Below, in pieces: positions 1 to 64,000 of a stretch of 64,000 bases of DNA. How positions within the stretch are numbered: the first letter of the stretch is position 1; the number at the start of each line of letters is the position of its first letter. This stretch comes from a phage: sequence record PX880100.1; one strand, written 5' to 3'. A program made the translations under genes and the position numbers. The notes under the pieces are model-generated. The model was not told where the DNA came from. It did not search any database and worked only from the letters and a program-made list of their open reading frames with translations.

Positions 1-1704
1 AATACTGGATTCATCCGGGAACTCATAAGCATGAGCTTTTGACAGCATCTTACGGTGATGATTATAAAATGCTACTGGTTTATCAAACTCAATCAAAGAG
101 CCATATGCTTCAATTGTTTCTGCACTAATATCCCCATCAGATAATATAATAATTTTTGCAGTTGCAAGAATGTCCCGAAGAACCTGAATACATTCACGAC
201 GTTGTTTAACAACCGGGGCGAATAATAGGTCATTCATTACAGCATCACATTCATCGATAAAGATTGCATCAATTTGACCAATAAAACTCTTGAACTTATG
301 CAAAGAGTGAATAGTTGTGGACATACGGTCAATAGCACCACGCTTAAAATTAAGCATATCTACAGACTTATCATATTGTCCTGCACTGAATTTCTTAGCA
401 TTTGAAGACACCAGCGCTCTAGTATTGGTAATTGCTAAGAAATTACCTTTAATAACTCCCGAATCTAACCAACGCACAACCGCCGTAGTTTTACCTGTAC
501 CTAGACTTGCTTTTACAAAAGTCATATAACCTTCTGGTGGCACAGTATTTAATTTCAAGAAGTTATCAGTTTCTAGAGAATTAGTTTCTAGCTTTTTAAG
601 TGGAATACCTTTTAAAACATCTGGTATATCACGTTTAGAATTATTAACAAATGCTTTCAGAGCCTGTTTACGACCATTATTAAAGTAATCTTGAATATTG
701 CGACTATTATCTTTAGTTGCAATATATTCTGATAAGGCTGGACGAATTTCTTTTTCTAGCCATGCAAAATCAACACCATCCTCCAAAGCTCTATGATAGA
801 GTTTAGGGATAATACGTAGATACACCCCATCCTCAGCTTCTTCTAGTTCGCTGATAGTTTCCTCTACTTTATCAGAGGCAGCTTTTTTACCTTTAATTTG
901 ATCGAGTAAAGAGTAAAACTCCTCCTTAAACTCACCTCTAGTTGTTTCATAGTCAACCAGATTATTGGGTAAATTTACTTTAGAACCCTTAACAAATACC
1001 AGACGTGAAGCACCCTCCGCTTTAAACGGATCTACTATACCATCAATAAATAACGGATCTGCAAAATAATGGAGCTGTACGGAAGAGTAATAAGCTAAGT
1101 CGGCAATATCAAAGCCATACTTTTGTCTACTACTTTCGTTGATAGATGTAAATAAGAATTTGATTTGACCCTGAGTTACTTTAACATTAGATTCTAGTAT
1201 TAAGTGCATTCGGATACCTGGTTTTAGCCCAGCCGAAGACGATGCATGAGCAATAAACCCTGCATCAAGAGGAAACATATCCTCACTAATACTATTTAAC
1301 ATTCTAATAATATGTCGAGCCATGCCAACAAGATCAAACTTGTTACAACCACCTGTATCTACAATACCATCCACGTCCATTGCAATTATATGACTTGGGT
1401 TAGATACATTAAAGTTGCCCTTCTTACGTCGCACATTATTTTTAGGTGCAAGACATCGACCTCGTACCGCAACGATATGAGGGTCAGACGTTAAACGTCT
1501 CATAAGAGGAAGCATTTCTACTAGGGTTTGAGGATCAACTTCATCAATTACATCAAACTTGAAGGGCATTGAAGCTGGTTTACCTTCAGGATGCTTTGAG
1601 GAAAATCTTTTAGCAAAAAGATAGTCTTCTGCTTTAACTTCTCGCCAATTGCCTGTGGCTAAATCGCGATGAAATCCTGCATGACCTTGTAGGATTGAGA
1701 ACAC
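1..1704 (-). CDS. DNA replication P-loop ATPase (primase/helicase-like), partial, runs off window start; probable GTG start at 1704
   Basis: Minus-strand frame open to window edge; Walker A GTGKT; AGGAG 7 nt upstream of GTG; absent from ORF track (truncated, non-ATG start). Confidence 0.55.
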   Translation of the reverse strand, partial: MFSILQGHAGFHRDLATGNWREVKAEDYLFAKRFSSKHPEGKPASMPFKFDVIDEVDPQTLVEMLPLMRRLTSDPHIVAVRGRCLAPKNNVRRKKGNFNVSNPSHIIAMDVDGIVDTGGCNKFDLVGMARHIIRMLNSISEDMFPLDAGFIAHASSSAGLKPGIRMHLILESNVKVTQGQIKFLFTSINESSRQKYGFDIADLAYYSSVQLHYFADPLFIDGIVDPFKAEGASRLVFVKGSKVNLPNNLVDYETTRGEFKEEFYSLLDQIKGKKAASDKVEETISELEEAEDGVYLRIIPKLYHRALEDGVDFAWLEKEIRPALSEYIATKDNSRNIQDYFNNGRKQALKAFVNNSKRDIPDVLKGIPLKKLETNSLETDNFLKLNTVPPEGYMTFVKASLGTGKTTAVVRWLDSGVIKGNFLAITNTRALVSSNAKKFSAGQYDKSVDMLNFKRGAIDRMSTTIHSLHKFKSFIGQIDAIFIDECDAVMNDLLFAPVVKQRRECIQVLRDILATAKIIILSDGDISAETIEAYGSLIEFDKPVAFYNHHRKMLSKAHAYEFPDESSI

Positions 1705-2275
1705 AACAATACTCCTGTGTTGGAAATGAAATAAGTTTTCTTTAGGACTATTCAGAAAGAATAGAACAACTGTTACTGTCAATTTCTCAACAAATTAATT
1801 GCAAATACTGAAGTGGGGTGGCAACTTCCACTTTCACGCTACACTGCCGCTTCACTATACCGCACAAATCCTTGAGGATGGCCGCTAAGCCAGATTTGCT
1901 CACCTAATGCTTCATGTACTAGCTCATACTAGATGTAGTATACCTTACGTCATCACTTCTCAGAGTTTTTCACTCTTCCCGTCTCACTTCACAACCACCT
2001 CACACTAGGTTGCTTCGAGGCCTTACCAGGGTTCCTACGGGATGTAGATCGCTAAGTATTCTATTAATTATTTGTTTAAAAACCAACACGTAACAGTTAA
2101 AACAACCCTTAATGGGGCAGCCTAACTGTTCCGTATCGCGGATTGTAAACAAGAAAAATTAGCAAAATCAATTTTTACTAATGTCTCTCGATTCAATATA
2201 AATATTATATCAAGATTTTGGGCATCCTGCAAGTAAAATTTTCCGGATGGTGCTATCATTGGTCTTGAGTACGAG

Positions 2276-2300
2276 TAAAACCGAGCCAAAATGACTCGGT
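2276..2300 (-). terminator. Rho-independent terminator after 2309..2506 gene
   Basis: Minus-strand hairpin AACCGAG-loop-CTCGGTT followed by U-tract. Confidence 0.5.
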
Positions 2301-2308
2301 TATGTAGA

Positions 2309-2506
2309 TTAGACACTTAAAATACTTCTAATCTCTTCTATATACTTATCTACTTTTTTAGCATCTACTTTACTTAGTTTTCCTATGTCAAAATCAGGAT
2401 CAGTAAACATTCTAGCTATCTCTATCTCTAGAGACTTACTAATTTTCCCTGTAGTATTCCACTTAGAAATCTTACCTTTTATCTTCCAAAATTCCTTATT
2501 CATCAT
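2309..2506 (-). CDS. hypothetical small protein
   Basis: ORF track; ATG overlaps stop of restored upstream reading frame (coupling). Confidence 0.4.
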   Translation of the reverse strand: MMNKEFWKIKGKISKWNTTGKISKSLEIEIARMFTDPDFDIGKLSKVDAKKVDKYIEEIRSILSV

Positions 2507-2889
2507 TTAACCCCGGAACATATATCCCAACACGGTTTAATTGTTCTTTAGCTTCTTTGAGAATATCTGGAGTGTACTCCCAAATATCATCTTCCACCTG
2601 TAAAAAAATGGGGCGAACAACCATCATCCGGCACACGACATATGGCCAAACAACGTGGATGGAACAAAGAGAAATTTAGGGCAACAATTAAACCCATAGC
2701 AGACAATTCATTCCAATCCAATTCCCATTCCCCGGCGTATCCAGACAGGAAAACGCCAATGCATGGATCATCTATTTGCTGCTCAGGAAAAGTGAAAGAG
2801 ACTTGTCTTACCCCCAACCAACGTTGTAGCAGCTTCTCCGCACGTTTCACCAAACTAGGATCAATCTGACGCCAATATACTTGTTCCAT
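2496..2889 (-). pseudogene. frameshifted paralogue of 2899..3327 (intact N-terminal ORF 2587..2889; C-terminal part in +1 frame after an A7/T7 run at 2602-2608)
   Basis: N-terminal CIG and W-EL-MGL-ALN-LF motifs shared with neighbour; C-terminal W-Y-P...L-R-G...PGL block is only in the shifted frame. Confidence 0.5.
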
Positions 2890-2898
2890 TCTGCCTCC

Positions 2899-3327
2899 TT
2901 AAGCAGTTAAACCTGGGATCATATACCCGAAACGGCGAAGTTTTTGGATACCATCATTCACTTCTTCTGGTGAGTAAGACCAACCATAACGTTCATTAAC
3001 CTGAAAACCAGGAGATTCACTAGTTTTATAGTTAACAACGAGGCGATGCTTAGCAGACATAAACAGCTTATAGTTTAACGCAAAAACTAAGCCCATTTCA
3101 TCTAACTCTTTCCAGCCGACAATCTCTTCAAGGCCCTCTTCTACCTGAACAATTAAACCAATACAGGGGGCCTCATCAATATCATCTTTAAAAGCAAAGG
3201 AGATTTCGTTATTCTCACACCATATTTTCAAGGAGTTAATAGCCTCATTATACAGGCTAGCCGGGAGAGTACGCCAAAAGTTAACCAAAATTGGGTTAGC
3301 TTCTTTAGAGAAGACATTATTAAACAT
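2899..3327 (-). CDS. hypothetical protein, paralogue of 2496..2889
   Basis: ORF track; shared motifs with adjacent gene. Confidence 0.5.
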   Translation of the reverse strand: MFNNVFSKEANPILVNFWRTLPASLYNEAINSLKIWCENNEISFAFKDDIDEAPCIGLIVQVEEGLEEIVGWKELDEMGLVFALNYKLFMSAKHRLVVNYKTSESPGFQVNERYGWSYSPEEVNDGIQKLRRFGYMIPGLTA

Positions 3328-3329
3328 AT

Positions 3330-3842
3330 TTACACCTTAAATTGTTGTAGGGCTTTACACATTTCAAGATCTGGACTAAATTCTAACATATAGCTAACAG
3401 CTTTTAAATCCTGAAGATTTATCCCGGTCCTACCGTTGACTATAACCGTTGGATACTGATACATCATAGCACCCCCATCATCAAGCACACACCAATGTTT
3501 GAGCTTATGCTTTTCAACGAAGCGAAGAACAGAATTACCCCTAGATAATCCACCCCCAGTAAAATCCGTTGTACCAAGAAAACGATCGATAAGACCTAAT
3601 CCGGTCATAATCTGAACGTTCTCCATCTCATTTCTGACAGAGAACCAAGATGATACTCCAACAATCATTATCGGAGAAGGACGAATAAAGTCCTGAAAAG
3701 CCTTGAGAAGCGGTTTGAAAACCCAGTCACTTCCAAAGAAAATCTTTTCATCATCAGGTGCATGATGGTGGGAGATGCTTGAATTGAGCACCCCATCAAT
3801 GTCCAGAAAAATAATTGGAGTATTACTTATTTCCTGACACAT
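3330..3842 (-). CDS. HAD-superfamily phosphatase/hydrolase
   Basis: N-terminal FLDIDGVL (DxDG[TV]) motif I. Confidence 0.6.
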   Translation of the reverse strand: MCQEISNTPIIFLDIDGVLNSSISHHHAPDDEKIFFGSDWVFKPLLKAFQDFIRPSPIMIVGVSSWFSVRNEMENVQIMTGLGLIDRFLGTTDFTGGGLSRGNSVLRFVEKHKLKHWCVLDDGGAMMYQYPTVIVNGRTGINLQDLKAVSYMLEFSPDLEMCKALQQFKV

Positions 3843-4638
3843 GAGGTCTACCCCCTAAATGAGCTTCTACACGAGCAATAAAATCAGGATCACTGAAAGC
3901 ATCTACCGCACCTTTACTCCAGTAAGGGATACCGCGTTCTTCCAGCTGGTACATCTCACTACGAGTCATACCTTGATAGCCAGGTTCCGCCGCTAGGGCA
4001 CTATCATAGTAGTTAACAACCATTAGCTTGGCAGCAGTCAAATTAAGAACAGGAAATAGTTCCCAGTAGAAGTTAATTACTTGGTTAGAGCAACCAACCA
4101 CAATGATCATATCTTGACTGGTAATACCATCAAAAACATTGTACATTTCCGCATATGCTGGAGCATGCTCTCCAAAGAAGATTACATTAGGTTTAACCCA
4201 TTTATAATCATCTGGATCAATAGAATTGTATCCTACATCAATAATCCGTTTATTGCTACTATTGTAGCTATCAGCTACAACAACCTCTTTTAAATATCCG
4301 TGAATGTGCAGAATGTCACTATGTGGAACGCCAGCACGCTCAATAAGGTCATCAACGTTGGTAGTCAAGTTTACTACTTGACCTGGATATTGTTTATACC
4401 ATTCACCAATACGCAAATGCGCAAGATTGGGTTCAACAGTTTTTAGCTCTTCACGACGCCTGTTGTAAAACATATGGGTTTTATGATAAAAATTACCACG
4501 AAAGGCATGAATATTGCATACCTCTTCTAAGTCATAATCATCCCACAATGCTTTACCACTAGCAGTATCAGTACGGAAGGCTCGTACACCGCTTTCAACA
4601 CTCAAACCTGCACCGCTAATAACAATTAATCTACGCAT
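3823..4638 (-). CDS. Sir2-family (sirtuin-like) NAD-dependent deacylase/ADP-ribosyltransferase, apparently zinc-less
   Basis: GAGLSVESGVRAFR Rossmann motif, NVDDL, HIHG catalytic His; no CxxC zinc pairs. Confidence 0.7.
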   Translation of the reverse strand: MRRLIVISGAGLSVESGVRAFRTDTASGKALWDDYDLEEVCNIHAFRGNFYHKTHMFYNRRREELKTVEPNLAHLRIGEWYKQYPGQVVNLTTNVDDLIERAGVPHSDILHIHGYLKEVVVADSYNSSNKRIIDVGYNSIDPDDYKWVKPNVIFFGEHAPAYAEMYNVFDGITSQDMIIVVGCSNQVINFYWELFPVLNLTAAKLMVVNYYDSALAAEPGYQGMTRSEMYQLEERGIPYWSKGAVDAFSDPDFIARVEAHLGGRPHVSGNK

Positions 4639-4852
4639 TTTTCACCTGTTCTCTGAAGTTTTGCCCAATACTGTCTAATAGCTCAGCTAATTCTTTATTG
4701 CCTTTCTCCATTAAGGTATTAGCAATAACTTCTAGCATAGTAGCGCAGGATTCAATACCATCCTTATAGCCAGTTTCCCAGTGCTGCATTAATGCGTTTT
4801 CCAAAGCGGCGTTTAAACCCTTATCTGGTAGCATCGGCTTCGAGAATGCCAT
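4631..4852 (-). CDS. hypothetical protein
   Basis: ORF track, operon context. Confidence 0.4.
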   Translation of the reverse strand: MAFSKPMLPDKGLNAALENALMQHWETGYKDGIESCATMLEVIANTLMEKGNKELAELLDSIGQNFREQVKNA

Positions 4853-5045
4853 AAAGTTTCTCCTCTAGTTCCATAACACGATTTTCATAAGAGGCACGCA
4901 ACTTTTCAATTGCCAGCGCACGCACTGTAACCTCATTAGAATTAATAGCTAACTGGGCCAGATCTTCTGTTTCCATACGTCCGTTGTAAATTAAGCGATA
5001 TTTAAGGTGCTTCACATTCTTAGTCATTATTAAACTCCACTGCAA
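4821..5045 (-). CDS. hypothetical protein
   Basis: ORF track, operon context. Confidence 0.4.
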   Translation of the reverse strand: MQWSLIMTKNVKHLKYRLIYNGRMETEDLAQLAINSNEVTVRALAIEKLRASYENRVMELEEKLYGILEADATR

Positions 5046-5400
5046 CTGTTTCTAGGTCTTCATCAGAAAAACTAGAGTATATATCTTTAAGATACTGTTT
5101 AATACTCCAAGTAATATCTTCATACCCATTGGGGCTACGTTGGTATACTTTTAACACTCTATTATACACAAATTCAAGATTACATTTTACTTCATCTCTG
5201 TCTTCATCAAACAAGCAATATGGGTTATAAGGCGATACATCTAGATTTGTTCCTACCCAATCGCCAATAATGGTAGGGTATGCAACACCCTCTATACGCG
5301 AGTAATCACCTGTGGCAGCAAAGACAGCCTCCGCAATATCATCCACACCCAGATGGAAACTACCACATGTAGATTCAACTATATAAGGCTTTAATTTCAT
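5020..5400 (-). CDS. hypothetical protein
   Basis: ORF track; first gene downstream of nrdD. Confidence 0.45.
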   Translation of the reverse strand: MKLKPYIVESTCGSFHLGVDDIAEAVFAATGDYSRIEGVAYPTIIGDWVGTNLDVSPYNPYCLFDEDRDEVKCNLEFVYNRVLKVYQRSPNGYEDITWSIKQYLKDIYSSFSDEDLETVAVEFNND

Positions 5401-5499
5401 ATTTTTCTCCTCTCAAATTTATAAATCTATTATATATAAATTTTTGGCTGAAAGCAAATAAAATAAAAGCCAGGTCGACTAGCAACCCGGCTGATTAGC

Positions 5500-7374
5500 T
5501 TATTTAGCTCGAATATCCTGATGTTTCACCCTGCCCATAACCTCGTGCTGTTTGCCGGGGTTAAATGGACGAGCACCCGGATTTCCAAGATACCCACAAA
5601 CTCGACGAGTTACTTCAAGAGTTTCGGGGTCATGATTACCACAGATAGGGCACTTAAATCCATCTTCGGATGCTATTGTTTCACCTAAGAATCCACATTT
5701 ACCACAAGAATCCACTGGAGTATTAATACCGAAGTAATGAACCTTACTAGCCGCATAATTAATAACCCATTCCAGTGCATCTGGGAATCGTTTCATATCC
5801 GGTAGTTCTACATAGGAAATGCACCCACCAGAAGCAATCGGAGTAAAGTTAGACTCATAATCAAATTTCACGTTAGGAGCAACTTTACGTTCCACATCAA
5901 GGTGGTGAGAGTTAGTGTAGTATCCTTTGGACAGAATATCTTCATGCTCCGGGAAATATTCACGGTCTAGACGACAAAAACGGTCGCATAGGGATTCTGA
6001 TGGTGTAGCATACAGACTATAACCTAGTTTAGTTTCTTCCTTCTTCTGATCGACTCTATCCCGCATGTACTGCAATACACGCTGAACAAACTTGATGCAG
6101 GTCTCGGACATTGTGTCTACATCTTTGCCAAACATGAACTGTAGCATTTCATGGCAGCCAATATACCCTAGAGATACAGAAGCACGGTTATAGAAATGAT
6201 CGAATACATATTCCTCAGGCCCCAAGCGTAACCCAAAGGCTCCTGACATATAGAGGATGGGTGCAGCTTTAGCTTGAATGTATTTTAAGCGATCAACTCT
6301 CCACTCCAACGCTTTTAATGCTGTATCCACACGTAGCTCAAGCAAATCAAAGAATAGGTCAATATTTCCCTCAGCTTCGATAGCAATTCTAGGCAAGTTT
6401 ACAGAAACAACACCTAAGTTATTACGACCGGCAGTTTCACCATCTTCTGTAGCAGCTAGGAATGAACGACAGCCCATAGAAACTTTGTAGTCCCCAGTAA
6501 CTTCCACAACCTTATCATAGCTGATATAATCTGGATACATACGTTCAGCAGTACATTTCATAGCTAACTTCTTGATGTCATAATTAACATCTCCTGGTTT
6601 CATGTTAACACCATCACGAAGTACAAATACCAGTTTCGGGAAGATAGCTGTACGTTTATTGATACCTAAACCATCCATGCGTACTTTCAGTATTGCTTTC
6701 TGTACTAGACGTGCTTCCCAAGAAGTTCCTAGACCAAAACCAAAGGTAATAAATGGACTCTGACCGTTAGAGTTGAACATTGTATTGATTTCATACTCTA
6801 GACCCTGACAGGCATCATAGACTTCCTTTTCAGTCATCTCCGTAGCCATTACTGATGCTTTGGCTTCATCCTTAGTCCAACGTTTTGCAAACGCATGATT
6901 TTTGTCATAGGATTTACGAACATAAGGGGCTAATACTTCATCAAGGCGATCTACAGAAGTACCACCATACTGATGGGAGCTAACCTGAGTGATAATCTGA
7001 GCAGTAATAGCCGCCGCAGTAGTAATAGAGTTTGGAGTGCTAATTTCAGCATTACCAACCTTCATACCATTCTTCAACATATCTTCCAGAGCTACCAGAC
7101 AACAGTTAGTCATGCCTAATGCAGCATAATCAGCATCATGGAAATGAATATCCCCAATCATATGAGCATTTCGAATCTGAATTGGCATTTCTTCTAGAAT
7201 CAGATACTTACTCAATTCACCTGCAAGCATATCCCTTTGTGTAGGGAAACGTTCTGAGGGTTTATTAGCATTATTAAACAGCAGCTCTTCATCTGCTGAC
7301 CCTTCGATAATCTCTTTGCAGTTTCTAATTAACGCCTGCATTTCTTTATACTTTAGTTCTTCATTGCGATTCAT
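5500..7374 (-). CDS. nrdD: anaerobic ribonucleoside-triphosphate reductase (class III RNR)
   Basis: 624 aa; C-terminal CPICG...RRVCGYLG zinc ribbon plus glycyl radical motif. Confidence 0.9.
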   Translation of the reverse strand: MNRNEELKYKEMQALIRNCKEIIEGSADEELLFNNANKPSERFPTQRDMLAGELSKYLILEEMPIQIRNAHMIGDIHFHDADYAALGMTNCCLVALEDMLKNGMKVGNAEISTPNSITTAAAITAQIITQVSSHQYGGTSVDRLDEVLAPYVRKSYDKNHAFAKRWTKDEAKASVMATEMTEKEVYDACQGLEYEINTMFNSNGQSPFITFGFGLGTSWEARLVQKAILKVRMDGLGINKRTAIFPKLVFVLRDGVNMKPGDVNYDIKKLAMKCTAERMYPDYISYDKVVEVTGDYKVSMGCRSFLAATEDGETAGRNNLGVVSVNLPRIAIEAEGNIDLFFDLLELRVDTALKALEWRVDRLKYIQAKAAPILYMSGAFGLRLGPEEYVFDHFYNRASVSLGYIGCHEMLQFMFGKDVDTMSETCIKFVQRVLQYMRDRVDQKKEETKLGYSLYATPSESLCDRFCRLDREYFPEHEDILSKGYYTNSHHLDVERKVAPNVKFDYESNFTPIASGGCISYVELPDMKRFPDALEWVINYAASKVHYFGINTPVDSCGKCGFLGETIASEDGFKCPICGNHDPETLEVTRRVCGYLGNPGARPFNPGKQHEVMGRVKHQDIRAK

Positions 7375-7403
7375 TATACTCTCCTTCTCTAACTAAGACT
7401 ACT

Positions 7404-7432
7404 ATTATAACTCATTCGAGGGCGGATGTCAA
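7404..7432 (-). promoter_or_regulatory. sigma70-type promoter for nrdD operon
   Basis: TTGACA-17 bp-TATAAT on minus strand. Confidence 0.6.
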
Positions 7433-7483
7433 CAATATTTTACTATAAAGTTCTGTAACATGATCTGAGTCAAAAAATTTTAT

Positions 7484-7512
7484 TTGCCAATCTCTATTAA
7501 AAATTGTATAAT
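7484..7512 (+). promoter_or_regulatory. sigma70-type promoter (rightward)
   Basis: TTGCCA-17 bp-TATAAT. Confidence 0.5.
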
Positions 7513-7623
7513 CACGCACTCGTGCACGCGATATAAAATGATTATCTAGTATCACACATCTCACGTTAAAAGCAAGCAAATTTTTTATTTAAATGCAATA
7601 TCATAGGCTTATTTAAAATTGTA

Positions 7624-7652
7624 GTTGCTTTTTACTGTATATATTGGTATAA
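7624..7652 (+). promoter_or_regulatory. early promoter upstream of phoH
   Basis: TTGCTT-17 bp-TATAAT. Confidence 0.55.
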
Positions 7653-7717
7653 TATATTTGTAAGTTGATAAACAAGATCTTTTTGTTGATCCTCTGTTAG
7701 CGAAGTACACTATAGGA

Positions 7718-8479
7718 GTGTTATTTATGGGAAAAGCACGTCAAAAAAGAGAGAACCGCAATGGTTCAAGAAAGCGTGGCAACAAGTATGAGAATAACGT
7801 AATTCAGGCTGATTTTTCTAATGATTACGCTAACCCAGTTGCTAAATCCCTAGTAGGTAAAAACCGCGAGCAAAAATCATATATCAATATGATCAAGAAC
7901 AACACAGTGACTGTGGGTATTGGTGAGCCAGGTACAGGTAAAACCTTTATTCCGTCTGTTCTTGCAGCTCAGGAACTTGTAGACATTCACTCAGATATTG
8001 AGCAAGTGATCCTCGTACGTCCTAATGAACCTCTAGGTAAGTCTCTTGGTATGCTTCCTGGTGATCTAGCGGAAAAGCTAGAGCCTTGGTTGGAGCCAAT
8101 AGCTGATGGTATGAAATGGGCCATCGGCGATCATGCATATAAAGGATATGTCGAACGTCAGAAAATTAAATTTTTGGCTATCGAACATGCTCGTGGCAGA
8201 ACTTTCAACAACTCCTATGTAATTGTCGACGAAGCTCAGAATATTTCCGTTGAGGCAATGATTTGTCTCCTAACTCGTGTAGGGCAAGACTGCCGTTTAA
8301 TTATCTGCGGAGATATAGCTCAGAAAGACATTAAAGGTGACTCAGGTCTAGCACTCCTTATGGAAGTCTATGAGAAATACGAAAATGCCCCCTTCTCAAT
8401 GATCGAATTGATTGATAACGTTCGTTCTGTTGAGTCTAAAGCATTCTATGATATTTTTAAAGACATGGGGAAGGTGTAA
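7718..8479 (+). CDS. phoH: PhoH-like ATPase
   Basis: Walker A GEPGTGKTF; Walker B VIVDEAQN. Confidence 0.85.
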   Translation: MLFMGKARQKRENRNGSRKRGNKYENNVIQADFSNDYANPVAKSLVGKNREQKSYINMIKNNTVTVGIGEPGTGKTFIPSVLAAQELVDIHSDIEQVILVRPNEPLGKSLGMLPGDLAEKLEPWLEPIADGMKWAIGDHAYKGYVERQKIKFLAIEHARGRTFNNSYVIVDEAQNISVEAMICLLTRVGQDCRLIICGDIAQKDIKGDSGLALLMEVYEKYENAPFSMIELIDNVRSVESKAFYDIFKDMGKV

Positions 8480-8480
8480 T

Positions 8481-8723
8481 ATGGGAAACGTCGTTCATCT
8501 GAGCCGTAAAACTAAAATACATCGTACTTCACTGAGTGCTGCTAATATGATTACACGTAAGGAAGGGGAAGAAAGTCCTAAGACAACCCTAGCGTGGAAA
8601 ATTGTAACCTCAAATCCAAATAAACCATTCAATTATAACGAGCTAAGCACCTCTATAGATATTCTATTAAAAGAAGTAGCTAGAGCTAAAGTAATTGAAC
8701 AAGCTAAAAAGCTAGACTGGTAA
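8481..8723 (+). CDS. hypothetical protein
   Basis: ATG one nt after phoH stop; track ORF 8412..8723 trimmed to this ATG. Confidence 0.4.
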   Translation: MGNVVHLSRKTKIHRTSLSAANMITRKEGEESPKTTLAWKIVTSNPNKPFNYNELSTSIDILLKEVARAKVIEQAKKLDW

Positions 8724-8844
8724 TATACAGGGCCTGGGTATGAAAATACTCGGGCCTTTTCTATCAGAAAATTTTATTTGCCTAATGACCGATAATAAAG
8801 TAGAATATTCCTTAAATCCTGATAACTATAAAAAGGAAAGCCAA

Positions 8845-11175
8845 ATGAGCCATCGCATTGAAAAAGTAATTAAACGTGACGGTACTGTAGAAGACTTTGC
8901 TCCTGAAAAACTCAATGGTTGGGCAGAGTATGGTTGCAAAACAGTTGATGTAAGTTGGTCAGCCATTACTATGGCTGCTCAAAAAACTCTACCTAAAGGG
9001 GTTGTAGATTCCGATACTCTGATGGACGCATTAATTAAGGCTGCCGAAAGTCTTATCAAAGATAACCCAGCATATGATGTGCCCGCAAAGGAATTACGTC
9101 TTGCGCAAATGCGTAAACGTCTTTATGACTCTTTCGAACCGCCTTCTCTGCGCTTCTTCCACGACCATATGGTTAGCGTAGGTGCATGGGAAGACATGAG
9201 TGCATGGATTACCGATGAGCAATTTGAAGCTCTGAATCAGGTTATCGACCATGATCGTGACCGTCTTTTTACTAGTGGTGGACTGAAGCAGTTCTTTGAT
9301 AAGTATTCCCGGCGTAACATAGCCACTGGTGAAATTTATGAAACTCCGCAGTTTGCCTACATGGGTATGGCAATGGCGATGCTATCTCAACCTAACTGGA
9401 CAATTCTAGATGCAATCGACCTCTACAACGCAATGTCACTCCACAAAATCAACGTTCCTACGCCGCCACTGGTTGGTCTGCGCTCTAGTGACCGTGGATT
9501 TGCTAGTTGCTGCCTCGTGGATTCCACTGACACGTTGGATTCAATCGACACCGCCGAGCACATCGTCTTCAAAATGGTCGCAGCCAGAGCGGGAATCGGG
9601 TATCATCTTGAAAGCCGATCAATTGCTGATCCGGTGCGAAATGGGGCATTCCCGCATTCCGGAAAACTGCCATATTATCGACACATTGACCGCTCAGTAA
9701 AGGCTAATACTCAGCAAACTCGTGGTGGTTCTGCTACAGTGTCTTATCCATACTTCGATCCTGAAATCATTCAATTGATGCAGGTTAAGCAACAACGTGC
9801 TACAGATGAGAATAAAATCGATAAGATGGATTATTCTCTGAGCTTCAACAATCTTTTGTTAAAACGTTATCTGAAAAATGAAGATATTACGCTAATGTCA
9901 TACTTCTATGCTCCAGAAGTTCATGAAGCGTTTTATAGTGATGACGAGGCTAAATTTGAAGAAATCTACGTGGCAGCGGAGAAACGTGTGGCATCTCTTA
10001 CAAAGATCGACCACGAAGGAAAAACAGTTCCAGCAGCTCCTAAAGTCTGTGCAAAAGAAATCCTAGATACTTGGCTACGTATCCGAATGGAAACAGGACG
10101 TATGTATGCTCATCACATCGGGGAATCTAATCGTCACGGTAACTTCCTTGATCCGATCCGTATGACAAACCTTTGTGTTGAAATTACTCAGCCTACACGC
10201 CCGTTCCATCATATCACAGAGCTGTATAAGACAAAAGAGCAGCTTGATCAAATGAAGCCGGAGGATATTGGTGAAGTATCTCTGTGTAACTTAGGTGGTG
10301 TTGTACTTGGACGCATGGAATCTCTGGCTGAGTGGGAAAAAACTTGCTACATCCTTCTGAAATTCGTTGATACAATTATTGAAATTCAGGATTATCCATT
10401 CCCAACTATGGAATATACGGCTAAGAAACGTCGTAATGTTGGTATTGGCCTGATGAACGCAGCAGGTGCAATGGCAGCAGAAGGTCTGGCTTATGAAGGT
10501 ATTGAAGCCCGTAACTGGATTCACCGTGAGGCTGAAAAACTGTCTTACTTTCTGCATAAAGCCTCTGTACGCCTAGCTAAAGAACAGGGTGCATGTGAGT
10601 GGTTTGATCGTACTAAACCATCTAAAGGAATTCTGGTAATCGACACTTACAAGAAAACTGTTGATGAACTGGTATCCGTAGGTCTAGAAATGGATTGGGA
10701 GTCTCTGCGTGCAGATATTCTGAAATATGGTATGCGTAACTCTGTTCTGACTGCTCAGATGCCGGGAGAAAGTTCTTCTGTTCTGTTAGGTGTTACTAAC
10801 TCTATTGAACCGCCTCGTAAGATTGTATCTATCAAAGGTAGTGCAGTGAATAAAGTAATTGCAATTGCTCCGGGTGCAACCGATTGGGAAACGTTAATGA
10901 GCTATAAACTGGCTTATGATGTAGATCGTATTGAGTGGATCAAATGGGTAGCAACTATGCAGAAATTCTTCAGTCAGTCTATCAGTACGAATATGTACTA
11001 TGACTACACCAAGTTTGAGAATGAAATCATTCCTGGCCCAGTAGTAGTTCGTGATTTCATGACTGCTGTTAAGTATGGTTGGAAGACTTTCTATTACGCA
11101 AACTTCAACACCGCTAATGGTGGTGGTGCAGGAGAAGAATCCGCAGGCTGCGCTTCTGGTGGTTGTACCATCTAA
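8845..11175 (+). CDS. nrdA: ribonucleoside-diphosphate reductase large subunit (class Ia)
   Basis: ATP-cone-like N-terminus; NLCVEI active-site region; start trimmed to ATG with upstream AAGGAAAG. Confidence 0.9.
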   Translation: MSHRIEKVIKRDGTVEDFAPEKLNGWAEYGCKTVDVSWSAITMAAQKTLPKGVVDSDTLMDALIKAAESLIKDNPAYDVPAKELRLAQMRKRLYDSFEPPSLRFFHDHMVSVGAWEDMSAWITDEQFEALNQVIDHDRDRLFTSGGLKQFFDKYSRRNIATGEIYETPQFAYMGMAMAMLSQPNWTILDAIDLYNAMSLHKINVPTPPLVGLRSSDRGFASCCLVDSTDTLDSIDTAEHIVFKMVAARAGIGYHLESRSIADPVRNGAFPHSGKLPYYRHIDRSVKANTQQTRGGSATVSYPYFDPEIIQLMQVKQQRATDENKIDKMDYSLSFNNLLLKRYLKNEDITLMSYFYAPEVHEAFYSDDEAKFEEIYVAAEKRVASLTKIDHEGKTVPAAPKVCAKEILDTWLRIRMETGRMYAHHIGESNRHGNFLDPIRMTNLCVEITQPTRPFHHITELYKTKEQLDQMKPEDIGEVSLCNLGGVVLGRMESLAEWEKTCYILLKFVDTIIEIQDYPFPTMEYTAKKRRNVGIGLMNAAGAMAAEGLAYEGIEARNWIHREAEKLSYFLHKASVRLAKEQGACEWFDRTKPSKGILVIDTYKKTVDELVSVGLEMDWESLRADILKYGMRNSVLTAQMPGESSSVLLGVTNSIEPPRKIVSIKGSAVNKVIAIAPGATDWETLMSYKLAYDVDRIEWIKWVATMQKFFSQSISTNMYYDYTKFENEIIPGPVVVRDFMTAVKYGWKTFYYANFNTANGGGAGEESAGCASGGCTI

Positions 11176-11234
11176 TATTAACAAGGGGACGTATGTCCCC
11201 TTTATTAGGCCTTTTATGGCTGTAATTTTAAATT

Positions 11235-11717
11235 ATGGAAGAAAAATACAAAGAAATAGCGGGGTTATTTGATTATAATCCAGAAACAGGGATATTTACC
11301 CATAAAGCTAGAGAAGATAAATCCTTCAATACTAGATTTGCTGGCAAAGAGGCTGGTTCTCTAGAAAAATGCTCTGGATATATTGTAATGCAAGTAAAAG
11401 GCACTAAGTATTACGCGCATATCCTAGCATTCCTTATCGTTAATGGGTATATTCCAAAAGAAGTAGATCACGATAATAGAATACGGCATGATAACCGAGC
11501 TATTAATTTAAAGGCCTCTGACAGACACAGTAATGGTAAAAATGTCGGGGCGCACAAAGATAATAAATTAGGTATTAAAAATATTCACCAAAAAGCTAGT
11601 GGATCTTACCAGGTACAGATAGCCCGTAAAGGTGTAAAATATACTAAAACATTCAAAGAACTTGAGGATGCTATAGAGTGGCGCGATATGAAACTATTGG
11701 AGCTTGATAGTTTATAA
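11235..11717 (+). CDS. HNH homing endonuclease with AP2-like DNA-binding domain
   Basis: HNH_3-like HILAFLIVNGY...DHDNRIRHDNRAINL; AP2-like SGSYQVQIARKGVKYTKTF; sits between nrdA and nrdB. Confidence 0.7.
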   Translation: MEEKYKEIAGLFDYNPETGIFTHKAREDKSFNTRFAGKEAGSLEKCSGYIVMQVKGTKYYAHILAFLIVNGYIPKEVDHDNRIRHDNRAINLKASDRHSNGKNVGAHKDNKLGIKNIHQKASGSYQVQIARKGVKYTKTFKELEDAIEWRDMKLLELDSL

Positions 11718-11783
11718 TTTTACTTGCTAATCGCTACCTGATTTGCTATAATATTCCTGAAATAGTGAGAAAGAGGAAAATCA

Positions 11784-12929
11784 ATGACTACTTTACTAAA
11801 CCTGAATTGGGATCATACTAACGCTGATCTTTTCCTGGGCGATTCTCTAGGTATCGCAGATTATGTACGTGTAGCACATCCAGAACTAGAACGTCTGGCA
11901 CTTCTGCAACGCTCTCAATTTTGGACTGAAACTGAAATCAGTCTGGAAGCAGATAAGAAACAATGGCCCAATCTCCCACGTGAAATCCAGGAAATCACAC
12001 TCCTGAACTTAGCATGGCAGACTCAAACAGATTCCTTTATCAGTCGTGCTCCTGAAGCAGCTATTATGCCGCTTGTAAGCCGTCCAGAATTGGAAGGTAT
12101 GCTCAAGCAGTGGAGCTATTTTGAAGACCTGCATAGTCGTGCTTATAGTAATATTATTCGTAATGTGCTGACTGATCCAGCAGAATTTATTGATTCTGTA
12201 ACCAAAAACCAAGAAGCATTCGCACGTATCGCTGATTCTGTTGAGCTGTTCGATGAACTGTACCAGTTAGGTCAGTATTTCATCGCGGTACGTGATCATC
12301 GTGGTGACAATACATATCCAGAAACTGAGTTCCCTGAAGTTAAGCGTGAAACTCAGGCTAAACTGTTAGATGCTTATTTTGCAATCTACGGTCTGGAAGC
12401 AATGCAGTTCTACGCATCCTTTGCATGTACTTTTGCTCTAGCAGAGAACGATATTCTGCAAGGTATTGCTAAAAATCTGCAATTAATCGCTAAAGATGAG
12501 GCTCTGCACACCCAGATGTCTAAAACAATCATCCAGATTATGTTCCAGCAGTTTGACAAAGATCTGGTAGATGAAGCAGTGGCTAAAGCACCAGCACAGC
12601 TCCTGAAAACTCTAAAAACTGAGATTGAATGGGGTCATTTCATTTTCAAAGGTCGTAGTCTGATTGGTTTGAATGCAGAACTTCTAGAAGAATACTTGTA
12701 CTTTGTGGGGCGTAATGCATTTATGCACATTGGTGTAGAATGGCCTAGTCACTTACCAGTAATCACTAAAAACCCTATTCCGTGGATCATGAACTGGTTG
12801 GATACTACTTCTCTACAGCCTGCTCCACAAGAAATCCAGATTGGTGCAGCCTACCGTGTAGGTCAGGTAACTGAGACCTCTACTGATACTCTGGAAGATC
12901 TGGGCAATGAATTTGGAGATTTCCTATGA
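11784..12929 (+). CDS. nrdB: ribonucleoside-diphosphate reductase small subunit
   Basis: 381 aa, ferritin-like R2 protein with EDEALHT iron-ligand region. Confidence 0.85.
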   Translation: MTTLLNLNWDHTNADLFLGDSLGIADYVRVAHPELERLALLQRSQFWTETEISLEADKKQWPNLPREIQEITLLNLAWQTQTDSFISRAPEAAIMPLVSRPELEGMLKQWSYFEDLHSRAYSNIIRNVLTDPAEFIDSVTKNQEAFARIADSVELFDELYQLGQYFIAVRDHRGDNTYPETEFPEVKRETQAKLLDAYFAIYGLEAMQFYASFACTFALAENDILQGIAKNLQLIAKDEALHTQMSKTIIQIMFQQFDKDLVDEAVAKAPAQLLKTLKTEIEWGHFIFKGRSLIGLNAELLEEYLYFVGRNAFMHIGVEWPSHLPVITKNPIPWIMNWLDTTSLQPAPQEIQIGAAYRVGQVTETSTDTLEDLGNEFGDFL

Positions 12930-13459
12930 TTACAGCAATGTATGCAGTTGGGCCGAATGGGGAGTTCGGCCTCCGAGGTAAGCTTCCCTGGGGTTCTTTT
13001 AAAGAAGAACTAGATGCTTTTTATTCACAATTAGATGTACTAAATCCTGATAATATTATTATTGGGGCAGGTACTTATTTAGCTCTTCCATATGCCGTTA
13101 GGGAACGTATGATTGGAGCTTCTGACCTATTTATTCGTGCTGATCGTCCACTGCCAGATGATATTACACATGATATTTACACTCCCATATCAATGATAGG
13201 TGATACATTACCTACTTTTCTAAAAGATCAGCAAACAGTAGTTCTAGGTGGAGCTAATCTTCTTCTAGAAATGTATCAACATGGGCATATTGAAAGTGCT
13301 TTTGTATCTACAATCTTTAGTGAACAGAAGCTAGAGGCAGATACACACCTAGATAGTATGATACTGGATTATAACTATGAATCCACTCGATTAGTCTATG
13401 CAGTTGGCGCAAACAGTGATAACAGCCTGCGATTTGTACAGGAATTGGTTACTTATTAA
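12926..13459 (+). CDS. dihydrofolate reductase
   Basis: N-terminal MYAVGPNGEFGLRGKLPW; overlaps nrdB stop and thymidylate synthase start. Confidence 0.7.
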   Translation: MITAMYAVGPNGEFGLRGKLPWGSFKEELDAFYSQLDVLNPDNIIIGAGTYLALPYAVRERMIGASDLFIRADRPLPDDITHDIYTPISMIGDTLPTFLKDQQTVVLGGANLLLEMYQHGHIESAFVSTIFSEQKLEADTHLDSMILDYNYESTRLVYAVGANSDNSLRFVQELVTY

Positions 13460-14298
13460 TGCAACAATACTTAAAAATTTTGACAGATGTAATTTTACTA
13501 GGTGAACCCCGTAATGACCGTACAGGAACAGGCACAGTTTCAATTTTTGATTCCTATGCTAAGTTTGACCTACGTGAAGGGTTCCCGGCTGTAACTACTA
13601 AACGCCTGGCCTGGAAATCAGTAGTAGGAGAACTCTTATGGTTCCTATCTGGGTCTACAAATCTCCATGATCTGCGTGTATTCACATTTGGTCGTGACGA
13701 AGGACAGTGGACTATCTGGACCCCAAATTATGAAGACCAAGCTATAAGTATGGGGTATGATAAGGGTAACCTAGGACCAGTATATGGTAAACAGTGGCGT
13801 AACTTTGGTGGGCGAGATCAGATTCTAGAACTTATTGAAGGACTCAAGAATAATCCTCATGGCCGCAGACATCTAGTTTCTGCATGGAACGTAGCTGAAC
13901 TAGACAAAATGGCGTTACCACCATGTCACTACGGCTTCCAGTGTTATGTAAGTAACGATGGATACCTAGATCTTAAATGGACACAACGTTCTGTAGATTG
14001 TTTCCTCGGTTTACCTTTCAATATTGCTAGTTATGCTTTATTAACGCATATATTAGCAAAACTGACAGGATTAAAACCTCGTTATCTTATCTTTAGTGGC
14101 GGTGATACTCATATCTATAATGACCACATGGAACAGGTAGAAGAACAGGTAAAACGTAAACCTCGTGCTTTACCTACTCTAGTAATGCCAGAGTTTGTAG
14201 ATCTTTACGATTTATTAGAAAATAATACGGCAGCTTGGTCATTCCATTTAGAGGGGTATGATCCTCACCCAGCTCTTAAAGCTAAGATGTCTTCTTAA
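13459..14298 (+). CDS. thymidylate synthase
   Basis: RRHLVSAWN and catalytic-Cys PCH motif. Confidence 0.85.
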   Translation: MQQYLKILTDVILLGEPRNDRTGTGTVSIFDSYAKFDLREGFPAVTTKRLAWKSVVGELLWFLSGSTNLHDLRVFTFGRDEGQWTIWTPNYEDQAISMGYDKGNLGPVYGKQWRNFGGRDQILELIEGLKNNPHGRRHLVSAWNVAELDKMALPPCHYGFQCYVSNDGYLDLKWTQRSVDCFLGLPFNIASYALLTHILAKLTGLKPRYLIFSGGDTHIYNDHMEQVEEQVKRKPRALPTLVMPEFVDLYDLLENNTAAWSFHLEGYDPHPALKAKMSS

Positions 14299-14390
14299 CT
14301 CAAATAGCCCTTCGGGGCTATTATATTTAAATTTCATTTGCTTACTGAGTGAAATTTAGATATAATATATTTTATAAATCGGAGACAACT

Positions 14391-14645
14391 ATGGGACTCT
14401 TTAAAAAGAAAGTTTATTTAACACAAAGTCAAGAACGTAGGTTCTTAGCTCTGTCTCAATATTATCACTTACCTTTCGATCATTTTGTAGAACGGGCGTT
14501 AGAACAATTCCTAGAAAAGGAATTAAAGGCAATTAGACCTGAACCGCCAAGAGTACCAAATGATGCACAGAGAGGTCATCCATGTATTCCTCCTATGCCG
14601 CCAATTCCTCCAGCGACTAGGGTAATTATAGAAGGCGAAAACTAA
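14391..14645 (+). CDS. hypothetical proline-rich protein
   Basis: Track ORF trimmed to ATG after GGAG; follows promoter. Confidence 0.4.
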   Translation: MGLFKKKVYLTQSQERRFLALSQYYHLPFDHFVERALEQFLEKELKAIRPEPPRVPNDAQRGHPCIPPMPPIPPATRVIIEGEN

Positions 14646-14914
14646 TGTCTATTCTTTTATCTGCTTTAGAAGCAAAACAAAATACTATTGCTGTTATTAA
14701 ACAGGAAGTACTTAATCTAGAGTCACTTATTGCCGTAGAGATTGATAAAGCAATCAAAGAAAAAGAATTTAACTGCCATATTCAGGGATTAACTGAATAT
14801 TCAGAAAACGCCAGAAACAGCGTTATGCAACGACTCACTAAACTAGGCTATGTCGTAGAAGCTAAGTATGAGCAGCGTGAAGGTTTTTGGCTTGAAATTG
14901 ACTGGAGCAAATAA
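14645..14914 (+). CDS. hypothetical protein
   Basis: ORF track; overlapping start/stop coupling. Confidence 0.4.
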   Translation: MSILLSALEAKQNTIAVIKQEVLNLESLIAVEIDKAIKEKEFNCHIQGLTEYSENARNSVMQRLTKLGYVVEAKYEQREGFWLEIDWSK

Positions 14915-15390
14915 TGTCGGTTTTCCACATTTACACAGATGGTGCTTGTAAGTCTAACCCAGGTCCAGGTGCTTGGGGTTTTATTGTCTATGATGATAAC
15001 GACGATCGTTTAGGTTCTAAATCTGGTTATAATCCTAAAACTACAAATAATGAGATGGAACTCACAGCTATTGTAGAAGCTCTACGTTGGTCTGTTAAAA
15101 AAGATAATAGACCAATTGCTATCTATACTGACTCTGCTTATTGCAAAAATGGCATGGAAAGTTGGATGTTTTCTTGGCAAAAGAAAGGCTGGAAGAAAGC
15201 AGATGGTGAAGTTCCTCTTAATCTAGAACTTTGGCAGGAAGCATTTAAATTAACACAGCAGTATATCAACTTTCATAATACTAATCCTACCTTTATTAAG
15301 GTTAAAGGGCATTCTGGTATTAGTGGTAATGAAGCTGTAGATGCATTGTGTAATACAGTTATTACCGAGCAAGAACTTGCCGATATGTAA
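14914..15390 (+). CDS. rnh: ribonuclease H
   Basis: YTDGAC...ELTAI...YTDS...HSG..NE.D RNase HI motifs. Confidence 0.85.
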   Translation: MSVFHIYTDGACKSNPGPGAWGFIVYDDNDDRLGSKSGYNPKTTNNEMELTAIVEALRWSVKKDNRPIAIYTDSAYCKNGMESWMFSWQKKGWKKADGEVPLNLELWQEAFKLTQQYINFHNTNPTFIKVKGHSGISGNEAVDALCNTVITEQELADM

Positions 15391-15466
15391 TAAATAAATT
15401 AAAAATTTTCTTGCTTAAAGCCCTCTAATTTAGTATAATATTCGTATTGAAAGTGAGGAGGGCTTT

Positions 15467-15745
15467 ATGCGAATTTATAACTCAAATTCACTAGGATTTA
15501 AACCATTGAGAAAACGTGCACAATCACCTCGTCAAATAAGAAAGGCTAATATTGGTGAGCCAGAAACACGTCTTCCACCCCCTCCAGAACAACGTTTAGT
15601 TTATCTGGACGAAGAATTAGCTAAACGCGAAAGAAAAGCTCAAGAAGAGATTGAGCGTAAGAAAATGTGTACTGCTCCGGCGTATAATAAAGGAGCGTAT
15701 CAATATGTCTCAGATGCTGAACAAGCTAAGATGGTTGGTAGATAA
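15467..15745 (+). CDS. hypothetical protein
   Basis: ORF track; promoter and GGAGG upstream. Confidence 0.45.
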   Translation: MRIYNSNSLGFKPLRKRAQSPRQIRKANIGEPETRLPPPPEQRLVYLDEELAKRERKAQEEIERKKMCTAPAYNKGAYQYVSDAEQAKMVGR

Positions 15746-15761
15746 TTTTTAAAAAATTCAT

Positions 15762-15790
15762 TTGCTAAACGCTTCAAATTCTCGTATAAT
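15762..15790 (+). promoter_or_regulatory. N25-like early promoter
   Basis: A-tract, TTGCTA-17 bp-TATAAT, then CATAAATTGAT. Confidence 0.65.
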
Positions 15791-15828
15791 ATACTTCATA
15801 AATTGATAAACAAAAAGGAAAACAAATA

Positions 15829-16344
15829 ATGGCTAAGCAGAAAAACGCAAAAACTCAAGCAGCTCCGGCAGTTAAAACTTTCCCGCAGACTGAGGCTAAT
15901 CGCAAAGCTCGTCTGGAACGTCACCTGCGTAAGCATCCTACCGATGCTCAGGCTGCTCAAGCACTGAATAATCCGGCTCCGATTCGTCAGAAGCCTAAAG
16001 CTAAAAATGCCACCCGTAAATCCTACAAAATGGTTATGTATGTAGAAAATTACGGACACAAATCTGTCCCAGTTTCCCTGAGCTTCAACGCTGGGGCTGA
16101 ATTGTTCTCTCGTAATGGTATGTCTATGAAAGACTATGAGAAGGCAGTTAACCAGAAACGTAAACCAACAGCAGATGTATTGCGTGATACTCGTGGACAG
16201 TTTGGTTCTGTTAAGCCAAATATCTTTGGCGTAGAGTATAGTAAAGATAATGTTCGTGCTCTGTGTTACGGTGTAGGCATTAAGTTCACGGGTGATTCTG
16301 CTCGTAAATCTGCTAAACCAGCTCGCAAGCGTAAAGCGAAGTAA
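15829..16344 (+). CDS. hypothetical highly basic protein
   Basis: K/R-rich termini; host-optimal codons (ctg, cgt, ggt). Confidence 0.5.
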   Translation: MAKQKNAKTQAAPAVKTFPQTEANRKARLERHLRKHPTDAQAAQALNNPAPIRQKPKAKNATRKSYKMVMYVENYGHKSVPVSLSFNAGAELFSRNGMSMKDYEKAVNQKRKPTADVLRDTRGQFGSVKPNIFGVEYSKDNVRALCYGVGIKFTGDSARKSAKPARKRKAK

Positions 16345-16407
16345 TAGATAAATAGGGGCAGAAGCCCCTACAATCTACTAATTCTCTAACTAATCAAGGA
16401 TATTTTT

Positions 16408-16623
16408 ATGTTCTCTAAGAAACCACGCTCCGTTACTGAAATCGTTGCTTCCTTTACCACTATCACTGATGAGCTTCAAGCTCGTATTGAGGCTGATCAA
16501 AAAATTGCTGCGGATATTCAGAAACAGCAGGAAGAACTCGCTTTAAAGTTGGCTGAAACCAACAAGAGTGAAAAATCTGCCCAAACTATTATGGAAAATA
16601 TCCTTAAACTGCTGGGCAAGTGA
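16408..16623 (+). CDS. hypothetical protein
   Basis: ORF track; terminator hairpin downstream. Confidence 0.45.
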   Translation: MFSKKPRSVTEIVASFTTITDELQARIEADQKIAADIQKQQEELALKLAETNKSEKSAQTIMENILKLLGK

Positions 16624-16664
16624 TTTAAATCAGGGGGCGAAAGCCCCTCTTATTTGGAGAAACT

Positions 16665-16901
16665 ATGCGTAATTTTGTAGCAAAGAATGATTTTAACCGT
16701 GCTAGCACTCATAAGTCCGCTAGAGATTATACACGACTTTCTAGTCATGAGGTAATGGATACCTGTTATGAAGAGCTGGAAGGTAGCTGGAATGAGTGGC
16801 CCGACTTCTCTATGGAAGAGAACTGGGATGTCAGTGAGGATATGCTTCCTGGTTTTAAAGACCCCAAGAAGTGGGAGTCTATTAAAGAGACAGCTCTTTA
16901 A
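16665..16901 (+). CDS. hypothetical acidic protein
   Basis: ORF track. Confidence 0.4.
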   Translation: MRNFVAKNDFNRASTHKSARDYTRLSSHEVMDTCYEELEGSWNEWPDFSMEENWDVSEDMLPGFKDPKKWESIKETAL

Positions 16902-16929
16902 TAGTTTTCTACACAATAAAGGATAAGTT

Positions 16930-17631
16930 ATGAAAGTAAAACCATTTGGTATGCTAGATATTGAATCTCTGGGAACTCCAGGAGATTGTGGTACTACTCA
17001 TATCGCAATGCCTTCTTTCGCTTTTGTGGCTATGCATGGAATTGATAAAGACCCTGATCTAATATTTGTTACTTTGGATGTACAAGATCAGCTTAATTCT
17101 GGTGCCAAAGTTACAGCATCTACTCTAGCATTCTGGATGGATCAAGCTAAAAATAGCCCGTCTGCTATCCACATTATGGAAGCTATGAAGGAACGTAATC
17201 CAAAACTGATTGCCTTCCAAAATGGTAAACATCATTGCACTAATAAACTCGGCTCTAACTATGCTGCCTACTCTATGGCTAAAAATATTATGGAGTTGGC
17301 TTTAGGCGAAAATGCTTTGTATTATGGCAACGGTCCAGAGTTTGATATGACTATCTACTCTGCAAACACGTTCCATGCTGGAACCAATGAAGAGGTAGTT
17401 CCGTGGAAATTCTGGAATTTGGGTAATGTTCGATCTCTTCGTAACCTCTGGATGCAAGCTGGATACAGTTATAAAGCTCTAGAGACCGAAGGTATTAGCT
17501 GGGCAATAGCTAAAATGGAGAAGATGGACACCATTCGTTATGGGATCTATCCGGTTAAGCACGACCCAGCATTTGATGCCTTAGTTGAAAGCTATTGTGT
17601 TGCAGCTATGATCGAAAAAATGAAAATTTGA
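16930..17631 (+). CDS. DEDDh-type 3'-5' exonuclease (DnaQ-like)
   Basis: LDIESLG exo motif I; C-terminal H-x4-D (HDPAFDA). Confidence 0.55.
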   Translation: MKVKPFGMLDIESLGTPGDCGTTHIAMPSFAFVAMHGIDKDPDLIFVTLDVQDQLNSGAKVTASTLAFWMDQAKNSPSAIHIMEAMKERNPKLIAFQNGKHHCTNKLGSNYAAYSMAKNIMELALGENALYYGNGPEFDMTIYSANTFHAGTNEEVVPWKFWNLGNVRSLRNLWMQAGYSYKALETEGISWAIAKMEKMDTIRYGIYPVKHDPAFDALVESYCVAAMIEKMKI

Positions 17632-17701
17632 TTTGCTTCCGGCCCCAAAATTCTGTATAATATATTCATAAATTTGAGAAAACAACAAAAGGAAAACAAA
17701 T

Positions 17702-17884
17702 ATGCCAGTATCTAAAAATGTTCGTAAAAATGGTAAGAAAGCTACTCGTAATCTGGGTATCCGTCGTATGGCTGAACGTCAATCAGGTGTCCAGAAAATC
17801 TTTGATCTGCTAAATCGTGCTAATCCTAAAATTGATAACAGTAAAGATACTGTTCTGCGTACCTTACTGGCAATGGGTCTGTAA
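17702..17884 (+). CDS. hypothetical small basic protein
   Basis: Promoter cassette upstream; host-like codon usage. Confidence 0.45.
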   Translation: MPVSKNVRKNGKKATRNLGIRRMAERQSGVQKIFDLLNRANPKIDNSKDTVLRTLLAMGL

Positions 17885-17936
17885 TAGACCAACTTTAAAC
17901 AAATTCAAATCTTAAACTTCATATAAGGAAGAAACA

Positions 17937-18575
17937 ATGACCACTCGTATTTCTAAAACTCGTGCTCTGGCAACCATCAAATCTCTGGAAGCTAAAATCC
18001 GTAAAGCTACTGAACAACAGCTTCTGATCGCTGTTGGTGAAGGTAAGGATAAAAACCAGGTTGTAGTTGGCGCTGCAATCGAAGTAGCTGATCTGTCTAC
18101 TCGTATTAAGACTGATTTCCAGTCTCTGCTGGATATGATGTCCCAGCGCGATCGTATCAAAGCTGCTCTGATTAAAAGCAATGCGGAAACAATCGTTGAG
18201 ATTGGCTCTCGTAAGATGACTGTTGCGGAAGCAATTGAAGCTAAGCGTTCTATGGAACTTAAAGCTCAACTGCTGGCTAACATGCGTAAGCAGTTCCATG
18301 CCGCTACAGTTAAGTTTAATGCGCAGAAAGCACAGTTTGATGCTAAATATGAGCGTTTGCAGGATAGCATGGCTACCCGCGATAAGAAAACTTCCGAAGA
18401 TGAAGTTAAAATGCAGCTCAACCTGCTGGAACTCAAGAATACTCCATTCTTGATTGATCCGCTGGAACTGGAGAAGCTGATTAAGCAGCATGACGAGGAA
18501 TACCAGGACTTTGCAACAAATGTTGACTTTGTTCTGTCCGAGTCTAACGCCTCTACCTTCATTGAAGTAGAGTAA
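17937..18575 (+). CDS. hypothetical coiled-coil protein
   Basis: ORF track; strongly host-optimal codon usage. Confidence 0.5.
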   Translation: MTTRISKTRALATIKSLEAKIRKATEQQLLIAVGEGKDKNQVVVGAAIEVADLSTRIKTDFQSLLDMMSQRDRIKAALIKSNAETIVEIGSRKMTVAEAIEAKRSMELKAQLLANMRKQFHAATVKFNAQKAQFDAKYERLQDSMATRDKKTSEDEVKMQLNLLELKNTPFLIDPLELEKLIKQHDEEYQDFATNVDFVLSESNASTFIEVE

Positions 18576-19017
18576 TAATTTAAAAGCTAGTAAATCGGTA
18601 GACGAAAGCCCAAGCATCTTACCTCGCAGCAGCGGTTGAAATACGAGGTTAAATAAGACCGCTGACCATACTATAAAGTATAATCTATTGGAGATTATGT
18701 TTATTACACCAGCCTTTTAAGCTGACACGTAAGAACAAAGCGTCGTTGATATTACCGACACAACTTCAAAGATCAACATTTAAGTATGAAAGCTGAAAAG
18801 TTTAAAGAACTCAAACTTCTAAACTTCTAAAGCTAAAAGATGCAAAGTATTCGTTGATGATTCAAACCCTAGATCAAAGGTACATGGCTCATAAGATATG
18901 GCCTGTGGCGCCTCTAGGCTGTTTATCGGTTTACTAGTTTCACAATTTAAAAATGTATTTGCTAATTTATTAAGTTATCTGTATAATATATTTTTAAATT
19001 GATGAAACGAGGCTATT

Positions 19018-19335
19018 ATGACTTTTCATATTTTGATTGATGATGTGCGTAATCTTCACGGAATGGACATTATCATTCGAACCCCAGAAGCCGCTGTAGA
19101 GTTTCTGAATAAAACTGATACCACCGGCCATTTCGTTTATATGGATAATGACTTGGCTGTAGATGGTATGGAAGGTTATCAAATTCTTCGTTTACTCTTA
19201 GAATTTGGGCAGAGACCAAAGAAAGTGGTACTAGTAACCTCGAACCCAGTAGCTAAGCAAAATATGCGTAATGATTTGCTTGACTTAGGGTATAAAGAAA
19301 ATCCCAATCGTGTTGAATATGATTGGCAGGAGTAA
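19018..19335 (+). CDS. hypothetical protein
   Basis: ORF track after promoter cassette. Confidence 0.45.
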   Translation: MTFHILIDDVRNLHGMDIIIRTPEAAVEFLNKTDTTGHFVYMDNDLAVDGMEGYQILRLLLEFGQRPKKVVLVTSNPVAKQNMRNDLLDLGYKENPNRVEYDWQE

Positions 19336-19790
19336 AAAGAATGAAGGCAGCTTTGCTTTTAGTAGCTGCCCTTACCTTCAGCTTTAGTAGTCAGGCATCG
19401 CACGATGCAAAAGAAATAGATTGCATTGCTAAAAATATCTATTTCGAAAGTCGTGGTGAGGGCATAAAGGGAATGACGGCGATTGCACATGTTACTAAAA
19501 ACCGTGTAAACTCCGGTAAATTCCCAGATTCCTACTGTAAAGTAGTATATCAGTCTAACCAGTTCTCTTGGGTATCTAAGAGACCAAAAGTTGATAAAAC
19601 TGATGAGGCTTGGCAAACCGCTAAGAATTTAGCTAGAGTGATATACTACGTTGATTTACCACAAGATCCTACATATGGAGCACTTTACTTCCATAGTGGT
19701 AAAGATAAACCTTACTGGACAAAGAAGTTTAAGAAAACAACTAAGATTAAGGGACATACGTTTTATAAACCTGTTGTCACTAAAACTTAA
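19323..19790 (+). CDS. SleB-like cell-wall hydrolase with signal peptide
   Basis: N-terminal signal sequence; Hydrolase_2-like NIYFESRGEG and KFPDSYCKVVYQ..QFSW. Confidence 0.6.
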   Translation: MAGVKRMKAALLLVAALTFSFSSQASHDAKEIDCIAKNIYFESRGEGIKGMTAIAHVTKNRVNSGKFPDSYCKVVYQSNQFSWVSKRPKVDKTDEAWQTAKNLARVIYYVDLPQDPTYGALYFHSGKDKPYWTKKFKKTTKIKGHTFYKPVVTKT

Positions 19791-19858
19791 AAATTTACTT
19801 GCTTAAATACTTAAATTTCCGTATAATACTTCCATAAATTAATGAGAGGAAGCGAAAT

Positions 19859-20029
19859 ATGAAATCAGTTGTAATTATTGGTGTTAACACTCGCGGTATT
19901 CGTACTACGAAAACTGTTAAAACTTCCAACGTTGCTGAGATCACTACGAACCCTAAAAAGTTTGATTTCGCCAAAGTCTCAGCAGTTATGACAGAACAAT
20001 CTTTTAACCAAGCGTTAGGAATGAAATAA
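19859..20029 (+). CDS. hypothetical small protein (56 aa)
   Basis: Hand-translated; below track cutoff; promoter cassette and GAGAGGAAG upstream; stop overlaps next ATG. Confidence 0.45.
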   Translation: MKSVVIIGVNTRGIRTTKTVKTSNVAEITTNPKKFDFAKVSAVMTEQSFNQALGMK

Positions 20030-20472
20030 TGGAAGAGAATATTTTAGATGTTTTGCGTAGAGCTTTGCAGGATTCTAAGTTTAATGGTTCTGATAAAGAA
20101 GTCGCTAAAAGCTATCAGACCATAATCGGGGATCTTCAGCGTATTGATAAAGATTTCATCACTTCTGAACAATTTGTGTCTTATCTCAAAGCTCAACTAA
20201 AAAGCATTAACCAGATGAAAGCTAAACTTCATGGTCAAGATCTTGATAGTTATAGCTTGCAGTCCGCTCAGTATGAATACATTCTAAATAAGTGGTTGCA
20301 GGAGTATCTGCCTCCTCAGTTATCTGATACTGAGATTCGTAAATACTTTGCAGAATTAGTTAAGCTAAACCCTGGAATTACAAAAGGTATGCTGATGAAA
20401 GCGATTAAGGAAGAATTTCCTGGGCGTTATGATGGTGGTACTGCTGCTCAGATTGCTGGCGAATTTAATTAA
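20029..20472 (+). CDS. GatB/YqeY-domain protein
   Basis: C-terminal EYLPPQLSDTEIR...GMLMKAIKEEFPGRYDGG resembles YqeY family. Confidence 0.55.
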   Translation: MEENILDVLRRALQDSKFNGSDKEVAKSYQTIIGDLQRIDKDFITSEQFVSYLKAQLKSINQMKAKLHGQDLDSYSLQSAQYEYILNKWLQEYLPPQLSDTEIRKYFAELVKLNPGITKGMLMKAIKEEFPGRYDGGTAAQIAGEFN

Positions 20473-20480
20473 AAATTTAT

Positions 20481-20509
20481 TTGCTAAATGCTTATAAATT
20501 CTGTATAAT
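20481..20509 (+). promoter_or_regulatory. N25-like early promoter driving an ORF-free RNA region
   Basis: TTGCTA-17 bp-TATAAT; no ORF for about 0.8 kb downstream. Confidence 0.6.
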
Positions 20510-20732
20510 ATATTCATAAATTAGAGAACAGCGAGCCGATTACGCTGAGTGCAGAATCCCAACCGGAGCGCATTGAATAGAGTCGGTGGGTTAGTTGTAA
20601 AACTAGTACACAGGGGGCGGCAATCCCGGTTAGTGGCTAGAACGTGTAAAATGAGGCGTCTGAAACCTCTCCCCTAAACTCTTCTCTAATTTATAAATAG
20701 TGGGGTGTGGAAATCACTTATGTAGTAACACT

Positions 20733-20804
20733 GCCGTCCTAGTATAATTGGTATTATCAAGCCGTAACTGGTGGAAGATGTAGGTTCGAATCCTACGGTC
20801 GGTA
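20733..20804 (+). ncRNA. tRNA-like element (canonical T-arm, anticodon arm unresolved)
   Basis: GTAGG-TTCGAAT-CCTAC T-arm and 6/7 acceptor pairing; no clean anticodon stem. Confidence 0.3.
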
Positions 20805-21306
20805 AGAACTGGATAACTGATGCTTTTAACGTAAAAGCTTCCGAGGTTAGTTGCGCACTGCCTAAACCACGCGGTAGTTGGTTCCAGACTAACCAACCAG
20901 TCTGCTGAATAGTTTTATTACGATTTAACTATGTCCAGGCTAAAGAAGAACTTTAGAAGGTATTCTAGGATAGTGAAGTTCTTTCTCCACATCGGAGTAG
21001 TTTTTCAAGCTATCCACAAAGTGGGAAATGCTGACATGAGAGATGTCACTAATGGTGCACAATAGCACAGGTAATTCGCGATAATTCCTGTTGAGTAGCA
21101 GCAAAAGGCGGGAAGTCATGACCCCAAGCCTAACCGAGTCCTCAATATACCGCAGGACATAACCACTAAGTCACCCTGACTTAAACTGGAAAATAATAGA
21201 CGTTACTGTATTTTGTCTTGAAATACTTAATGAGTGAGACTTATGACTCTCCCGGTATCGTCTGTATTTTTAAGAGTTTTTACGAGAGTTCTTAAAAATA
21301 CTTAAA

Positions 21307-21381
21307 CGGGGTGTAGTCTAAGGGAGAGGCAGGAGTCTTCTAAATTCCTTTATGCAGGTTCGAATCCTGTCACCTCGGCCA
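21307..21381 (+). tRNA. tRNA-Arg (anticodon UCU)
   Basis: Hand-folded cloverleaf; T-loop TTCGAAT; encoded CCA. Confidence 0.65.
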
Positions 21382-21415
21382 ATTTTATTAACTGTAACTA
21401 AAACAAAGGAAATAT

Positions 21416-22363
21416 ATGTTTAATACTAAAAATATGAAAGAACTGACTTCTGAGCAGAAAGTAATTCGTACTATTAAACGTTGGGGGATTGGTGCTGTAG
21501 TTGGTTTAGCAGGTTTAGTTCTAGCTCTTAACTCCTATACCGTTGTTCAAGACGGTACTGTTAAGACCCAGACTTTCTTGGGTAAAGTTGATCCTAATCC
21601 AGTATTACCTGGTTTCCATGTTGTAAATCCTTTTGCTTCTTTTGATACTTTTAGTACTAAAGATATTGCTCTAAAATTAGATAAACTTCAGGTTCCTAGT
21701 CAGGATAAGTTTAAATCCACTGTTGACCTGACTGTTATGTTGCAGTTTGATGGTTCTAAAGCACCGATTAACCGTATTAATGCAGGTAATCAGGATCAAG
21801 CGTTAGACAAATATGTAACTGAAAAATTACTGTCTACTATTCGTGAGTTTGGTAAGTCTGTACCTAAAGCACAAGATTTATTTGATGCTAAAATTCAGGC
21901 TCAATTGCAAACTGCAATTCAACAGGAAGTTGAAGAGTATGCACGCCCATATGGTTACACAGTTAAGCAGGTGTTCCTTCAGGATATTACTTTGCCACCG
22001 GTAATCATGGAACAGGTACAGAATACCAAAGTTCGTGAAGAACAGGTTAATGCTGCTAAAGCTGAATTAGCTCGTGTTGAACAGGAAGCACAGCAAAAAG
22101 TTAAACAAGCAGAAGCAGATCGTGAAGCTCGCAACAACCAAGCTATTGCTAATGAACGTGACGCAGATGCTAAACTGTACGCAGCTAAGAAAGAAGCTGA
22201 AGCTAACGCCGCATTGCAACGTACCATTACTCCTGAGATGATTCGCTGGAAGCAACTGGAAGTTGAAATGATCCGTGCTCAGAAGTATCAAGGTGGTGTA
22301 CCACAGACGGTAGTTGGTACTGGTTATGATGGCCAAATGATCATGGATATGCGTAATAAATAA
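21416..22363 (+). CDS. SPFH/band-7 domain membrane protein (prohibitin/HflC-like)
   Basis: N-terminal TM helix; SPFH-like core; long coiled-coil C-terminus. Confidence 0.6.
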   Translation: MFNTKNMKELTSEQKVIRTIKRWGIGAVVGLAGLVLALNSYTVVQDGTVKTQTFLGKVDPNPVLPGFHVVNPFASFDTFSTKDIALKLDKLQVPSQDKFKSTVDLTVMLQFDGSKAPINRINAGNQDQALDKYVTEKLLSTIREFGKSVPKAQDLFDAKIQAQLQTAIQQEVEEYARPYGYTVKQVFLQDITLPPVIMEQVQNTKVREEQVNAAKAELARVEQEAQQKVKQAEADREARNNQAIANERDADAKLYAAKKEAEANAALQRTITPEMIRWKQLEVEMIRAQKYQGGVPQTVVGTGYDGQMIMDMRNK

Positions 22364-22387
22364 TACCCGCATGTAACATCTGAAGTA

Positions 22388-22421
22388 AGCCCTGCGTTTC
22401 CTGGAGAGCGCAGGGCTTTTC
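22388..22421 (+). terminator. Rho-independent terminator
   Basis: AAGCCCTGCG...CGCAGGGCTT hairpin then TTTT. Confidence 0.6.
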
Positions 22422-22459
22422 TATATAATGTAATTATAAAACTAACTAGGAGATTAAAC

Positions 22460-22978
22460 ATGGGTGTTGATGAATTAACACAGCATCTTCTATCTAGAGG
22501 ATTTGATGCAGATAAATATCATTGCTGGTTAAGTCCGGAAGGATGGCTAACAGTCCCGTTGTATGATTTCTCTGGGATGTTGAGGGGCTATCAAACTTAT
22601 AATCCTTCTGCTCCAAAAGGTCATGGTAAGTATCCCTTTGAAGCTAAATATTTTACCTATTCTACTACCCAGTGTGTATGGGGATTAGAAACTCTCAATG
22701 GAGATGAAAAAGTAGTATTGATCGCTGAATCTGTATTTAAGGCAGTTGCGTTACATAACGCTGGTTATCCAGCCCTAGCAATGTTGGGTTCTTCTCCAGG
22801 AAAAGCGTTATTAAAGCAACTGAAATTATTACCTTTTAAATTGGTAGCTGTCGGGGATAACGATCCTGCGGGTGAAAAATTTGCTAGAAAATTAAACGGC
22901 TTTGTTTCTCCTGTAGATGTGGATGAGATGTCTACCGAAAACTTGAAAAATTTTCTTGCTATGAAGCTAAATTTCTAA
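22460..22978 (+). CDS. hypothetical protein, possible Toprim-like fold
   Basis: IAES and GDNDPAG acidic motifs resemble Toprim. Confidence 0.4.
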   Translation: MGVDELTQHLLSRGFDADKYHCWLSPEGWLTVPLYDFSGMLRGYQTYNPSAPKGHGKYPFEAKYFTYSTTQCVWGLETLNGDEKVVLIAESVFKAVALHNAGYPALAMLGSSPGKALLKQLKLLPFKLVAVGDNDPAGEKFARKLNGFVSPVDVDEMSTENLKNFLAMKLNF

Positions 22979-22999
22979 TATAATATATCTTATAAATTC

Positions 23000-23088
23000 G
23001 GAAGAATAGCATAACGGTATTGCAGCAGATTGCTAATCTGTCGGTTTGAAATATAGCCTTGTGGGTTCGATTCCCACTTCTTCCGCCA
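23000..23088 (+). tRNA. tRNA-Ser (anticodon GCU), long variable arm
   Basis: Perfect acceptor stem; T-arm GTGGG-TTCGATT-CCCAC; encoded CCA. Confidence 0.7.
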
Positions 23089-23094
23089 AATTCT

Positions 23095-23172
23095 GGTTCT
23101 CAAGCTCATATGGTATGAGCACCCAGCTCATAACTGGAAGGTACGTAGGTTCGAATCCTCGGGGAGCCACCA
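23095..23172 (+). tRNA. tRNA with CAU anticodon (Met/fMet/Ile2)
   Basis: Acceptor GGTTCTC/GGGAGCC; anticodon loop CTCATAA; weak T-stem. Confidence 0.5.
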
Positions 23173-23390
23173 ACTTAATTAGGGGATTACAAGTGGAATT
23201 ATACATAGTTTATGTTGTGTTTATTCAAGATAGAGAATACCCTGATGAATATAAAAAAGGATATAGGTTAGCCAGAGCTACCTCTGAAGTCCAAGCTATG
23301 GATAAAGTGGCAGATTATATGATTACGGTAGAAAACGTACACTATATCGACTACCTTGAGGCCTCAAAAGTAATTGACTAAGGAGACTAT

Positions 23391-23576
23391 ATGTCCAAGT
23401 TTCAAGAACTCAAGCAAGAGCTAGAAGAATGTGCCTGCCCTGAGTGTAGGGGAATTGGTGAAAGTTCTGATGCAGAAGCAGGAGATACTTTTTGCAATAT
23501 CTGGGTTTGCCCAAATTGCAATGGTACAGGTATTAATCCTAACTGTGGTATTTCTCTAGATATTGAAAGAGGGTAA
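23391..23576 (+). CDS. small zinc-ribbon protein
   Basis: CPECRG...CPNCNG paired CxxC. Confidence 0.45.
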   Translation: MSKFQELKQELEECACPECRGIGESSDAEAGDTFCNIWVCPNCNGTGINPNCGISLDIERG

Positions 23577-23677
23577 TATCTGTGAAACTAAAAGATTATT
23601 ATATTGGTTGGTTTGTGGGACTAGTAGTAGGATTTTCACTAGGCTATAATATGTATCAACTAATAAACTGATTACAC

Positions 23678-23754
23678 GGGGGTGTAATCGAATTGGCATA
23701 GGTACTGGACTTAAAATTCAGGTTTTGTGGGTTCGAATCCCACCACCCCTACCA
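23678..23754 (+). tRNA. tRNA, anticodon UAA (Leu-type) with short variable arm
   Basis: Acceptor GGGGGTG/CACCCCT; T-arm GTGGG-TTCGAAT-CCCAC; loop CTTAAAA. Confidence 0.5.
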
Positions 23755-23769
23755 AATTAAGGAAATAAG

Positions 23770-23937
23770 ATGTATAGACCTCCACCTCCGCCAACACGTC
23801 GTTCTAGAGAAGTTATCCTCATGGAATTGACTAAAAACTTCAAGGCAACTCTTGAAGATAGAGATTTAGGCACGGATGAAGACATTGATTTTATTTGTAG
23901 ACTATTAAAGATGAAACTGGAGAAACAACATGGCTAA
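23770..23937 (+). CDS. hypothetical small proline-rich protein (55 aa)
   Basis: Hand-translated; AAGGAAA upstream; stop overlaps next ATG. Confidence 0.4.
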   Translation: MYRPPPPPTRRSREVILMELTKNFKATLEDRDLGTDEDIDFICRLLKMKLEKQHG

Positions 23938-24136
23938 TCCTGAAATTACCGCACAACGTTTCATGCTTAAAGGCATGATTGCTGAAGCAGGTATGACTCA
24001 AGAGGTTGCAGACTTTCATAAGCAAATTCTTGATATTATAACTCTAGCTAAAGAGACTGGAGAAAAAGAGCACGCAGCAGCAATTATGGCTATATCTCTT
24101 ATTAGTCTAGACTTGGCTGAAGAATCTGGAGTTTAG
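23930..24136 (+). CDS. hypothetical protein
   Basis: ORF track. Confidence 0.4.
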   Translation: MANPEITAQRFMLKGMIAEAGMTQEVADFHKQILDIITLAKETGEKEHAAAIMAISLISLDLAEESGV

Positions 24137-24226
24137 CTCCTCCAAATAGAATTTTTAAAAATGTACTTGCCTTTTGCTTTAAATTTCTGATATAATAGTT
24201 ATATAAATTGATGAAGGAGTTAACTA

Positions 24227-24502
24227 ATGCAAAATCGTGTTATAGCAACTGGTATTGAAAGTGCAATCTGTAAATCCTGGGAAGGCTGGGAAGGTGAGAT
24301 TGAATGGCTTTATTTCTATGATGTAGAACTTCTGCCGGAAGTTAAAGCTAAATGTGTTGAAGCTGGAATGGCTCCAGATGCAAAAGCTGATATTGATATT
24401 TCAATGTCTGAACTTAAAGGCCGTGTAATTACTGTTAGTGATGAGGGTGAAGAAGTTTTCGAACTTCCATTCTCCTTAACTGTCACTCCTAAGTTCGACT
24501 AA
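24227..24502 (+). CDS. hypothetical protein
   Basis: ORF track; promoter cassette and AAGGAG upstream. Confidence 0.45.
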   Translation: MQNRVIATGIESAICKSWEGWEGEIEWLYFYDVELLPEVKAKCVEAGMAPDAKADIDISMSELKGRVITVSDEGEEVFELPFSLTVTPKFD

Positions 24503-24584
24503 CTAATACAGCACTGAGCAAGTTCTTTAAAATTTGACTTGCTCAGTGCCTTAAAACTTGGTATAATAGTTATCTAATTTGGAA

Positions 24585-24634
24585 ACATATTTAAAAGTGT
24601 TTAAACTAGTATTTGAATACTTTTAAATATGTTG
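24585..24634. repeat. perfect palindrome, 15-bp arms (AACATATTTAAAAGT / ACTTTTAAATATGTT)
   Basis: Read directly; between promoter and tRNA-Tyr. Confidence 0.8.
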
Positions 24635-24735
24635 GATTAGTATCGTAGAGGTAGCGAAGCAGACTGTAAATCTGCCGACTCGGAAGGGTCTCGGGTGGTT
24701 CGACTCCATCATCCATCATCCATCATCCAACACCA
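24631..24735 (+). tRNA. tRNA-Tyr (anticodon GUA) with 14-nt heptamer expansion before the 3' acceptor strand
   Basis: Anticodon stem GCAGA/TCTGC; T-arm GGTGG-TTCGACT-CCATC; ATCCATC x2 inserted before ATCCAAC-A-CCA. Confidence 0.5.
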
Positions 24736-24742
24736 AATTTAA

Positions 24743-24819
24743 GTCCTGTTAGACAAACTGGTAAAGTCACTACCCTTTCAAGGTAGGATTTGCGGGTTCG
24801 ATCCCCGCACAGGACGCCA
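24743..24819 (+). tRNA. tRNA-Glu (anticodon UUC)
   Basis: Perfect acceptor and anticodon stems; T-arm GCGGG-TTCGATC-CCCGC; CCA. Confidence 0.7.
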
Positions 24820-24827
24820 ATTTCTGC

Positions 24828-24904
24828 ATTCCTAGAGTGTTACTGGACAGCATGTCGGTCTCCAAAATCGTACGGTCTAGGTTCGAGTCCTAGTAGGTTT
24901 GCCA
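24828..24904 (+). tRNA. tRNA-Trp (anticodon CCA)
   Basis: T-arm CTAGG-TTCGAGT-CCTAG; loop CTCCAAA; acceptor has two U-U mismatches. Confidence 0.5.
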
Positions 24905-24910
24905 AAATTT

Positions 24911-24985
24911 GCACCTTTAGCTGAGATGGATTAGCGCTTGCCTGAAGAGCTTGAGAGGTTCGTTCGATACGAACAGGGTGCACCA
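24911..24985 (+). tRNA. tRNA-Phe (anticodon GAA)
   Basis: Acceptor GCACCTT/AGGGTGC; T-arm GTTCG-TTCGATA-CGAAC; anticodon stem imperfect. Confidence 0.5.
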
Positions 24986-25002
24986 AATTGAGGGGGCTGC
25001 TG

Positions 25003-25275
25003 ATGCATCCTGAAAACTTCTTTATTTACTGCGCTGATAAGTCGCTGAAACGTAGAATTAACAAAGTCTATCATTATCGTGCTAGTCAACAGCCTTATGT
25101 ATATGCTTTTGACGGTGATCACATTCCATTAGAACAATTATCTTGTGATTACATGATATTGAAGAACTTTGACGAGACAAAGATCTCAAGCGTTCATAAT
25201 CGACAGAATCCCTTAACGTGGAAATATAAGAAGAAAAAGAAAGGCATCAAATTCTTAAAAAATGTAGTTGCTTAG
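25003..25275 (+). CDS. hypothetical protein
   Basis: Track ORF trimmed to first ATG after GAGGGGG, clear of tRNA-Phe. Confidence 0.4.
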   Translation: MHPENFFIYCADKSLKRRINKVYHYRASQQPYVYAFDGDHIPLEQLSCDYMILKNFDETKISSVHNRQNPLTWKYKKKKKGIKFLKNVVA

Positions 25276-25307
25276 TTTCCAAAAGTTCTGTATAATAATT
25301 ACATAAA

Positions 25308-25550
25308 TTGAACTGGAGAAGCAACATGACAGAACAAGAATTGAATGAACGTAAGCTGGTAATGCTCCGCTTACTAAACATTTTCTCTGGTATGGATGGG
25401 GGTATTGACTTTGTTCATCTACGTTCTTTTGTAGAAGAAGCAGAAGGTGAATCTATCACTAAAATCCTTAAACATATGGGTTTACTATTAGATGCTGCTG
25501 GTGTAGCAACGGAATATAACCTCGAAGATCTACCGGAGCGTATTAAATGA
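25308..25550 (+). CDS. hypothetical protein
   Basis: ORF track; promoter cassette and GGAGAAG upstream. Confidence 0.45.
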   Translation: MNWRSNMTEQELNERKLVMLRLLNIFSGMDGGIDFVHLRSFVEEAEGESITKILKHMGLLLDAAGVATEYNLEDLPERIK

Positions 25551-25735
25551 AGAAGCCAAAAGCTAAATTAGTTAAGTTCGACTGTTGTGACACAGAAATC
25601 TTATTCACTAAGTTTGGTGAATTTAAGATGTGTGAATGTGGAACATGTGGTTATGATCATGGTGATGGATATTATTGCAGGACTCTTGGACCAGCAAATC
25701 TAATCCACTTTTCATGGCCGGAAGATAAAGAATAA
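25547..25735 (+). CDS. small Cys-rich protein
   Basis: CC..., CECGTCGYDHGDGYYC; overlapping start. Confidence 0.4.
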   Translation: MKKPKAKLVKFDCCDTEILFTKFGEFKMCECGTCGYDHGDGYYCRTLGPANLIHFSWPEDKE

Positions 25736-25737
25736 TT

Positions 25738-25812
25738 GCATCCTTGTCCGAGTGGCTTAGGTGACGGTCTGCAAAATCGTCTAGGTTGGTTCAATTCCAG
25801 CAGGGTGCTCCA
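25738..25812 (+). tRNA. tRNA-Cys (anticodon GCA)
   Basis: Acceptor GCATCCT/AGGGTGC; loop CTGCAAA; T-arm GTTGG-TTCAATT-CCAGC; weak D-stem. Confidence 0.55.
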
Positions 25813-25818
25813 AATTCA

Positions 25819-25901
25819 GGGTCGTTAGCCAAGCGGTTTGGCGGTGGACTGTTAATCCATGTCGAAAGACAACGTAGGTTCGAATCCTACACGGCCCGCC
25901 A
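25819..25901 (+). tRNA. tRNA, anticodon GUU (Asn-type) with 13-nt variable arm
   Basis: Good D-stem and anticodon stem; T-arm GTAGG-TTCGAAT-CCTAC; CCA. Confidence 0.55.
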
Positions 25902-26003
25902 AATTCTGTGTAGAGTTAAGTAAACCGGTAGCCAACCAGCTATCATTGCTGACATCGAATTCAGCCACAGATACCATTTTCATTAATAACTGAGGAAACA
26001 AGC

Positions 26004-26189
26004 ATGTCCAAGAATGTAATTGCGCAGCTAGAAGTTCATCGTGATAGCACTATCAACAATATTGAAGTTGAGAAGAAATACATCGAAGAACTTAAACATG
26101 ATATACTAGTAAGTCTCAACCGTCTTAATGTACGAAAAGAGTTTCTTAAAGAACTTAATGCAGCTATTGAAAAACTCAAAGCTGAGTAA
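26004..26189 (+). CDS. hypothetical protein
   Basis: ORF track; GAGGAAA upstream. Confidence 0.4.
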   Translation: MSKNVIAQLEVHRDSTINNIEVEKKYIEELKHDILVSLNRLNVRKEFLKELNAAIEKLKAE

Positions 26190-26198
26190 ATGAATTAT

Positions 26199-26275
26199 GC
26201 GACCGGGGCTGGCTTGGTAATGGTACTCCCCTGTCACGGGAGGGAATGTGGGTTCAAATCCCATCGGTCGCGCCA
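26199..26275 (+). tRNA. tRNA-Asp (anticodon GUC)
   Basis: Perfect acceptor and anticodon stems; T-loop TTCAAAT; CCA. Confidence 0.7.
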
Positions 26276-26292
26276 AATAAGGTAGGTTAGCT

Positions 26293-26451
26293 ATGGAACG
26301 TAGAGAGTTTACTCCAGAAGAGATAGAGCAGATAAAAGAATCTGCTACGAAAAATGCTAGAATATCTCTGTCACTAGAAGGTATCATTATTAGTGATGTA
26401 AACTTTGAAAAAATCAAAGCCATAGCTGATGAACTGGAAAAAGTAATTTAA
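26293..26451 (+). CDS. hypothetical small protein (52 aa)
   Basis: Hand-translated between tRNA-Asp and tRNA-Lys. Confidence 0.35.
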   Translation: MERREFTPEEIEQIKESATKNARISLSLEGIIISDVNFEKIKAIADELEKVI

Positions 26452-26452
26452 T

Positions 26453-26528
26453 ACATCCATAGCTCAATGGTTAGAGCTACCGCCTCTTAAGCGGAGGGTT
26501 CTAGGTTCAAGTCCTAGTGGGTGTACCA
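26453..26528 (+). tRNA. tRNA-Lys (anticodon CUU)
   Basis: Canonical D-arm TAGCTCAATGGTTAGAGC; T-arm CTAGG-TTCAAGT-CCTAG; CCA. Confidence 0.7.
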
Positions 26529-26554
26529 AACTAAACTAGCACGAGAAATATACT

Positions 26555-26902
26555 ATGCGTAATGCTAAAGAAGAGTTGTTACTTGCCTTAAAAAATACTA
26601 ATTCTGAAGTTAAGTGTATTAAAATAGAATTCGGGTATTATGGGGACAAAAAAGTTTGGGTATTACCTCTGGGGTATACAGAAGAAGATATTGGGGATTT
26701 TCTTAATAACCTAGACTTTGAGTATGATTCTGGTTATGGTGGACAACTACTTTATGGTAATGTATGGTTTGCCGATGGAACCTGGCTAGAACGTGGGGAA
26801 TATGATGGAGCTGAGTGGTGGGAATACAAGGCTACTCCAGCAATTCCAGAGGAATGCCGAACAATTAATGGTGAAGTAGATAATACTTTAAGGTTAAACT
26901 AA
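26555..26902 (+). CDS. hypothetical protein
   Basis: ORF track. Confidence 0.45.
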   Translation: MRNAKEELLLALKNTNSEVKCIKIEFGYYGDKKVWVLPLGYTEEDIGDFLNNLDFEYDSGYGGQLLYGNVWFADGTWLERGEYDGAEWWEYKATPAIPEECRTINGEVDNTLRLN

Positions 26903-27295
26903 TAAAATTTCAGTGCAGAACACGGAGCTAGCAATTCGGAAGTGCTGACTCATGATAAGCTGCCTATGTACTTGCAAAGCGGTCGTGTCCAAGACTCGGA
27001 CTCTTGCACTGAAAACAATCAAACATTCTAGCGTGGTTGATGGGGAAACCAGCTTGGCTAGGGCAGAAGCTCGTTCGATTCGAGTGAAAGAATGGTTCTC
27101 GTAAGTCCGCACAAGTGATAATAGGTTCGAGTCCTGTCTAGAATGACACTATAAAGTTTACTTATTATGTAGGTTCCGATAGATCGGCGGGTCTATTCTG
27201 GCATTTAAGAGAGGTCTCGCAAACTTCTTTGTCAGCCGTGGGGTTGGTAGCCTCCAGGTGGCCTACACAATAAGTAAATTTATTAAAAATTCATT

Positions 27296-27324
27296 TGCTA
27301 TTTCTCTTAATTATCTGTATAATA
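27296..27324 (+). promoter_or_regulatory. N25-like early promoter driving tRNA-Pro/tRNA-CAU
   Basis: TTGCTA-17 bp-TATAAT; followed by SD plus ATG with only 3 codons, then tRNAs. Confidence 0.6.
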
Positions 27325-27518
27325 TATTTTATAAAGTGAAGAGAAGGAAAGCAAAATGAAACACAAGATAGCTCAAGTTTTTATGGCATTATGGTGTATG
27401 CCAATAGCTATAACAGCATTTAATCTAGATACTTTTACTATAGAAGAAAAATGTATCGGATTAGTTAGTGGCTTTAGTATGCTTGGCTTATCTTTGTTGT
27501 GGTTGAAGAAATAATATT

Positions 27519-27596
27519 CTCCGTGTAGCTCAGTTTGGCCAGAGCGTTTCGTTTGGGGCGATAGGGTCGGGGGTTCAAATCCTCCCACGGAGACCA
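27519..27596 (+). tRNA. tRNA-Pro (anticodon UGG)
   Basis: Acceptor CTCCGTG/CACGGAG; D-arm GCTC...GAGC; T-loop TTCAAAT; CCA. Confidence 0.6.
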
Positions 27597-27602
27597 AACA
27601 AT

Positions 27603-27680
27603 TGCGGGTTAGATCTCTGGTAGAGATCGCTAGTCTCATAAGCTAGAAAGAGGTAGGTTCGATTCCTGCACCCGCTTCCA
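27603..27680 (+). tRNA. tRNA with CAU anticodon (Met/fMet/Ile2)
   Basis: D-stem GATC/GATC; anticodon stem CTAGT/GCTAG; T-loop TTCGATT; CCA. Confidence 0.6.
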
Positions 27681-27700
27681 TTTTAATAGAGGATTTCGAA

Positions 27701-27868
27701 ATGAAAGTATTTCGATTAGTAGTAAGTGACAAACGCTTAGGTAAGAATACATCAAAATCCTTACTTGCTCATTATGGTAGAAATTGGGATGAAGTAATGG
27801 CAGAGTTTAGTACTAATCACTCTTACTTGAAAGTTCACTCTATTAAAGAAGTATACAATGGTTACTAA
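27701..27868 (+). CDS. hypothetical small protein (55 aa)
   Basis: Hand-translated; SD-like upstream; ends 2 nt before tRNA-Lys. Confidence 0.4.
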   Translation: MKVFRLVVSDKRLGKNTSKSLLAHYGRNWDEVMAEFSTNHSYLKVHSIKEVYNGY

Positions 27869-27869
27869 T

Positions 27870-27948
27870 AGATCGCTAGCTCAATAGGTTTAGTAGCATC
27901 CGACTTTTAATCGGAAGGTTCTGGGTTCAAGTCCCAGGCGATCTACCA
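27870..27948 (+). tRNA. tRNA-Lys (anticodon UUU)
   Basis: Perfect acceptor AGATCGC/GCGATCT; anticodon stem TCCGA/TCGGA; T-loop TTCAAGT; CCA. Confidence 0.7.
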
Positions 27949-27952
27949 ATTT

Positions 27953-28026
27953 GCTCGGTTAGTTTAATGGGAGAACCCCGTCTTTACATGGCGGTTGAGA
28001 TAGTTCGATTCTATCACCGGGTACCA
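27953..28026 (+). tRNA. tRNA-Val (anticodon UAC)
   Basis: T-arm GATAG-TTCGATT-CTATC; anticodon stem CCGTC/GGCGG; CCA. Confidence 0.65.
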
Positions 28027-28045
28027 ATTAACTCAAAATAAGGAA

Positions 28046-28405
28046 TTGCAAATGCAATTATCAAGCAAGATTCAAGGTTATTTCGGTCATGTGACAATGG
28101 AGTTCGCTATCTCTAAAGGTTGGGACTTCGAACAAGATTTAGCTGAGTTCTACAAAGATATTGATCTGAACGTACCGTACATGGGACTTTCTACTGGTCA
28201 GGAGATCACAGAAGCCGATGTATTCAAGGCAAGTCAAGGTGAGGTAACACCTAGTTTTGCCGAGTTCTGGTTAGGCATTACGTTAAAAGAAGATGCACCA
28301 GATAGTGGTGTACTAATGTCTAGTATGCACTCTGGAAGTTCCGATTACCTTTTCATTAGCGATGTTAAGGAAATACAAGAAGTCTGCAAAAATGTACTTG
28401 CTTGA
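28046..28405 (+). CDS. hypothetical protein
   Basis: ORF track; AAGGAAT upstream. Confidence 0.45.
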   Translation: MQMQLSSKIQGYFGHVTMEFAISKGWDFEQDLAEFYKDIDLNVPYMGLSTGQEITEADVFKASQGEVTPSFAEFWLGITLKEDAPDSGVLMSSMHSGSSDYLFISDVKEIQEVCKNVLA

Positions 28406-28664
28406 TGCTTAATTTCTTGTTATAATATTTATATAAATTGATGAGGAGAAATCCTCATCATAGTTCACTAAGGTATTAGCTCGACCTAGGACTGGCTGCC
28501 AAAAAGCACGATCCCTACGATTCGGGAGAAGTTCTAGATTGGTCCACTAGATTCAGCGGCAACTGAATAGTGTATTGGGTTTGCGAGATGACGTAGTTCC
28601 TTCCGCTCTAAGCGAAGGTGCTGTAGTTACGCCGAGCTAATAGCCTTAGTAAACTAAAGAATTT

Positions 28665-28743
28665 GGGGAATGGGTCTGCATGGAGTGGACACCTCGCTTG
28701 CACCGAGGACATCAGAACGGTTCGATTCCGTTATTCTCCACCA
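28665..28743 (+). tRNA. tRNA-Ala (anticodon UGC)
   Basis: Anticodon stem CCTCG/CGAGG; T-arm AACGG-TTCGATT-CCGTT; CCA. Confidence 0.65.
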
Positions 28744-28748
28744 AATAC

Positions 28749-28825
28749 GCGTGATTGATGGAATTGGCATACATACCGTCCTTAGAAGTCGGGTTTTGAG
28801 GGTTCGAATCCCTTGTCACGCACCA
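28749..28825 (+). tRNA. tRNA, anticodon UAG (Leu-type) with short variable arm
   Basis: Perfect acceptor GCGTGAT/GTCACGC; T-loop TTCGAAT; loop CTTAGAA. Confidence 0.5.
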
Positions 28826-28937
28826 AATTTGATGGTCAGAGTAAATTAAACCTACTATCTCGGTTGAGCTGTTTTAATGGGTTCGAATCCCAGCGAGGCG
28901 TAACTGCCTGGTGTGATAGAGGCATCATCTTATTATT

Positions 28938-29028
28938 GGAAGAGCAAATCGAATTGGCGACGAAAACCGCTTGGAAAGTGGCTGACTGGTAAAACGGCTT
29001 GAGAGTTCAAATCTCTCCTCTTCCGCCA
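28938..29028 (+). tRNA. tRNA-Ser (anticodon GGA), class II
   Basis: Perfect acceptor GGAAGAG/CTCTTCC; T-arm GAGAG-TTCAAAT-CTCTC; long variable arm; CCA. Confidence 0.6.
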
Positions 29029-29040
29029 AACAATTTATAT

Positions 29041-29135
29041 GGTAGGTCAATCCAATGGCTGGCGTGGGACTCCGACTTGAAATCGGTTGATCGTAGTGAT
29101 ACGGTGTAAGGGTTCGATCCCCTTACCTACCTCCA
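29041..29135 (+). tRNA. tRNA-Ser (anticodon UGA), class II
   Basis: Perfect acceptor GGTAGGT/ACCTACC; T-arm AAGGG-TTCGATC-CCCTT; 20-nt variable arm; CCA. Confidence 0.6.
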
Positions 29136-29501
29136 AATCTTGAAGTATGCCGGAATCGGTAGACGGGGCTGCCTAAAAGGTTTATAGGGAACATCCACTC
29201 CCTGCAACATACCCCATAAAGCGGCTGAGATAAATGGTCTATCTCGTGAAGGTTCAAGTCCTTCTGCTTCTTGATACATCAATGGCTCAAAGTGTAACGG
29301 CGCTATTTGATGCGCTTAGTAAGACTTCCCCGACATGCGTTCGGGAGTAAGCTGCTAAGGCTAGAGTAGAAGAGTTTCTGAGAGCCGCCACAATTGAAGA
29401 TTCGTACTCGTCTTGAGCTGCGTGCAATAGGAGATAACTTGATTAGTATTCTAGAACATGCTAATTGAGGAAGGTTTCGCTAACCCTGCGAGTTTTCAAT
29501 T

Positions 29502-29578
29502 GTGGCTATATCATAATTGGTTAATGATCCTGATTGTGAATCAGGCCTATGTGGATTCGAATTCCACTAGCCACCCCA
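29502..29578 (+). tRNA. tRNA-His (anticodon GUG)
   Basis: Perfect acceptor and anticodon stems; T-arm GTGGA-TTCGAAT-TCCAC; CCA. Confidence 0.7.
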
Positions 29579-29603
29579 AATTAACTTAAATAGGAAATAA
29601 AAT

Positions 29604-29798
29604 ATGGCTGATTTCTGCAAACAATGCTCCATTGATATGTGGGGCAGAGATACTGGTGATCTTTCTGGTTTGATTACAGAAGCTGAAGTTAAAGAAGGCT
29701 ACGGTGCTGTTGTGATTTGCGAGGGATGCGGAGTTATTCGAGTAGATCATGAAGGCAAACGTTTGGAAGAATCTGAGCCAACAACAATTTTTCCGTAG
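29604..29798 (+). CDS. small zinc-ribbon protein
   Basis: CKQC...CEGC; AGGAAAT upstream. Confidence 0.45.
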   Translation: MADFCKQCSIDMWGRDTGDLSGLITEAEVKEGYGAVVICEGCGVIRVDHEGKRLEESEPTTIFP

Positions 29799-29810
29799 AA
29801 TAAAAATTAT

Positions 29811-29886
29811 TGGGATGTAGATCAATTGGCAGATCGTCGGCCTCTGACTCCGAAGGCTCCACGTTCGATCCGTGGCATCCCAGCCA
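29811..29886 (+). tRNA. tRNA-Gln (anticodon CUG)
   Basis: Perfect acceptor TGGGATG/CATCCCA; D-stem GATC/GATC; T-arm CCACG-TTCGATC-CGTGG; CCA. Confidence 0.65.
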
Positions 29887-29892
29887 AATAAT

Positions 29893-29968
29893 TGGAGAGT
29901 AGTGTAACGGTTAGCACAACGGCCTTTGACTCCGTTAATGGTAGGTTCGATTCCTCCTTCTCCAGCCA
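29893..29968 (+). tRNA. tRNA-Gln (anticodon UUG)
   Basis: Paralogous anticodon arm to previous tRNA; T-loop TTCGATT; CCA. Confidence 0.6.
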
Positions 29969-29976
29969 AATAATAA

Positions 29977-30052
29977 GCGGTTAAGCACACGGGTTGTGTC
30001 GCAGGCCTTCCAAGCCTCGCTGAGTAGGGTTCGATTCCCTCTAGCCGCTCCA
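29977..30052 (+). tRNA. tRNA-Gly (anticodon UCC)
   Basis: Acceptor GCGGTTA/TAGCCGC; loop CTTCCAA; T-loop TTCGATT; CCA. Confidence 0.55.
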
Positions 30053-30068
30053 ACTTTAAGGGGACATT

Positions 30069-30290
30069 ATGCACGTTTTTGAGTTTCGTAATAAAAGTAC
30101 CGATAAACGAGTTATTGTTATCGGGGAAACATACCGAGCATACGAACAAACTGACGGCTCTGTTATCCTGAATGACGAAAAAGGAGGTTTTAGCTTTTAT
30201 CCCAAAGAAACTTACGAAGAATTTCGTACAAAGTTTCTTCTACCAGACTGGCTAGAAGTAGCGCAGCAACGAGAACCCGAAGATGGCTGA
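30069..30290 (+). CDS. hypothetical protein
   Basis: ORF track; SD-like AAGGGGA upstream. Confidence 0.45.
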   Translation: MHVFEFRNKSTDKRVIVIGETYRAYEQTDGSVILNDEKGGFSFYPKETYEEFRTKFLLPDWLEVAQQREPEDG

Positions 30291-30447
30291 TAACCTAAAA
30301 GTCAAGATCGATAAACAAAAGAAACGTGTCGAAGTAGAGATTGGTGAAGAACGTGTAGCCTTCACCTTTGAATTTCTACAACAAATGGCAATGACAGTTA
30401 TGACTGATAAGTCTCCTGTTATTGAAAAAGAAATCCCGTTGAAATAA
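30283..30447 (+). CDS. hypothetical small protein (54 aa)
   Basis: Hand-translated; ATG overlaps upstream stop (ATGGCTGA). Confidence 0.35.
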   Translation: MADNLKVKIDKQKKRVEVEIGEERVAFTFEFLQQMAMTVMTDKSPVIEKEIPLK

Positions 30448-30456
30448 CGGGCTATC

Positions 30457-30531
30457 GCTCCTAAAGCATTGTTGGCGATGCAGTTGCCTTGTAAGCATCT
30501 GAACCGGGTTCGATTCCTGGTGGGAGCACCA
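30457..30531 (+). tRNA. tRNA-Thr (anticodon UGU)
   Basis: D-stem GCAT/ATGC; T-arm CCGGG-TTCGATT-CCTGG; CCA. Confidence 0.6.
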
Positions 30532-30546
30532 AATTTAAAAATTCAT

Positions 30547-30575
30547 TTGCTTTCTCTCTTATTTCTTGTTATAAT
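30547..30575 (+). promoter_or_regulatory. N25-like early promoter
   Basis: TTGCTT-17 bp-TATAAT, then ATAAATTAATGAGAGGG. Confidence 0.65.
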
Positions 30576-30605
30576 ATTTATATAAATTAATGAGAGGGAA
30601 GCCAA

Positions 30606-30899
30606 ATGAAACGTTATCTTTCTGTTGTGTTCCAAACTGGTGGTCAGCGCTATACTTACGAATTTCCTGGCTCTTGGAAAGTCAAAGAAGGTGATCAAGT
30701 AGTTGTATTAACACCGCGTGACGGGTATAAGGTAGTAACGGTTAAGCAAGTATTTTCAAAAGACTATGAACCGTCTAAGTCTATTAACTATAAGATGATT
30801 CATGGTGTAGTTCGTCAAGTACCACGAGCGGAAGTCGAAATCAAAGTAGATAAAGATGATAAACTTAAATATACCTCTTGCATAGACGAGTTGCTATAA
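30606..30899 (+). CDS. hypothetical protein
   Basis: ORF track; promoter and SD upstream. Confidence 0.5.
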   Translation: MKRYLSVVFQTGGQRYTYEFPGSWKVKEGDQVVVLTPRDGYKVVTVKQVFSKDYEPSKSINYKMIHGVVRQVPRAEVEIKVDKDDKLKYTSCIDELL

Positions 30900-31105
30900 T
30901 GAGGATTACTTTTACAGAAAAGATTATGAGTAATGGTGTTATGATCATTACCGCATGGGACAGTAATCAGTGGTGTAGTGTTTCAGGTATTAAGCCTGAA
31001 GAACAAACACTAGAAAATATCTCAAAGATTAAGCGAAGAATGGCAGAACGTGCACGACTTCCAGGTGCACCTAGAAATGGCAAACGTTCTGCTGTGAAAT
31101 GTTAA
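30878..31105 (+). CDS. hypothetical protein
   Basis: ORF track; start uncertain. Confidence 0.35.
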   Translation: MHRRVAIMRITFTEKIMSNGVMIITAWDSNQWCSVSGIKPEEQTLENISKIKRRMAERARLPGAPRNGKRSAVKC

Positions 31106-31106
31106 T

Positions 31107-31183
31107 GCTTCGGTAGCTTAGCGATCTAAAGCACTCGGCTGATAACCGAGAGATCGGGGGTTTAAATCCCTCCCGGAGTACCA
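31107..31183 (+). tRNA. tRNA-Ile (anticodon GAU)
   Basis: Perfect anticodon stem CTCGG/CCGAG; T-loop TTTAAAT; CCA. Confidence 0.6.
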
Positions 31184-31279
31184 AATTTAGGAATTAAGAC
31201 TATGCGTCCAGGAAAGTTTAGAAAAGCTAATTGGTCTAAAGAGTATAAAGAATACTTACTTAGTCTAGTAAAACATAAC

Positions 31280-31355
31280 AGTTAGTTGGCAGAGTGGTTA
31301 TGCACCTCCTTCATACGGAGCGACTACAGTGGTTCAAATCCACTACTAACTACCA
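31280..31355 (+). tRNA. tRNA with CAU anticodon (Met/fMet/Ile2)
   Basis: Perfect acceptor AGTTAGT/ACTAACT; T-arm AGTGG-TTCAAAT-CCACT; CCA. Confidence 0.6.
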
Positions 31356-31392
31356 TTAAAACAGCTAGAGATAGCTAAATATAGGAGCAATT

Positions 31393-31587
31393 ATGTTAAC
31401 AGTTAAAATAATGTCCACTGATGGTGGTGAGCAGATTCATGTTGGTAAAAGCGTAGGGTTTAACCCCAGAAATAAAAGCATAGCTATTTCTGGAATAGAT
31501 CAAGCAATCTTCTTAAAAGAAGATGAAGTAGCATACGTTATGAACCAAACCGGTAAGACAGTTTCTGTATATCGTGGTAAACTATAG
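31393..31587 (+). CDS. hypothetical protein
   Basis: ORF track; AGGAGCAA upstream. Confidence 0.45.
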   Translation: MLTVKIMSTDGGEQIHVGKSVGFNPRNKSIAISGIDQAIFLKEDEVAYVMNQTGKTVSVYRGKL

Positions 31588-31629
31588 AGAATAAAGAGCT
31601 GAGCCAATTTCTAACATCAGGGAGATCTA

Positions 31630-31998
31630 ATGAAAGCATATCAAAATCTTAAATCTGGAGTAATCAACCTCGTTCATGAAAATCAGATCATTCAACTATA
31701 CTCCGATAACGGTGAACTTAAACAGAAAGTTCTAGTTGAAGACCTAGAAGGTATCACACCACAATTCGATCCCGAAGCCTTCCGTGAGGTCAAAGTGGAA
31801 GTCGCCCCTCAAATCGAAGGTGGTCAACACCTAAACGTCAATGTGTTAAGCCGTGATCAGCTTTTGGATGCGCAGAAACATCCTGAAAAATACCCTCAAT
31901 TAACTATCCGTGTTTCAGGGTACGCTGTACGTTTTAACGCACTGACGCGTGAACAACAGAACGACGTTATTAGTCGTACATTTACTCAGGCGATGTAA
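31630..31998 (+). CDS. grcA: autonomous glycyl radical cofactor (GrcA/YfiD-like)
   Basis: C-terminus [10 protein letters not shown]...[20 protein letters not shown] matches the glycyl-radical domain signature RVSGY. Confidence 0.75.
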
Positions 31999-32079
31999 TG
32001 GGGTTTGGATACGGTTTCTCCGAACTACGCAAGGTAGTCGAGCAAACTCCATTTATCTCTCAAGTTTTAGGAGAAATGT

Positions 32080-32394
32080 GTGGATCGAGCATTAAGACGT
32101 CATCACCGCCAACGTGTGAAGAACAACCGCAAGAAGTATTGGACAGTCTTTCCACATGAAGAAAGCCCTAAGCGGTTAGGTATTATCACTACTACTCCTT
32201 GCATCTGTTCTTGTTGGATGTGTGGGGACCCTCGCAAATACTATAAGAATAGTAAAGCAGGCATGAAAATTTCGGAGATTAGAAAAATGGAAGCAATGAT
32301 TATGGGCATCTCAAATGATGAATTTGATGGCTTTGTAGGATTCGGAGAAGGAATTAGCTCAGGCTGTTTCGAAGATGAACGCCCCGATCTGTAA
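32080..32394 (+). CDS. hypothetical basic Cys-rich protein
   Basis: ORF track; terminator immediately downstream. Confidence 0.4.
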   Translation: MDRALRRHHRQRVKNNRKKYWTVFPHEESPKRLGIITTTPCICSCWMCGDPRKYYKNSKAGMKISEIRKMEAMIMGISNDEFDGFVGFGEGISSGCFEDERPDL

Positions 32395-32403
32395 TTAATA
32401 ACA

Positions 32404-32440
32404 AACCCCAGCTATTGAATAAGTAGTCTGGGGTTTTTCT
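32404..32440 (+). terminator. Rho-independent terminator
   Basis: AACCCCAG...CTGGGGTT hairpin then TTTTT. Confidence 0.6.
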
Positions 32441-32515
32441 GTATACAGGTAAATAATCTATGTATAATAAAATTCATCCACATTAGGTTAATTTAAAAGA
32501 CTTAATGGAGGTAAT

Positions 32516-32863
32516 ATGAGCCGTACTTATCGTAAACAATCTGGTGATCAGTGGTGGAAGTCTAAAGAACACTTCTCTCAAGAATATTCTTTCTTCAAAG
32601 AAAATGGCTACTGGATTCGTGTTATTTATGCCAAATCCTGGGACGACATCAAAAAAGAAATGAAGGAAGCAACCATTCGTAATGAGAAAAAGGATGGTTA
32701 TAACTGGAATTCCATTAGTAAGAATGTTAAGTGGCACTCTAATAAAATGGTTCGTCAAGGGAATCGTCAAGAACTCCACCGCGTGATGAAAGATCCAGAA
32801 AATTACGATTATAATCGCGATCATGACATGCGTAAGCGTGGGTTATGGTGGTGCTATGACTAA
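32516..32863 (+). CDS. hypothetical Trp-rich protein
   Basis: ORF track; GGAGG upstream. Confidence 0.45.
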   Translation: MSRTYRKQSGDQWWKSKEHFSQEYSFFKENGYWIRVIYAKSWDDIKKEMKEATIRNEKKDGYNWNSISKNVKWHSNKMVRQGNRQELHRVMKDPENYDYNRDHDMRKRGLWWCYD

Positions 32864-32939
32864 ATTCTGAAATAATTCATTTGCTAAACCTCTCTTTTCT
32901 TGCTATAATATATTTATAAATTGATGAGAGAGGTTTGAA

Positions 32940-33221
32940 ATGAAAAATCGCCTAGACTGTGCCATTCATGTTCTTGAACATGATGTTACTGGAACCTGTA
33001 TGTCCTACCATGAAGCAGGTCGTTTAATTAAAGAACGTGTGGCAGATGTGTGCGGATTGAAGATTACTGCTGAGGAAGCTGATGATCTTTTAGGTCAAGC
33101 ACTGGAGAAAACCGAAATGTTCCTCTGCGATTCTTGTTCTTGGTGGTGTGAAGCTCACGAACGTTCTTTCAACGATTATGATGTATGTCGTGATTGTAGT
33201 GGGGAGGATGAAGATGAATAA
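32940..33221 (+). CDS. hypothetical Cys-rich acidic protein
   Basis: ORF track; promoter cassette upstream. Confidence 0.45.
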   Translation: MKNRLDCAIHVLEHDVTGTCMSYHEAGRLIKERVADVCGLKITAEEADDLLGQALEKTEMFLCDSCSWWCEAHERSFNDYDVCRDCSGEDEDE

Positions 33222-33513
33222 GTTTATTATTGCACTGATGATCTCCGCAGTTAGTTTCGGTTCTCTGGCGTCTACCAAAGTTTCTATGAAAAATGGTAAT
33301 GTTAAAGTCCAACAGAGCGGCATTATTACCGAGTATGGTAAAGTTCGTGATGTTAAAGAACGTAATGGTAAGGTAGAAATCTATACTAATAAAAACTTCT
33401 CTACTCCAGCCGTTACTATTAGCAAACGCGGTGAAATAACCACTCAACGTACTAATAGCTCCAGTTCTTTTACTTGTCGTTATGATTGCGACTTTGAAGG
33501 TGAAGATGAATAA
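33214..33513 (+). CDS. secreted protein with signal peptide
   Basis: MNKFIIALMISAVSFGSLAS signal sequence; start trimmed to ATG 6 nt after GGAGG. Confidence 0.45.
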   Translation: MNKFIIALMISAVSFGSLASTKVSMKNGNVKVQQSGIITEYGKVRDVKERNGKVEIYTNKNFSTPAVTISKRGEITTQRTNSSSSFTCRYDCDFEGEDE

Positions 33514-33901
33514 TTTAGACCCTAGAATTAAATTTGCAATTACAGAAATCCAAGATCAAATTGATGAGGACTTCACTGTTTGGTCAAGGTCTGGTAATGG
33601 AGAATATTGCCAGCTTTATAGCATGAAAATGGGTATCTCAATTGAGCTTAATATCAACTCTGAAGGCAGAGTAGAAGCCCAACCCATGTTCAGTGTTCCA
33701 GGCTTCTCTGGATTTGTTGCAGGTATAAAATTGTGTCTACCAAATAACCATCTTCATCGAGTTATTTGTCAGCTAGAGACTATTAAGCATTTCTTGCCAG
33801 AAGATAACATTAATGACTACTACCACGAAGTTGTAGCAGCTCATATGATGAAAGAATCTAAACGTCGGAGAGAAGAACGTGAAAAGACTAAACATCAATA
33901 G
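33506..33901 (+). CDS. hypothetical protein
   Basis: Track ORF 33482..33901 trimmed to ATG overlapping upstream stop. Confidence 0.4.
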   Translation: MNNLDPRIKFAITEIQDQIDEDFTVWSRSGNGEYCQLYSMKMGISIELNINSEGRVEAQPMFSVPGFSGFVAGIKLCLPNNHLHRVICQLETIKHFLPEDNINDYYHEVVAAHMMKESKRRREEREKTKHQ

Positions 33902-34175
33902 CACAGTGCAGATTCCAGCAACTAAGGATGTTTTAACATTCCTACGGAGTGAAAACGCTCAGTTTTGGCATGATCATGTTGTAAAGAACGGTAGTACTCC
34001 AGATGTAGTTGCCTTTGCTAAAAAACGTATCGAAGAATATAAAGATCCAGAGATTAAAGATGGGATGATTACTATGCAATTGTGGGTAGCCATGAATACG
34101 TTTGGACCTACTATGAGTCTAGGAGTTACTCCACTGTTTACTAATATTCTAATTAATGAAAAGGATCTGAAATGA
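33879..34175 (+). CDS. hypothetical protein
   Basis: ORF track. Confidence 0.4.
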   Translation: MKRLNINSTVQIPATKDVLTFLRSENAQFWHDHVVKNGSTPDVVAFAKKRIEEYKDPEIKDGMITMQLWVAMNTFGPTMSLGVTPLFTNILINEKDLK

Positions 34176-34456
34176 TTATCTCTCCATTTGCTCTTTGGTT
34201 CGTCATTGGATCTATAGTAGCTATTTACAGCTTGGTTGATGATCTGTATATTTCTAAGAATAAAGATGTAATATTATACGTTATACATAAAACTCGACCG
34301 TTAGATCTGCCTCCTCTTGATGATAAAACATTACTCAGATGTGCTAGATCTATGATATTTATTGTGGATATTCTTCTAGGCCCAACATCTGTATTTTTCT
34401 TTTATAGAAAGACTCGTAATATGAAAAAATTTAAAGCTGAAATGCAGAATACCTAA
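34172..34456 (+). CDS. hypothetical membrane protein
   Basis: Two hydrophobic segments. Confidence 0.4.
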   Translation: MIISPFALWFVIGSIVAIYSLVDDLYISKNKDVILYVIHKTRPLDLPPLDDKTLLRCARSMIFIVDILLGPTSVFFFYRKTRNMKKFKAEMQNT

Positions 34457-34566
34457 AGAACTCGCGTAGGACCGAGTTGCGTCACCTGCAGCTGTTACGG
34501 ATAAGGGAGTCGTGCCCCTTAGTGCGGTAAGTGGTGAGGTGGCTGCTAGCCATAACTGGAGATAAT

Positions 34567-34911
34567 ATGACTACATTACTAATTCTTGTTACAACTTGGT
34601 TTTTAATCGGTGCTGGATATGCGATAGCTATTATTAGACATCTGGACGAATATTCTGCTGAATGGTTTGTTAAGTATCTACGTATTGATGATCAAGAACA
34701 GAAGTTTAAAGATGAAAAGCAGAAAAAAGCAGTAAATAATATGACAGCCAAAGAATGCTTGTTCTACATGCGTATTGTAGGGTTCTTTGGACTATTAGTT
34801 GCTGGCCCAATTGGTTCTACCATTGCCCCGTATAAAGAAACAGTTGCTGACATCAAATTGTGGAGAAATGCAGGGGTACTACGCAAAGCTAGAGAAACTA
34901 ATATTACATAA
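34567..34911 (+). CDS. hypothetical membrane protein
   Basis: Track ORF trimmed to ATG after GGAG; two predicted TM helices. Confidence 0.4.
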   Translation: MTTLLILVTTWFLIGAGYAIAIIRHLDEYSAEWFVKYLRIDDQEQKFKDEKQKKAVNNMTAKECLFYMRIVGFFGLLVAGPIGSTIAPYKETVADIKLWRNAGVLRKARETNIT

Positions 34912-35066
34912 GATTGATATTAAAATCAACTTACTAGCAAAAGCAAATAATGACAAAGCCCAGCCTGCAAAGTTGCGACTGGGCTATTTTTATAATAAAA
35001 TTTTAGTTGCTTAGATGCCCAAACTTTTGTATAATATGTTTATAGATTGAGGCAAGAGGATTAAAT

Positions 35067-35765
35067 ATGAGGATTATTTCTAAGTTCGCCGATGTGTATG
35101 ATTTGCAGAACAGTTTGTTAGACCCAGATCGTGTTTGGGAACGTAAAACTGAAGAGTTGCTGGTTAAAGTAACCGATGATGCAGAAAAGAACATTGTGCA
35201 CACTCGCCAGGTATTTCGTGATGGTTCGCTATCTTTCCGTGGTGATTTCGAATATTTTGTAAACCCACTATTTGTTGCAGGTGAAGTTTACTGGTTACAC
35301 GAGCTATACTGCTGGCATCCAGCATTTAGCTTCAAAACGTTTAATCTCGACACTATGTTCGATAAAATGGAAGAGATGGGATTGCATGCTCGTTCTTACT
35401 TAATGGATAAGAGTCGCGGAGATGTTCGTGAAACAATGCGTGATTTGCTCGCTGAAGCAAAACCTAAAGCAGAACGTATCTTATCCGAACTGCGTGTACC
35501 GATTGCATATGTGAAAGGTATTAAAAAGAACGATAACGATGATGTTCGTAACTTCGTGATTCAGACTAACATTCGTTTCCATCAGTCAGGTATTCCGTGG
35601 CAGGAAATTGAAAGTAACTTATACCGTTTACACCAAGTTCTCGAACAGTATATCTTTGGAGTACTAGGAACTGGTGAGCCTGATATGATTAAAGTATCAG
35701 ATAAAGACAGGTTAGCAGCGCATGGATTTGATACAAAAACTTCTTTCAGGAATATGGCACGGTAA
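35067..35765 (+). CDS. hypothetical protein
   Basis: ORF track; promoter cassette and AGAGGA upstream. Confidence 0.5.
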   Translation: MRIISKFADVYDLQNSLLDPDRVWERKTEELLVKVTDDAEKNIVHTRQVFRDGSLSFRGDFEYFVNPLFVAGEVYWLHELYCWHPAFSFKTFNLDTMFDKMEEMGLHARSYLMDKSRGDVRETMRDLLAEAKPKAERILSELRVPIAYVKGIKKNDNDDVRNFVIQTNIRFHQSGIPWQEIESNLYRLHQVLEQYIFGVLGTGEPDMIKVSDKDRLAAHGFDTKTSFRNMAR

Positions 35766-36171
35766 GTGGTATATCCTGGGAGCAGGTCTAGCGATAGGCA
35801 TCGGGTTTGGTACTTATCACTTAGTAGATAAAGTGGAGACTCTAGCAGGTGATCTTGCAGTAGCTACTAAAAAGATCTCTTCTCTAGAGACTTCGCTTAA
35901 TAAGGTGAAAGCTGAAAGCGAACTTCGTGAGACTAGAATGAATCAGTATTTCACGATGAATAACATTTCGCAAACAGATCTAGACAAAAAGATTAAGCAG
36001 TTAGATAAAGCTCTTAGTCGACAAGATATTATAGCTGCAAAGCCTGGATTGGTAACATTAATTGCTAAAAAGCAGAGTAAAGAGTTCGAGGAAAGATTAG
36101 CGTGTTTAACTGGAAACTTGGAATACTGCTCGCAGCCGCAATCACAATCACAGGCTGTGCAGAAGAAATAA
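35722..36171 (+). CDS. membrane-anchored coiled-coil protein (possible i-spanin)
   Basis: N-terminal TM helix then coiled-coil; overlaps downstream lipoprotein gene. Confidence 0.4.
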   Translation: MDLIQKLLSGIWHGKWYILGAGLAIGIGFGTYHLVDKVETLAGDLAVATKKISSLETSLNKVKAESELRETRMNQYFTMNNISQTDLDKKIKQLDKALSRQDIIAAKPGLVTLIAKKQSKEFEERLACLTGNLEYCSQPQSQSQAVQKK

Positions 36172-36455
36172 AACCAGAGCCATCTCATGAGTTAAAGCAA
36201 GCTCATGTAGACTGGCCTAAAGGACTTCAACCGTGTAGCTTTGACTTTAAGTTTGAAAAGAAATTAGCTACAAATGGAGAAGATGGCGTAGTAGTTGTTG
36301 TACCATATAAAGATTGGAATATGTTGGCAAAATGCCGTGAGGCAGAATATTCATATATTTCACGACTGACTGGTATGGTTTGCTTCTATCGCCAAGATTT
36401 ACAAGAAAAACGTTGCTTAGTTTACTATCCACCAATTAACAATAGGAAAGATTAA
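36102..36455 (+). CDS. lipoprotein (possible o-spanin)
   Basis: Signal peptide with lipobox ITGC; overlaps upstream gene by about 70 nt. Confidence 0.4.
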   Translation: MFNWKLGILLAAAITITGCAEEIKPEPSHELKQAHVDWPKGLQPCSFDFKFEKKLATNGEDGVVVVVPYKDWNMLAKCREAEYSYISRLTGMVCFYRQDLQEKRCLVYYPPINNRKD

Positions 36456-37207
36456 TGTCAGTATTAGTCGGTTTACATGGTGAAGCTGGTTCGGGAAAAG
36501 ATACCGTTGCAAAATTAATTATCGATTGGTGTAATGACACGTATCCAACGTGTTTATCCCGTCGTTATAGTTTTGCTAAGCCCGTTTATGAACTTGCATC
36601 CGTAATCCTCGGTGTAACTCCAGAGTTTCTAGGAGAGCGCAGGGGAAAAGAGATTGACCAATGGTTTACGGTCACACAATCTCAGTTGGAGCGAGCCAGG
36701 GATGTATGGTTTAAGTACGGTATCGATAAGTTCGAAGATTTCTCGTACGTTTGGCCTATTTTTGAGGAAAAATATCTTAATCCTCAACAACTTATATCAG
36801 AGAATAAAGAAGACGGTCTTTATAGTTTATTTATTTCTCCGAGAAAAATGTTACAGCTCGTAGGAACAGAGCTAGGAAGGCAGCTGGTGCATGAACGCAT
36901 TTGGCTCATAATTCTGGAGCAATCCATCTCTAAAGACGACCCAGATGTCGCCGTAATAACAGATGTTAGATTCCCCAATGAAGGAGAGCTACTCAGAGAA
37001 ACAAACCATTTAGATATGGATTCTTTGATAGTAAATGTAGTACCAGCTGAGCAGAAGTTCACTATTAAATCAGATCATCCATCTGAAAGTGGTATTCCTG
37101 CAAAATATATTACTCACGAATTAGTTAATAAATTCGATGGTATCAATAACCTTAAACTAGAAGTTTATAACTTCTGTGACTTAGAGCTAGAACCACTAGT
37201 TGGATAA
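36455..37207 (+). CDS. deoxynucleoside monophosphate kinase
   Basis: N-terminal P-loop GEAGSGKDT, as in phage dNMP kinases. Confidence 0.7.
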   Translation: MSVLVGLHGEAGSGKDTVAKLIIDWCNDTYPTCLSRRYSFAKPVYELASVILGVTPEFLGERRGKEIDQWFTVTQSQLERARDVWFKYGIDKFEDFSYVWPIFEEKYLNPQQLISENKEDGLYSLFISPRKMLQLVGTELGRQLVHERIWLIILEQSISKDDPDVAVITDVRFPNEGELLRETNHLDMDSLIVNVVPAEQKFTIKSDHPSESGIPAKYITHELVNKFDGINNLKLEVYNFCDLELEPLVG

Positions 37208-37219
37208 TCAAGGATCGCT

Positions 37220-37819
37220 ATGACTAATAAAAAAGAAGAAAAGACTAACCTGTTTCACTCCATTCGCCAATCTAATGAGTATACCTTTTTCTTTGATGAA
37301 GAATTAGGCCCGCCGGATGAATACCGTGATTTATCAATGGTACTTATGCAGGCAAATGAGGACGACGAAATTAATCTGATGATTAATGGCCCAGGTGGTT
37401 ATGTTGATACTGCTGCACAGTTATCTAACTTAATTGCTAATTGCCGTGGAACAGTTATAGGGCATCTGGTTGGTCCTAGTGCTTCTGCTTACTGTACAAT
37501 TTTCCTATCCTGTCATGGATGGGTAGTACATCCACATGCTACGCTAATGGGACACACGTTCTCTGGCGGATTCTGTGAGAAGGGTCAAGAAATCAAGAAA
37601 GCCTATGAATCTTACAACAAGTTCGTAGAAGATATGATGCTAGATGTCTACTATCCGTTCTTCTCAATAGACGAAATCGACGAGATGGTAAAAGACAACA
37701 AAAATATCTATCTAGATAGCAAAGAAATCCATAAGCGTATTGAAATCTTGGCGAAATATCGATCTGAGCAGTATAATAAAGCCCAGTTACCTCAATCCGA
37801 GGAGTATAACGAAGAGTAA
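37220..37819 (+). CDS. ClpP-like serine peptidase (S14 family)
   Basis: INGPGG, GPSASA (Ser) and H motifs resembling the ClpP triad region. Confidence 0.5.
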   Translation: MTNKKEEKTNLFHSIRQSNEYTFFFDEELGPPDEYRDLSMVLMQANEDDEINLMINGPGGYVDTAAQLSNLIANCRGTVIGHLVGPSASAYCTIFLSCHGWVVHPHATLMGHTFSGGFCEKGQEIKKAYESYNKFVEDMMLDVYYPFFSIDEIDEMVKDNKNIYLDSKEIHKRIEILAKYRSEQYNKAQLPQSEEYNEE

Positions 37820-37826
37820 GTAGTTT

Positions 37827-37859
37827 TAAGCCAGGGTTTAACGACCCTGGCTTTTCTTT
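37827..37859 (+). terminator. Rho-independent terminator
   Basis: AGCCAGGG...CCCTGGCT hairpin then TTTT. Confidence 0.7.
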
Positions 37860-37975
37860 TATCTAAAATTCTTCTTGACAACGACAAAATTTTGTGCTCC
37901 AAAGAAAATCTTTAAAAACACATTGTAATTTTCCTCCAAAATTAGTATAATGGTACTGGTTAGAGGAGGTTACAA

Positions 37976-38632
37976 TTGGAAAAGTTCTTACAATTATTAA
38001 CGGTACTGCTCCAAGAAGCGAAAGATCCAGCATCGCTTCTTAAACGTCTGCTAACTATCTTAGTTGCTGTCATTATTTTCTTATTTGTTAGTAATACTAG
38101 CGAGGTGATGTCATTCTTAAAGACTTTCTCCACGTCTGCGGTTCTACAGGATGTTCAAACTCAAAGGATAGATAACTTTCCTAATGTAGCTAGAGAAAAG
38201 AGCATGGTACTCTTTTCTCAAACGGGTGCGGATGCTGTTTTTGTAGTCAAGTATAAACCCGATGCCATTAATGATTATTCTAACATTATTGCATGGGAAA
38301 GCAATGCGCAATTAGATAGGGCTGACTTGGCCGATAAAGCAGTAAATAAAACGTCTGAGCTATACAGACGTCACTTAGAGGGCTTTAACTACGCATCGGA
38401 TTTAAGTGTAAGAGTAAATAAATATACGGGGTTAAATATACCTGCGTTTAAGAATGTTACTTTTAATTACATATACACTTGTCCATATTTCAATCTAAAC
38501 AATATCTATGCTGGATATATTGGTATTGCTTGGAAAGATAATCCTGTAGATGCAGCCGATTCTGAGAAATTCAAGGAATATTTAACAAAGCTCTGTTCCC
38601 CACAACAGAGATCTTTAGGTAGATCAATATGA
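37976..38632 (+). CDS. hol: putative holin (TTG start)
   Basis: Hydrophobic N-terminal segment; immediately upstream of endolysin with overlapping stop/start; GAGGAGG SD. Confidence 0.45.
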   Translation: MEKFLQLLTVLLQEAKDPASLLKRLLTILVAVIIFLFVSNTSEVMSFLKTFSTSAVLQDVQTQRIDNFPNVAREKSMVLFSQTGADAVFVVKYKPDAINDYSNIIAWESNAQLDRADLADKAVNKTSELYRRHLEGFNYASDLSVRVNKYTGLNIPAFKNVTFNYIYTCPYFNLNNIYAGYIGIAWKDNPVDAADSEKFKEYLTKLCSPQQRSLGRSI

Positions 38633-39042
38633 GTTTTAAATTTGGTAAAAACAGCGAAAAACAATTAGCTACCGTTAAGCCAGAGCTACAAAAAGTAGCT
38701 CGTAGAGCTTTAGAATTATCTCCATATGATTTCACGATCGTACAGGGTATTCGTACAGTAGCACAAAGTGCCCAGAATATTGCTAATGGTACCTCATTTT
38801 TAAAAGATCCTAGTAAAAGCAAGCATATTACTGGGGATGCGCTTGATTTTGCTCCATATATTAATGGCAAAATTGATTGGAATGACTTAGAAGCATTTTG
38901 GGCGGTTAAAAAGGCTTTTGAACAAGCGGGTAAAGAACTAGGTATTAAACTTCGTTTTGGTGCTGATTGGAATAACTCCGGAGACTATCACGATGAAATA
39001 AAACGTGGTACCTATGACGGCGGTCATGTCGAACTAGTTTAA
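38629..39042 (+). CDS. lys: endolysin, L-alanyl-D-glutamate peptidase (M15-like)
   Basis: 137 aa; H..D and DGGH metal-ligand pattern; lysis-cassette context. Confidence 0.7.
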   Translation: MSFKFGKNSEKQLATVKPELQKVARRALELSPYDFTIVQGIRTVAQSAQNIANGTSFLKDPSKSKHITGDALDFAPYINGKIDWNDLEAFWAVKKAFEQAGKELGIKLRFGADWNNSGDYHDEIKRGTYDGGHVELV

Positions 39043-39051
39043 TTAATAACT

Positions 39052-39077
39052 GAGGCGGGAATATTCCCGCCTTTTTA
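39052..39077 (+). terminator. Rho-independent terminator
   Basis: GGCGGGA...TCCCGCC hairpin then TTTTT. Confidence 0.7.
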
Positions 39078-39119
39078 GGCAAAGGGGGCTTTAATAATTT
39101 TTGAAGATAGGAGAAAGCC

Positions 39120-39536
39120 ATGTTTGCAGAACTATTCACTATGATGCTGCTAGGTATCTGGAAAATAAGTCTAGTAGTATTCGTTTTAATGATAGTCTTC
39201 ACTATCATTGCATTAACTACCCGAAATAGCTTATTAATAAAGGTTATTCACGGACTAGAGTATATAATTATGGGTTCATTCGGCGTTTGTAAATGCAATT
39301 GCCATAGAGATACGAAATATTGTTGGTTATGGATGGAACTAGAGAATCCTATATCCATAGCTTTGGCTGTTTCATTCGGTATGATTCTTATGGCCCTTAC
39401 TCTAGCATTAATACCTTTGATGTTAGCTGGGGGAGTTACAGCGTATTTCACCCTTTTCTCCCCGATACTTATGTACTCAATTTACCCAGTAACTATGTAT
39501 CTAGTTAGGAAAAAATTTATACATGCAGTAGATTAA
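39120..39536 (+). CDS. hypothetical polytopic membrane protein
   Basis: Three or four hydrophobic helices. Confidence 0.4.
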   Translation: MFAELFTMMLLGIWKISLVVFVLMIVFTIIALTTRNSLLIKVIHGLEYIIMGSFGVCKCNCHRDTKYCWLWMELENPISIALAVSFGMILMALTLALIPLMLAGGVTAYFTLFSPILMYSIYPVTMYLVRKKFIHAVD

Positions 39537-39611
39537 GATAAAAAAGTAGTTGACTTTTAGCCCTAGTTATTATATAATATATACATAAATTAGTTAAGAG
39601 AGGTATATATT

Positions 39612-40043
39612 ATGTCTGATCGTTTCTATACTCAAATGGCGGAGCATTTTCGTATACCACATTACGAGCTAAACATTGCACTCCGTGATCATGACTCTCC
39701 TGAGTACAAAAAGCTCGAAAAGAAAGCGGAAAAATCTATTGATACAAAGGTAGGTGCATCTATGTCTAAGGGCAAAAAGTTAACTCGTCTTGATCTTAAT
39801 AAAATTTTAACTGAACTTTTGGGTACTGATATTGAGGGTGCTAAATTACCGCTTATTGTACTAGAGACTATGATTAAAAAGGTCAAAAATAAAGAATATA
39901 AGAAGGTAGAAGTCCCAGAAGGCAGATTAAAGGCTCCTTATCAGGAAGCATTAACCGAGTGTTTGGGTGTAAATCTTGATCTGAGCACCGCAACCGTAAA
40001 AACTATGAAAAACTTCTTAGAGGCCATTAATAACTATGAGTAA
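39612..40043 (+). CDS. hypothetical protein
   Basis: ORF track; promoter TTGACT-17-TATAAT and GAGAGG upstream. Confidence 0.5.
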   Translation: MSDRFYTQMAEHFRIPHYELNIALRDHDSPEYKKLEKKAEKSIDTKVGASMSKGKKLTRLDLNKILTELLGTDIEGAKLPLIVLETMIKKVKNKEYKKVEVPEGRLKAPYQEALTECLGVNLDLSTATVKTMKNFLEAINNYE

Positions 40044-40326
40044 ATTAGTATATCTATTGAAAGGTTCCACCTGCAATCCTTGCAAGATGTTTGAGCCAGT
40101 ATTTGATAAAGTAGTCAGTGACTATAATTTGGAAATCCATAAAGAGACTGATAATACAGAATTAATGCAGAAATTTGGTGTGCGCCAAGTTCCTGTAGTA
40201 GTTCTAGCAGATCGCTTACCTAATGGTCGAGTAGAAGCCAATCATATTTTGATTGGACGTCAGCTTCGTAAAGAAACTATGCACGAAGCTATTAAAAATT
40301 TCCTGGATGATAATCCAGAGGACTAA
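40036..40326 (+). CDS. thioredoxin/glutaredoxin-like protein
   Basis: CNPC redox motif in a small alpha/beta protein. Confidence 0.55.
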   Translation: MSKLVYLLKGSTCNPCKMFEPVFDKVVSDYNLEIHKETDNTELMQKFGVRQVPVVVLADRLPNGRVEANHILIGRQLRKETMHEAIKNFLDDNPED

Positions 40327-40423
40327 TAAACAAAGCCTGATCTTAGCGGATCAGGCTTTTATTTTACTTGCTTTTTGCTAAAAATTTTGGTATAATACTT
40401 ATATAAATTGATTGGAGGATTAA

Positions 40424-40669
40424 ATGTTAGCGGAACAGGCAAAACGTTTAGCCAGGATAAATAGAGCTGCCCTTCTTAAGAGCAGAAAGAAACCATATAA
40501 ATATGTTAAAAAGAGAATAGTTTCTTCTGTGGGGATTGGAGGTTCTTTTGTACAGTTTAATCGTGATGAAATCAGTTATGAGGCTATAAAAGCCCTCTAT
40601 AAAGAGGGTTATACTCTACAACTATCTAATGATTATGGCACAACTATTTTAACTGTTATTTGGGAATAA
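40424..40669 (+). CDS. hypothetical protein
   Basis: ORF track; promoter cassette upstream. Confidence 0.45.
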   Translation: MLAEQAKRLARINRAALLKSRKKPYKYVKKRIVSSVGIGGSFVQFNRDEISYEAIKALYKEGYTLQLSNDYGTTILTVIWE

Positions 40670-41535
40670 TTATGAAAAAAGAATTTAATGTACATAAAAC
40701 TCTAGTAGTGCCAGATGACGCCAACTTGTTTTTCGTCGGTGATATTCATGGATGCAATGATTTGCTAGAAGATGCACTGAAATTAGCTGGGTATAATAGC
40801 AAAAAAGATTGCTTAGTATGTGTTGGTGACTTAATTGACCGAGGCACACAAAACCTACAAGTTTTAGCCAAATTCCTGTATAATCCACATTTTGTCAGTG
40901 TCCGTGGTAATCACGACCAGTTTATGATTGCAGGAGATTGGGCTAATTGGATGTATAACGGTGGTATATGGGCTATGGAAGAGCTGGATGCAGACACCAT
41001 TAAAAATATCGCCGAAGATATGGCTGAAAAAATGCCAGTATTCCTAACTGTTAGACATCGTGGTAAGAAGTATGGTGTTGTTCATGGTGGTGTACCTTTT
41101 ACATACAAAGAATGCGGTAATGAGGTAGAAACCCCAGTATGGGATAATCTTATTGCACAAGTAGAAGCAGCTAAGGAAGACCCACATGACCATCCTGGAT
41201 ACCATATTGAACCATATTTATGGGATCGAGATGTAATCCAAGAAATAGGCTTCTACTTGTCCAAAAACGGTGAGGAACATCCGTATTTTCAGCGTTATGC
41301 AGGATTTAAAGAAAAATACATGGTAGAAGTGCCCGAAGTTAAAGGGGTAGATTTCGTGTTTCATGGACATACTGGAGTACCTTACCCACTTCTTTATAAA
41401 AACCGTGTTTACCTTGATACTGGCGGTGTTTTCAACGGGCAGTTGACGGTTGCGCAAGTTAACGATGAAACTGGCAAAATCACCACATTTACCACAGACA
41501 AAAATAATAGCTGCGGTGTACAGAGGATTCTTTAA
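40660..41535 (+). CDS. Ser/Thr protein phosphatase (calcineurin-like metallophosphatase)
   Basis: GDIHG, GDLIDRG and GNHD metallophosphatase motifs. Confidence 0.75.
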   Translation: MGIIMKKEFNVHKTLVVPDDANLFFVGDIHGCNDLLEDALKLAGYNSKKDCLVCVGDLIDRGTQNLQVLAKFLYNPHFVSVRGNHDQFMIAGDWANWMYNGGIWAMEELDADTIKNIAEDMAEKMPVFLTVRHRGKKYGVVHGGVPFTYKECGNEVETPVWDNLIAQVEAAKEDPHDHPGYHIEPYLWDRDVIQEIGFYLSKNGEEHPYFQRYAGFKEKYMVEVPEVKGVDFVFHGHTGVPYPLLYKNRVYLDTGGVFNGQLTVAQVNDETGKITTFTTDKNNSCGVQRIL

Positions 41536-41834
41536 TGAATGATAGAATGAAAGAGGTACGAGAAGAATTACAAGCCATGCATATTGATGCCCTTCGTTGG
41601 AGGGCATTAGTTAATGCTTTCGTCAAAGGAGATACCGGAGTAATATATTCTGGAATAGCAGTCAATTTTTGTTTTAATTCTCCTGCTGAAATAGAGATAG
41701 AGACAAGGCTTACTACCTATCTTAATGAGGTAGACCTTAAGGAAGGAGAGACTCCTGAGGAGTTTAAAACCAAAGTGTTAACCTCTTGGGTTGATAGTTT
41801 AATACAGAATAAGGAAAAGAGTAATGAAAGTTAA
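41535..41834 (+). CDS. hypothetical protein
   Basis: ORF track. Confidence 0.4.
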   Translation: MNDRMKEVREELQAMHIDALRWRALVNAFVKGDTGVIYSGIAVNFCFNSPAEIEIETRLTTYLNEVDLKEGETPEEFKTKVLTSWVDSLIQNKEKSNES

Positions 41835-42414
41835 ATTCTGGTCAGACTTGCACTTAGACCACCCTGGAGCGTTACGTTTCCGTCCGTGGTTTAAGAACAT
41901 GAAAGAGCACGATGAGTATATTCTAGATACTTTGTCCAAGCATATTGGTAAGCGAACAAAACTTATTTTGCTAGGGGATATTGCAGTAGGTCGTGAAGGT
42001 CTGGCCAAATTAAAGTCGGTTATCCACAATGTTCCTAACCAACTCATTATGGGTAATCATGATGCGGAACGTCAAGGACTGAGCATTAGGGACTTAGCAG
42101 AAGTTTATGATGATATTCAGGCTCTAGGTAAACAGACTGGAGGTGGCAAAAAGTTTTGGCTATCTCACTGCCCTTTACATCCTAATGAACTTCGTGGCAA
42201 ACTAAATATTCACGGACATGTACATACTATTTCTTTACGTGACCCACGTTATATTAATGTCTCATTTGAAATGAGTAAAACTCCAGTTCCACTAGAGGAT
42301 ATTGTGTCTGGTAAGTTTACTAGCTATGACAGAGTAGTTAATTGTACTACCGGTGAAGTATTACAAATAGGGGAAGATGTAGCTGCTGTATTACGTGGTG
42401 ATATAAATGTCTGA
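41824..42414 (+). CDS. metallophosphoesterase
   Basis: DLHLDHP, GDIAVGR, GNHD and HGHVH motifs. Confidence 0.65.
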   Translation: MKVKFWSDLHLDHPGALRFRPWFKNMKEHDEYILDTLSKHIGKRTKLILLGDIAVGREGLAKLKSVIHNVPNQLIMGNHDAERQGLSIRDLAEVYDDIQALGKQTGGGKKFWLSHCPLHPNELRGKLNIHGHVHTISLRDPRYINVSFEMSKTPVPLEDIVSGKFTSYDRVVNCTTGEVLQIGEDVAAVLRGDINV

Positions 42415-42581
42415 GTATATAGCTGAGGCTATTATTAAACGAATCATACAAGCGATAGCAATACTTATAATCCTTTGTATTGCTATTGGTACGGGATTAG
42501 GCATTTTAATTAAAAGTTTTATTTGCTAAAATGCTTAAGTTTCTGTATAATTACTTTATAAATTGATGAGAAGGAATCAAA

Positions 42582-43013
42582 ATGAACAAAGTTGATAAAG
42601 CTCTAGTTTTCGCAGCAGCAGATAAGTTTGAACAAGTTAAGGCAACTTTCCGAACCCTGTTCCAGTCTTACGTTCAGGATAAGTCTAATCCTATTTCTGA
42701 ACGTTTGATGGTCTGGGAATGCCATGCCTGCAATGCCCTATTAATTGCGGATTATCGTAGCGATATAGATAAAGATCTGTGCGAAATCCTTATCCCTGAG
42801 GAGGCAGAACGTTATCAGTTAATCTCTTTCCAAGATTTGGCGGAACATATCATTCCTGATGATCTTTGGGATAAATACTACGGTGATCCTGAGGACGAAG
42901 GAATGACTCCAGAAGCCTGTATTGAGCTGATCTGCAAAGATCATCCTGAAATTGCAGAGAAATTTGAAAAAGTTTTTGCTTCTGAGTTCTCCGGCGTTGT
43001 TAACGATTGGTAA
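42582..43013 (+). CDS. hypothetical protein
   Basis: ORF track; promoter cassette upstream. Confidence 0.45.
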   Translation: MNKVDKALVFAAADKFEQVKATFRTLFQSYVQDKSNPISERLMVWECHACNALLIADYRSDIDKDLCEILIPEEAERYQLISFQDLAEHIIPDDLWDKYYGDPEDEGMTPEACIELICKDHPEIAEKFEKVFASEFSGVVNDW

Positions 43014-43091
43014 GTAATTAAAAAATTCAGTTGCTTTAAGCCTTAAAATTCTGTATAATAAGTTCATAAATTAATGAGAGAGGAAATTCTA

Positions 43092-43343
43092 ATGGAAAAC
43101 ATGACTAAAAACGAAATGGCTAACGTTCTGGCAATTCTCCTCGACATGCAGGGTTTTGAGGGTCAGCTCATGAAGATGTCTATTCCGGCAATGAAAAAGA
43201 TGTATGATTCTCTGAATAAGAATGCTATGGCGTTCAACCTCGCAAAACAGGAAGCACGTTTTGCGAAAGAGCATCAAGCGACTGCCGAACGTCGTGCAGC
43301 ATCTTTTGAGCGTGAAGTTAAGCAACTGAAAGGTAAGAAATAA
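43092..43343 (+). CDS. hypothetical protein
   Basis: Track ORF trimmed to ATG after GAGAGG. Confidence 0.45.
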   Translation: MENMTKNEMANVLAILLDMQGFEGQLMKMSIPAMKKMYDSLNKNAMAFNLAKQEARFAKEHQATAERRAASFEREVKQLKGKK

Positions 43344-43506
43344 TGGAAAGGGTATCAATTGCACTCCTATCATTACTTATAGGAATACTAGTATATAATA
43401 TGGTTGCTCTTAACATACACTTAACCGAAGTAGACAAGTCTCTCCATGAGCTAAATGTAGAGATTTGCAAAGTAACTCCAAATAACGAAAAATGTAAGGG
43501 TATTTA

Positions 43507-43788
43507 ATGTTAATTGAAATTCTTATTGGATTGTTAGTGCTTATGACACTAGCAGCGATTGGTGGGATTATTGGTATTGTAAGCATACGAAAAAATATGG
43601 AGAGTATGCTTATTACTAATAGTGGACTCCACTGTCGCTTAATAGAACAAGAACAAGATATTGAACTAGCACAAAGACGCTCAGATATTCTAAAAGAAAA
43701 ACTAAACAATATTGAAGCAATAGTTGGGAATACAAAATTACCTAATAAAGTGATGCGTGCACAGATAATTACGGAGATTAAAAAATGA
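43507..43788 (+). CDS. hypothetical membrane protein
   Basis: N-terminal TM helix. Confidence 0.4.
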   Translation: MLIEILIGLLVLMTLAAIGGIIGIVSIRKNMESMLITNSGLHCRLIEQEQDIELAQRRSDILKEKLNNIEAIVGNTKLPNKVMRAQIITEIKK

Positions 43789-44030
43789 TGATGTTTATTC
43801 TAGCGTTTTATCTAATTGTGGTTGGTGTACTGGTTACTAAATACCACACATGGACGCCAAAGAATGTTGTTAAGGTAGCCTTATTTGTTATCCCAGTTCC
43901 ACTTATTATCTTTTCTATGTTACTGGTGATGTTAGTTGGTAAAGTAACAAAAACCGATATTAAACGTATTGCTGATGAATTACAACAGTCTTGTGATATG
44001 GTAGAGGATATTCTCAAAGATGAAGCTTAA
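43785..44030 (+). CDS. hypothetical membrane protein
   Basis: Two hydrophobic helices. Confidence 0.4.
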   Translation: MMMFILAFYLIVVGVLVTKYHTWTPKNVVKVALFVIPVPLIIFSMLLVMLVGKVTKTDIKRIADELQQSCDMVEDILKDEA

Positions 44031-44346
44031 TTTTAATGAATTAAATACCTTACATGAGATACTACAGTTTGTAAATAATAATATTAGTATTCCAGATGAT
44101 ACATTAGAAGTTCTCACGTTAATCGAGAAAAAGGTAGGAATTGAGATTGAGGACTCTTGGAAACCACTCTCTGTATTAACACCACTTAATATGAAAGTGA
44201 TAGTTAAAAATATTGATACTGGTGAAGAGTGTGAAATGATTCGTAAAGAACTAGCTGATAGCTATTCACCAAAGTCTGTAGTAATGTACCATGATGATAC
44301 CGCTAAGACTCTACAGACAGCTAATTACGTATGGCGTCTCCCATGA
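44020..44346 (+). CDS. hypothetical protein
   Basis: ORF track. Confidence 0.4.
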   Translation: MKLNFNELNTLHEILQFVNNNISIPDDTLEVLTLIEKKVGIEIEDSWKPLSVLTPLNMKVIVKNIDTGEECEMIRKELADSYSPKSVVMYHDDTAKTLQTANYVWRLP

Positions 44347-44445
44347 TTGATTTAGTACCAATTACTGCGGGGCTACTAGCACTATTAGTGCTCGCAGTTT
44401 TTATTATTGTGGAGCAGGCCAAAGTAATAAGGAGACTTAAAAACA

Positions 44446-44646
44446 ATGATAAAACGTCTTGTTTATCAGGCACCAAAGATTGTAACTGAGTATTTTGTAT
44501 TACTGCCTCAGATTGTATTTCTAACAGCGTTATTTAATATACTTTTTCAACATCTAGGAATAACGGAAAATATCTTCTACACTTCTGAACTACTTCCTTT
44601 TATGTACGAAGGCATCATCGTGGCAATTAACGGAGTTCGTAAATGA
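44446..44646 (+). CDS. hypothetical protein
   Basis: ORF track. Confidence 0.35.
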   Translation: MIKRLVYQAPKIVTEYFVLLPQIVFLTALFNILFQHLGITENIFYTSELLPFMYEGIIVAINGVRK

Positions 44647-45104
44647 CAGCACTACAACAACTACAGAATTACTGGTTTGATAACCAATTTAACGATCTCT
44701 TTATCCAGTTATTTGTCGAAACGAACGGACGCTTCAACTACCGATTCTTTAATAAGTTTCACGAAACAAAATTCTCGCATACAGAAATTAATGCAGCGAT
44801 CCAAGACCTAACTGGTTCTAAAGTAATCCAGTATCGTGAAGTCTACTTCACACCAGATTGTTTTGGGTTTGAATTGTTTAAGAAAGCATATAAATTTGGT
44901 AAGTTTGAAGATGCTCGTCAATGGGTTTACGATTTCTGGTACAACACTGATATTGTTCCTAGTCGTGTGCTGATTCTTAACTGGATTGCTAAGCAACATC
45001 CACCTAAAGCTCAATCGTCCTTCTTACCAACTGACACAGGAAATCTCTACCATGACAGAAAAGAAAAATCCATTGCTGGAGCAGATGAAGGAATGGGAGA
45101 GTAA
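44643..45104 (+). CDS. hypothetical protein
   Basis: ORF track. Confidence 0.4.
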   Translation: MTALQQLQNYWFDNQFNDLFIQLFVETNGRFNYRFFNKFHETKFSHTEINAAIQDLTGSKVIQYREVYFTPDCFGFELFKKAYKFGKFEDARQWVYDFWYNTDIVPSRVLILNWIAKQHPPKAQSSFLPTDTGNLYHDRKEKSIAGADEGMGE

Positions 45105-45423
45105 TATTGAATCTGGTCTAGTAGACGGAGAAGATATTGTTAACTCTATGTTAGAAGTAACAATAGATAATATTAACCCTATTTTGGCCAGTGAAACCTC
45201 AGATCTTATAGGACTTTCTAGTACTTTCGATTCTTTAGCTAAATTAGCTTTAGATGATGAAGAGATAACCAAAGAAGATCTCGCCTCAGCTATGAATATG
45301 GCTATTAACGCTTACATTGGCAAACGTACCGATGAACTTGACAAACAAATCAAAAAGCGTGATACAACGTTAAATCTTATGGAAACGGCCACTATTTTAA
45401 GAAGTGGTAAACAACTTCATTAA
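45052..45423 (+). CDS. hypothetical acidic protein
   Basis: Track ORF trimmed to ATG after AGGA; terminator downstream. Confidence 0.4.
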   Translation: MTEKKNPLLEQMKEWESNIESGLVDGEDIVNSMLEVTIDNINPILASETSDLIGLSSTFDSLAKLALDDEEITKEDLASAMNMAINAYIGKRTDELDKQIKKRDTTLNLMETATILRSGKQLH

Positions 45424-45430
45424 TTCTAGA

Positions 45431-45458
45431 GGCCAGGACTTAATTGTTCTGGCCTTTT
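45431..45458 (+). terminator. Rho-independent terminator
   Basis: GGCCAG...CTGGCC hairpin then TTTT. Confidence 0.65.
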
Positions 45459-45681
45459 GTGTTTCAAGGAACTTCAAATGCAAGTATATGTCCTTACTAG
45501 AGATATAAATGAGTATAATCAGGATGGAGAGTATTTTGTAAAAGTATTCGCTGAAAAGCCAAGTAAACAACAATTATTAGATGCTGGAGTACCAGAAGAC
45601 CAGGCTAAGTGTATACTACAAGATAAAGAGTTTACTGGTGATGCTTACGAATGTTTCTACCTTAGCTGTGAGAATATCTAA
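45457..45681 (+). CDS. hypothetical protein
   Basis: ORF track. Confidence 0.4.
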   Translation: MCFKELQMQVYVLTRDINEYNQDGEYFVKVFAEKPSKQQLLDAGVPEDQAKCILQDKEFTGDAYECFYLSCENI

Positions 45682-45682
45682 T

Positions 45683-46129
45683 ATGAGAGAAAAAGTAAAT
45701 GAATTATTAATCGAGGAAGCTAACAACTTCCCAATAAATAGGTTTATCAAATCGGATGGATCTATTAATAGAACTAAGATTAAGCAGCTACATCCCGACT
45801 TTCAACAAGAAGCGCTAAACCTTATATTTATCAAGAAAGCTGTTGCAGCTCATGGAGTTTTCTTTGGGTATGAACGTGTAAATTATAAGACAATGCAACA
45901 GCAAGTAGAGATCTATTGTCCAGATCATGATGGTTATTACTGGCAAACTGCTAGATCTCATTTAGAAGGGCATGGTTGTCGACTGTGTGCACACAAGGTT
46001 GTGCAGCGTGTCACGGATTATGGAACTTATACAGTACCAGCATGTTATCATAAATTTGTAATTGACGATAATCATATAGTTTGGTATAATAAGTTTTCAA
46101 AGTTAAGAATGGAGATAAATAGTGAGTAG
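45683..46129 (+). CDS. hypothetical Cys/His-rich protein
   Basis: CPDHDGYYW...HGCRLCAH; start trimmed to internal ATG. Confidence 0.35.
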   Translation: MREKVNELLIEEANNFPINRFIKSDGSINRTKIKQLHPDFQQEALNLIFIKKAVAAHGVFFGYERVNYKTMQQQVEIYCPDHDGYYWQTARSHLEGHGCRLCAHKVVQRVTDYGTYTVPACYHKFVIDDNHIVWYNKFSKLRMEINSE

Positions 46130-46412
46130 CTATATTATATGGTCAAACCCATTAGCAGCACTTAGTAACAAACTATTTAAAACAACGTGGGGATATAATG
46201 AAATAGACTTAAGCAGTCGCCCAATATCAAATACATGCTCTCTAGTCCCAGATCTGTATAAAGTAGTAATAAATAGCGTAGAATATTTGGTTGACGAATT
46301 TGATAGAAGACATATACTAGAGGGCATTTATGATAACAATACATCAATGAATGAATTGATAGAACATGCCCAAATGTGTGATAAAAGCTGGATGTTAATA
46401 TGGAAGTCATAG
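46122..46412 (+). CDS. hypothetical protein
   Basis: ORF track. Confidence 0.4.
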   Translation: MSSYIIWSNPLAALSNKLFKTTWGYNEIDLSSRPISNTCSLVPDLYKVVINSVEYLVDEFDRRHILEGIYDNNTSMNELIEHAQMCDKSWMLIWKS

Positions 46413-46633
46413 CAATTATTTTAGTAATTATGTTATTCATCGTAATACTTGTATCTTTTGCTATTATGCATAGAGCCAGAGAATTAGCAGAAGATGTAGT
46501 AAAATTACGGGGTGAGTTGGCCGCTCTCAAACTACAACGTGAAGCTCTCAAGCTATTCGTAGCTCAAGGTAGCGTGGAGCATACAGCGGAAGACTTCATC
46601 ATATATCTCAAACGTTACATGGGAATCAAATAA
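46400..46633 (+). CDS. hypothetical membrane protein
   Basis: N-terminal TM helix. Confidence 0.4.
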   Translation: MEVIAIILVIMLFIVILVSFAIMHRARELAEDVVKLRGELAALKLQREALKLFVAQGSVEHTAEDFIIYLKRYMGIK

Positions 46634-46818
46634 TGGAAACTCTTTTTCTTTTAATGCTCGTAGGTTCACTGCTATTAATACTAGCACTTCTGCTAATCTG
46701 CAACATTCTTAATAATAAGAATCTAGAGTTAAAGTGTGAGAACCAAATCCTTAACCGTGAACTTAAACAATATAATCTAGCAGCCCATAAACTGTTAGAC
46801 AAACTGGAGAATAAATAA
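46633..46818 (+). CDS. hypothetical membrane protein
   Basis: N-terminal TM helix. Confidence 0.35.
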   Translation: METLFLLMLVGSLLLILALLLICNILNNKNLELKCENQILNRELKQYNLAAHKLLDKLENK

Positions 46819-47432
46819 TGTTTACACAACAACCTATTCAAGTAGTACCAGACCATGAACTGAACACATGGGATTATAGCTTTAAAGATTTAACTGCTAC
46901 TGTACAATTCAAATCTATGAAGCTAACATTTGCACACACTGACCTTAGAGCCTGTAAAGATCTTGAAAGTAAGCTCGAAGATGCTCGTAAGATTTTTGGC
47001 ACGGCTCGCATCCCGGCTGATAACCTGATTAATGCACTGATCGATGCAGGGTACAAACTTGTGAAGACTGAGGTAAATCGTCCCAGTACCCCAGTGACTA
47101 TTAGAGATCCGTGGCAATCAGGGCCAATCGCAATGCTAAATAACTCCGATAAAAGATTAATGTCGGATATGCACAATGTTCCTTGTGGGGGTGTGATAAG
47201 TAGTACGCAGTCATATAAGTTTGCGGAAGATTACGGCCCATCTGTGCAGTTAAAACATACTCAAGAAGCTTTTGAATCTGATATACGAAGCGCAGCACCT
47301 GCGGATGCTGGAGTTTCTAGGAGTTCTGTTTGTACTACTCATTTTAATAATCCTAGTAAACATGGAAGTTTAGAGGATGCTATTATGGAGGCGTTAGGAG
47401 CTGCTCTTAATGAAGATAAGAGAGGTAATTAA
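46818..47432 (+). CDS. hypothetical protein
   Basis: ORF track. Confidence 0.45.
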   Translation: MFTQQPIQVVPDHELNTWDYSFKDLTATVQFKSMKLTFAHTDLRACKDLESKLEDARKIFGTARIPADNLINALIDAGYKLVKTEVNRPSTPVTIRDPWQSGPIAMLNNSDKRLMSDMHNVPCGGVISSTQSYKFAEDYGPSVQLKHTQEAFESDIRSAAPADAGVSRSSVCTTHFNNPSKHGSLEDAIMEALGAALNEDKRGN

Positions 47433-48322
47433 TGGGATTTTATAGTAATAGAAAACCAAAAGGTGTAACTGGTAAATTCGCAGTTGAAGAAAGACCTTTT
47501 CCACCAGTAGATGTAGAGAAACTACGTGAACTTCTAGAAATGCTAGAAGGTTGCCATGAACGTTGTTATTCTGAACTCTCTTTAAATGAGAAACGTGTTG
47601 TTGAGATGTTCTGTATTCGTTCAGCTAGAACAGCTAAAGGTACTTCTCCAAAAGATGAAGTAAAAGAATACAGAGTTCTAGTGATGCATGCTTGGGCACA
47701 ACGTTTTGCAGTTCATTCACTTCAGGAATGGTTTAATCTTCCAGCATATAAAGATTTCCATGTTTATGAAGATGAAGTTATGAATTATAATGAGTTGTAT
47801 GGTTTGTCTTTCAAAAAGACAGGCTCACCGATGCATGATGCACTCAATTCATTCCCTGATCATTACCTTCCAGTTCGTGAATACAGAGATCGTGAAGGAA
47901 ATAAACCCTGCTTCACTATTTGGAACAAGTCTAAGACGATATCTGATCTAGATAATTATTGGTTCCGCACAAAAGAAGGATTCCTAGGAACAGAGCCTTT
48001 ACCTAAGGATCTCAAACCTATCCTTCCGCCTGCGAAACCTAAGCATGAAGTAACGATTGCTATTAATAGAATAATTCTAGGAGCAGATGATCTTACTAAA
48101 CAAATCGCCGCAGTTATCGCAGTTCTATTTGATGGTACAAATTCTTCTGCACGTTATGAGAAGCTAACAGGTAACAAATTGCAGATACCTAACGAGTTAT
48201 ATGAGAGTTCGTGCAAGATCTATGATAATTTTAGTAAAGTAGATTACCCCGTGAGGTCCATCAAAGAACTCATGGAGTATGCGGAGATGGGGATGAAAGG
48301 AAATCTCATGTTCGATGAATAA
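47432..48322 (+). CDS. hypothetical protein
   Basis: ORF track; last early-type gene before repeat region. Confidence 0.45.
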   Translation: MGFYSNRKPKGVTGKFAVEERPFPPVDVEKLRELLEMLEGCHERCYSELSLNEKRVVEMFCIRSARTAKGTSPKDEVKEYRVLVMHAWAQRFAVHSLQEWFNLPAYKDFHVYEDEVMNYNELYGLSFKKTGSPMHDALNSFPDHYLPVREYRDREGNKPCFTIWNKSKTISDLDNYWFRTKEGFLGTEPLPKDLKPILPPAKPKHEVTIAINRIILGADDLTKQIAAVIAVLFDGTNSSARYEKLTGNKLQIPNELYESSCKIYDNFSKVDYPVRSIKELMEYAEMGMKGNLMFDE

Positions 48323-48659
48323 ACTCTACTTGACGTTATGATTTCTGCATGTTATAATAACTCTATGAAATAACATAGAATAAAGAGATCCACCCGGATA
48401 CGGATAGTGGATGGGAAACTTCTATTTCCCCCGTAGCTTGTCGGAGGGCTAGGGAAATCTTAAGAAGTTTTGTACCATCTCACGCAATTCGTATCCCAGG
48501 GGTGGAGCATCTCTTCCAATCTTTGGGGGATCTTATATTTAAATTAAAGGTAAAACTTTTGACCACATAATTTACATTCAAGATGATACACTTGTTGCCA
48601 CCGCTCTTCCTAGGATGGCACGACACTTTCTAGTAGACTCCTAAGTTTCTAGGAAAATC

Positions 48660-49398
48660 CTGTCGTATTTGCACATATTATAGGGCAGTTTCTCTCCTGC
48701 TATAAATATCCTAGGCCGGTTTTCCTACACAGGGCGGTTATTGGGAGGGCGGTTATTTCTAGAAGACATTTTTCCAAAACACATTTCCAGAATTCATTGT
48801 CGGATTCGCACATTGTGTTTCTAGAAATTTATGGTCGGATTTGCACAATCGCCTAAGTTTTTAGGAACATATAATCTCCTGAAAATGGCAGCATTATTTC
48901 GGGCCGAAGGCCCATGATTGCCTGAGTTTTTAGAGCCACAAGAATTTTCGCTTGTCAAGCTATTTTGCCCCATTTAGCTAATAAAATTTTACCTTTTCTG
49001 CACTTATCTCAAATTAACCCAAATCTTCTCAACTCTTCCCCAAAATCCCCGCAAATCAGGTGCTCCGCACCAAACATGCACCTCTCTCACAGTTCTCTCA
49101 AATTTTTCTCGCTCTCTCAACTTCTCCCCGAACTCATACAATCACACACCCTCTAATCGAAGTCACAAAAATCTTGTCGGATTCGCACAAATAAACCCAT
49201 GTCGGATCTGCACATACTCTAGCTAATTCCACAGGATTGATGCGCAGCATCGGATTGCTGGAGTTTTTGGGAAAATTCATTGTCGGATTTGCACACTATA
49301 AAAATTTTTCGGGTCGGATTTGCACACTACCAAAAATTGTCGGATTTGCACATACACGCCCACGCGTAATCCATGGGGGCAAATGTCGGATTTGCACA
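48660..49398 (+). repeat. nine direct copies of the 15-bp motif TGTCGGATTTGCACA at irregular spacing (injection-stop-like region)
   Basis: Copies near 48660, 48798, 48834, 49175, 49199, 49280, 49312, 49338, 49384, all same orientation. Confidence 0.85.
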
Positions 49399-49441
49399 AA
49401 AGCGCAGGGCAATTGCCCTGCTCGCCTGAATGCGAATAAAA

Positions 49442-49612
49442 ATGAGAATGATTCTCATTTAAAAAGCGGAATGCGAATGATAATGATTCGTATTTAAGAA
49501 TGGAAATGAGAATTATTCAGGAAGTGAAACGATTCTCATTTAAAAAGTGGAATGATTATTAGTTACATAGTAAAACGCGAATGATAATGATTCGTATTTA
49601 AGAATGGAAGAG
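49442..49612. repeat. tandem repeats with embedded palindromes (AATGAGAATGATTCTCATT; CGAATGATAATGATTCG...)
   Basis: Two copies of each ~40-bp unit; related palindrome at 49939-49957; 18-bp palindrome GCAGGGCAATTGCCCTGC at 49404-49421. Confidence 0.8.
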
Positions 49613-49620
49613 AGAAACAC

Positions 49621-49810
49621 TATTATTTAAGTTATCCACAGACTTATTAACAGCACGATTTGACTTGACAGAATCCTAGCCATTTTGAGGCGTTATTAAC
49701 AGACTTATCCACAGCTTATCCTACTGTATAAATATACAGTATTCCTACGCAGTGAATAATTCTAATATAGCGTTAAAACGTCCTAGATCGCATTCTAACG
49801 CGTTTAATTT
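49621..49810. repeat. left ~180-bp inverted repeat with two consensus DnaA boxes (49632-49640, 49705-49713)
   Basis: TTATCCACA x2; imperfect reverse-complement match to 53280-53460. Confidence 0.75.
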
Positions 49811-50107
49811 TGTTGGGGATACTAAAACAAGGGCAAAATTGGAGGAGGCTTAGAAATTAGTTAGCTCGCTAACGATCACACAAGGCGACACGTAACACCC
49901 TAACCATTAGCAGGCTAACCATCGCGGGCGCGGTCAAATGAGAATCATTCTCATTTGAGAATTGGGGGCACTTCCCGATAGTTGCGCCCCGTGATTATTA
50001 CAGTAGTGGGCAACCGTTACGTTTTGCCCACTCCCGCCACTCATCTTGATACCTAGACTTGCGACGGCGTACTAAAAACCGTTTATACCAGTGATTAAAC
50101 CATTGTT

Positions 50108-50341
50108 TCATAAATCCTCCTCCGGTAGTCGATGCGTGATTTTTTCCTCCTCCCCGTAGGAATCCGCCAAATGCTGATAATAACCATCGTGATCATAAAT
50201 CACTTTATCATACTCGCCACGCTCGACCGCTTGCCGATTCTCCGGCGTATCGGGCACATAAAAAACATCAACCATTGTACTAGTTTTGGTCACAATAATT
50301 TTATTGCTCATAATAACTCCTAGTAAATATATTTTTGCCAA
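50108..50341 (-). CDS. hypothetical protein
   Basis: ORF track; GC-richer module. Confidence 0.4.
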   Translation of the reverse strand: MAKIYLLGVIMSNKIIVTKTSTMVDVFYVPDTPENRQAVERGEYDKVIYDHDGYYQHLADSYGEEEKITHRLPEEDL

Positions 50342-50411
50342 TAGTGGCGAACGTTATCGCCACCAGCGGAATCATTAGCTGCCTCAACATTACCAACGAA
50401 AATATATAATT

Positions 50412-50795
50412 TCATTGCGCCACCTTTCGAAACGCTGTTTCAATACTATCAGCGGTGGATTGAATATACGCGCCTTTCATTATCAGGCGCTCGGTGCACA
50501 CCTTGCGGAAAATATTAATAAAATCATCTTCATTTTCTGCAATTAACGCTTCACCCATAACCTGAACATCACAAGATGCAAAGGTCAAAAATTGAAACGC
50601 TAGTTCACGGGCAACGACCGCATTGATTTTATAATGCGCCTTGCCCTCATAAATATTAATAACGCCCTTATAAGCGGGTGAAAGCTGATTCAAATAGTTT
50701 GCTAGTAATGCCGGACGGCAATTAGCAACAAAACGATTGCCTTCATAAATAACCATTTTATAACACCCCACGAAACGCAGCGTAAAAGGTGGCAA
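50412..50795 (-). CDS. hypothetical protein
   Basis: ORF track; start uncertain. Confidence 0.4.
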   Translation of the reverse strand: MPPFTLRFVGCYKMVIYEGNRFVANCRPALLANYLNQLSPAYKGVINIYEGKAHYKINAVVARELAFQFLTFASCDVQVMGEALIAENEDDFINIFRKVCTERLIMKGAYIQSTADSIETAFRKVAQ

Positions 50796-50970
50796 AGTGT
50801 TTAACCGTTTCAGCGATCACGTTGCCGCGCTTGTCGAATTTTTTCTCAGTAACACGAAAGGCATTTTTATTACGTGCTACATATTCGATTTTACAGTCTT
50901 CACGCTCGAACGTGTTAACGTCCACCAGCTTAAAGCCTTTCGAACGTGCAAGGGAAACGTTACGAATCAT
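50758..50970 (-). CDS. hypothetical protein
   Basis: ORF track. Confidence 0.35.
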   Translation of the reverse strand: MIRNVSLARSKGFKLVDVNTFEREDCKIEYVARNKNAFRVTEKKFDKRGNVIAETVKHFATFYAAFRGVL

Positions 50971-51168
50971 TTTTATTCTCCTTTACCAGTCATGCAGCCC
51001 AGCAGATAAGAAAACGCAGCAATTACCGCGCCAATAATAACGGCGTGAACACCGAAAGCTATTGCAAACAACGATAAAATAGCGCCCAAGATACCCGCCA
51101 GAATAGCTCGAAAAATAATCATTTTTATTCTCCTAGTCAGTGGGGGATATAATATCCCCCGTTACTAA

Positions 51169-51399
51169 TTACATTAAAACAATTTTTGCAGCTTGTTTTT
51201 TAGTACAGTGTTCCGCTTTCAGCGTGTCCAGCAAAAAGCCCGCCGTTTGCTGATCGATTTTATCGGCGTTGTATAGTTCTTGGATGGTGTTATAAGTTTT
51301 AGCAATGCCGAACTCCTGCACCATTTCATGAATGATTACGCGATTAGACACCCAACCTTGAGCGGTGAACAGATGACTAGCAGAAGAGTATGCAACCAT
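51169..51399 (-). CDS. hypothetical protein
   Basis: ORF track. Confidence 0.4.
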   Translation of the reverse strand: MVAYSSASHLFTAQGWVSNRVIIHEMVQEFGIAKTYNTIQELYNADKIDQQTAGFLLDTLKAEHCTKKQAAKIVLM

Positions 51400-51503
51400 T
51401 TTAAGCCTCCAAATTTTTGGGAAATTTTCAATCCACCGTTTTGGTGTAAAGGCATTATAACAAAAAAGGCCACCATAAAAGGCGACCTTTACAAAACTTT
51501 ACA

Positions 51504-51998
51504 TTAGACTACCTGCAAGGATTCAATATTGAAACATCGTTTCAATTCGTCATGCAAGACAGCATATTCCTCCCATCGGGTACTATCAGGAATATAAACA
51601 AGCTGTTTTAGTCGATTTGCGTATATTACCGCTTTGTTACCAACTATCTCGACGCCACCATATTTAATAATTAATTTCATGACGGAATTAATAGGATCGC
51701 CGCCGTTTACATATGTGCCGGATTTACTTAACTGATAATGATAAAGACTTGCGTATACGTTTTCATTCTCATACCATTCGCCCGTTTCCTCATCCTCATA
51801 TCCATCGCTACCAAAACGAGAAGCATTATCAATAGCCATTTCGTGAGCTAAAGCGTCCAGATCCGTACCAGCAGGAACAAAATATTCCTCGGTATTCCCT
51901 TCCCCGCAATAGCCAGTATGACAATCGACTAAAATGATCATATCATGTTTAGCCGTGCTCACTTCTCCTAGCGAGAAGCCGTATTTTTCCTCAGCCAT
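51504..51998 (-). CDS. hypothetical protein
   Basis: ORF track; SD-like sequence upstream. Confidence 0.5.
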   Translation of the reverse strand: MAEEKYGFSLGEVSTAKHDMIILVDCHTGYCGEGNTEEYFVPAGTDLDALAHEMAIDNASRFGSDGYEDEETGEWYENENVYASLYHYQLSKSGTYVNGGDPINSVMKLIIKYGGVEIVGNKAVIYANRLKQLVYIPDSTRWEEYAVLHDELKRCFNIESLQVV

Positions 51999-52063
51999 TT
52001 ATTAGTCTCCTATTAGTTAACAAGGGAATAGTAAAGCGGGGAAATAATCCCCACTAGATATTA

Positions 52064-53074
52064 TTACTCGCTTTCGGTGTTAGTGGTAAAAGTAGAAATA
52101 TCGATACCTTTTACCATTTCATCAATCATTTCAGCGATGTTAAAACTTTGCACCATTTCCAGCATTGCCGCTTCCATAGCTGCGCCTGCTACCGCTTTCG
52201 CCTTTTGGTTACTCGGTGCGTACTGGTCAACCGCTACACTCAGCAGGTTGGCAATCACTACTCGACCAATAGGCGTATCGATATAACCTTTGATCATGAA
52301 CGGTGCTTTTTTAGCCGCTACTTTCGTAATTTGAGTCAGTGCAATTTTACCCGCTTCCAGTTTTGCAGCATTTACAACAGCGGATTTATTAGCGGCAACG
52401 ATGTTAGCAATCTTGGTCATGGTATTTTTTCCTTTGTTTTCAGTAGTTTGAGTATTAACATTTTGAGTGTTAGAATTTACAGCATGGTTTTCTACGCTGT
52501 CAATAATCTGATCTTCATCTTTCCAGAAAGAAAAACCAGCGCTTTCTATATCCCCATCATAAATATACGGGTATAACTCCCGTGGTAACAAAAAATTACC
52601 ATCGCCATCAAAAGCCATTATACCAGTATATTGAGATCCGTCGTTATCCGGCTTATGCCATCCAGCGGGTAAATACTTCCAGATAACATCTAAAAATCCC
52701 TCAATGCTAGAAAGTCCATTTATCAGATCAAGCCCAATAAGCTCGAAACCATTTATATTAAATGATTGACGGCCTGAATTGCTATGATACGCAACAATAT
52801 TATTACCCTGCGCAATAATAAAATCGGCATCCGGCCCCGCTCCCCTGCCTGTAAAGATATGGCAATCCCGATTATATAAAACTAGCGTTGCCCCTTGTTT
52901 ATATAACGGCAAAAAACCATCCATATCATAAGCGTCATAATCATCAAAAAAGTTTTGATGAATAGTCTCAATCTTGTTAATAAAATGTTTAATGCTGGTT
53001 GACTTGCTACCGTCCAGCAGGTTGCGCAGCGCCCCCTTTAATACGGTAGCATTATCAGGTTGATACAGCCTCAT
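52064..53074 (-). CDS. hypothetical protein (about 336 aa)
   Basis: Track ORF 52064..53242 trimmed to ATG 9 nt after GAGGGAGG. Confidence 0.5.
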   Translation of the reverse strand: MRLYQPDNATVLKGALRNLLDGSKSTSIKHFINKIETIHQNFFDDYDAYDMDGFLPLYKQGATLVLYNRDCHIFTGRGAGPDADFIIAQGNNIVAYHSNSGRQSFNINGFELIGLDLINGLSSIEGFLDVIWKYLPAGWHKPDNDGSQYTGIMAFDGDGNFLLPRELYPYIYDGDIESAGFSFWKDEDQIIDSVENHAVNSNTQNVNTQTTENKGKNTMTKIANIVAANKSAVVNAAKLEAGKIALTQITKVAAKKAPFMIKGYIDTPIGRVVIANLLSVAVDQYAPSNQKAKAVAGAAMEAAMLEMVQSFNIAEMIDEMVKGIDISTFTTNTESE

Positions 53075-53279
53075 TTGTTCGGCCTCCCTCGTTAATCGGT
53101 GAGTGAATGATATAGATATTTGTCCACTAGGGGCAAGAAAAAAGAAAATGTTTTTTATTCCTTGCCTAGCGCCTATTTTTATGCTAACCGCGCAGCGGTG
53201 CAATAAAGAGCAAACCACGGCGAAGCCACCAGGGCGACGCATTAAGGCTTTACTTTAATATTACCCCGCAGCGTTTAGC

Positions 53280-53460
53280 TCGTTAGAATGCGTTTTAAGC
53301 CGCTTAAAATTGATTGCAGTTGTTAACACTACCTTTTTACCCTGTATATTTATACAGTAGAATAACCTGTGGATAAGTCTGTGCAAAAGTCCTTATATCG
53401 CCGCCTATCGTGTCAAATTATTTTGTGCTGTGGATAACGTTGTGGATAACTTAAATGATA
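53280..53460. repeat. right ~180-bp inverted repeat with three consensus DnaA boxes on minus strand
   Basis: TGTGGATAA at 53368, 53429, 53441; reverse-complement partner of 49621-49810. Confidence 0.75.
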
Positions 53461-54180
53461 GTGGTTCTCACTTAGCTAGATGATTTCTTATAGTTATTAT
53501 TTCTCATTAATTTATATGTATATTATATATCATGAAATAATTAGTTAGCTAATGAGATTTTCCGTGATTAATAGTCAGCTAATAGTTTAGGCTGTTACAA
53601 TCCACCAGCATGATTATCATCCTAGCAATTATTAGCCTGCTATCTTTCTGATGCATACTAACAAATAAAAGTCAATTAATTTATTTCATAAAATAAGTAG
53701 TTATCCACTGGAAAATAAAAGTCAAGTGGATAACTAGGAAAATTTCATTTTTGCTTTTGGGGATAAGTTATCAACAGGGCTAGAATGCGCCTAAAACGCC
53801 CTAGAACGTGATGAAGTTTTTAGCCATCCCATCATAAGGGGATAAGCCGTTTATCGCTGCCACGAGCTTTTTAGATTTTGTCAAGTAGGGGAAAGCAAAT
53901 ATAAATGAAAAAATTACTTGCCTATTTGCTTTATTTTGTGGTATTCACGCGCCCGTTTCTTTTAATTTTAGGCCATCGCCGCACGGTGTCCGGTGAGTTT
54001 TGTCTTTACGTTTCTTTACAAAAATAAGGTTGCGCCATTTTTGGGAATCCCCTATTATTTATCACGTAGGGCGGCAATGACGAACTACACGGCGGGAAGT
54101 TTACCGCCACGCTCTTTAAAAATTGGGTACATCTTAAAGCCTATCGGCGGTAAACTTATTCATTATAAGGAATCGACGAT

Positions 54181-54384
54181 ATGAAACAAACTCTTTTGAT
54201 CACTGGTAAGCCTATTAAGGCACTAGATAGCAAAACAAAAAATTTGTTGACAGTAGCGCAAAGATCGGTAAAATATCGATTTAAGCAGTACAAGAAAGGT
54301 CGCCAGCAAGGTCTGGAAATGATCTGGCGAAATATTATGATTGACCTGAAAGAAAATCATAAAAAACTGCAAAAAATTGTTTGA
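54181..54384 (+). CDS. hypothetical basic protein (pre-early block)
   Basis: ORF track; AAGGAAT upstream. Confidence 0.4.
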   Translation: MKQTLLITGKPIKALDSKTKNLLTVAQRSVKYRFKQYKKGRQQGLEMIWRNIMIDLKENHKKLQKIV

Positions 54385-54610
54385 CAACCTAGCCGATAGG
54401 TTTTAAGATGTACCCAGTTCGATAAGAGCGATAACTTGATAAAATTTGACGGTCGGTGCTTACCATAATGCACCCCGCCCCCTAACGGGATATAGCGGCC
54501 TACGTGGAGTTCTTTAAATTGATTATAGCGGCGGGAGGATTGTTACTTATTACCTGCTACCTTCTAGCAGGTAATGCGGAACAATCCATCAAATAACTGG
54601 AGTTTATACT

Positions 54611-54862
54611 ATGCAAAACGTTATTACCGCGCCAAAAATTGGTCAATCCGTCTTTATTCCTTTCGTTACTAAAACGGATGAATTAACCGGAAAAGCCGAA
54701 CGCATTAAAGGTGCGGCGCTTATGCCGTTCGATACAATCGACGCGGTATACGCTGAAAATGAACGCAGTAACAACGGCAAGCCCGTTTTTAGCGTTCGCG
54801 TTAAATCCGGCGATGTTGTAAAGGTTGTTCAACGCAACGAAAAATGGGAAGCTGTTTTGTAA
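54611..54862 (+). CDS. hypothetical protein (pre-early block)
   Basis: ORF track; GGAG upstream; terminator hairpin downstream. Confidence 0.45.
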   Translation: MQNVITAPKIGQSVFIPFVTKTDELTGKAERIKGAALMPFDTIDAVYAENERSNNGKPVFSVRVKSGDVVKVVQRNEKWEAVL

Positions 54863-54963
54863 TTTAGTGTTAACTTTATATTCCCCTGAAATATGGGGAA
54901 TATAACGATTAACATTAAGTTAATCATTAAATCCCTTAAATTAAACTAATAGGAGTTTTTACC

Positions 54964-55371
54964 ATGACTAACGCAAAAACCGCAAAATTCGCATGGAATG
55001 AAGAAAACACTCAGAAAGCTGTTACCATGTACCAGCAGTTAATCAACGAAAACGGTTTAGATTTTGCAAATAGCGACGGCCTGAAAGAGATTGCAAAAGC
55101 AGTAGGCGCGGCCTCCCCCGTATCCGTTCGGTCAAAATTGACCAGTGCAAAAGCCTATCAAAAAAGCGATAAGCCGCGTAAAGTTGGCGGCGGTAGCTCT
55201 GTGCGTAAAGCTCACTATGTGCGAGTAATTGCAAAACACGCTATCGATTCCGGTATTATCAAAGACGCCGATGATCTGGCAAGCCTTGAAAGTGCTAAAC
55301 TGGAAACGCTGGACGCGGTGGCGCAACTGTTAGGCGTTGCCGATGAAGTAAAACAAGCCGCAGGCGAATAA
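54964..55371 (+). CDS. A2: A2-like pre-early protein
   Basis: 135 aa, upstream of A1-like gene, matching T5 pre-early layout; identity from size and context only. Confidence 0.5.
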   Translation: MTNAKTAKFAWNEENTQKAVTMYQQLINENGLDFANSDGLKEIAKAVGAASPVSVRSKLTSAKAYQKSDKPRKVGGGSSVRKAHYVRVIAKHAIDSGIIKDADDLASLESAKLETLDAVAQLLGVADEVKQAAGE

Positions 55372-55461
55372 TAGTTATACCTTGCCCCCTTCTAGTAAGG
55401 GGGCAATAATATAACTGTTTAGCGATAGTTATTTTCTTCCCTTAAATCAGGAGTTTTAAAA

Positions 55462-55659
55462 ATGGTTTTCTTTCCTACTGAATCTTTAATTCTAGGCTTA
55501 TTTATTATGGCGGCCTCGTTATTGTTCGCTTATTTTCAAAATGATTTAGATTCATATTATTTTAAGCGTAAGTCTAAATTGGCAAAGCGTTTAGGTCTGA
55601 TTTGTTTTATTGCCGCCGTTGCTTGTGGTGTTAGTTCTAGCCTTATGCCTTTAAATTAA
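55462..55659 (+). CDS. hypothetical small membrane protein
   Basis: Two hydrophobic helices. Confidence 0.4.
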   Translation: MVFFPTESLILGLFIMAASLLFAYFQNDLDSYYFKRKSKLAKRLGLICFIAAVACGVSSSLMPLN

Positions 55660-55749
55660 TGTTGCAAATTATAACGCCTATTGTTCGAGGCGTTATATTT
55701 GGCAATATTGCCATTATTAATCTAATCCCTTTAATGGAGTTTTATTACT

Positions 55750-57414
55750 ATGATTATTTCCGCAGAAAAACAAACCGTTATCCTGAAAATGGCCGCTGAC
55801 TTTAATTTCTATGGTAAACGTCTGCGCGCTACTAAACTGGAAGTCTGCGACGATATTTCGAAAGCGGTATACGATACTACTAAACACTCCACCGCCATTT
55901 GTGATTGGTTGGAAGCAAATAAGCCAGCGAAACCAAAAGCGGCAAAAGTAGCAAAAGCCATTAAAAACGATGAGCGCCCAGAAGCGGCTGGGATTGTTTC
56001 TAGCACGGTTGAGCAATGGGAAGTAAAACAAGGTAAACGCTTTATTATTACGTCGATTCAGAATAATACTTTCCCGCATAAAAACTTTTTAGCCTCACTG
56101 GAGCAATTTGCTAAATATATCGGTGCTGATTTGCTTGTTTCTAAGTATATTTATAATAAAAACGGCTTCCAGAATGGAGAAGGTGCGGATGGAATCAAAT
56201 ATGATTCCGCTTTTGATAAATATATTTGCAGCAAAAACGTGTTTTTAAATAACCGCCGTTTCGCTTTCATGGCTGAAATTAATGTTTTGCCAACCGCAGA
56301 TTATCCGCTTTCTGGATTCGCAGAAACTGCAACGGCTTTAAATATTGAAGGTCTGGCAATTGGTCACGCTAAAATTACCGCTGAAAGTGTGCCAGCTTTG
56401 AAAGGTGAAGTAGTGCGCCGCATGTATTCAACCGGAACGGCAACGCTCAAAAACTACATTCAGCAGAAAGCAGGACAGAAAGCGGAAGCACTTCATAACT
56501 TCGGTGCGCTGATTGTTGAGTTCGACGACGACGGGGAATTTTTTGTTCGCCAGCTTGAAACAATGGACGAAAGCGGGGTGTTTTATGATCTGAATGTTTG
56601 CGCTACTCCTGCCGGATGCTATGAAACATCGGGGCATGTTTTAGGCTTGCAATACGGCGATATTCACGCCGAAAAATTAGATGACGATTGCGCCGCTGCG
56701 TCATGGGCTGGCGAAAATAGCTTGCTTGATATTCTTAAACCAAAATATCAGTTTGTGCACGACGTTCACGATTTTACATCGCGCAATCATCATAACCGCG
56801 CGTCGGGTGTATTCCTAGCAAAACAGTACGCCGCCGGACGTGATAAAGTTCTGGATGATCTTATCGATACCGGTCGCGTGCTGGAGTCGATGGAACGTGA
56901 TTTTAGTCAAACGATCATCGTAGAATCTAATCACGATTTGGCGCTATCCCGTTGGCTTGATGATCGTAATGCTAACATCAAAGACGATCCCGCGAACGCG
57001 GAACTGTATCACCGCCTGAATGCTGCAATCTATGCGGCAATCGGTGAACACGACGAAACGTTTAACGTGCTAGATTATGCGTTGCGCAAGGTTGCAGGTT
57101 GCGAGTTTAACGCCATTTTTCTGACCACTGACCAATCTTTCAAGATTGCAGGCATTGAATGCGGCGTACACGGTCACAACGGCATTAACGGCAGCCGTGG
57201 CAATCCTAAGCAGTTTAAGAAATTGGGCAAGTTAAACACCGGACACACTCACACTGCCAGCATTTACGGCGGCGTATATACCGCTGGCGTTGCTGGTAGT
57301 CTGGATATGGGTTACAACGTGGGCGCGTCAAGCTGGACGCAAACGCATTTAATTACCTATGCAAACGGTCAGCGCACTTTGATTGACTTTAAGAATGGTA
57401 AATTCTTTGCGTAA
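55750..57414 (+). CDS. A1: A1-like pre-early protein (metallophosphatase-like)
   Basis: 554 aa; GDIH and ESNHD metallophosphatase-like motifs; context with A2 and dmp. Confidence 0.6.
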   Translation: MIISAEKQTVILKMAADFNFYGKRLRATKLEVCDDISKAVYDTTKHSTAICDWLEANKPAKPKAAKVAKAIKNDERPEAAGIVSSTVEQWEVKQGKRFIITSIQNNTFPHKNFLASLEQFAKYIGADLLVSKYIYNKNGFQNGEGADGIKYDSAFDKYICSKNVFLNNRRFAFMAEINVLPTADYPLSGFAETATALNIEGLAIGHAKITAESVPALKGEVVRRMYSTGTATLKNYIQQKAGQKAEALHNFGALIVEFDDDGEFFVRQLETMDESGVFYDLNVCATPAGCYETSGHVLGLQYGDIHAEKLDDDCAAASWAGENSLLDILKPKYQFVHDVHDFTSRNHHNRASGVFLAKQYAAGRDKVLDDLIDTGRVLESMERDFSQTIIVESNHDLALSRWLDDRNANIKDDPANAELYHRLNAAIYAAIGEHDETFNVLDYALRKVAGCEFNAIFLTTDQSFKIAGIECGVHGHNGINGSRGNPKQFKKLGKLNTGHTHTASIYGGVYTAGVAGSLDMGYNVGASSWTQTHLITYANGQRTLIDFKNGKFFA

Positions 57415-57470
57415 TTAAATTATTTCCCTAGCGGCTTGAAATAAAGCCGCTATTATAGGAGTCACAAAAA

Positions 57471-57728
57471 ATGAAAGTTACATTACCCAAAACATTGGAC
57501 GAAAAAGTATTCATTTCACCGGATGAAATGGAATCCGATAAAGTTTACAGCTTCGGGCCTATCCTAGCCTCCAAAACTGATACTGATGGTATTATTTCCG
57601 TCGATTCCCGTGATAATGATATTGTTCCTTTTGATGACGATGGCGCTTTTTATGAGTGGTTAAGCGATAATAATTTACCCGTAAACGGTGAATTAACGCC
57701 GTACCAGATGCAGATTATTATCAAATAA
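57471..57728 (+). CDS. hypothetical acidic protein
   Basis: ORF track; GGAG upstream. Confidence 0.4.
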   Translation: MKVTLPKTLDEKVFISPDEMESDKVYSFGPILASKTDTDGIISVDSRDNDIVPFDDDGAFYEWLSDNNLPVNGELTPYQMQIIIK

Positions 57729-57766
57729 ATTAAATCCATTATTAAACTAATTGGGGTTTTATAAAT

Positions 57767-58159
57767 ATGAAAAAGCAAAATATTCCATTCGATCGCGCTC
57801 AATCTTCCATTGTTCTGGTTTATTCTAATGGTGAACGTTACCACGTCGAGGCGGGGCACGTTATTGATGATCTGTTAGATTTCAATGACGCTTTGCAGGT
57901 TACTACGTTTGCCTATACGCAGGGCAAACTAACCAGCCATATTAAAGCAAAAGGTGTTTATGTTGACACGGTGAAACAAGAAACGATTATCATCGACGCC
58001 GTAAAATCCGGTCTAGCCTTTGCAGTTGTCGCGCCTTGCCTCGCTTGCCTCGATGATCAATTGATCAGCGCAAAAGTATATACTTGTGCGGGGATTCGTT
58101 CCAGCGTATCCGGTGAAGATGTTAGTTTTATTGCCGATGCGTTGGCTTATGGTCTTTAA
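57767..58159 (+). CDS. hypothetical protein
   Basis: ORF track. Confidence 0.4.
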   Translation: MKKQNIPFDRAQSSIVLVYSNGERYHVEAGHVIDDLLDFNDALQVTTFAYTQGKLTSHIKAKGVYVDTVKQETIIIDAVKSGLAFAVVAPCLACLDDQLISAKVYTCAGIRSSVSGEDVSFIADALAYGL

Positions 58160-58239
58160 TAGTTAATTTATTATTACCCGCTATCTACAAGCGGGTAATG
58201 CTGAATTAATCTAATCCCTTAAATGGAGAACGTAACAAA

Positions 58240-58974
58240 ATGAATAAAGCTATTATGAATATTTCCCGCAGCTTCCCGCATATTTCCCGCGTTATGATTT
58301 GGGATTTAGACGGCACTATCGTTAATTCTTTCCATCGTGTAGCGCCTTGCTTTGATAGTGAGGGCAATTTAGATTTAAATAAGTATAAAAATGAAGCGTG
58401 TAAACATCATTTAATAATGCAGGATTCTTTATTGCCATTGGTTGAATACATGCGCCAATGTATGAATGACGCAAATACTTTAAACATTATTTGTACCGCT
58501 CGACTAATGAGCAAATCAGATTATTACTTCCTGCGTAAACAAGGTCTGCGCGGTCGTGGTAATAGTAATATCCGCGTGTTTTCCCGTGATACACTACACA
58601 AATATTTTGAAGCTGATAAAGTTAGCGAGATATACCACAGTAAGGACGCAGTTTATAAATCTTATTATTTTGAATTATTTAAACAGTTATATCCGAACGC
58701 TGATTTTACAATGATTGATGATCATAAAGGTGTATTATCAGCGGCGGCATCATACGGATTTAAAACGCTGGACGCACAAGCCGTTAATGATATTCTATCA
58801 ATCGGCGTGGCATTGATAGGTGAAACCTTTATTGATGAATCTCTCGACGATGATAATGATTATCAGTTCCTAGCTGATCGTTTGAAATTATGCTGGGAAG
58901 GTATGACCGAGGAAGAACGCGCAGAATATAGTTGCAGCCCGCAACAATATATTGAGAAATTAAAAGTTGCGTAA
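58240..58974 (+). CDS. dmp: 5'-deoxyribonucleotidase (HAD-like)
   Basis: 244 aa; N-terminal MIWDLDGTIVNSF (DxDGT); pre-early context. Confidence 0.65.
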   Translation: MNKAIMNISRSFPHISRVMIWDLDGTIVNSFHRVAPCFDSEGNLDLNKYKNEACKHHLIMQDSLLPLVEYMRQCMNDANTLNIICTARLMSKSDYYFLRKQGLRGRGNSNIRVFSRDTLHKYFEADKVSEIYHSKDAVYKSYYFELFKQLYPNADFTMIDDHKGVLSAAASYGFKTLDAQAVNDILSIGVALIGETFIDESLDDDNDYQFLADRLKLCWEGMTEEERAEYSCSPQQYIEKLKVA

Positions 58975-59125
58975 TAATTAAAGTTGAAATAGTCACGGTG
59001 TGTAATGATAACATGCCGTGACTATTAGCTTGCTAAGTACCGGGCGGTAATGAGACTCATTCTCATCTGGGAGGCCACTGGACACACCTCCATGTGTAAT
59101 CTTATGAAATTTGGCAAAAGTCAAA

Positions 59126-59371
59126 TTAGCGCATAGAAGGGTCATCAAACCTGTGTTCTGGTCTGAACTCACGGAATCTCTTCCGCGACGCCCGAGATCC
59201 ATCTGACCACTCCCGCTCAAACTCCGCACGTTTCTCGTCAAACTTCCGCTCCCTTTCCGCAATCTCCCGAGACACTCCCGCAATATATTTACGATGCTTG
59301 TTAATTGCCGCAGTTGTCCCGAAAACTCCCGCGAGTATCCCGATAATAAAAGCAATTACAATACTAAACAT
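59126..59371 (-). CDS. hypothetical membrane-anchored protein
   Basis: N-terminal TM helix then charged tail. Confidence 0.4.
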   Translation of the reverse strand: MFSIVIAFIIGILAGVFGTTAAINKHRKYIAGVSREIAERERKFDEKRAEFEREWSDGSRASRKRFREFRPEHRFDDPSMR

Positions 59372-59558
59372 CTAATTCCCTCTCAATTTGCAGAATACGG
59401 GTGCTATCACAACGTTGGAGTAATACTAGCTTTTCTAGAGCAACTTGTTGTTGTTTTACCTGAGCTTCTAGAGTTTTTAGGCGAATGTACACAATACGAG
59501 AGGCAATAAAGATTATCCAGACTAATATTACCATTAGTGTAATTGCTACTTCCATCAT
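59364..59558 (-). CDS. hypothetical membrane-anchored coiled-coil protein
   Basis: N-terminal TM helix. Confidence 0.4.
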   Translation of the reverse strand: MMEVAITLMVILVWIIFIASRIVYIRLKTLEAQVKQQQVALEKLVLLQRCDSTRILQIERELDV

Positions 59559-59967
59559 TTACGTTTCCCCGATAGTAAGGTTTCGATTCTAGCTAAATGA
59601 TTATCTAAAATACACTGCCCAATAATCACAATCCCTAGTAGTGCAATAATTACCCATTCCATTAGATCCACCCCGCCATAGCTGCTAACCAAAAACCTAT
59701 GAAGATTAGGAATAATACAAAACCAAATCCGTAAATATTAACCCACGCTTCGTATACTTCTCCGCGTCTGTTCTTTCTTTTATTTGACATATCTTTCGTA
59801 CTCCCGTAAATGTGGTATTTTAAATTATTTTATAATTTGTGCATAACCAACCATGCTTGTGACTTCCTAGAAGGACTTCTACTTTTCTTACATAGTGGTT
59901 TCTGCCAATACACCATCCAAAAAATAAAAAATTTAGTTTACTTGGATGTCTTTTTGCTTTATACTAA

Positions 59968-60234
59968 TTACAGGTAGTTAGATTGCTCTAGTTTAAATTT
60001 ACAATCCCCGTATTTAAGATCAAACTGACTGAGATCCCACCACCCAAATTTAGTACGGAGTTGTACTACTGGAAAGCGATCTCCCTTAATACGAACTTTT
60101 TGAACCTTGAGGCCATAATGTTCTTCTCCCGCACCACCAAAAGATTTTACAAATCCAGTACAAAATGGTTTGGGAGCAGGTGCACAACCAGATAACATAA
60201 CTGCGGCAACTAGTGCAATCACAAACTTTTTCAT
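59968..60234 (-). CDS. llp: Llp-like lipoprotein (receptor-blocking, superinfection exclusion)
   Basis: Signal peptide with lipobox LSGC; divergent from adjacent RBP gene as in T5 llp/oad. Confidence 0.65.
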   Translation of the reverse strand: MKKFVIALVAAVMLSGCAPAPKPFCTGFVKSFGGAGEEHYGLKVQKVRIKGDRFPVVQLRTKFGWWDLSQFDLKYGDCKFKLEQSNYL

Positions 60235-60265
60235 ATTTATCTCTCCATTTCTAATTTATGAGTAT

Positions 60266-60294
60266 ATTATAGCAAAATAGAGAGATAAAAGCAA
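60266..60294 (-). promoter_or_regulatory. early-type promoter for llp
   Basis: Minus strand TTGCTT-17 bp-TATAAT then CATAAATTAG. Confidence 0.55.
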
Positions 60295-60319
60295 ATACAT
60301 TTTTATAATAGGAGATTAT

Positions 60320-62077
60320 ATGGGTTTTTTCGCTGGTAAATATAGCGATGGTAAGACCGTACTATCTTTAAATACTGAATCTGGTGGTGACATTAATCGT
60401 CACTATAGTCCAAATGCCAATAGTATTTTTCATAGTGATATGCCATTTGTCCTAGTTGATGGTACTTATGAGTCTGGGTTAGGTGATGCCGGTAATGGGT
60501 TTTTTGTATGTCAAATGCCCGCTGACATAATAAATATTAAATCTAACGATCCTGGTAGAGTTATACTAACTGCTATTGAGATAAATGGTACTCACAGAGC
60601 CTTTCTTAATGGTACTCAGAGTAAGGTAGGTCAAACTATAGTTGCTACTCAGGCAGATCCTTTTAGATCTTTTGCTAGCGTTTCCCAGACTAGTGGGTTC
60701 GCTTTTGGTAATAGCCTGGCATCTGGCACATATAACTATAATCCATCTATAGGGCATGAAGAATCTATCTCTAGAAATGGTACTGGTGGAACCACCCTAC
60801 ATAGTACGTACCATGGTATAGTTAGGCCAGGTGCAGGGGCTCCAGTAGGGGTTACTGTTGCAGAAGCTTTTGCACAGTTGGGTTTTCCTACTAATAGTAG
60901 TACAGTACCTATAGATGGGAATAACCAAAATTACTGGGATCCAGGATGGATGTCTCCTTTAGGATCAGCACACAGAGGGCACGATTGGTTCTATGTTTGT
61001 AACTCTAACATACGGGGGTATGGTGGGGTAAGACAAGGTCTTCCTGGTAGTGTAAATACTATGTATCATGATGGGGGTAATAGATTTGTTTGTAGGGGTT
61101 CTACAACTAATTTAGCTAATCAATCTGGTGATTCTACAATACTACAAGATTGGTATAACATAACTCCTACTAAGGTTATTTGGTACGTTTTGAATTTAAG
61201 ATACTCAAATGGTGGTATGAGTATCTCTGGTAATCCTTTTACTGGTTCAGATATTCTTATATCTCCTTCTAATTTCATAATTAAAGGGGTTAGTCTTCCC
61301 AATACTGGATACAAGTTTATTAACCAGAACGCTTTCGGTAACTTAGGTTATAGACCAGATATGGAATATATTGGAAATAATGCAGCGTACACTGGGGCCT
61401 TTGGGGATACCACCGCAAGGTGTGAACTTGTAGGTTCTAGTAACGGGAGTTTATGGTCTCCTGTGGACTATGGGGGGGCTAAGTCTCAAATTAGTATTTA
61501 CAAATTCGGAGCTGGTAAGCAATGGTATGTAAACTCCAATGATAATACTATCGGTAATGAACACGGGGTTGTTTGGGGACCATCAGCAGTTCCATTACGA
61601 CTTTTTGGTGGAAATGTAGGTAGTTCTTATATGGGAGATGATATTACTCCCAGCTACCCGGGAACAGGAGATAGATACGTTGGTTTATCAACTATTGGGC
61701 TAGGTATACCGGGTGGCAATGCTACAGTAATTCTTACCACTGAAGTTATATCAGGTAATCTTAACTGTGCAGGTGTTCCTGCTAATACATGGAATAACGG
61801 TGTGTTTCAAGTGCAGGGAAGAAGAGCATATAGTTATAGTAATGGAGACGCGATATTCCACCAGATTTTAACACTACCAGTAGGGTATTTAGTACCTTTT
61901 CATACTACATCTGCTTTTAGATACACACCTAACAATGCCCTAAGTAGAAATAGTTTTATATACACTGCTAAAAATCTGGGGAACGGAAATGTAGAGTTAG
62001 GGGTAGTTATGCACGTAAGTTTAGGTAGTGCAGTTTTTCTACCTAGATTAAGAGTAACAGTTCAACGCCTTACCTAA
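60320..62077 (+). CDS. receptor-binding tail protein (pb5/Oad-like)
   Basis: 585 aa, Gly/Asn/Ser/Thr-rich; MGFFAGK start and QRLT end recalled as pb5-like; adjacent llp. Confidence 0.7.
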
Positions 62078-62087
62078 AGGAGGAAAT

Positions 62088-62570
62088 ATGGCAAATGATG
62101 TATTAGTACCAGATCTTATGTCCCCTGAAGGGATGGATGTGATTGAAGCTTATTTACAGTGCGGAAGTGATGTGCCTTCTGCCGCACGTAGTCTTGGAAT
62201 GTCCGAAATTGCTTTCCGAGATATTATGAATCGTAGCGAAGTTAAGAACTACTTAAACGATATTTTTATGGAAAGTGGATTCCGTAACAGAGATCGTTTG
62301 TTCGGTGTTCTAGATGAAGTTATTAAACGTAAGCTAGAGGAACTAGAAGAAACTGGCATGGGTTCTGACCAGGATATTATGGATATTCTCTGGAAGGCAC
62401 ATAAAATGAAGATGGAAGAGATGAAAATGATGGTGGAACTAGAAAAAGCTAAAGCTGCCGTACGAGCTCCAGCTAACCAGACCAATATCCAGAATAACAT
62501 TATTGCTGGAGCTGGGGATCAAAACTACATGGACTTAATTACTTCCCTAGCTACTGGAGGTAAGAAGTAA
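62088..62570 (+). CDS. putative terminase small subunit (HTH)
   Basis: HTH-like [17 protein letters not shown]; immediately upstream of terminase large subunit. Confidence 0.45.
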
Positions 62571-63886
62571 TGGAAGTATCAAGACCCTACGTTAACACAG
62601 TAGATGTTATTGATTTCGGAATAGATAAACGTTTCTTTCGTCTACCTGTTTCGGGAATACTAGCACAAGAAGGTATTACACCTAATGGTCCTCAAATAGC
62701 AATCATCAATGCTTTAGAAGATCCTAGACATCGTTTTGTAACGGCGTGTGTGTCACGCCGTGTAGGCAAATCCTTTATAGCATATACACTTGGGTTCCTA
62801 AAATTGTTGGAACCTAATGTGAAAGTGTTAGTAGTTGCTCCCAACTACTCACTGGCCAACATCGGATGGTCTCAGATTCGTGGTCTTATTAAGAAGTATG
62901 GCCTACAAACCGAACGTGAAAACGCTAAAGATAAAGAAATAGAGTTGGCTAATGGTTCTTTGTTTAAACTAGCTTCTGCGGCGCAGGCTGACTCCGCAGT
63001 TGGACGTTCATATGACTTTATCATCTTTGATGAGGCGGCAATTTCCGATGTAGGTGGTGATGCCTTTAGAGTTCAGTTGCGTCCTACCCTAGATAAACCA
63101 AACTCTAAGGCTCTATTTATCTCTACTCCTCGCGGTGGTAACTGGTTTAAAGAGTTTTATGCCTATGGATTTGATGATACATTGCCTAACTGGGTATCTA
63201 TTCATGGTACATATCGTGATAACCCACGTGCTGACCTGAATGACATCGAAGAAGCACGTCGCACAGTTAGTAAAAACTACTTCCGCCAAGAATACGAGGC
63301 TGACTTCTCTGTATTCGAAGGTCAGATCTTTGATACCTTTAATGCTATCGATCATGTTAAAGATCTCAAAGGTATGCGTCACTTCTTTAAAGATGATGAA
63401 GCATTCGAAACGTTGCTTGGTATTGACGTTGGCTATCGTGATCCTACAGCAGTTCTTACTATTAAGTACCACTATGATACAGATACCTACTATGTATTAG
63501 AAGAGTACCAGCAGGCGGAGAAAACCACAGCTCAGCATGCTGCGTATATTCAGCACTGTATAGATCGTTATAAAGTTGATCGTGTTTTTGTTGACTCTGC
63601 AGCAGCTCAGTTCCGCCAGGACTTAGCTTATGAACATGAAATTGCATCAGCTCCAGCTAAAAAATCTGTCCTAGATGGTCTAGCGTGTTTGCAAGCATTA
63701 TTCCAACAGGGTAAAATTATTGTAGATGCCTCATGTTCCTCATTAATTCATGCATTGCAGAACTATAAGTGGGACTTCCAAGAAGGTGAAGAGAAATTAT
63801 CACGTGAAAAACCACGTCATGATGCTAACTCTCACCTTTGTGATGCGCTCCGCTATGGAATTTACTCTATTTCCCGTGGTAAATAA
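62570..63886 (+). CDS. terL: terminase large subunit
   Basis: 438 aa; Walker A-like RRVGKS, Walker B IIFDEAA, C-terminal nuclease-like acidic residues. Confidence 0.8.
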   Translation: MEVSRPYVNTVDVIDFGIDKRFFRLPVSGILAQEGITPNGPQIAIINALEDPRHRFVTACVSRRVGKSFIAYTLGFLKLLEPNVKVLVVAPNYSLANIGWSQIRGLIKKYGLQTERENAKDKEIELANGSLFKLASAAQADSAVGRSYDFIIFDEAAISDVGGDAFRVQLRPTLDKPNSKALFISTPRGGNWFKEFYAYGFDDTLPNWVSIHGTYRDNPRADLNDIEEARRTVSKNYFRQEYEADFSVFEGQIFDTFNAIDHVKDLKGMRHFFKDDEAFETLLGIDVGYRDPTAVLTIKYHYDTDTYYVLEEYQQAEKTTAQHAAYIQHCIDRYKVDRVFVDSAAAQFRQDLAYEHEIASAPAKKSVLDGLACLQALFQQGKIIVDASCSSLIHALQNYKWDFQEGEEKLSREKPRHDANSHLCDALRYGIYSISRGK

Positions 63887-64000
63887 ATAAGTATAGGATG
63901 GGATACTACTCAGTTGGTATCCCATTCCTGTATTTTAAAATCCCCTTTACAAATTCGATACGATTATGTATACTATATTCATACAGTTGAGGAGAACACT

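Follow-up and report, generated by a model that had tools for sequence, protein, structure and literature searches.

A probable free-standing HNH_3/AP2 homing endonuclease gene in the nrdA-nrdB spacer of a T5-like phage

We analysed a stretch of phage DNA of 64,000 nucleotides (sequence record PX880100.1; hereafter the window), in which an open reading frame (ORF) of 160 amino acids with an ATG start (11235-11717, + strand, in the ORF list of the window) lies between the genes for the two subunits of RNR. Upstream is nrdA, which encodes the 811-aa large subunit of a class Ia RNR (8740-11175, + strand; Pfam Ribonuc_red_lgC, E 1e-118), and the downstream flank is nrdB, which encodes the 381-aa small subunit (11784-12929, + strand; Pfam Ribonuc_red_sm, E 3.7e-36). 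The ORF is a gene of its own in an intergenic position, between the nrdA stop codon (11175) and the nrdB promoter (11724), with no host intron or intein around it. By megablast, the locus belongs to T5-like phages (Demerecviridae, Markadamsvirinae); it is matched best by two Salmonella phages of the genus Tequintavirus, FGS017 and Kenya-K44. The encoded protein is 100% identical to FGS017 XHH62893.1, annotated as 'HNH endonuclease'. No paralogue of the gene was found in the window when all six-frame ORFs were searched by tblastn and with a family HMM.

The original prediction had placed a free-standing HNH gene with an AP2 domain in this spacer, and both elements of it are borne out. The ORF product matches Pfam HNH_3 (PF13392) with 35.9 bits (E 5.6e-9, residues 59-100), above the curated gathering cutoff of 24.8 bits, and PHROG_99 'HNH endonuclease' with an E of 3.9e-49. 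The N-terminal residues 1-58 (11235-11408, + strand) form a β-sheet module that is presumed to bind DNA as in I-HmuI. This is followed by the HNH (ββα-metal) catalytic motif at residues 59-103 (11409-11543, + strand), in which D78-H79, N87, N91, N100 and N103 are all present (the histidine codon is at 11469-11471). Across an alignment of 47 homologues the columns D78, H79, N91, L92, N100 and N103 are invariant, and the HNH residues align with the catalytic motif of I-HmuI, VVDHKDGNKDNN..NLRWVTQKINVEN (VVDH...N...N). The ββα-metal fold of HNH_3 and I-HmuI-like His-Me finger endonucleases is present, and the PF13392 score together with the catalytic residues places the protein in that group. The nearest solved structure is that of I-HmuI, deposited as an HNH homing endonuclease.

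A short linker, assigned with lower confidence, leads from the HNH motif to a C-terminal AP2-like DNA-binding domain of three strands and a helix (residues 113-159; 11571-11711, + strand). Pfam AP2 did not match the single window sequence even at E<=10, and the assignment relied on a family profile, built from the window protein and 8 homologues, and on the predicted structure. The C-terminal 50 positions of this profile match the AP2 domains of WRI1 (E 5.7e-5) and TEM1 (E 5.5e-4), and its central part matches the homing endonuclease I-HmuI (E 1.4e-4). Many of the 6372 homologues found with the profile had already been annotated with both PF00847 and PF13392. Profile, homologues and predicted structure all point to the C-terminal AP2 domain that is typical of HNH-AP2 homing endonucleases. 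The dN/dS of the gene against diverged alleles is about 0.05 over a dS of about 1, so that the ORF is not a chance one and the protein has been kept functional.

In HNH-less relatives the spacer is 106-107 bp long and runs from the nrdA stop codon through a terminator hairpin, the nrdB promoter and the 5′ UTR to the nrdB ATG; in the window it is 608 bp long. The hairpin of the empty allele, GGAGATC-TTCG-GGTCTCC followed by T5 (TTTTT), corresponds in the window to a G+C-rich terminator-like stem-loop of nrdA, AAGGGGAC-GTAT-GTCCCCTT followed by TATT (11183-11202, + strand; sequence, fold and scan). This hairpin is allele-specific, with the empty, EPS7-type, S124-type and window alleles each having a different one; its structure is therefore conserved while its sequence has been replaced. 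In an alignment with the HNH-less Kenya-K37, homology ends after AACAAGG and restarts at AATTTTACTTGCTA, overlapping the HNH stop codon, which delimits an allele-specific segment of about 529 bp (11187-11715, + strand). This cassette, in the order hairpin (11183-11202), 32-nt leader and ORF, stands in place of about 27 bp found in the empty spacer and lengthens it by 502 bp. Since homology restarts at the stop codon, the nrdB promoter (11724-11752, + strand; 10/12 matches in the promoter scan) comes downstream of the HNH gene. It reads TTGCTA-17 nt-TATAAT, has an upstream TG and is common to the empty alleles (TTGCTA-17-TATAAT).

We found no sigma-70-like promoter site between the nrdA stop codon and the HNH ATG (11176-11234) in the promoter scan, and reading of the sequence revealed no visible Shine-Dalgarno motif in the same interval; the annotation of T5 places a promoter between nrdA and hegH, the HNH gene of that phage. 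The HNH ORF of the window is preceded by the hairpin at 11183-11202, in a position between nrdA and nrdB that is also that of mobE in T4, and nrdA probably supplies the transcript that reads into it.

The ORF is bracketed by an 8-bp direct repeat, TAATTTTA (left copy 11223-11230, right copy 11715-11722, + strand; sequence reading). Only one AATTTTA stands at the junction of the empty allele, and the repeat is kept in EPS7-type alleles and not in S124-type alleles. It may be the footprint of the original insertion, or may have arisen by chance in AT-rich DNA. The insertion splits TTTGA from AATTTTAC, and TTTGAAATTTTAC, intact in all other alleles, is therefore a candidate target. Free-standing endonucleases often cut away from their own insertion site.

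The empty spacer is strongly conserved. In most of 440 records its identity is >=99%, far above that of nearby synonymous sites, and it shows 0/106 differences between K37 and LmqsSP1, whose flanks are 3-4% apart. One example (locus L002, 3477-3582) equals positions 11176-11186 plus 11716-11783 of the window. This conservation presumably reflects constraint on the spacer as terminator, promoter and 5′ UTR, or homogenization by recombination.

The earlier proposal was that presence or absence of the gene among relatives would mark mobility, and it called for a comparison of nrdA-nrdB spacers across T5-like phages. We made that comparison: the gene is absent from most relatives and far from universal. 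The flanks match 446 phage records, and the HNH gene is found in only 48. As fractions of about 440 T5-like GenBank records, 11% (48) carry the window-type gene, 57% (249/440, queried with the empty spacer) cover the empty 106-bp spacer end to end, and the remaining ~32% carry one of three other HNH_3 types, all of these counts being inflated by GenBank/RefSeq duplicates and shared ancestry. Among 27 loci from IMG/VR and the GenBank loci taken together, 15 were empty, and the others held the window type, a diverged form of it (S124, H8 and phC17) or one of the three other types.

The carrier FGS017 and the empty Kenya-K37 illustrate how little else need differ. Their last 600 nt of nrdA contain 8 differences, 2 of them silent and located in the final two codons, and the first 154 nt of nrdB are identical, the first difference being at +155. 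A gene present in 48 records and missing from 249, with near-identical flanks in such a pair, upholds the expectation of mobility. Judged by span, 47 of the 48 carriers have a full-length ORF. Carriers of the window type span about 1600 bp for a query of 1601 bp, the exception being Salmonella phage SB6, in which part of the HNH cassette is duplicated in tandem (locus L003, 3533-3859; spacer 902 bp): the first 90 codons, then a leader that is read through, then a complete second copy. In Escherichia phage H8 (locus L026, AC171169) the HNH copy is disrupted, and an additional G close to the beginning of nrdB shifts its reading frame. Because the adjacent nrdB is also frameshifted, we suspect sequencing errors in a draft record rather than decay.

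Spacers occupied otherwise hold further HNH genes, all encoding HNH_3 proteins. In T5 itself the neighbouring sub-site is occupied by a different gene, hegH (T5.095, putative H-N-H endonuclease P-TflVIII), whose 174-aa product shares 36% identity with that of the window gene. For a third type (AKFV33 ORF96 and SE11) the figure is 45%, and for a fourth (IrmaTschudi and S116) 38%. The hegH, AKFV33 and IrmaTschudi types are inserted about 45 bp further to the right, immediately after the -10 box of the nrdB promoter (directly following TATAATAT); they bring a Shine-Dalgarno motif and end at the nrdB ATG. Being downstream of the nrdB promoter and having their own Shine-Dalgarno, they are therefore co-transcribed with nrdB and do not follow nrdA. 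We ruled out that the window gene is an orthologue of T5 hegH/P-TflVIII, given the identity of 36% and the other sub-site, upstream as against downstream of the nrdB promoter. The label 'F-TflVI' of the EPS7 copy was likewise set aside as evidence of orthology or activity, as it is an annotation label only.

By tblastn, the hegH type was found in 75 records, the third type in 36 and the fourth in 34; together with the 48 of the window type these make 193, in agreement with the 191 records that lack an intact spacer. A span check of the 48 carriers revealed none with both a window-type insert and an insert at the second sub-site, since all of them span about 1600 bp (SB6 excepted, where the duplication is of its own gene). 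If inserts were independent, about 17 doubles would be expected, a figure that ignores shared ancestry and duplicate records. We tentatively suggest that the nrdA-nrdB spacer might be a contested landing pad, on which at least four diverged HNH-AP2 lineages compete through two mutually exclusive insertion points about 45 bp apart; co-conversion might erase the rival sub-site and so bring about the exclusion, and intragenic recombination might generate new specificities. We regard this as a possibility that is rather less probable than not. If true, the contested spacer would be a natural and easily handled system for the study of competition between homing endonucleases.

The divergence of the gene does not follow that of its neighbours. 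Between the window and FGS017, dS is 0.02 for the HNH gene, 0.13 for nrdA and 0.25 for nrdB; between the window and SUT_E1520, NBEco001 or FFH_1, dS is about 1.0 for the HNH gene and 0.15-0.26 for the flanks. Among the window, FGS017 and K44, the 608-bp spacer has 4-7 differences (0.7-1.2%), and the flanks have 59-107 in the 2436 nt of nrdA and 53-61 in the 1146 nt of nrdB (2.4-5.3%). These values suggest that the HNH gene and its flanks have had separate histories. The spacer is nearly invariant in the empty alleles too, and part of the local conservation is presumably functional constraint on terminator and promoter. Low divergence near the site is thus not by itself a signature of co-conversion, because the empty spacer is conserved too. 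Pairwise comparisons of the flanks gave no evident co-conversion gradient around the insertion.

The gene itself shows signs of recombination. From about position 11463 onward the window allele is 97.3% identical to that of S124, and before that point only 66%; against EPS7 it is 84% identical throughout. On these identities, the allele shared by the window, FGS017 and K44 is an intragenic recombinant, with an HNH-motif and AP2 half like that of S124 and an N-terminal half like that of EPS7. The phC17 allele shows the reciprocal kind of mosaic. The surroundings are mosaic as well. For the 25 kb to the right of the locus (14001-39000), the closest relatives are not FGS017 but TUMS_E3 and AKFV33 (97.4%), the latter a carrier of the third type, and the same 25 kb is 95.6% identical to S131, whose spacer is empty; the window genome thus reads as a mosaic of Tequintavirus backbones. 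Downstream identity falls abruptly in several pairs. A table of flank identities over 31 loci was replaced by targeted pairwise comparisons, as the region proved too mosaic and some nrdA genes contained inteins.

The end of nrdA is variable in its own right. The last ~12 codons (window 11140-11175) are a mismatch hotspot between relatives, whatever the state of the spacer: the final 200 nt differ at 18-27 positions, compared with about 5 in other stretches of that length. These codons specify the C-terminal tail with its CxxxxC motif and a terminal pair of residues that is TI, QL, NL or TL. The nrdA of the window (8740-11175) contains no intein, unlike nrdA at two of the compared loci, which have one or two in-frame inserts of ~300-340 aa (L022, 1005-1916; L019, 499-1359 and 1873-2886). 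Their junctions are intein-like, TQQ/CYSEDTE...VCGN/SRGG after residue 326 and NLC/VAPETKIL...LAGN/CVEITQ after residue ~480. With these inserts and the HNH genes between nrdA and nrdB, it is therefore several kinds of mobile element that strike the RNR genes of T5-like phages.

Several observations together argue for homing: the gene is patchily distributed within conserved flanks, its catalytic residues are intact, purifying selection acts on it, and its history seems decoupled from theirs. We consider it likely that the window gene encodes a homing endonuclease, is of the free-standing kind, belongs to the HNH_3/AP2 family and is active or recently was. Its place in this T5-like (Tequintavirus) phage is bounded by the terminator hairpin of nrdA on one side and the promoter of nrdB on the other. 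Transcripts running on from nrdA would give the gene low-level expression, the route documented for T4 mobE; we infer this because no promoter signals were found and because of the mobE precedent. The protein, as a monomer, would bind DNA through its I-HmuI-like N-terminal sheet and its C-terminal AP2 domain, and its single HNH site would nick or cut the genome of a co-infecting T5-like phage without the gene, within the spacer between nrdA and nrdB or close to it. Given the single HNH site and the resemblance to I-HmuI, nicking would be expected rather than double-strand cutting; I-HmuI is a nickase. Recombinational repair templated by the carrier genome would then transfer the gene and part of its surroundings to the genome that was cut.

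The gene might instead be a passive cassette, shuffled among T5-like phages by ordinary homologous recombination in the highly conserved spacer and the RNR genes beside it, with the nuclease not driving its spread. The spacer and flanks are conserved enough for easy exchange, the whole region is mosaic with evident intragenic recombination between alleles, and ordinary phage mosaicism could give the same patchy pattern. Shuffling of this kind leaves unexplained, however, why four HNH_3 lineages and nothing else occupy the spacer, and why the gene is under strong purifying selection with its catalytic residues intact; we hold it to be improbable. Alternatively, the nuclease could have been domesticated, and be kept because it benefits the phage, for instance by destroying or shutting out rival T5-like genomes or by controlling RNR expression through the AP2 domain, rather than being purely selfish. 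A dN/dS of about 0.05 over a dS of about 1 does speak of long-term maintenance, and exclusion of related phages mediated by homing endonuclease genes (HEGs) is documented in T-even phages. A gene carried by only ~11% of relatives, with 57% empty, is nevertheless dispensable; it has no conserved partner gene, and a benefit from exclusion would have largely the same mechanism as homing. We therefore give domestication a somewhat smaller chance still. Least credible, and very unlikely in our judgement, is that the gene is a decaying relic, an inactive former homing endonuclease held in place by linkage to the essential RNR genes, like I-TevIII in T4: the HEG life cycle does predict relics, the H8 copy is disrupted, that of SB6 is partly duplicated and the ORF has no obvious translation signals, but 47/48 carriers have it at full length by span, the catalytic D-H...N...N is invariant, dN/dS is about 0.05, and the nrdB frameshift in the H8 record suggests sequencing errors. 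A role of the gene in the genomic nicks of T5 was set aside, as only ~11% of relatives carry it.

Homing therefore remains our preferred reading, and for the window itself the outcome is a correctly guessed, already annotated and, on this reading, ordinary selfish element. The wider interest lies in the spacer, which is empty in 57% of records, holds the window type in 11% and three other types in ~32%, at two sub-sites and never at both, and in an HNH endonuclease that is under strong purifying selection yet apparently decoupled in its history from its flanks. The nrdA-nrdB spacer of T5-like phages could serve as a compact natural system for homing, marker exclusion and endonuclease competition. 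T5-like phages are widely isolated for biocontrol, and a dispensable insertion marks the spacer as a safe site for engineering.

Among known systems, the closest are the copies in other T5-like phages. FGS017 (XHH62893.1), Kenya-K44 (K44_082), EPS7 (AGC_0108), phiR2-01 (g086) and FFH_1 share the insertion point and architecture of the window, with amino acid identities to the window protein from 100% (FGS017) down to 90-92% (EPS7 group). The Kenya-K44 and phiR2-01 copies are annotated as homing endonucleases, and those of FGS017, EPS7 and FFH_1 as HNH endonucleases, the EPS7 label being 'H-N-H endonuclease F-TflVI'. The types of T5 hegH, AKFV33 ORF96 and IrmaTschudi/S116 resemble the window gene in belonging to the HNH_3 family (165-174 aa), in lying in the nrdA-nrdB spacer and in varying in presence among relatives; they differ in the other sub-site and in an identity of only 36-45%. 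Niu et al. (2012) had already recognized the gene between nrdA and nrdB of AKFV33 as that of a homing endonuclease, a counterpart of T5 P-TflVIII, and drew the parallel with mobE (PMC3326045).

That parallel, made also in the original prediction, holds for position: T4 mobE is a free-standing HNH gene between nrdA and nrdB, and the window gene, for which the scan gave no promoter-like site, lies in the same place. T4 mobE is promoterless, is co-transcribed with nrdA, is mobile in crosses and nicks nrdB of T2 (PMC2790892). MobE, however, belongs to PF01844, with an N-terminal HNH motif and no AP2 domain, as against PF13392 for the window gene, and the family of its host phage is unrelated to T5-like phages. 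Homology to T4 MobE was rejected (BLASTP E 1.8; PF01844 versus PF13392), in line with the independent acquisition that had been proposed, and from these protein comparisons the shared position is to be read as convergence and not as common descent. I-HmuI of Bacillus phage SPO1 (PDB 1u3e) is 16% identical to the window protein and differs in being intron-encoded and in having a helical C-terminal part of the helix-turn-helix type instead of AP2.

The class to which the window gene conforms is that of the HNH-AP2 homing endonucleases, which have an N-terminal HNH and a C-terminal AP2 domain, are phage-borne and often lie near RNR, polymerase or terminase genes (PMC10448857); the family is that of reference 45 of Barth et al. 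(PMC10448857). The association of this class with RNR genes is established (PMC10448857). The IPA-HNH domains of ICP1 are reported to be too divergent for the HNH_3 profile, in contrast to the window protein, a canonical HNH_3 member whose AP2 domain is the part that falls below the Pfam threshold. The gene and its kind are already known, and what is added here is a description at the level of the population.

Follow-up and report, generated by a model that had tools for sequence, protein, structure and literature searches.

Probable host-read early promoters of the T5 type recur at T5 positions in a T5-like phage

As listed in Table 1, it was found that a promoter-like block recurs exactly 20 times on the plus strand between positions 14330 and 43080 of the window, the whole 64,000-nucleotide stretch of phage DNA analyzed here (PX880100.1). 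The source is a T5-like phage, and AKFV33 was the best match for positions 19001-44000 among the matches listed (97.6% identity). The composite pattern TTGCT-N17-19-TATAATA has 21 exact matches, while 0.12 are expected. The copies were found with a 63-column position-weight matrix under leave-one-out scoring, with shuffled sequence as a control; the scores were 24-63 bits, while the shuffle maximum was 5.7. The matrix also gave five strong copies in the rest of the window and one weak copy at +8801. By both the pattern and the matrix, the repeated block described in an earlier note on this DNA is real and far above chance. All 18 coordinates in that note are right, each lying no more than 7 bp from a -35 box, and the copies with -10 boxes at 22979 and 25291 were absent from its list. 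Its count of more than 20 copies is right for the window as a whole, with 25 strong copies, but not for the interval from 14330 to 43080. The short word CATTTGCTAAA was also tried as a marker with two mismatches; it gave 43 matches against 39 expected, no enrichment, and the composite pattern and the matrix were used instead. A scan with a generic sigma-70 consensus was not enriched either (51 against 52.6 expected) and had no discriminating power. Thus, the evidence lies in the family-specific pattern and in orthology. A search of 13000-47000 against Rfam returned tRNAs only, and none of the RNA families overlaps the promoter blocks.

Table 1. Promoter blocks and linked features in the window, with T5 counterparts
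Feature	Position	Strand	-10 box	T5 ortholog	Remarks
Block	14326..14388	+	14361	unnamed, 46937-47011	ahead of two small ORFs, then rnh; terminator hairpin directly 5'
Block	15399..15461	+	15434	46337-46411	98% identical
Block	15750..15812	+	15785	P-H207	100% identical
Block	17621..17683	+	17656	44393-44467	
Block	18947..19009	+	18982	43067-43141	
Block	19787..19849	+	19822	P-D/E33	
Block	20469..20531	+	20504	P16-17	no SD or ATG; ahead of RNAX-like non-coding stretch and tRNA-Arg
Deletion scar inside a block	22387..22459	+		P15a (counterpart)	terminator fused to downstream half (-10, leader, SD)
Block	22944..23006	+	22979	P15b	no SD or ATG; tRNA-Ser starts ~9 nt past predicted start site
Block	24156..24218	+	24191	P15c	18-bp spacer
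Block	24527..24589	+	24562	P14a	no SD or ATG; tRNA-Tyr 61 nt 3'
Block	25256..25318	+	25291	P14b	
Block	27283..27345	+	27318	P13a	
52-codon gene, small hydrophobic protein	27356-27514	+		T5.066 (homolog)	behind P13a; dN/dS 0.22
Block	28386..28448	+	28421	P13b	ahead of RNA2H-like RNA and tRNA-Ala
Hairpin in P13b leader	28439..28460	+			9 bp, GAAA loop, pairs SD-like sequence; -14.8 kcal/mol, z -4.5
Block	30535..30597	+	30570	P11	
Block	32869..32931	+	32904	26722-26796	
Block	34995..35057	+	35030	24443-24517	
Block	39538..39600	+	39573	19368-19442	-35 box TTGACT; 100% identical
Block	40356..40418	+	40391	18550-18624	tail of terminator 40332-40359 overlaps upstream A/T part
Block	42511..42573	+	42546	P-F30	
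Block	43019..43081	+	43054	16245-16319	100% identical
Block outside 14330-43080	7613..7675	+	7648	53638-53712	
Block outside 14330-43080	11712..11774	+	11747	50061-50135	
Block outside 14330-43080	60244..60306	-	60271		ahead of Cor-like superinfection-exclusion lipoprotein gene
Block outside 14330-43080	5407..5469	-	5434	55708-55782	
Block outside 14330-43080	2182..2244	-	2209	58999-59073	

The conserved span extends over about -45 to +16, counted from the start site, and holds ~50 bits in all. Its order is an A-tract (10 bits), a -35 box TTGCT(T/A) (8.7 bits), a 17-bp spacer (7.1 bits), a -10 box TATAATA (11 bits), an A/T-rich discriminator (2.6 bits), and ATAAATT at +1 (ITS, 7.3 bits); the SD zone adds 3.6 bits. 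A purine-rich ribosome-binding site and an ATG come next, at +19 to +35. Among the 20 copies, TATAATA and the 17-bp spacer are each found in 19, TTGCT in 18, and a run of at least four A in 17 (~10 bits over offsets -35..-24). ATAAATT is present in 14 copies and TAAATT in 15, while the discriminator consensus ATATT is exact in only six. Where a protein gene comes behind the promoter, the leader to the SD-preceded ATG is 19-35 nt. The length of ~75 bp given before is reached only when the variable stretch to the ATG is counted; the conserved block itself is ~61-63 bp. Since the information content is at background level outside -45..+28, the blocks have no shared flank or terminal repeat. A REP/MITE-like miniature transposable repeat is not supported, as the information-content profile has no conserved ends.

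Is this design shared with T5? All 20 copies align one-to-one and in synteny with 75-bp promoter features of the T5 reference NC_005859. The counterparts include both unnamed promoters and named ones, and many of the names stem from in vitro work (Table 1). The identity of the core to the T5 ortholog is 83-100% in 18 of 19 pairs, mostly above 90%, and is higher than that of the flanks; the remaining pair (14361) has 49% identity in an ungapped comparison. The T5 early promoters PN25, PN26, PH207, PD/E33, PK28a, and the P11-P16 series were reportedly described by Gentz and Bujard in 1985. The same design was found in Klebsiella phage Spivey, whose RNase H is 52% identical, and a looser version in Vibrio phage D21 (RNase H 38% identical); Vibrio phage pVp-1, Providencia phage PSTCR5, and Kenya-K41 were left out of the analysis. 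In the AKFV33 paper, 32 promoters are described with TTGCTw, TATAATA, a spacing of 17-18 bp, AAAAATT at -43, and TAAATT at +1 (PMC3326045). Primer extension by Klimuk et al. confirmed promoters of T5, and these authors noted that early ones carry the ATATT discriminator (PMC7472727). The assignment to the T5 strong early promoter class was borne out: every copy has an annotated or named ortholog among the T5 promoters, and the consensus is the published one (PMC3326045, PMC7472727). The block is the well-known T5-type strong early promoter, already described. In the primer-extension work of Klimuk et al., products were obtained in vivo from only 11 of the 19 in vitro T5 promoters tested (PMC7472727), and thus some of the copies may be inactive. 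For genome-wide maps of T5 start sites, a literature search judged by title and abstract returned nothing relevant.

Some promoters lie ahead of RNA genes, and the earlier note saw there a leftover SD and ATG, with only three codons and a stop (MNTR-stop) at 27351-27370. The actual sequence is ATGAAACACAAGATAGCT, that is, ATG AAA CAC AAG and so on; it reads MKHKIAQ and opens a 52-codon ORF. Loss of one A from the AAA run yields the supposed ATG AAC ACA AGA TAG. The encoded protein matches phrog_18174 over its full length (E 1.7e-36), and the gene stops 4 nt short of tRNA-Pro. Thus, 27356-27514 is a real conserved gene for a 52-aa protein. The vestigial SD-ATG ahead of tRNAs was therefore a frame misreading. 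The SD part is lost where no protein gene comes behind the promoter: three of the four promoters directly before RNA genes have neither SD nor ATG, while P13b keeps an SD-like GAGGAG but has no start codon at SD distance. The ATAAATT-type start is retained at these promoters.

It is very likely, judging from sequence and orthology, that the blocks are early promoters of a T5-like phage used by the host RNA polymerase with sigma-70. Each promoter would head a short early operon and abut the translation start of its first gene. From established knowledge, the A-tract at about -45 to -37 would be the proximal UP-element subsite for the alpha subunit, and TTGCT(T/A) and TATAAT(A), 17 bp apart, would be the -35 and -10 boxes. 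Promoter escape and the properties of the open complex may be influenced by the A/T-rich discriminator and by the A-start ATAAATT of the ITS. The purine-rich GAGAGG-type stretch would be the ribosome-binding site of the next gene, behind a leader of only ~19-35 nt. The start sites and the promoter strength in the PX880100.1 phage are predicted. Simple maximization of polymerase binding does not account for TTGCT being preferred to the consensus TTGACA. According to PMC12464699, T5-type promoters are limited at escape and not at open-complex stability, and alteration of the N25 transcribed region from +3 to +20 lowered full-length RNA ~10-fold (citing Kammerer 1986).

The conserved start region may be read in other ways. 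The discriminator and +1 to +8 might chiefly be an operator-like class label for a phage-encoded regulator shutting off early transcription, rather than a strength determinant. The ATAAATT-type start is kept even before tRNA and stable-RNA genes, so it is not a translation signal; in the same window, the pre-early promoter PH22 and the holin promoter lack it. No protein is known to bind this DNA or RNA segment. Such a label would add to the promoter explanation and not replace it, and as the main role it appears unlikely. Klimuk et al. proposed an early-specific discriminator behind the differential effect of gpT5.026, although the effects in vitro were small (at most two-fold) and the mutant still switches classes (PMC7472727). 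Moreover, as stated in PMC12464699, the transcribed region alone is already known to affect promoter escape.

Alternatively, +1 to +25 might work within the RNA, where it would be a shared A/U-rich enhancer of translation or a 5' stabilizer. An A/U-rich leader lies directly 5' of a strong SD in 16 of the 20 copies, and the P13b leader is predicted to form a stable 5' hairpin. However, +1 to +7 is kept where nothing is translated, as at the promoter where tRNA-Ser starts at ~+9, and past +8 there is merely an SD at variable distance. The hairpin is limited to one copy, and its T5 counterpart contains a mismatch. A role of this kind is quite improbable.

Does the block spread as a unit, as was suggested before? 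In T4-type phages, promoter-stem-loop cassettes are proposed to spread and shuffle genes. Here, a mobile or recombinogenic regulatory cassette of promoter, leader, and SD would spread or mediate gene shuffling as a unit. Some synteny breaks do lie at downstream edges of blocks (14372/14374, 20527, 24590, 25329/25340, 28443, and 40422), one block is halved at a 7-nt microhomology at 22417, and the genes directly behind conserved promoters differ among relatives. However, synteny breakpoints against T5 and Salmonella phage S.Kent 1-2-1, two relatives with limited power, are not enriched in blocks (P 0.06 and 0.21 against uniform placement; P 0.68 and 0.80 against non-coding sequence). The scar at 22417 has no intact block left, and thus it is not block-to-block recombination. 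Paralogous copies have a mean identity of 60%, while orthologs are mostly above 90% identical. Their maximum is 80%, so that no non-orthologous copies are nearly identical, while ~75% is expected from column shuffles; an identity near that from independent matching to one consensus gives no support for unit spread. A column-shuffle test for descent-like structure found no excess pairwise similarity in the spacer and the upstream part (226 and 150 of 2000 shuffles). A signal was present only in the discriminator/ITS part, and it is attributed to putative functional subclasses with and without SD. Besides, flanks and terminal repeats are not shared, the parts do not travel together at the RNA genes, and the key example was the misread frame at 27351-27370. 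No sign of unit spread was found in the paralog, ortholog, or breakpoint comparisons, and I give this reading hardly any credence. A weaker form is that promoter-to-SD blocks of T5-like phages are ~60-bp homology patches for exchange or deletion of small early genes and tRNA-region modules. Such patches, which I consider very unlikely, would have left their traces in the downstream-edge breaks seen at several blocks and in the half-block scar at 22417. The two-genome breakpoint test had little power in this respect. With the blocks taken as host-read promoters, their likeness would arise because selection holds all copies near one optimum, atop an old common design of the family Demerecviridae, and the copies were probably not recently copied from one another.

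These results have little importance beyond annotation: the early promoters of the phage follow the classic T5 design at T5 places. The placement gives confident operon boundaries, and the supposed leftover start codon and the mobile-cassette idea are removed as a false lead. The start-site-proximal sequence is strictly kept across the family.

Among known systems, the promoter-early-stem-loop (PeSL) units of T4-type phages are likewise early promoter units that recur between small genes of a variable region, sometimes beside terminator hairpins; unlike with those units, there is no evidence here of recombination between copies. The rrnB P1 promoter is a strong sigma-70 promoter with an UP element. 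Promoters of its type likewise have an A-tract just 5' of the -35 box at the position of the proximal UP subsite. Their discriminator is G+C-rich, whereas that of T5-type promoters is A/T-rich and goes with a perfect -10 box. The AKFV33 promoters have the same consensus as here with no substantive difference, and they were published as a logo rather than as a per-copy analysis (PMC3326045). The 75-bp features of T5 have TATAAT at position 43-44 and hence span about -55 to +20, covering the same block. Compared with T5, the promoters differ by strain-level substitutions only, and the window lacks P15a, P12, and the genes T5.077-079. The T5 early promoters have the same sequence design, genomic positions, and downstream genes as those in the window.

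The repeated early-promoter block of this phage (A-tract, -35 box, -10 box, start-site sequence and, in some copies, a Shine-Dalgarno (SD) sequence) is real, is ordinary for this phage family, and has already been annotated and published. Positions 14000-20000 matched 451 phage records, T5-like without exception, with Salmonella and Escherichia phages on top (~96.7% identity). For 19001-44000, with roughly 650 related genomes found, Escherichia phage AKFV33 was the best among the matches listed (97.6% identity, 97% coverage). The plus strand of the window aligns with the T5 minus strand (NC_005859); the window takes in the early region with its cluster of 24 tRNAs and extends through the pre-early region. 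At matching places, the T5 record has "promoter" features of exactly 75 bp, many of them bearing historical names from in vitro mapping. TATAAT lies at position 43-44 of these features, which thus span roughly -55 to +20. The consensus of 42 aligned T5 features is that of the window copies, and each copy could be paired with one T5 promoter by synteny and direct comparison.

Plus-strand copies of the early-promoter block, named by the first T of TATAAT, and their T5 counterparts (name or position in NC_005859)
Copy	T5 promoter
14361	46937
15434	46337
15785	PH207
17656	44393
18982	43067
19822	PD/E33
20504	P16-17
22979	P15b
24191	P15c
24562	P14a
25291	P14b
27318	P13a
28421	P13b
30570	P11
32904	26722
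35030	24443
39573	19368
40391	18550
42546	PF30
43054	16245

The 32 promoters described in the AKFV33 genome paper have TTGCTw and TATAATA 17-18 bp apart, in addition to AAAAATT (-43) and TAAATT (+1) (PMC3326045). Primer extension confirmed T5 promoters in the work of Klimuk et al. (2020), who also reported an ATATT discriminator common to the early ones (PMC7472727). Thus, the T5 annotation and the published consensus make the block a correct rediscovery of a described class, and the earlier note was right to assign it to the T5 strong early promoters. Other promoters annotated in T5 have homologs at window 54246-54300 and 37923-37990; the homologs of the pre-early PH22 (TTGACA-16-TAAAAT) and of the holin promoter (TTGTAA-17-TATAAT) have neither the early-type A-tract nor ATAAATT, and the block is therefore class-specific. 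Colinearity with T5 stops at ~58993 (~T5 position 100), and the window therefore appears to cross, in ~58990-64000, the genome end or a terminal repeat that was collapsed in a permuted assembly.

The short word CATTTGCTAAA by itself is not enriched in the window (43 matches against 39 expected), while the composite TTGCT-N17-19-TATAATA has 21 exact matches against 0.12 expected, 18 of them on the plus strand from 14338 to 43060. A position-weight matrix of 63 columns found 20 plus-strand copies within 14330-43080, whose leave-one-out scores are 24-63 bits against a maximum of 5.7 when the whole window was shuffled 30 times. Five further strong copies (+7648, +11747, -60271, -5434, -2209) and a weak one (+8801) lie outside this interval. 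A -35 box lies no more than 7 bp from each of the 18 positions listed in the earlier note, but copies 22979 and 25291 had been overlooked.

Information content exceeds background from ~35 bp upstream to ~27 bp downstream of TATAAT, or about -45 to +16 when the start site is set at the A of ATAAATT, following T5 N25. The total of ~50 bits (20 copies) is made up of the A-tract (10), which is presumably a proximal UP subsite, the -35 box (8.7), spacer (7.1), -10 box (11), discriminator (2.6), initial transcribed sequence (7.3), and SD zone (3.6). TTGCT is found in 18/20 copies, TATAATA and the 17-bp spacer each in 19/20, the upstream A-run in 17/20, ATAAATT in 14/20, and the exact ATATT discriminator in 6/20. 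In copies ahead of protein genes, there is an SD sequence and then an ATG, the latter at +19 to +35. The distance from A-tract to ATG is thus ~64-80 bp, which explains the cassette length of about 75 bp previously proposed.

From the T5 promoter literature, host sigma-70 polymerase would recognise the blocks and bind very fast, and escape would be the limiting step, modulated by the transcribed region. In T5 N25, the region from +3 to +20 controls promoter escape, and the yield of full-length RNA falls to roughly a tenth in the antiDSR variant (PMC12464699). Klimuk et al. raised the possibility that a phage regulator controlling the switch from early to late expression recognises the early discriminator (PMC7472727), and such a regulator might also recognise the strictly kept start-proximal ATAAATT. 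Outside the early region, an early-type block drives a gene for an 88-aa Cor-like superinfection-exclusion lipoprotein (block and gene together, 59968-60306, minus strand), which matches phrog_1119 (E 1.8e-26). This fits the reported early expression of the T5 receptor-blocking lipoprotein.

Four promoters (22979, 24562, 20504, and 28421) truly precede RNA genes. Downstream of 22979, tRNA-Ser starts ~9 nt past the predicted start site; tRNA-Tyr lies 61 nt downstream of 24562; and 20504 is followed by a long ORF-free stretch and then tRNA-Arg. Neither an SD sequence nor an ATG is present behind these three. ATAAATT at +1 is kept in 20504 and 22979, and 24562 has the variant CTAATTT. Among the four, an SD-like GATGAGGAG remains only in copy 28421, where no start codon lies at the distance expected for an SD sequence. 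Nucleotides +7 to +28 of the 28421 transcript (28439-28460) fold into a fully matched hairpin of 9 bp, closed by a GAAA loop, in which the SD-like GAGGAG is paired (-14.8 kcal/mol, z -4.5); the T5 version has one mismatch. This hairpin may mark the 5′ end of an RNA2H-like stable RNA precursor. Since the RNA-gene promoters mostly have no SD sequence, the parts of the block track need: the promoter and start-site sequence are everywhere, and the ribosome-binding site is confined to protein-gene promoters.

The ORF-free stretch of ~790 nt between P16-17 and tRNA-Arg (20516-21306) is the equivalent of T5 RNAX, a stable RNA. It contains a tRNA-like Rfam match (35.5 bits, 20733-20804), and its 5′ end (ACAGCGAGCCGATTACGCTGA) is also present downstream of the corresponding promoter of Klebsiella phage Spivey, a distant relative (~22997-23050 of its locus L005). 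Another Rfam tRNA match (38.2 bits, 23095-23169), which ARAGORN did not call, directly follows tRNA-Ser; tRNA-Ile2(CAU) occupies the corresponding T5 position. Near promoter -2209 (2150-2197, minus strand; T5 58999-59073), SD and ATG are absent, and in T5 ~470 nt of unannotated sequence (59073-59545) separate the promoter from the origin-binding protein gene.

A vestigial SD-ATG with only three further codons (MNTR-stop) had been proposed at 27351-27370 ahead of tRNA genes. The sequence from 27356 reads ATG AAA CAC AAG ATA GCT; dropping one A of the AAA run gives ATG AAC ACA AGA TAG, and the proposal was therefore a counting slip. The intact ORF has 52 codons and ends at 27514, four bases short of tRNA-Pro. 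Its protein aligns over the full, equal length with T5.066 (62% aa and 67% nt identity; dN 0.32, dS 1.44, dN/dS ~0.22) and matches phrog_18174 end to end (E 1.7e-36). The reading as a remnant was rejected on these grounds, and 27356-27514 is a conserved small protein gene.

A true scar was found at 22387-22459, between the T5.080 and T5.076 homologs, where a terminator (22387-22418) abuts TATAAT, followed by a degenerate leader, an SD sequence, and an ATG at 22460. T5 and the more distant Salmonella phage S.Kent 1-2-1 are longer here by 1.9-2.4 kb, the extra DNA holding three opposite-strand genes (T5.077-079), P12, and P15a. The window has the tail of the T5 terminator and the -10 half of P15a, joined at a shared TCTGTAT. 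Block-to-block exchange was rejected from this junction; judging by the sequences compared, a microhomology deletion in this lineage probably removed the -35 half of the promoter.

The idea that the block spreads as a unit was not supported. Non-orthologous copies in the window share 60% identity on average and 80% at most, against ~75% expected from independent column shuffles. Excess pairwise similarity was absent from the spacer and upstream parts, where 226 and 150 of 2000 shuffles, respectively, equalled or exceeded the observed variance; structure was confined to the discriminator and initial transcribed part (0 of 2000) and is tentatively attributed to copies with versus without an SD sequence. 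The copies have no shared flanks or ends, information content being at background outside the block. Core identity to T5 orthologs, in contrast, is 83-100% in 18 of 19 pairs and exceeds that of the neighbouring sequence. Thus, each copy is old and individually conserved rather than recently copied or homogenised. Chained blastn matches gave 36 breakpoints against T5 and 54 against S.Kent 1-2-1, five in each case within block zones; with the limited power of two relatives, no excess was found over uniform placement (P 0.06 and 0.21) or over non-coding DNA (P 0.68 and 0.80). Small genes next to the conserved promoters vary among the three phages, directly behind them at 14374-14874, 25340-25877, and 40422-40669 and in front at 28027-28376; two ORFs at 14392-14914 and one at 28046-28405 are absent from T5. 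The same promoter design occurs in Spivey, a Sugarlandvirus whose RNase H is 52% identical, and Vibrio phage D21 (RNase H 38% identical) has a looser version. The design common to these phages points to an old, family-wide solution under selection.

Follow-up and report, generated by a model that had tools for sequence, protein, structure and literature searches.

The closest described systems are of several kinds. In TnpB and IscB with their omega RNA, a conserved structured RNA is encoded immediately behind a protein gene and in its orientation, and the two travel together as a two-part unit. In ToxIN-like type III toxin-antitoxin systems, tandem repeats of about 36 nt lie upstream of the gene of an endoribonuclease toxin. 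Arrays of repeats to which protein oligomers bind are found in the trp leader (GAG/UAG repeats, TRAP) and in CsrB (CsrA), while the T4 band C and D RNAs and the T5 'rnaX' are stable RNAs from the tRNA regions of phages. Finally, the operator of T4 gene 32, bound cooperatively by gp32, consists of a pseudoknot followed by an unstructured tract of A/U-rich repeats (PMC10690425).

The window analysed here, a 64,000-nt stretch of phage DNA (PX880100.1), belongs to a T5-like phage. The original prediction singled out three of its ORFs as a cluster with the codon usage of highly expressed E. coli genes. All three are present where that prediction placed them and are orthologs of T5.089, T5.086 and T5.085, by whose names we refer to them (Table 1). 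Our best explanation of the whole, which we hold with somewhat better than even confidence, is that these are early genes built for high expression and that the T5.085 protein forms a ribonucleoprotein module with an RNA encoded in cis.

Table 1. Features of the T5.089 to T5.085 region (positions in the window)
Feature	Position	Strand	Remarks
T5-type sigma-70 promoter (TTGCTA-N17-TATAAT)	15762..15790	+	drives T5.089; pattern search, annotation of T5 RefSeq and AKFV33
T5.089 ortholog	15829..16344	+	171 aa, 19 kDa, pI 10.6, Pfam DUF7022
GC-rich hairpin (AGGGGC-AGAA-GCCCCT)	16352..16371	+	just past the T5.089 stop codon; read from sequence
71-aa ORF	16408..16623	+	phrog_2380, AKFV33 orf087; strongly codon-adapted, missed by the original prediction
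Terminator-like hairpin	16633..16648		follows the 71-aa ORF; terminator scan
T5-type promoter (TTGCTT-N17-TATAAT)	17633..17661	+	serves the bicistronic T5.086-T5.085 unit and the downstream RNA; annotated in AKFV33 and T5
T5.086 ortholog	17702..17884	+	60 aa, pI 11.7, phrog_5252; T5 lineage only
T5.085 ortholog	17937..18575	+	212 aa, pI 6.8; helical bundle with small beta-sheet head
Conserved structured RNA	18596..18932	+	about 330 nt, ends approximate; immediately behind T5.085 on its 3' side, not annotated in either T5 or AKFV33
H-type pseudoknot	18622..18664	+	S1 CCUCG/CGAGG, S2 CAGCGGU/ACCGCUG, A-rich loop 3 (UUAAAUAAG)
A-rich array	18765..18847	+	about 11 short words (UUCAAAG, UGAAAG, UUUAAAG, CUAAAG and others), 7-nt periodicity; predicted single-stranded
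3' stem-loop domain	18868..18921	+	outer stem CCUAGA/UCUAGG, then CUG; inner hairpin with loop CAUAAGAUAU; RNAalifold

We computed the codon adaptation index (CAI) with weights from 29 ribosomal-protein, tufA and fusA genes of E. coli K-12. Calculated gene by gene, as the original prediction had proposed, it places T5.085 (0.655), T5.089 (0.597) and T5.086 (0.535) first, second and fifth among the 119 ORFs of the window, whose median is 0.328. The 71-aa ORF is third with 0.548; this value and that of T5.086 (57 codons) are based on few codons. T5.085 and T5.089 lie inside the range of the E. coli reference genes (0.55-0.83) and the other two just under it, while gsp genes give 0.22-0.38. All four exceed a null of 5,000 synonymous resamplings per gene with the protein sequence held fixed (z = 3.0-7.5, the lowest being that of the 71-aa ORF). 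For T5.085 (z = 7.5), T5.089 (4.9) and T5.086 (3.6) none of the 5,000 resamplings reached the observed CAI, and the signal thus does not come from amino-acid composition or gene length. The orthologs in T5 itself behave alike (0.620, 0.587 and 0.503, respectively).

The bias was originally ascribed to ctg, cgt, ggt and aaa codons. CTG and CGT do discriminate: CTG makes up 64% of leucine codons compared with 15% in the rest of the phage (p = 1.6e-12), and CGT 85% of arginine codons compared with 48%. GGT and AAA, on the other hand, are used just as elsewhere in the phage. AGR and ATA are absent (25% and 18%, respectively, in the rest of the phage), and TTA and CTA together fall to 7% from 48%. 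The favoured CTG and CGT are read by abundant tRNAs of the host, and the avoided codons (AGA, ATA, TTA, CTA) match phage-borne tRNAs. The contrast drawn with AT-rich neighbours proved weak, since overall GC (0.39-0.45) is slightly above that of the neighbours, whereas GC3 (0.24-0.43) brackets the 0.32 of other ORFs in the window.

Regarding transcription, a search with the pattern TTGCTW-N17-18-TATAAT found 22 T5-type promoters in the window, where 0.38 would be expected by chance; a generic TTGACA promoter scan missed them and gave no enrichment over shuffled sequence. The majority of the 22 precede genes of ordinary codon usage. The idea that each of the three genes follows a consensus early promoter holds for T5.089, whose promoter is 'P-H 207' of the T5 RefSeq record, and for T5.086; T5.085, in contrast, lacks one and, as the second gene of the operon, 53 nt behind T5.086, is transcribed together with it. 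The A-rich leaders of T5.086 and T5.089 are nearly identical.

Transcript levels could be taken from RNA-seq of phage Bas33 (PMC13250531, Dataset S1), which samples 20 min post infection rather than the early phase and whose column meanings we deduced from the numbers. Among the roughly 150 phage genes listed there, the T5.085 ortholog (TPM 8541/6881) ranks 4th and that of T5.089 (7677/6658) 6th; within the early block they are first and second. The T5.086 ortholog reaches 3368/3035, so that T5.085 exceeds the upstream gene of its own operon 2.5-fold, which fits a stabilised 3' segment. Past T5.089, the TPM of the next gene falls about 75-fold, from 7677 to 102; because of this drop, the GC-rich hairpin behind the T5.089 stop codon is probably a terminator or a structure protecting the 3' end. 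The 71-aa ORF that follows in our window has no counterpart in T5 or Bas33. The expectation of very abundant early proteins is thus borne out as far as signals of transcription and translation go, namely strong promoters, CAI and the Bas33 ranks.

Two origins of the codon bias can be considered. We infer that it was shaped by translational selection for very high output and not by recent acquisition, because GC3 stays phage-like. Recent horizontal transfer from the host or another high-GC source, which had also been suggested and which the slightly raised GC would fit, seems to us hardly credible: GC3 remains below the 0.48-0.51 of E. coli genes, so the composition is not host-like, and the T-ending CGT is among the preferred codons. 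Besides, 435 T5-like records share the block in syntenic order, T5.089 and T5.086 are found in this phage lineage only, the T5.085 family is old and very widespread, and the high mRNA abundance speaks independently for expression. The agreement of a CAI in the ribosomal-protein range with transcripts among the most abundant of the phage is what the CAI concept of Sharp and Li leads one to expect. It differs from the application of that concept to coliphage genes in that small early genes are concerned here, not capsid or structural ones, and that codons of the phage's own tRNAs are avoided. Taken alone, such a codon-usage signal is a textbook phenomenon; what it pointed to is more interesting.

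T5.089 matches Pfam DUF7022 over its full length (E = 1.8e-76; the score of 256 bits far exceeds the gathering score of 27), and its homologs form 34 clusters, T5-like without exception; sequence and profile searches of the PDB gave no match, and its AF2 model is too uncertain for a fold search (pLDDT 66). For T5.086, tblastn across 56 distant loci returned no match. Both are basic enough for nucleic-acid binding and, judging from their sequences, these lineage-specific proteins probably do bind nucleic acid. They appear to share the expression design of T5.085, not its RNA module.

T5.085 is different in kind. Its family, made up of helical proteins of about 210 aa, falls into no fewer than 3,334 clusters when grouped at 50% identity. 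The best structural match is PDB 3kdq from Corynebacterium diphtheriae, whose fold it shares; 3kdq possibly belongs to Pfam DUF6847, and T5.085 is about 60 residues longer. As 3kdq has no assigned function, none is transferable. At the level of sequence, the similarity does not reach significance (profile against PDB E = 0.12; DUF6847 E = 0.19 in 2 of 34 members). Pfam and NCBIfam searches with 34 family members gave noise only, and a BFVD fold search returned nothing but uncharacterised phage proteins. The protein has no recognised RNA-binding domain and a near-neutral pI. The invariant residues of the family are mostly polar or basic (R9, R71, K75, N82, T85, S201, E202, S203, N204) and, in the model, sit at predicted beta elements, a candidate binding surface for the RNA described below. 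An antisense ORF (17919..18617) overlies the gene.

PHROG 1491 and many GenBank annotations label this family as tail fibre, where other entries have 'hypothetical', and a virion tail-fibre or tape-measure-like structural protein might be codon-optimised for that reason. We regard this as very improbable. The gene is part of the early block on the plus strand, follows an early promoter and has nucleotide-metabolism genes beside it; the fold is a 3kdq-like helical bundle and no fibre; distant phages place the homologs among early, replication and tRNA genes, and the homologs of Bacillota are stand-alone chromosomal genes. T5.085 is almost certainly not a tail fibre and the database label a misnomer.

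The region directly downstream of T5.085 folds into a structured RNA (MFE z = -3.3) with three conserved elements. The first is the H-type pseudoknot, present in 44 of 52 unique downstream regions of the phage set compared with 7.4 +/- 2.6 in shuffled sequences and 10 of 44 control windows. A replicate set of bacterial loci gave 45 of 80 (shuffled 9.1 +/- 2.8), which makes the enrichment over shuffles 5- to 6-fold in two independent sets. In the bacterial loci the pseudoknot starts at a fixed position, at a median of 43 nt past the stop codon, and S1 was also recovered by RNAalifold. The second element is the A-rich array. Its words are most often 7 nt apart (121 cases, compared with 46 for 6 nt and 69 for 8 nt), with a 14-nt harmonic (35), and AAAG occurs 5.0 times per 140 nt compared with 1.27 in the flanks. 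Arrays of different loci hold 8-14 heptamers and are unpaired in the RNAalifold consensus; the longest heptad chain of the whole window, 7, lies at the array, and chains elsewhere do not exceed 4. The third is the 3' stem-loop, with a covariation score of 0.53 in the phage set (0.17 shuffled, at most 0.135 when slid) and 0.41 in the independent bacterial set (0.11 shuffled, at most 0.10 slid).

MFE folding also suggested a long-range closing helix, in which the 5' flank would pair with the stretch preceding the 3' stem-loop; it was discarded, as matched and mismatched loci gave 6.55 and 6.46 bp (p = 0.27). The overall fold of the RNA is only partly defined. Rfam 15 has no match to it, with a threshold of E <= 1 for the window and 8 bacterial loci and of E <= 0.1 for 12 distant phage loci. 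The literature gave nothing relevant on the locus names, on DUF7022, 3kdq or DIP1984, or on the invariant motifs of the RNA; the bulk catalogue of Fremin 2023 may contain unnamed fragments of it. Two groups of described RNAs were compared and set aside: the T5 'rnaX' belongs to another locus, downstream of T5.081, and sRNA1 and sRNA2 of PAK_P3 are about 100 nt long, late-expressed, differently placed and not evidently the same element.

Direct short repeats beside hairpins recall iteron-type replication origins, and one may ask whether the element acts as DNA, either as an origin or through single-strand hairpins. The stems, however, accept G.U (39 cells) and not A.C (5 cells), so that only the plus-strand transcript folds and the functional form is plus-strand RNA. 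The orientation is always that of the gene; in Lysinibacillus the element lies between the stop codon and an intrinsic terminator, and in bacterial chromosomes generally a phage origin would make no sense. A role as DNA is thus most unlikely.

The central observation is how strictly this RNA accompanies its gene. A covariance model (R1), trained on 18 phage sequences, matches the RNA in 123 of 137 loci (52 among the 57 phage-set sources, 71 among the 80 bacterial loci), once per locus, always on the strand of the gene and 3' of its stop codon. The search covered both strands of about 1.07 Mb and gave a single extra match. R1 detected no RNA in the remaining 5 phage-set sources and 9 bacterial loci; the heptamer marker is weak in several of these as well, although a heptad chain discriminates weakly as a marker. 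The protein may sometimes occur alone. In phages, the pair is found in T5-like, rV5-like and T4-like phages and in those of Pseudomonas, Vibrio, Erwinia, Lactococcus and Bacillus; as a stand-alone chromosomal locus, it occurs in Lysinibacillus, Solibacillus, Sporosarcina, Brevibacillus, Paenibacillus and clostridia. The setting in Solibacillus and Tepidibacter is a non-prophage one, and in Lysinibacillus promoter, gene, RNA and terminator make up a single unit. No neighbouring gene is conserved beside the pair in 133 loci. The pairing looks like an undescribed protein-RNA module.

Many of the pairs lie close to tRNA genes. In 31 of 56 loci, same-strand tRNAs are no more than 2.5 kb away, and in 10 loci a tRNA begins 10-15 nt past the RNA end. 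ARAGORN identifies a tRNA following the RNA as tRNA-Thr(UGU), not tRNA-Tyr. The RNA could accordingly act independently of the protein, as a 3'-UTR stabiliser, as a processing platform for tRNA-cluster transcripts, or as a sponge or decoy that captures a host factor (an RNA-binding protein, say, or a nuclease attacking tRNAs), the shared transcript being its only link to T5.085. The tRNAs abutting its 3' end would suit such a role, repeat arrays are typical of sponge RNAs, and co-transcription by itself could explain the linkage. Yet the pair is kept in Bacillota chromosomes that offer neither a tRNA cluster nor a phage context, and gene and RNA remain paired even where the proteins have diverged to about 30% identity. 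The model also finds the RNA essentially nowhere else, whereas a free-standing RNA should sometimes occur without the gene. We consider independent action rather unlikely, if well worth keeping in mind.

The resemblance to the gene 32 operator suggests another role. In both cases the mRNA encoding an abundant phage protein carries an H-type pseudoknot and, behind it, a single-stranded tract of A-rich words, and T5.085 might bind these elements of its own transcript to tune its stability or translation, the complex having no separate function. We find an autoregulatory operator of this type improbable. The T5.085 RNA is 3' of the gene, about 45 nt past the stop codon and clear of the ribosome-binding site that the T4 operator covers. 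Its length, together with an additional covarying 3' domain and an invariant loop, exceeds what an operator needs, and its words are of AAAG type with a strict 7-nt period. Furthermore, T5.085 is helical and no OB-fold single-strand binder, and the module is also found in bacterial chromosomes.

Comparison with the other systems is instructive as well. As with the targets of TRAP and CsrA, the array of some 8-14 regularly spaced single-stranded words hints at multivalent protein binding; the words and their spacing differ, and the candidate partner is unrelated and encoded in cis. Like the T4 band C and D RNAs and 'rnaX', the RNA is encoded within phage tRNA clusters or next to them, has the orientation of the tRNAs and probably matures together with these, but it is strictly tied to one protein family and conserved well outside a single phage group, as far as bacteria. 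The likeness to TnpB/IscB is one of layout only, as the T5.085 module lacks a nuclease or catalytic domain, transposon ends and a guide-like variable segment. ToxIN differs in that the T5.085 repeats are 7-nt words downstream of the gene, and the protein has no toxin-family match.

Because the genomic linkage of gene and RNA is strict, we suggest that the T5.085 protein and the RNA form a ribonucleoprotein. The original prediction had thought of nucleoid binding or host shutoff; for T5.085 our results point to RNA, not the nucleoid, as the partner. In such a complex, many copies of the protein would sit on the heptamer array, roughly one per 7-nt word. The protein would then be needed in large excess over its own transcript, which would explain why its gene is the most codon-adapted one of the window. 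In phages the module lies within tRNA clusters or adjoins them, and RNase P probably cuts the RNA at its 3' end; our best guess is therefore that the module serves translation or tRNA biology. As a tentative picture, which may well turn out otherwise, we propose an undescribed abundant ribonucleoprotein, common to Bacillota chromosomes and to large virulent phages with many different hosts. Its protein would polymerise on the heptamer array, and the complex would influence translation or tRNA metabolism, for instance by keeping tRNAs or ribosomes protected or sequestered while the cell is infected or under stress.

Taken together, the model phage T5 carries an overlooked structured RNA of about 330 nt that is annotated in no record and pairs one-to-one with a protein family. 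The least that follows is a correction of the hundreds of records that read 'tail fiber protein' and the addition of one RNA family to the databases. If protein and RNA do form a ribonucleoprotein, it would represent a new and widespread class beside the few known bacterial ones. It would be experimentally tractable in T5 with E. coli as host, and may explain part of the role of phage tRNA regions.

Codon usage sets three early genes of the window apart. CAI weights derive from ribosomal-protein genes, tufA and fusA of E. coli K-12 (29 genes in all), with gsp genes and chiA as low-expression controls, and 119 mechanically called ORFs were scored. The orthologs of T5.085, T5.089 and T5.086 rank first, second and fifth; for comparison, the median of the window is 0.33, and CAI spans 0.55-0.83 in the E. 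coli reference genes and 0.22-0.38 in gsp genes. When synonymous codons were resampled from the window's own usage and each protein sequence was kept, their observed values were reached in none of 5,000 resamplings. The host-optimal codon usage claimed in the original prediction is thus confirmed, and it recurs in T5 itself (0.620 for T5.085, 0.587 for T5.089, 0.503 for T5.086; most neighbours 0.30-0.42).

Codon-adapted genes and RNA features of the window (z against resampling)
Feature	Position (strand)	CAI	Rank of 119	z	Remark
Further adapted genes	8740..11175, 11784..12929, 21416..22363, 55750..57414			4.1-6.7	raised for length
T5.089 leader	15791..15828
T5.089 ortholog	15829..16344	0.597	2	4.9
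GC-rich hairpin	16352..16371
71-aa ORF	16408..16623 (+)	0.548	3	3.0	absent from the original prediction
GC-rich hairpin	16633..16648
T5.088 ortholog	16665..16901 (+)				phrog_255 positions 75-147
T5.087 ortholog	16930..17631 (+)				phrog_255 positions 177-363
T5.086 leader	17662..17701
T5.086 ortholog	17702..17884	0.535	5	3.6
Antisense ORF	17919..18617 (-)	0.33			232 aa
T5.085 ortholog	17937..18575	0.655	1	7.5
Gene-free gap	18576..19017
H-type pseudoknot	18622..18664				CCUCG..CAGCGGU..CGAGG..ACCGCUG
A-rich array	18765..18847				short words (UUCAAAG, UUUAAAG, UGAAAG...)
3' stem-loop domain	18868..18921				outer stem predicted independently by RNAalifold
Region without convincing ORF	~20480..21300 (+)				promoter 20481..20509 to tRNA-Arg 21307

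Among the codons originally cited as typical, CTG (64% of leucine in the three orthologs against 15%, p = 1.6e-12) and CGT (85% of arginine against 48%) do discriminate; GGT and AAA, frequent all over the phage, do not. Avoided are AGR (0% vs 25%), ATA (0% vs 18%) and TTA plus CTA (7% vs 48%). Because the phage's own tRNAs (Arg-UCU, Leu-UAA, Leu-UAG) serve the avoided codons, the three genes are tuned to the host tRNA pool. Recent acquisition had been offered as an alternative origin. Their GC3 of 0.24-0.43 is, however, not host-like (0.32 in the rest of the phage, 0.48-0.51 in E. coli genes), which argues for translational selection and against such acquisition. Adaptation is also raised in two ribonucleotide reductase subunits, a T5.080-like 315-aa protein and a 554-aa protein, so translational selection is not confined to the three but takes in further early genes.

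The window carries 22 copies of the T5 consensus TTGCT-N17-19-TATAAT, where 0.38 are expected by chance. One copy lies upstream of T5.089 (promoter P-H 207 of the T5 RefSeq record) and another upstream of T5.086. The original statement that each gene follows a promoter holds for these two; T5.085 has none of its own and starts 53 nt behind T5.086. Since most of the 22 promoters precede genes of ordinary codon usage, a promoter alone does not mark the adapted set. T5.089 and T5.086 have near-identical transcribed leaders, which are A-rich with an AAGGA Shine-Dalgarno sequence and end in ...AAAAGGAAAACAAAT(A)ATG. Judged from sequence, this suggests a common, conserved translation-initiation design of the two most strongly expressed units.

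Transcript levels from RNA-seq are available for the Tequintavirus Bas33 (T5.085 protein 96% identical to that of the window) at 20 min after infection (Dataset S1, PMC13250531). With column meanings deduced from the values, which behave as reads per unit length, TPM in two replicates is 8541 / 6881 for bas33_0075 (T5.085), 7677 / 6658 for bas33_0071 (T5.089), 3368 / 3035 for bas33_0074 (T5.086), 3569 / 3043 for bas33_0073 (T5.087) and 102 / 92 for bas33_0072 (T5.088) (PMC13250531). Only three of about 150 listed phage genes exceed bas33_0075 (22868, 10850 and 10586 in replicate 1; PMC13250531). The three adapted genes are therefore strongly transcribed as well. The 75-fold fall after T5.089 suggests that the hairpin directly behind it acts as terminator or 3'-end protector. 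Further, the T5.085 ortholog has 2.5 times the TPM of the upstream gene of its operon, which would fit a stabilised 3' segment.

The three genes lie in the early plus-strand block, behind genes for ribonucleotide reductase, dihydrofolate reductase, thymidylate synthase and RNase H, and a 24-gene tRNA cluster begins about 2.7 kb downstream. The region is 97-98% identical to AKFV33, Spc35 and similar T5-like phages, and 435 of 447 matching records keep the block in synteny. Several smaller features lie in and around it. The 71-aa ORF, flanked by two GC-rich hairpins, is found in AKFV33 and EPS7 and missing from T5 and Bas33, where the T5.089-T5.088 gap is only about 43 nt; it may represent a small insertion cassette with high expression. 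The T5.088 and T5.087 orthologs match successive stretches of the exonuclease profile phrog_255, and the latter additionally matches an Rv2179c-like 3'-5' exoribonuclease domain. By these profile matches their usual "metallopeptidase" label looks wrong, and a split exonuclease is a possible reading of the pair. A short DUF7230 ORF resembling the T5.088 N-terminus lies downstream of the T5.085-family gene at another locus, L006. The antisense ORF over T5.085 exceeds the real gene in length and has counterparts in 16-17 further loci; it is most likely a shadow of T5.085 composition and no gene. Finally, the region without convincing ORF corresponds to the T5 RefSeq misc_RNA "rnaX, stable RNA with unknown functions", and is thus a second unexplained RNA close to the tRNA cluster.

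T5.089 matches Pfam DUF7022 (E = 1.8e-76), has basic tails at either end and a pI of 10.6, and its homologs (34 clusters) are confined to T5-lineage phages; its AlphaFold model is poor (pLDDT 66). T5.086 (60 aa, pI 11.7) is likewise limited to the T5 lineage. Both could be nucleic-acid binders. They share the expression design of T5.085 but lack its RNA module. T5.085 is not a tail fibre, a label that stems from PHROG 1491 and many GenBank records, and none of the Pfam and NCBIfam models fits it. Its confident model (pLDDT 87) consists of long helices and three short beta elements, at which the invariant motifs TRAL, SNA.T, MTVAEAIE and VDFVLSESNA.T are predicted to lie. Clustered at 50% identity, the family numbers 3,334 representatives, 1,597 of them at E <= 1e-30, with lengths of about 205-217 aa throughout. 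It is spread over 372 IMG/VR loci, 742 of 50,697 phage records from many hosts, and 209 bacterial species genomes, mainly of Bacillota.

At distant homolog loci, a gene-free gap of about 350-450 nt always follows the T5.085-family gene, and these gaps share a common design although their base composition differs widely. The RNA in the gap covers about 18596..18932 in the window; the corresponding gap of Bas33 is 65801..66242. The first element is an H-type pseudoknot. A geometric search recovered it in 44 of 52 unique regions of the phage set (7.4 +/- 2.6 in dinucleotide shuffles; 10 of 44 unrelated windows of the same loci) and in 45 of 80 independent bacterial loci (shuffles 9.1 +/- 2.8; control windows 11/72). 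In the latter it starts at a median of 43 nt past the stop codon (IQR 43-45), and its arms come in 24 versions for stem 1 and 29 for stem 2. The consensus fold leaves the array that follows unpaired. AAAG is about four times as frequent there as in flanking DNA, and the distance between words has a sharp maximum at 7 nt (121 cases; 46 at 6 nt, 69 at 8 nt) with a 14-nt harmonic. In the 3' domain, an inner hairpin with invariant loop CAUAAGAUAU covaries in the T5-, rV5- and My1-like subgroup (GC 5, AU 4, CG 3, UA 1 at one pair). Stems contain 39 G.U against 5 A.C cells, so it is the plus-strand RNA that folds, not DNA or the opposite strand. The window element folds better than all of 100 shuffles (z = -3.3). 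A long-range closing helix proposed from the window fold failed a mismatched-locus control and was dropped.

A covariance model was built from 18 phage sequences. Because these seeds were picked for having a stem, searches are the real tests. On both strands of the phage set (57 sources, namely the window, phage loci and one Tepidibacter locus; 405 kb) it matched in 52, always as a single match on the gene's strand downstream of the gene, with none elsewhere; the covariation score was 0.53 (0.17 shuffled, 0.135 or less slid). Among 80 bacterial loci new to the model (663 kb, both strands) 71 matched, 170-380 nt past the stop codon and with one extra match, at a score of 0.41 (0.11 shuffled, 0.10 or less slid). 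Core stem pairs are essentially always formed in both sets, and a single position shows as many as five types of pair. In phages and bacteria alike, the structured RNA is thus strictly tied to the T5.085 family.

No neighbour gene is conserved across 133 loci, so the unit consists of gene and RNA. In Solibacillus and Tepidibacter it sits amid ordinary chromosomal genes, outside prophage. The pair is also present on contigs binned as Pacearchaeota, Bathyarchaeia, Chitinophagaceae, Parabacteroides and Sericytochromatia (L133 and L135, both archaeal MAG contigs, and L134, L143 and L147); possible explanations are wrong assignment of viral contigs to MAGs and a broader host range of the module. 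In Paenibacillus xylaniclasticus (L089 5019..5147), a "skipping-rope" RNA (Rfam RF02924, 54 bits, E = 4e-10) is found about 90 nt past the 3' domain.

We consider the gene-RNA module new because searches of the databases and literature covered were negative. No Rfam 15 family matches the RNA in the window, 12 distant phage loci or 8 bacterial loci, and the gap after T5.085 is unannotated in the T5 and AKFV33 records. The T5 rnaX is annotated at another locus, and the small RNAs of PAK_P3 are of another size, timing and position. Literature searches on the names of the loci, on DUF7022, on PDB entry 3kdq and on invariant motifs of the RNA returned nothing relevant, and by term counts the module's hallmarks are absent from a September 2026 preprint on ncRNA-protein mining. 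A catalogue of 8,495 unnamed candidate RNAs drawn in bulk from IMG/VR could hold fragments of the element.

We suggest that T5.085-family protein and RNA assemble as a ribonucleoprotein. The neutral pI of T5.085, its lack of a known RNA-binding domain and the roughly 10% of loci where the RNA is undetected count against this. The main rival is that the RNA acts alone, as stabiliser, processing platform or decoy, and that its link with the gene is mere transcript sharing. In Lysinibacillus the order is promoter, Shine-Dalgarno, gene, pseudoknot, array, 3' stem-loop and intrinsic terminator, so the gene's own transcript there has the RNA as its 3' part. In the proposed ribonucleoprotein, the heptamer array would be a binding platform for many protein copies, which would explain why the gene has to be translated so many times per transcript made. 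Phage loci carry tRNA genes within 2.5 kb of the unit in 31 of 56 cases, always on the same strand; tRNA-Thr(UGU) begins 10-15 nt past the RNA in ten rV5-like loci, and at one locus a tRNA is inserted within the RNA. Two module-bearing phage loci encode unusual tRNAs, a suppressor-like one with anticodon UUA, called tRNA-Stop (L049 1265..1337), and tRNA-Asn with anticodon AUU (L085 3477..3553). The phage setting of the module would point to a role in translation or tRNA biology.
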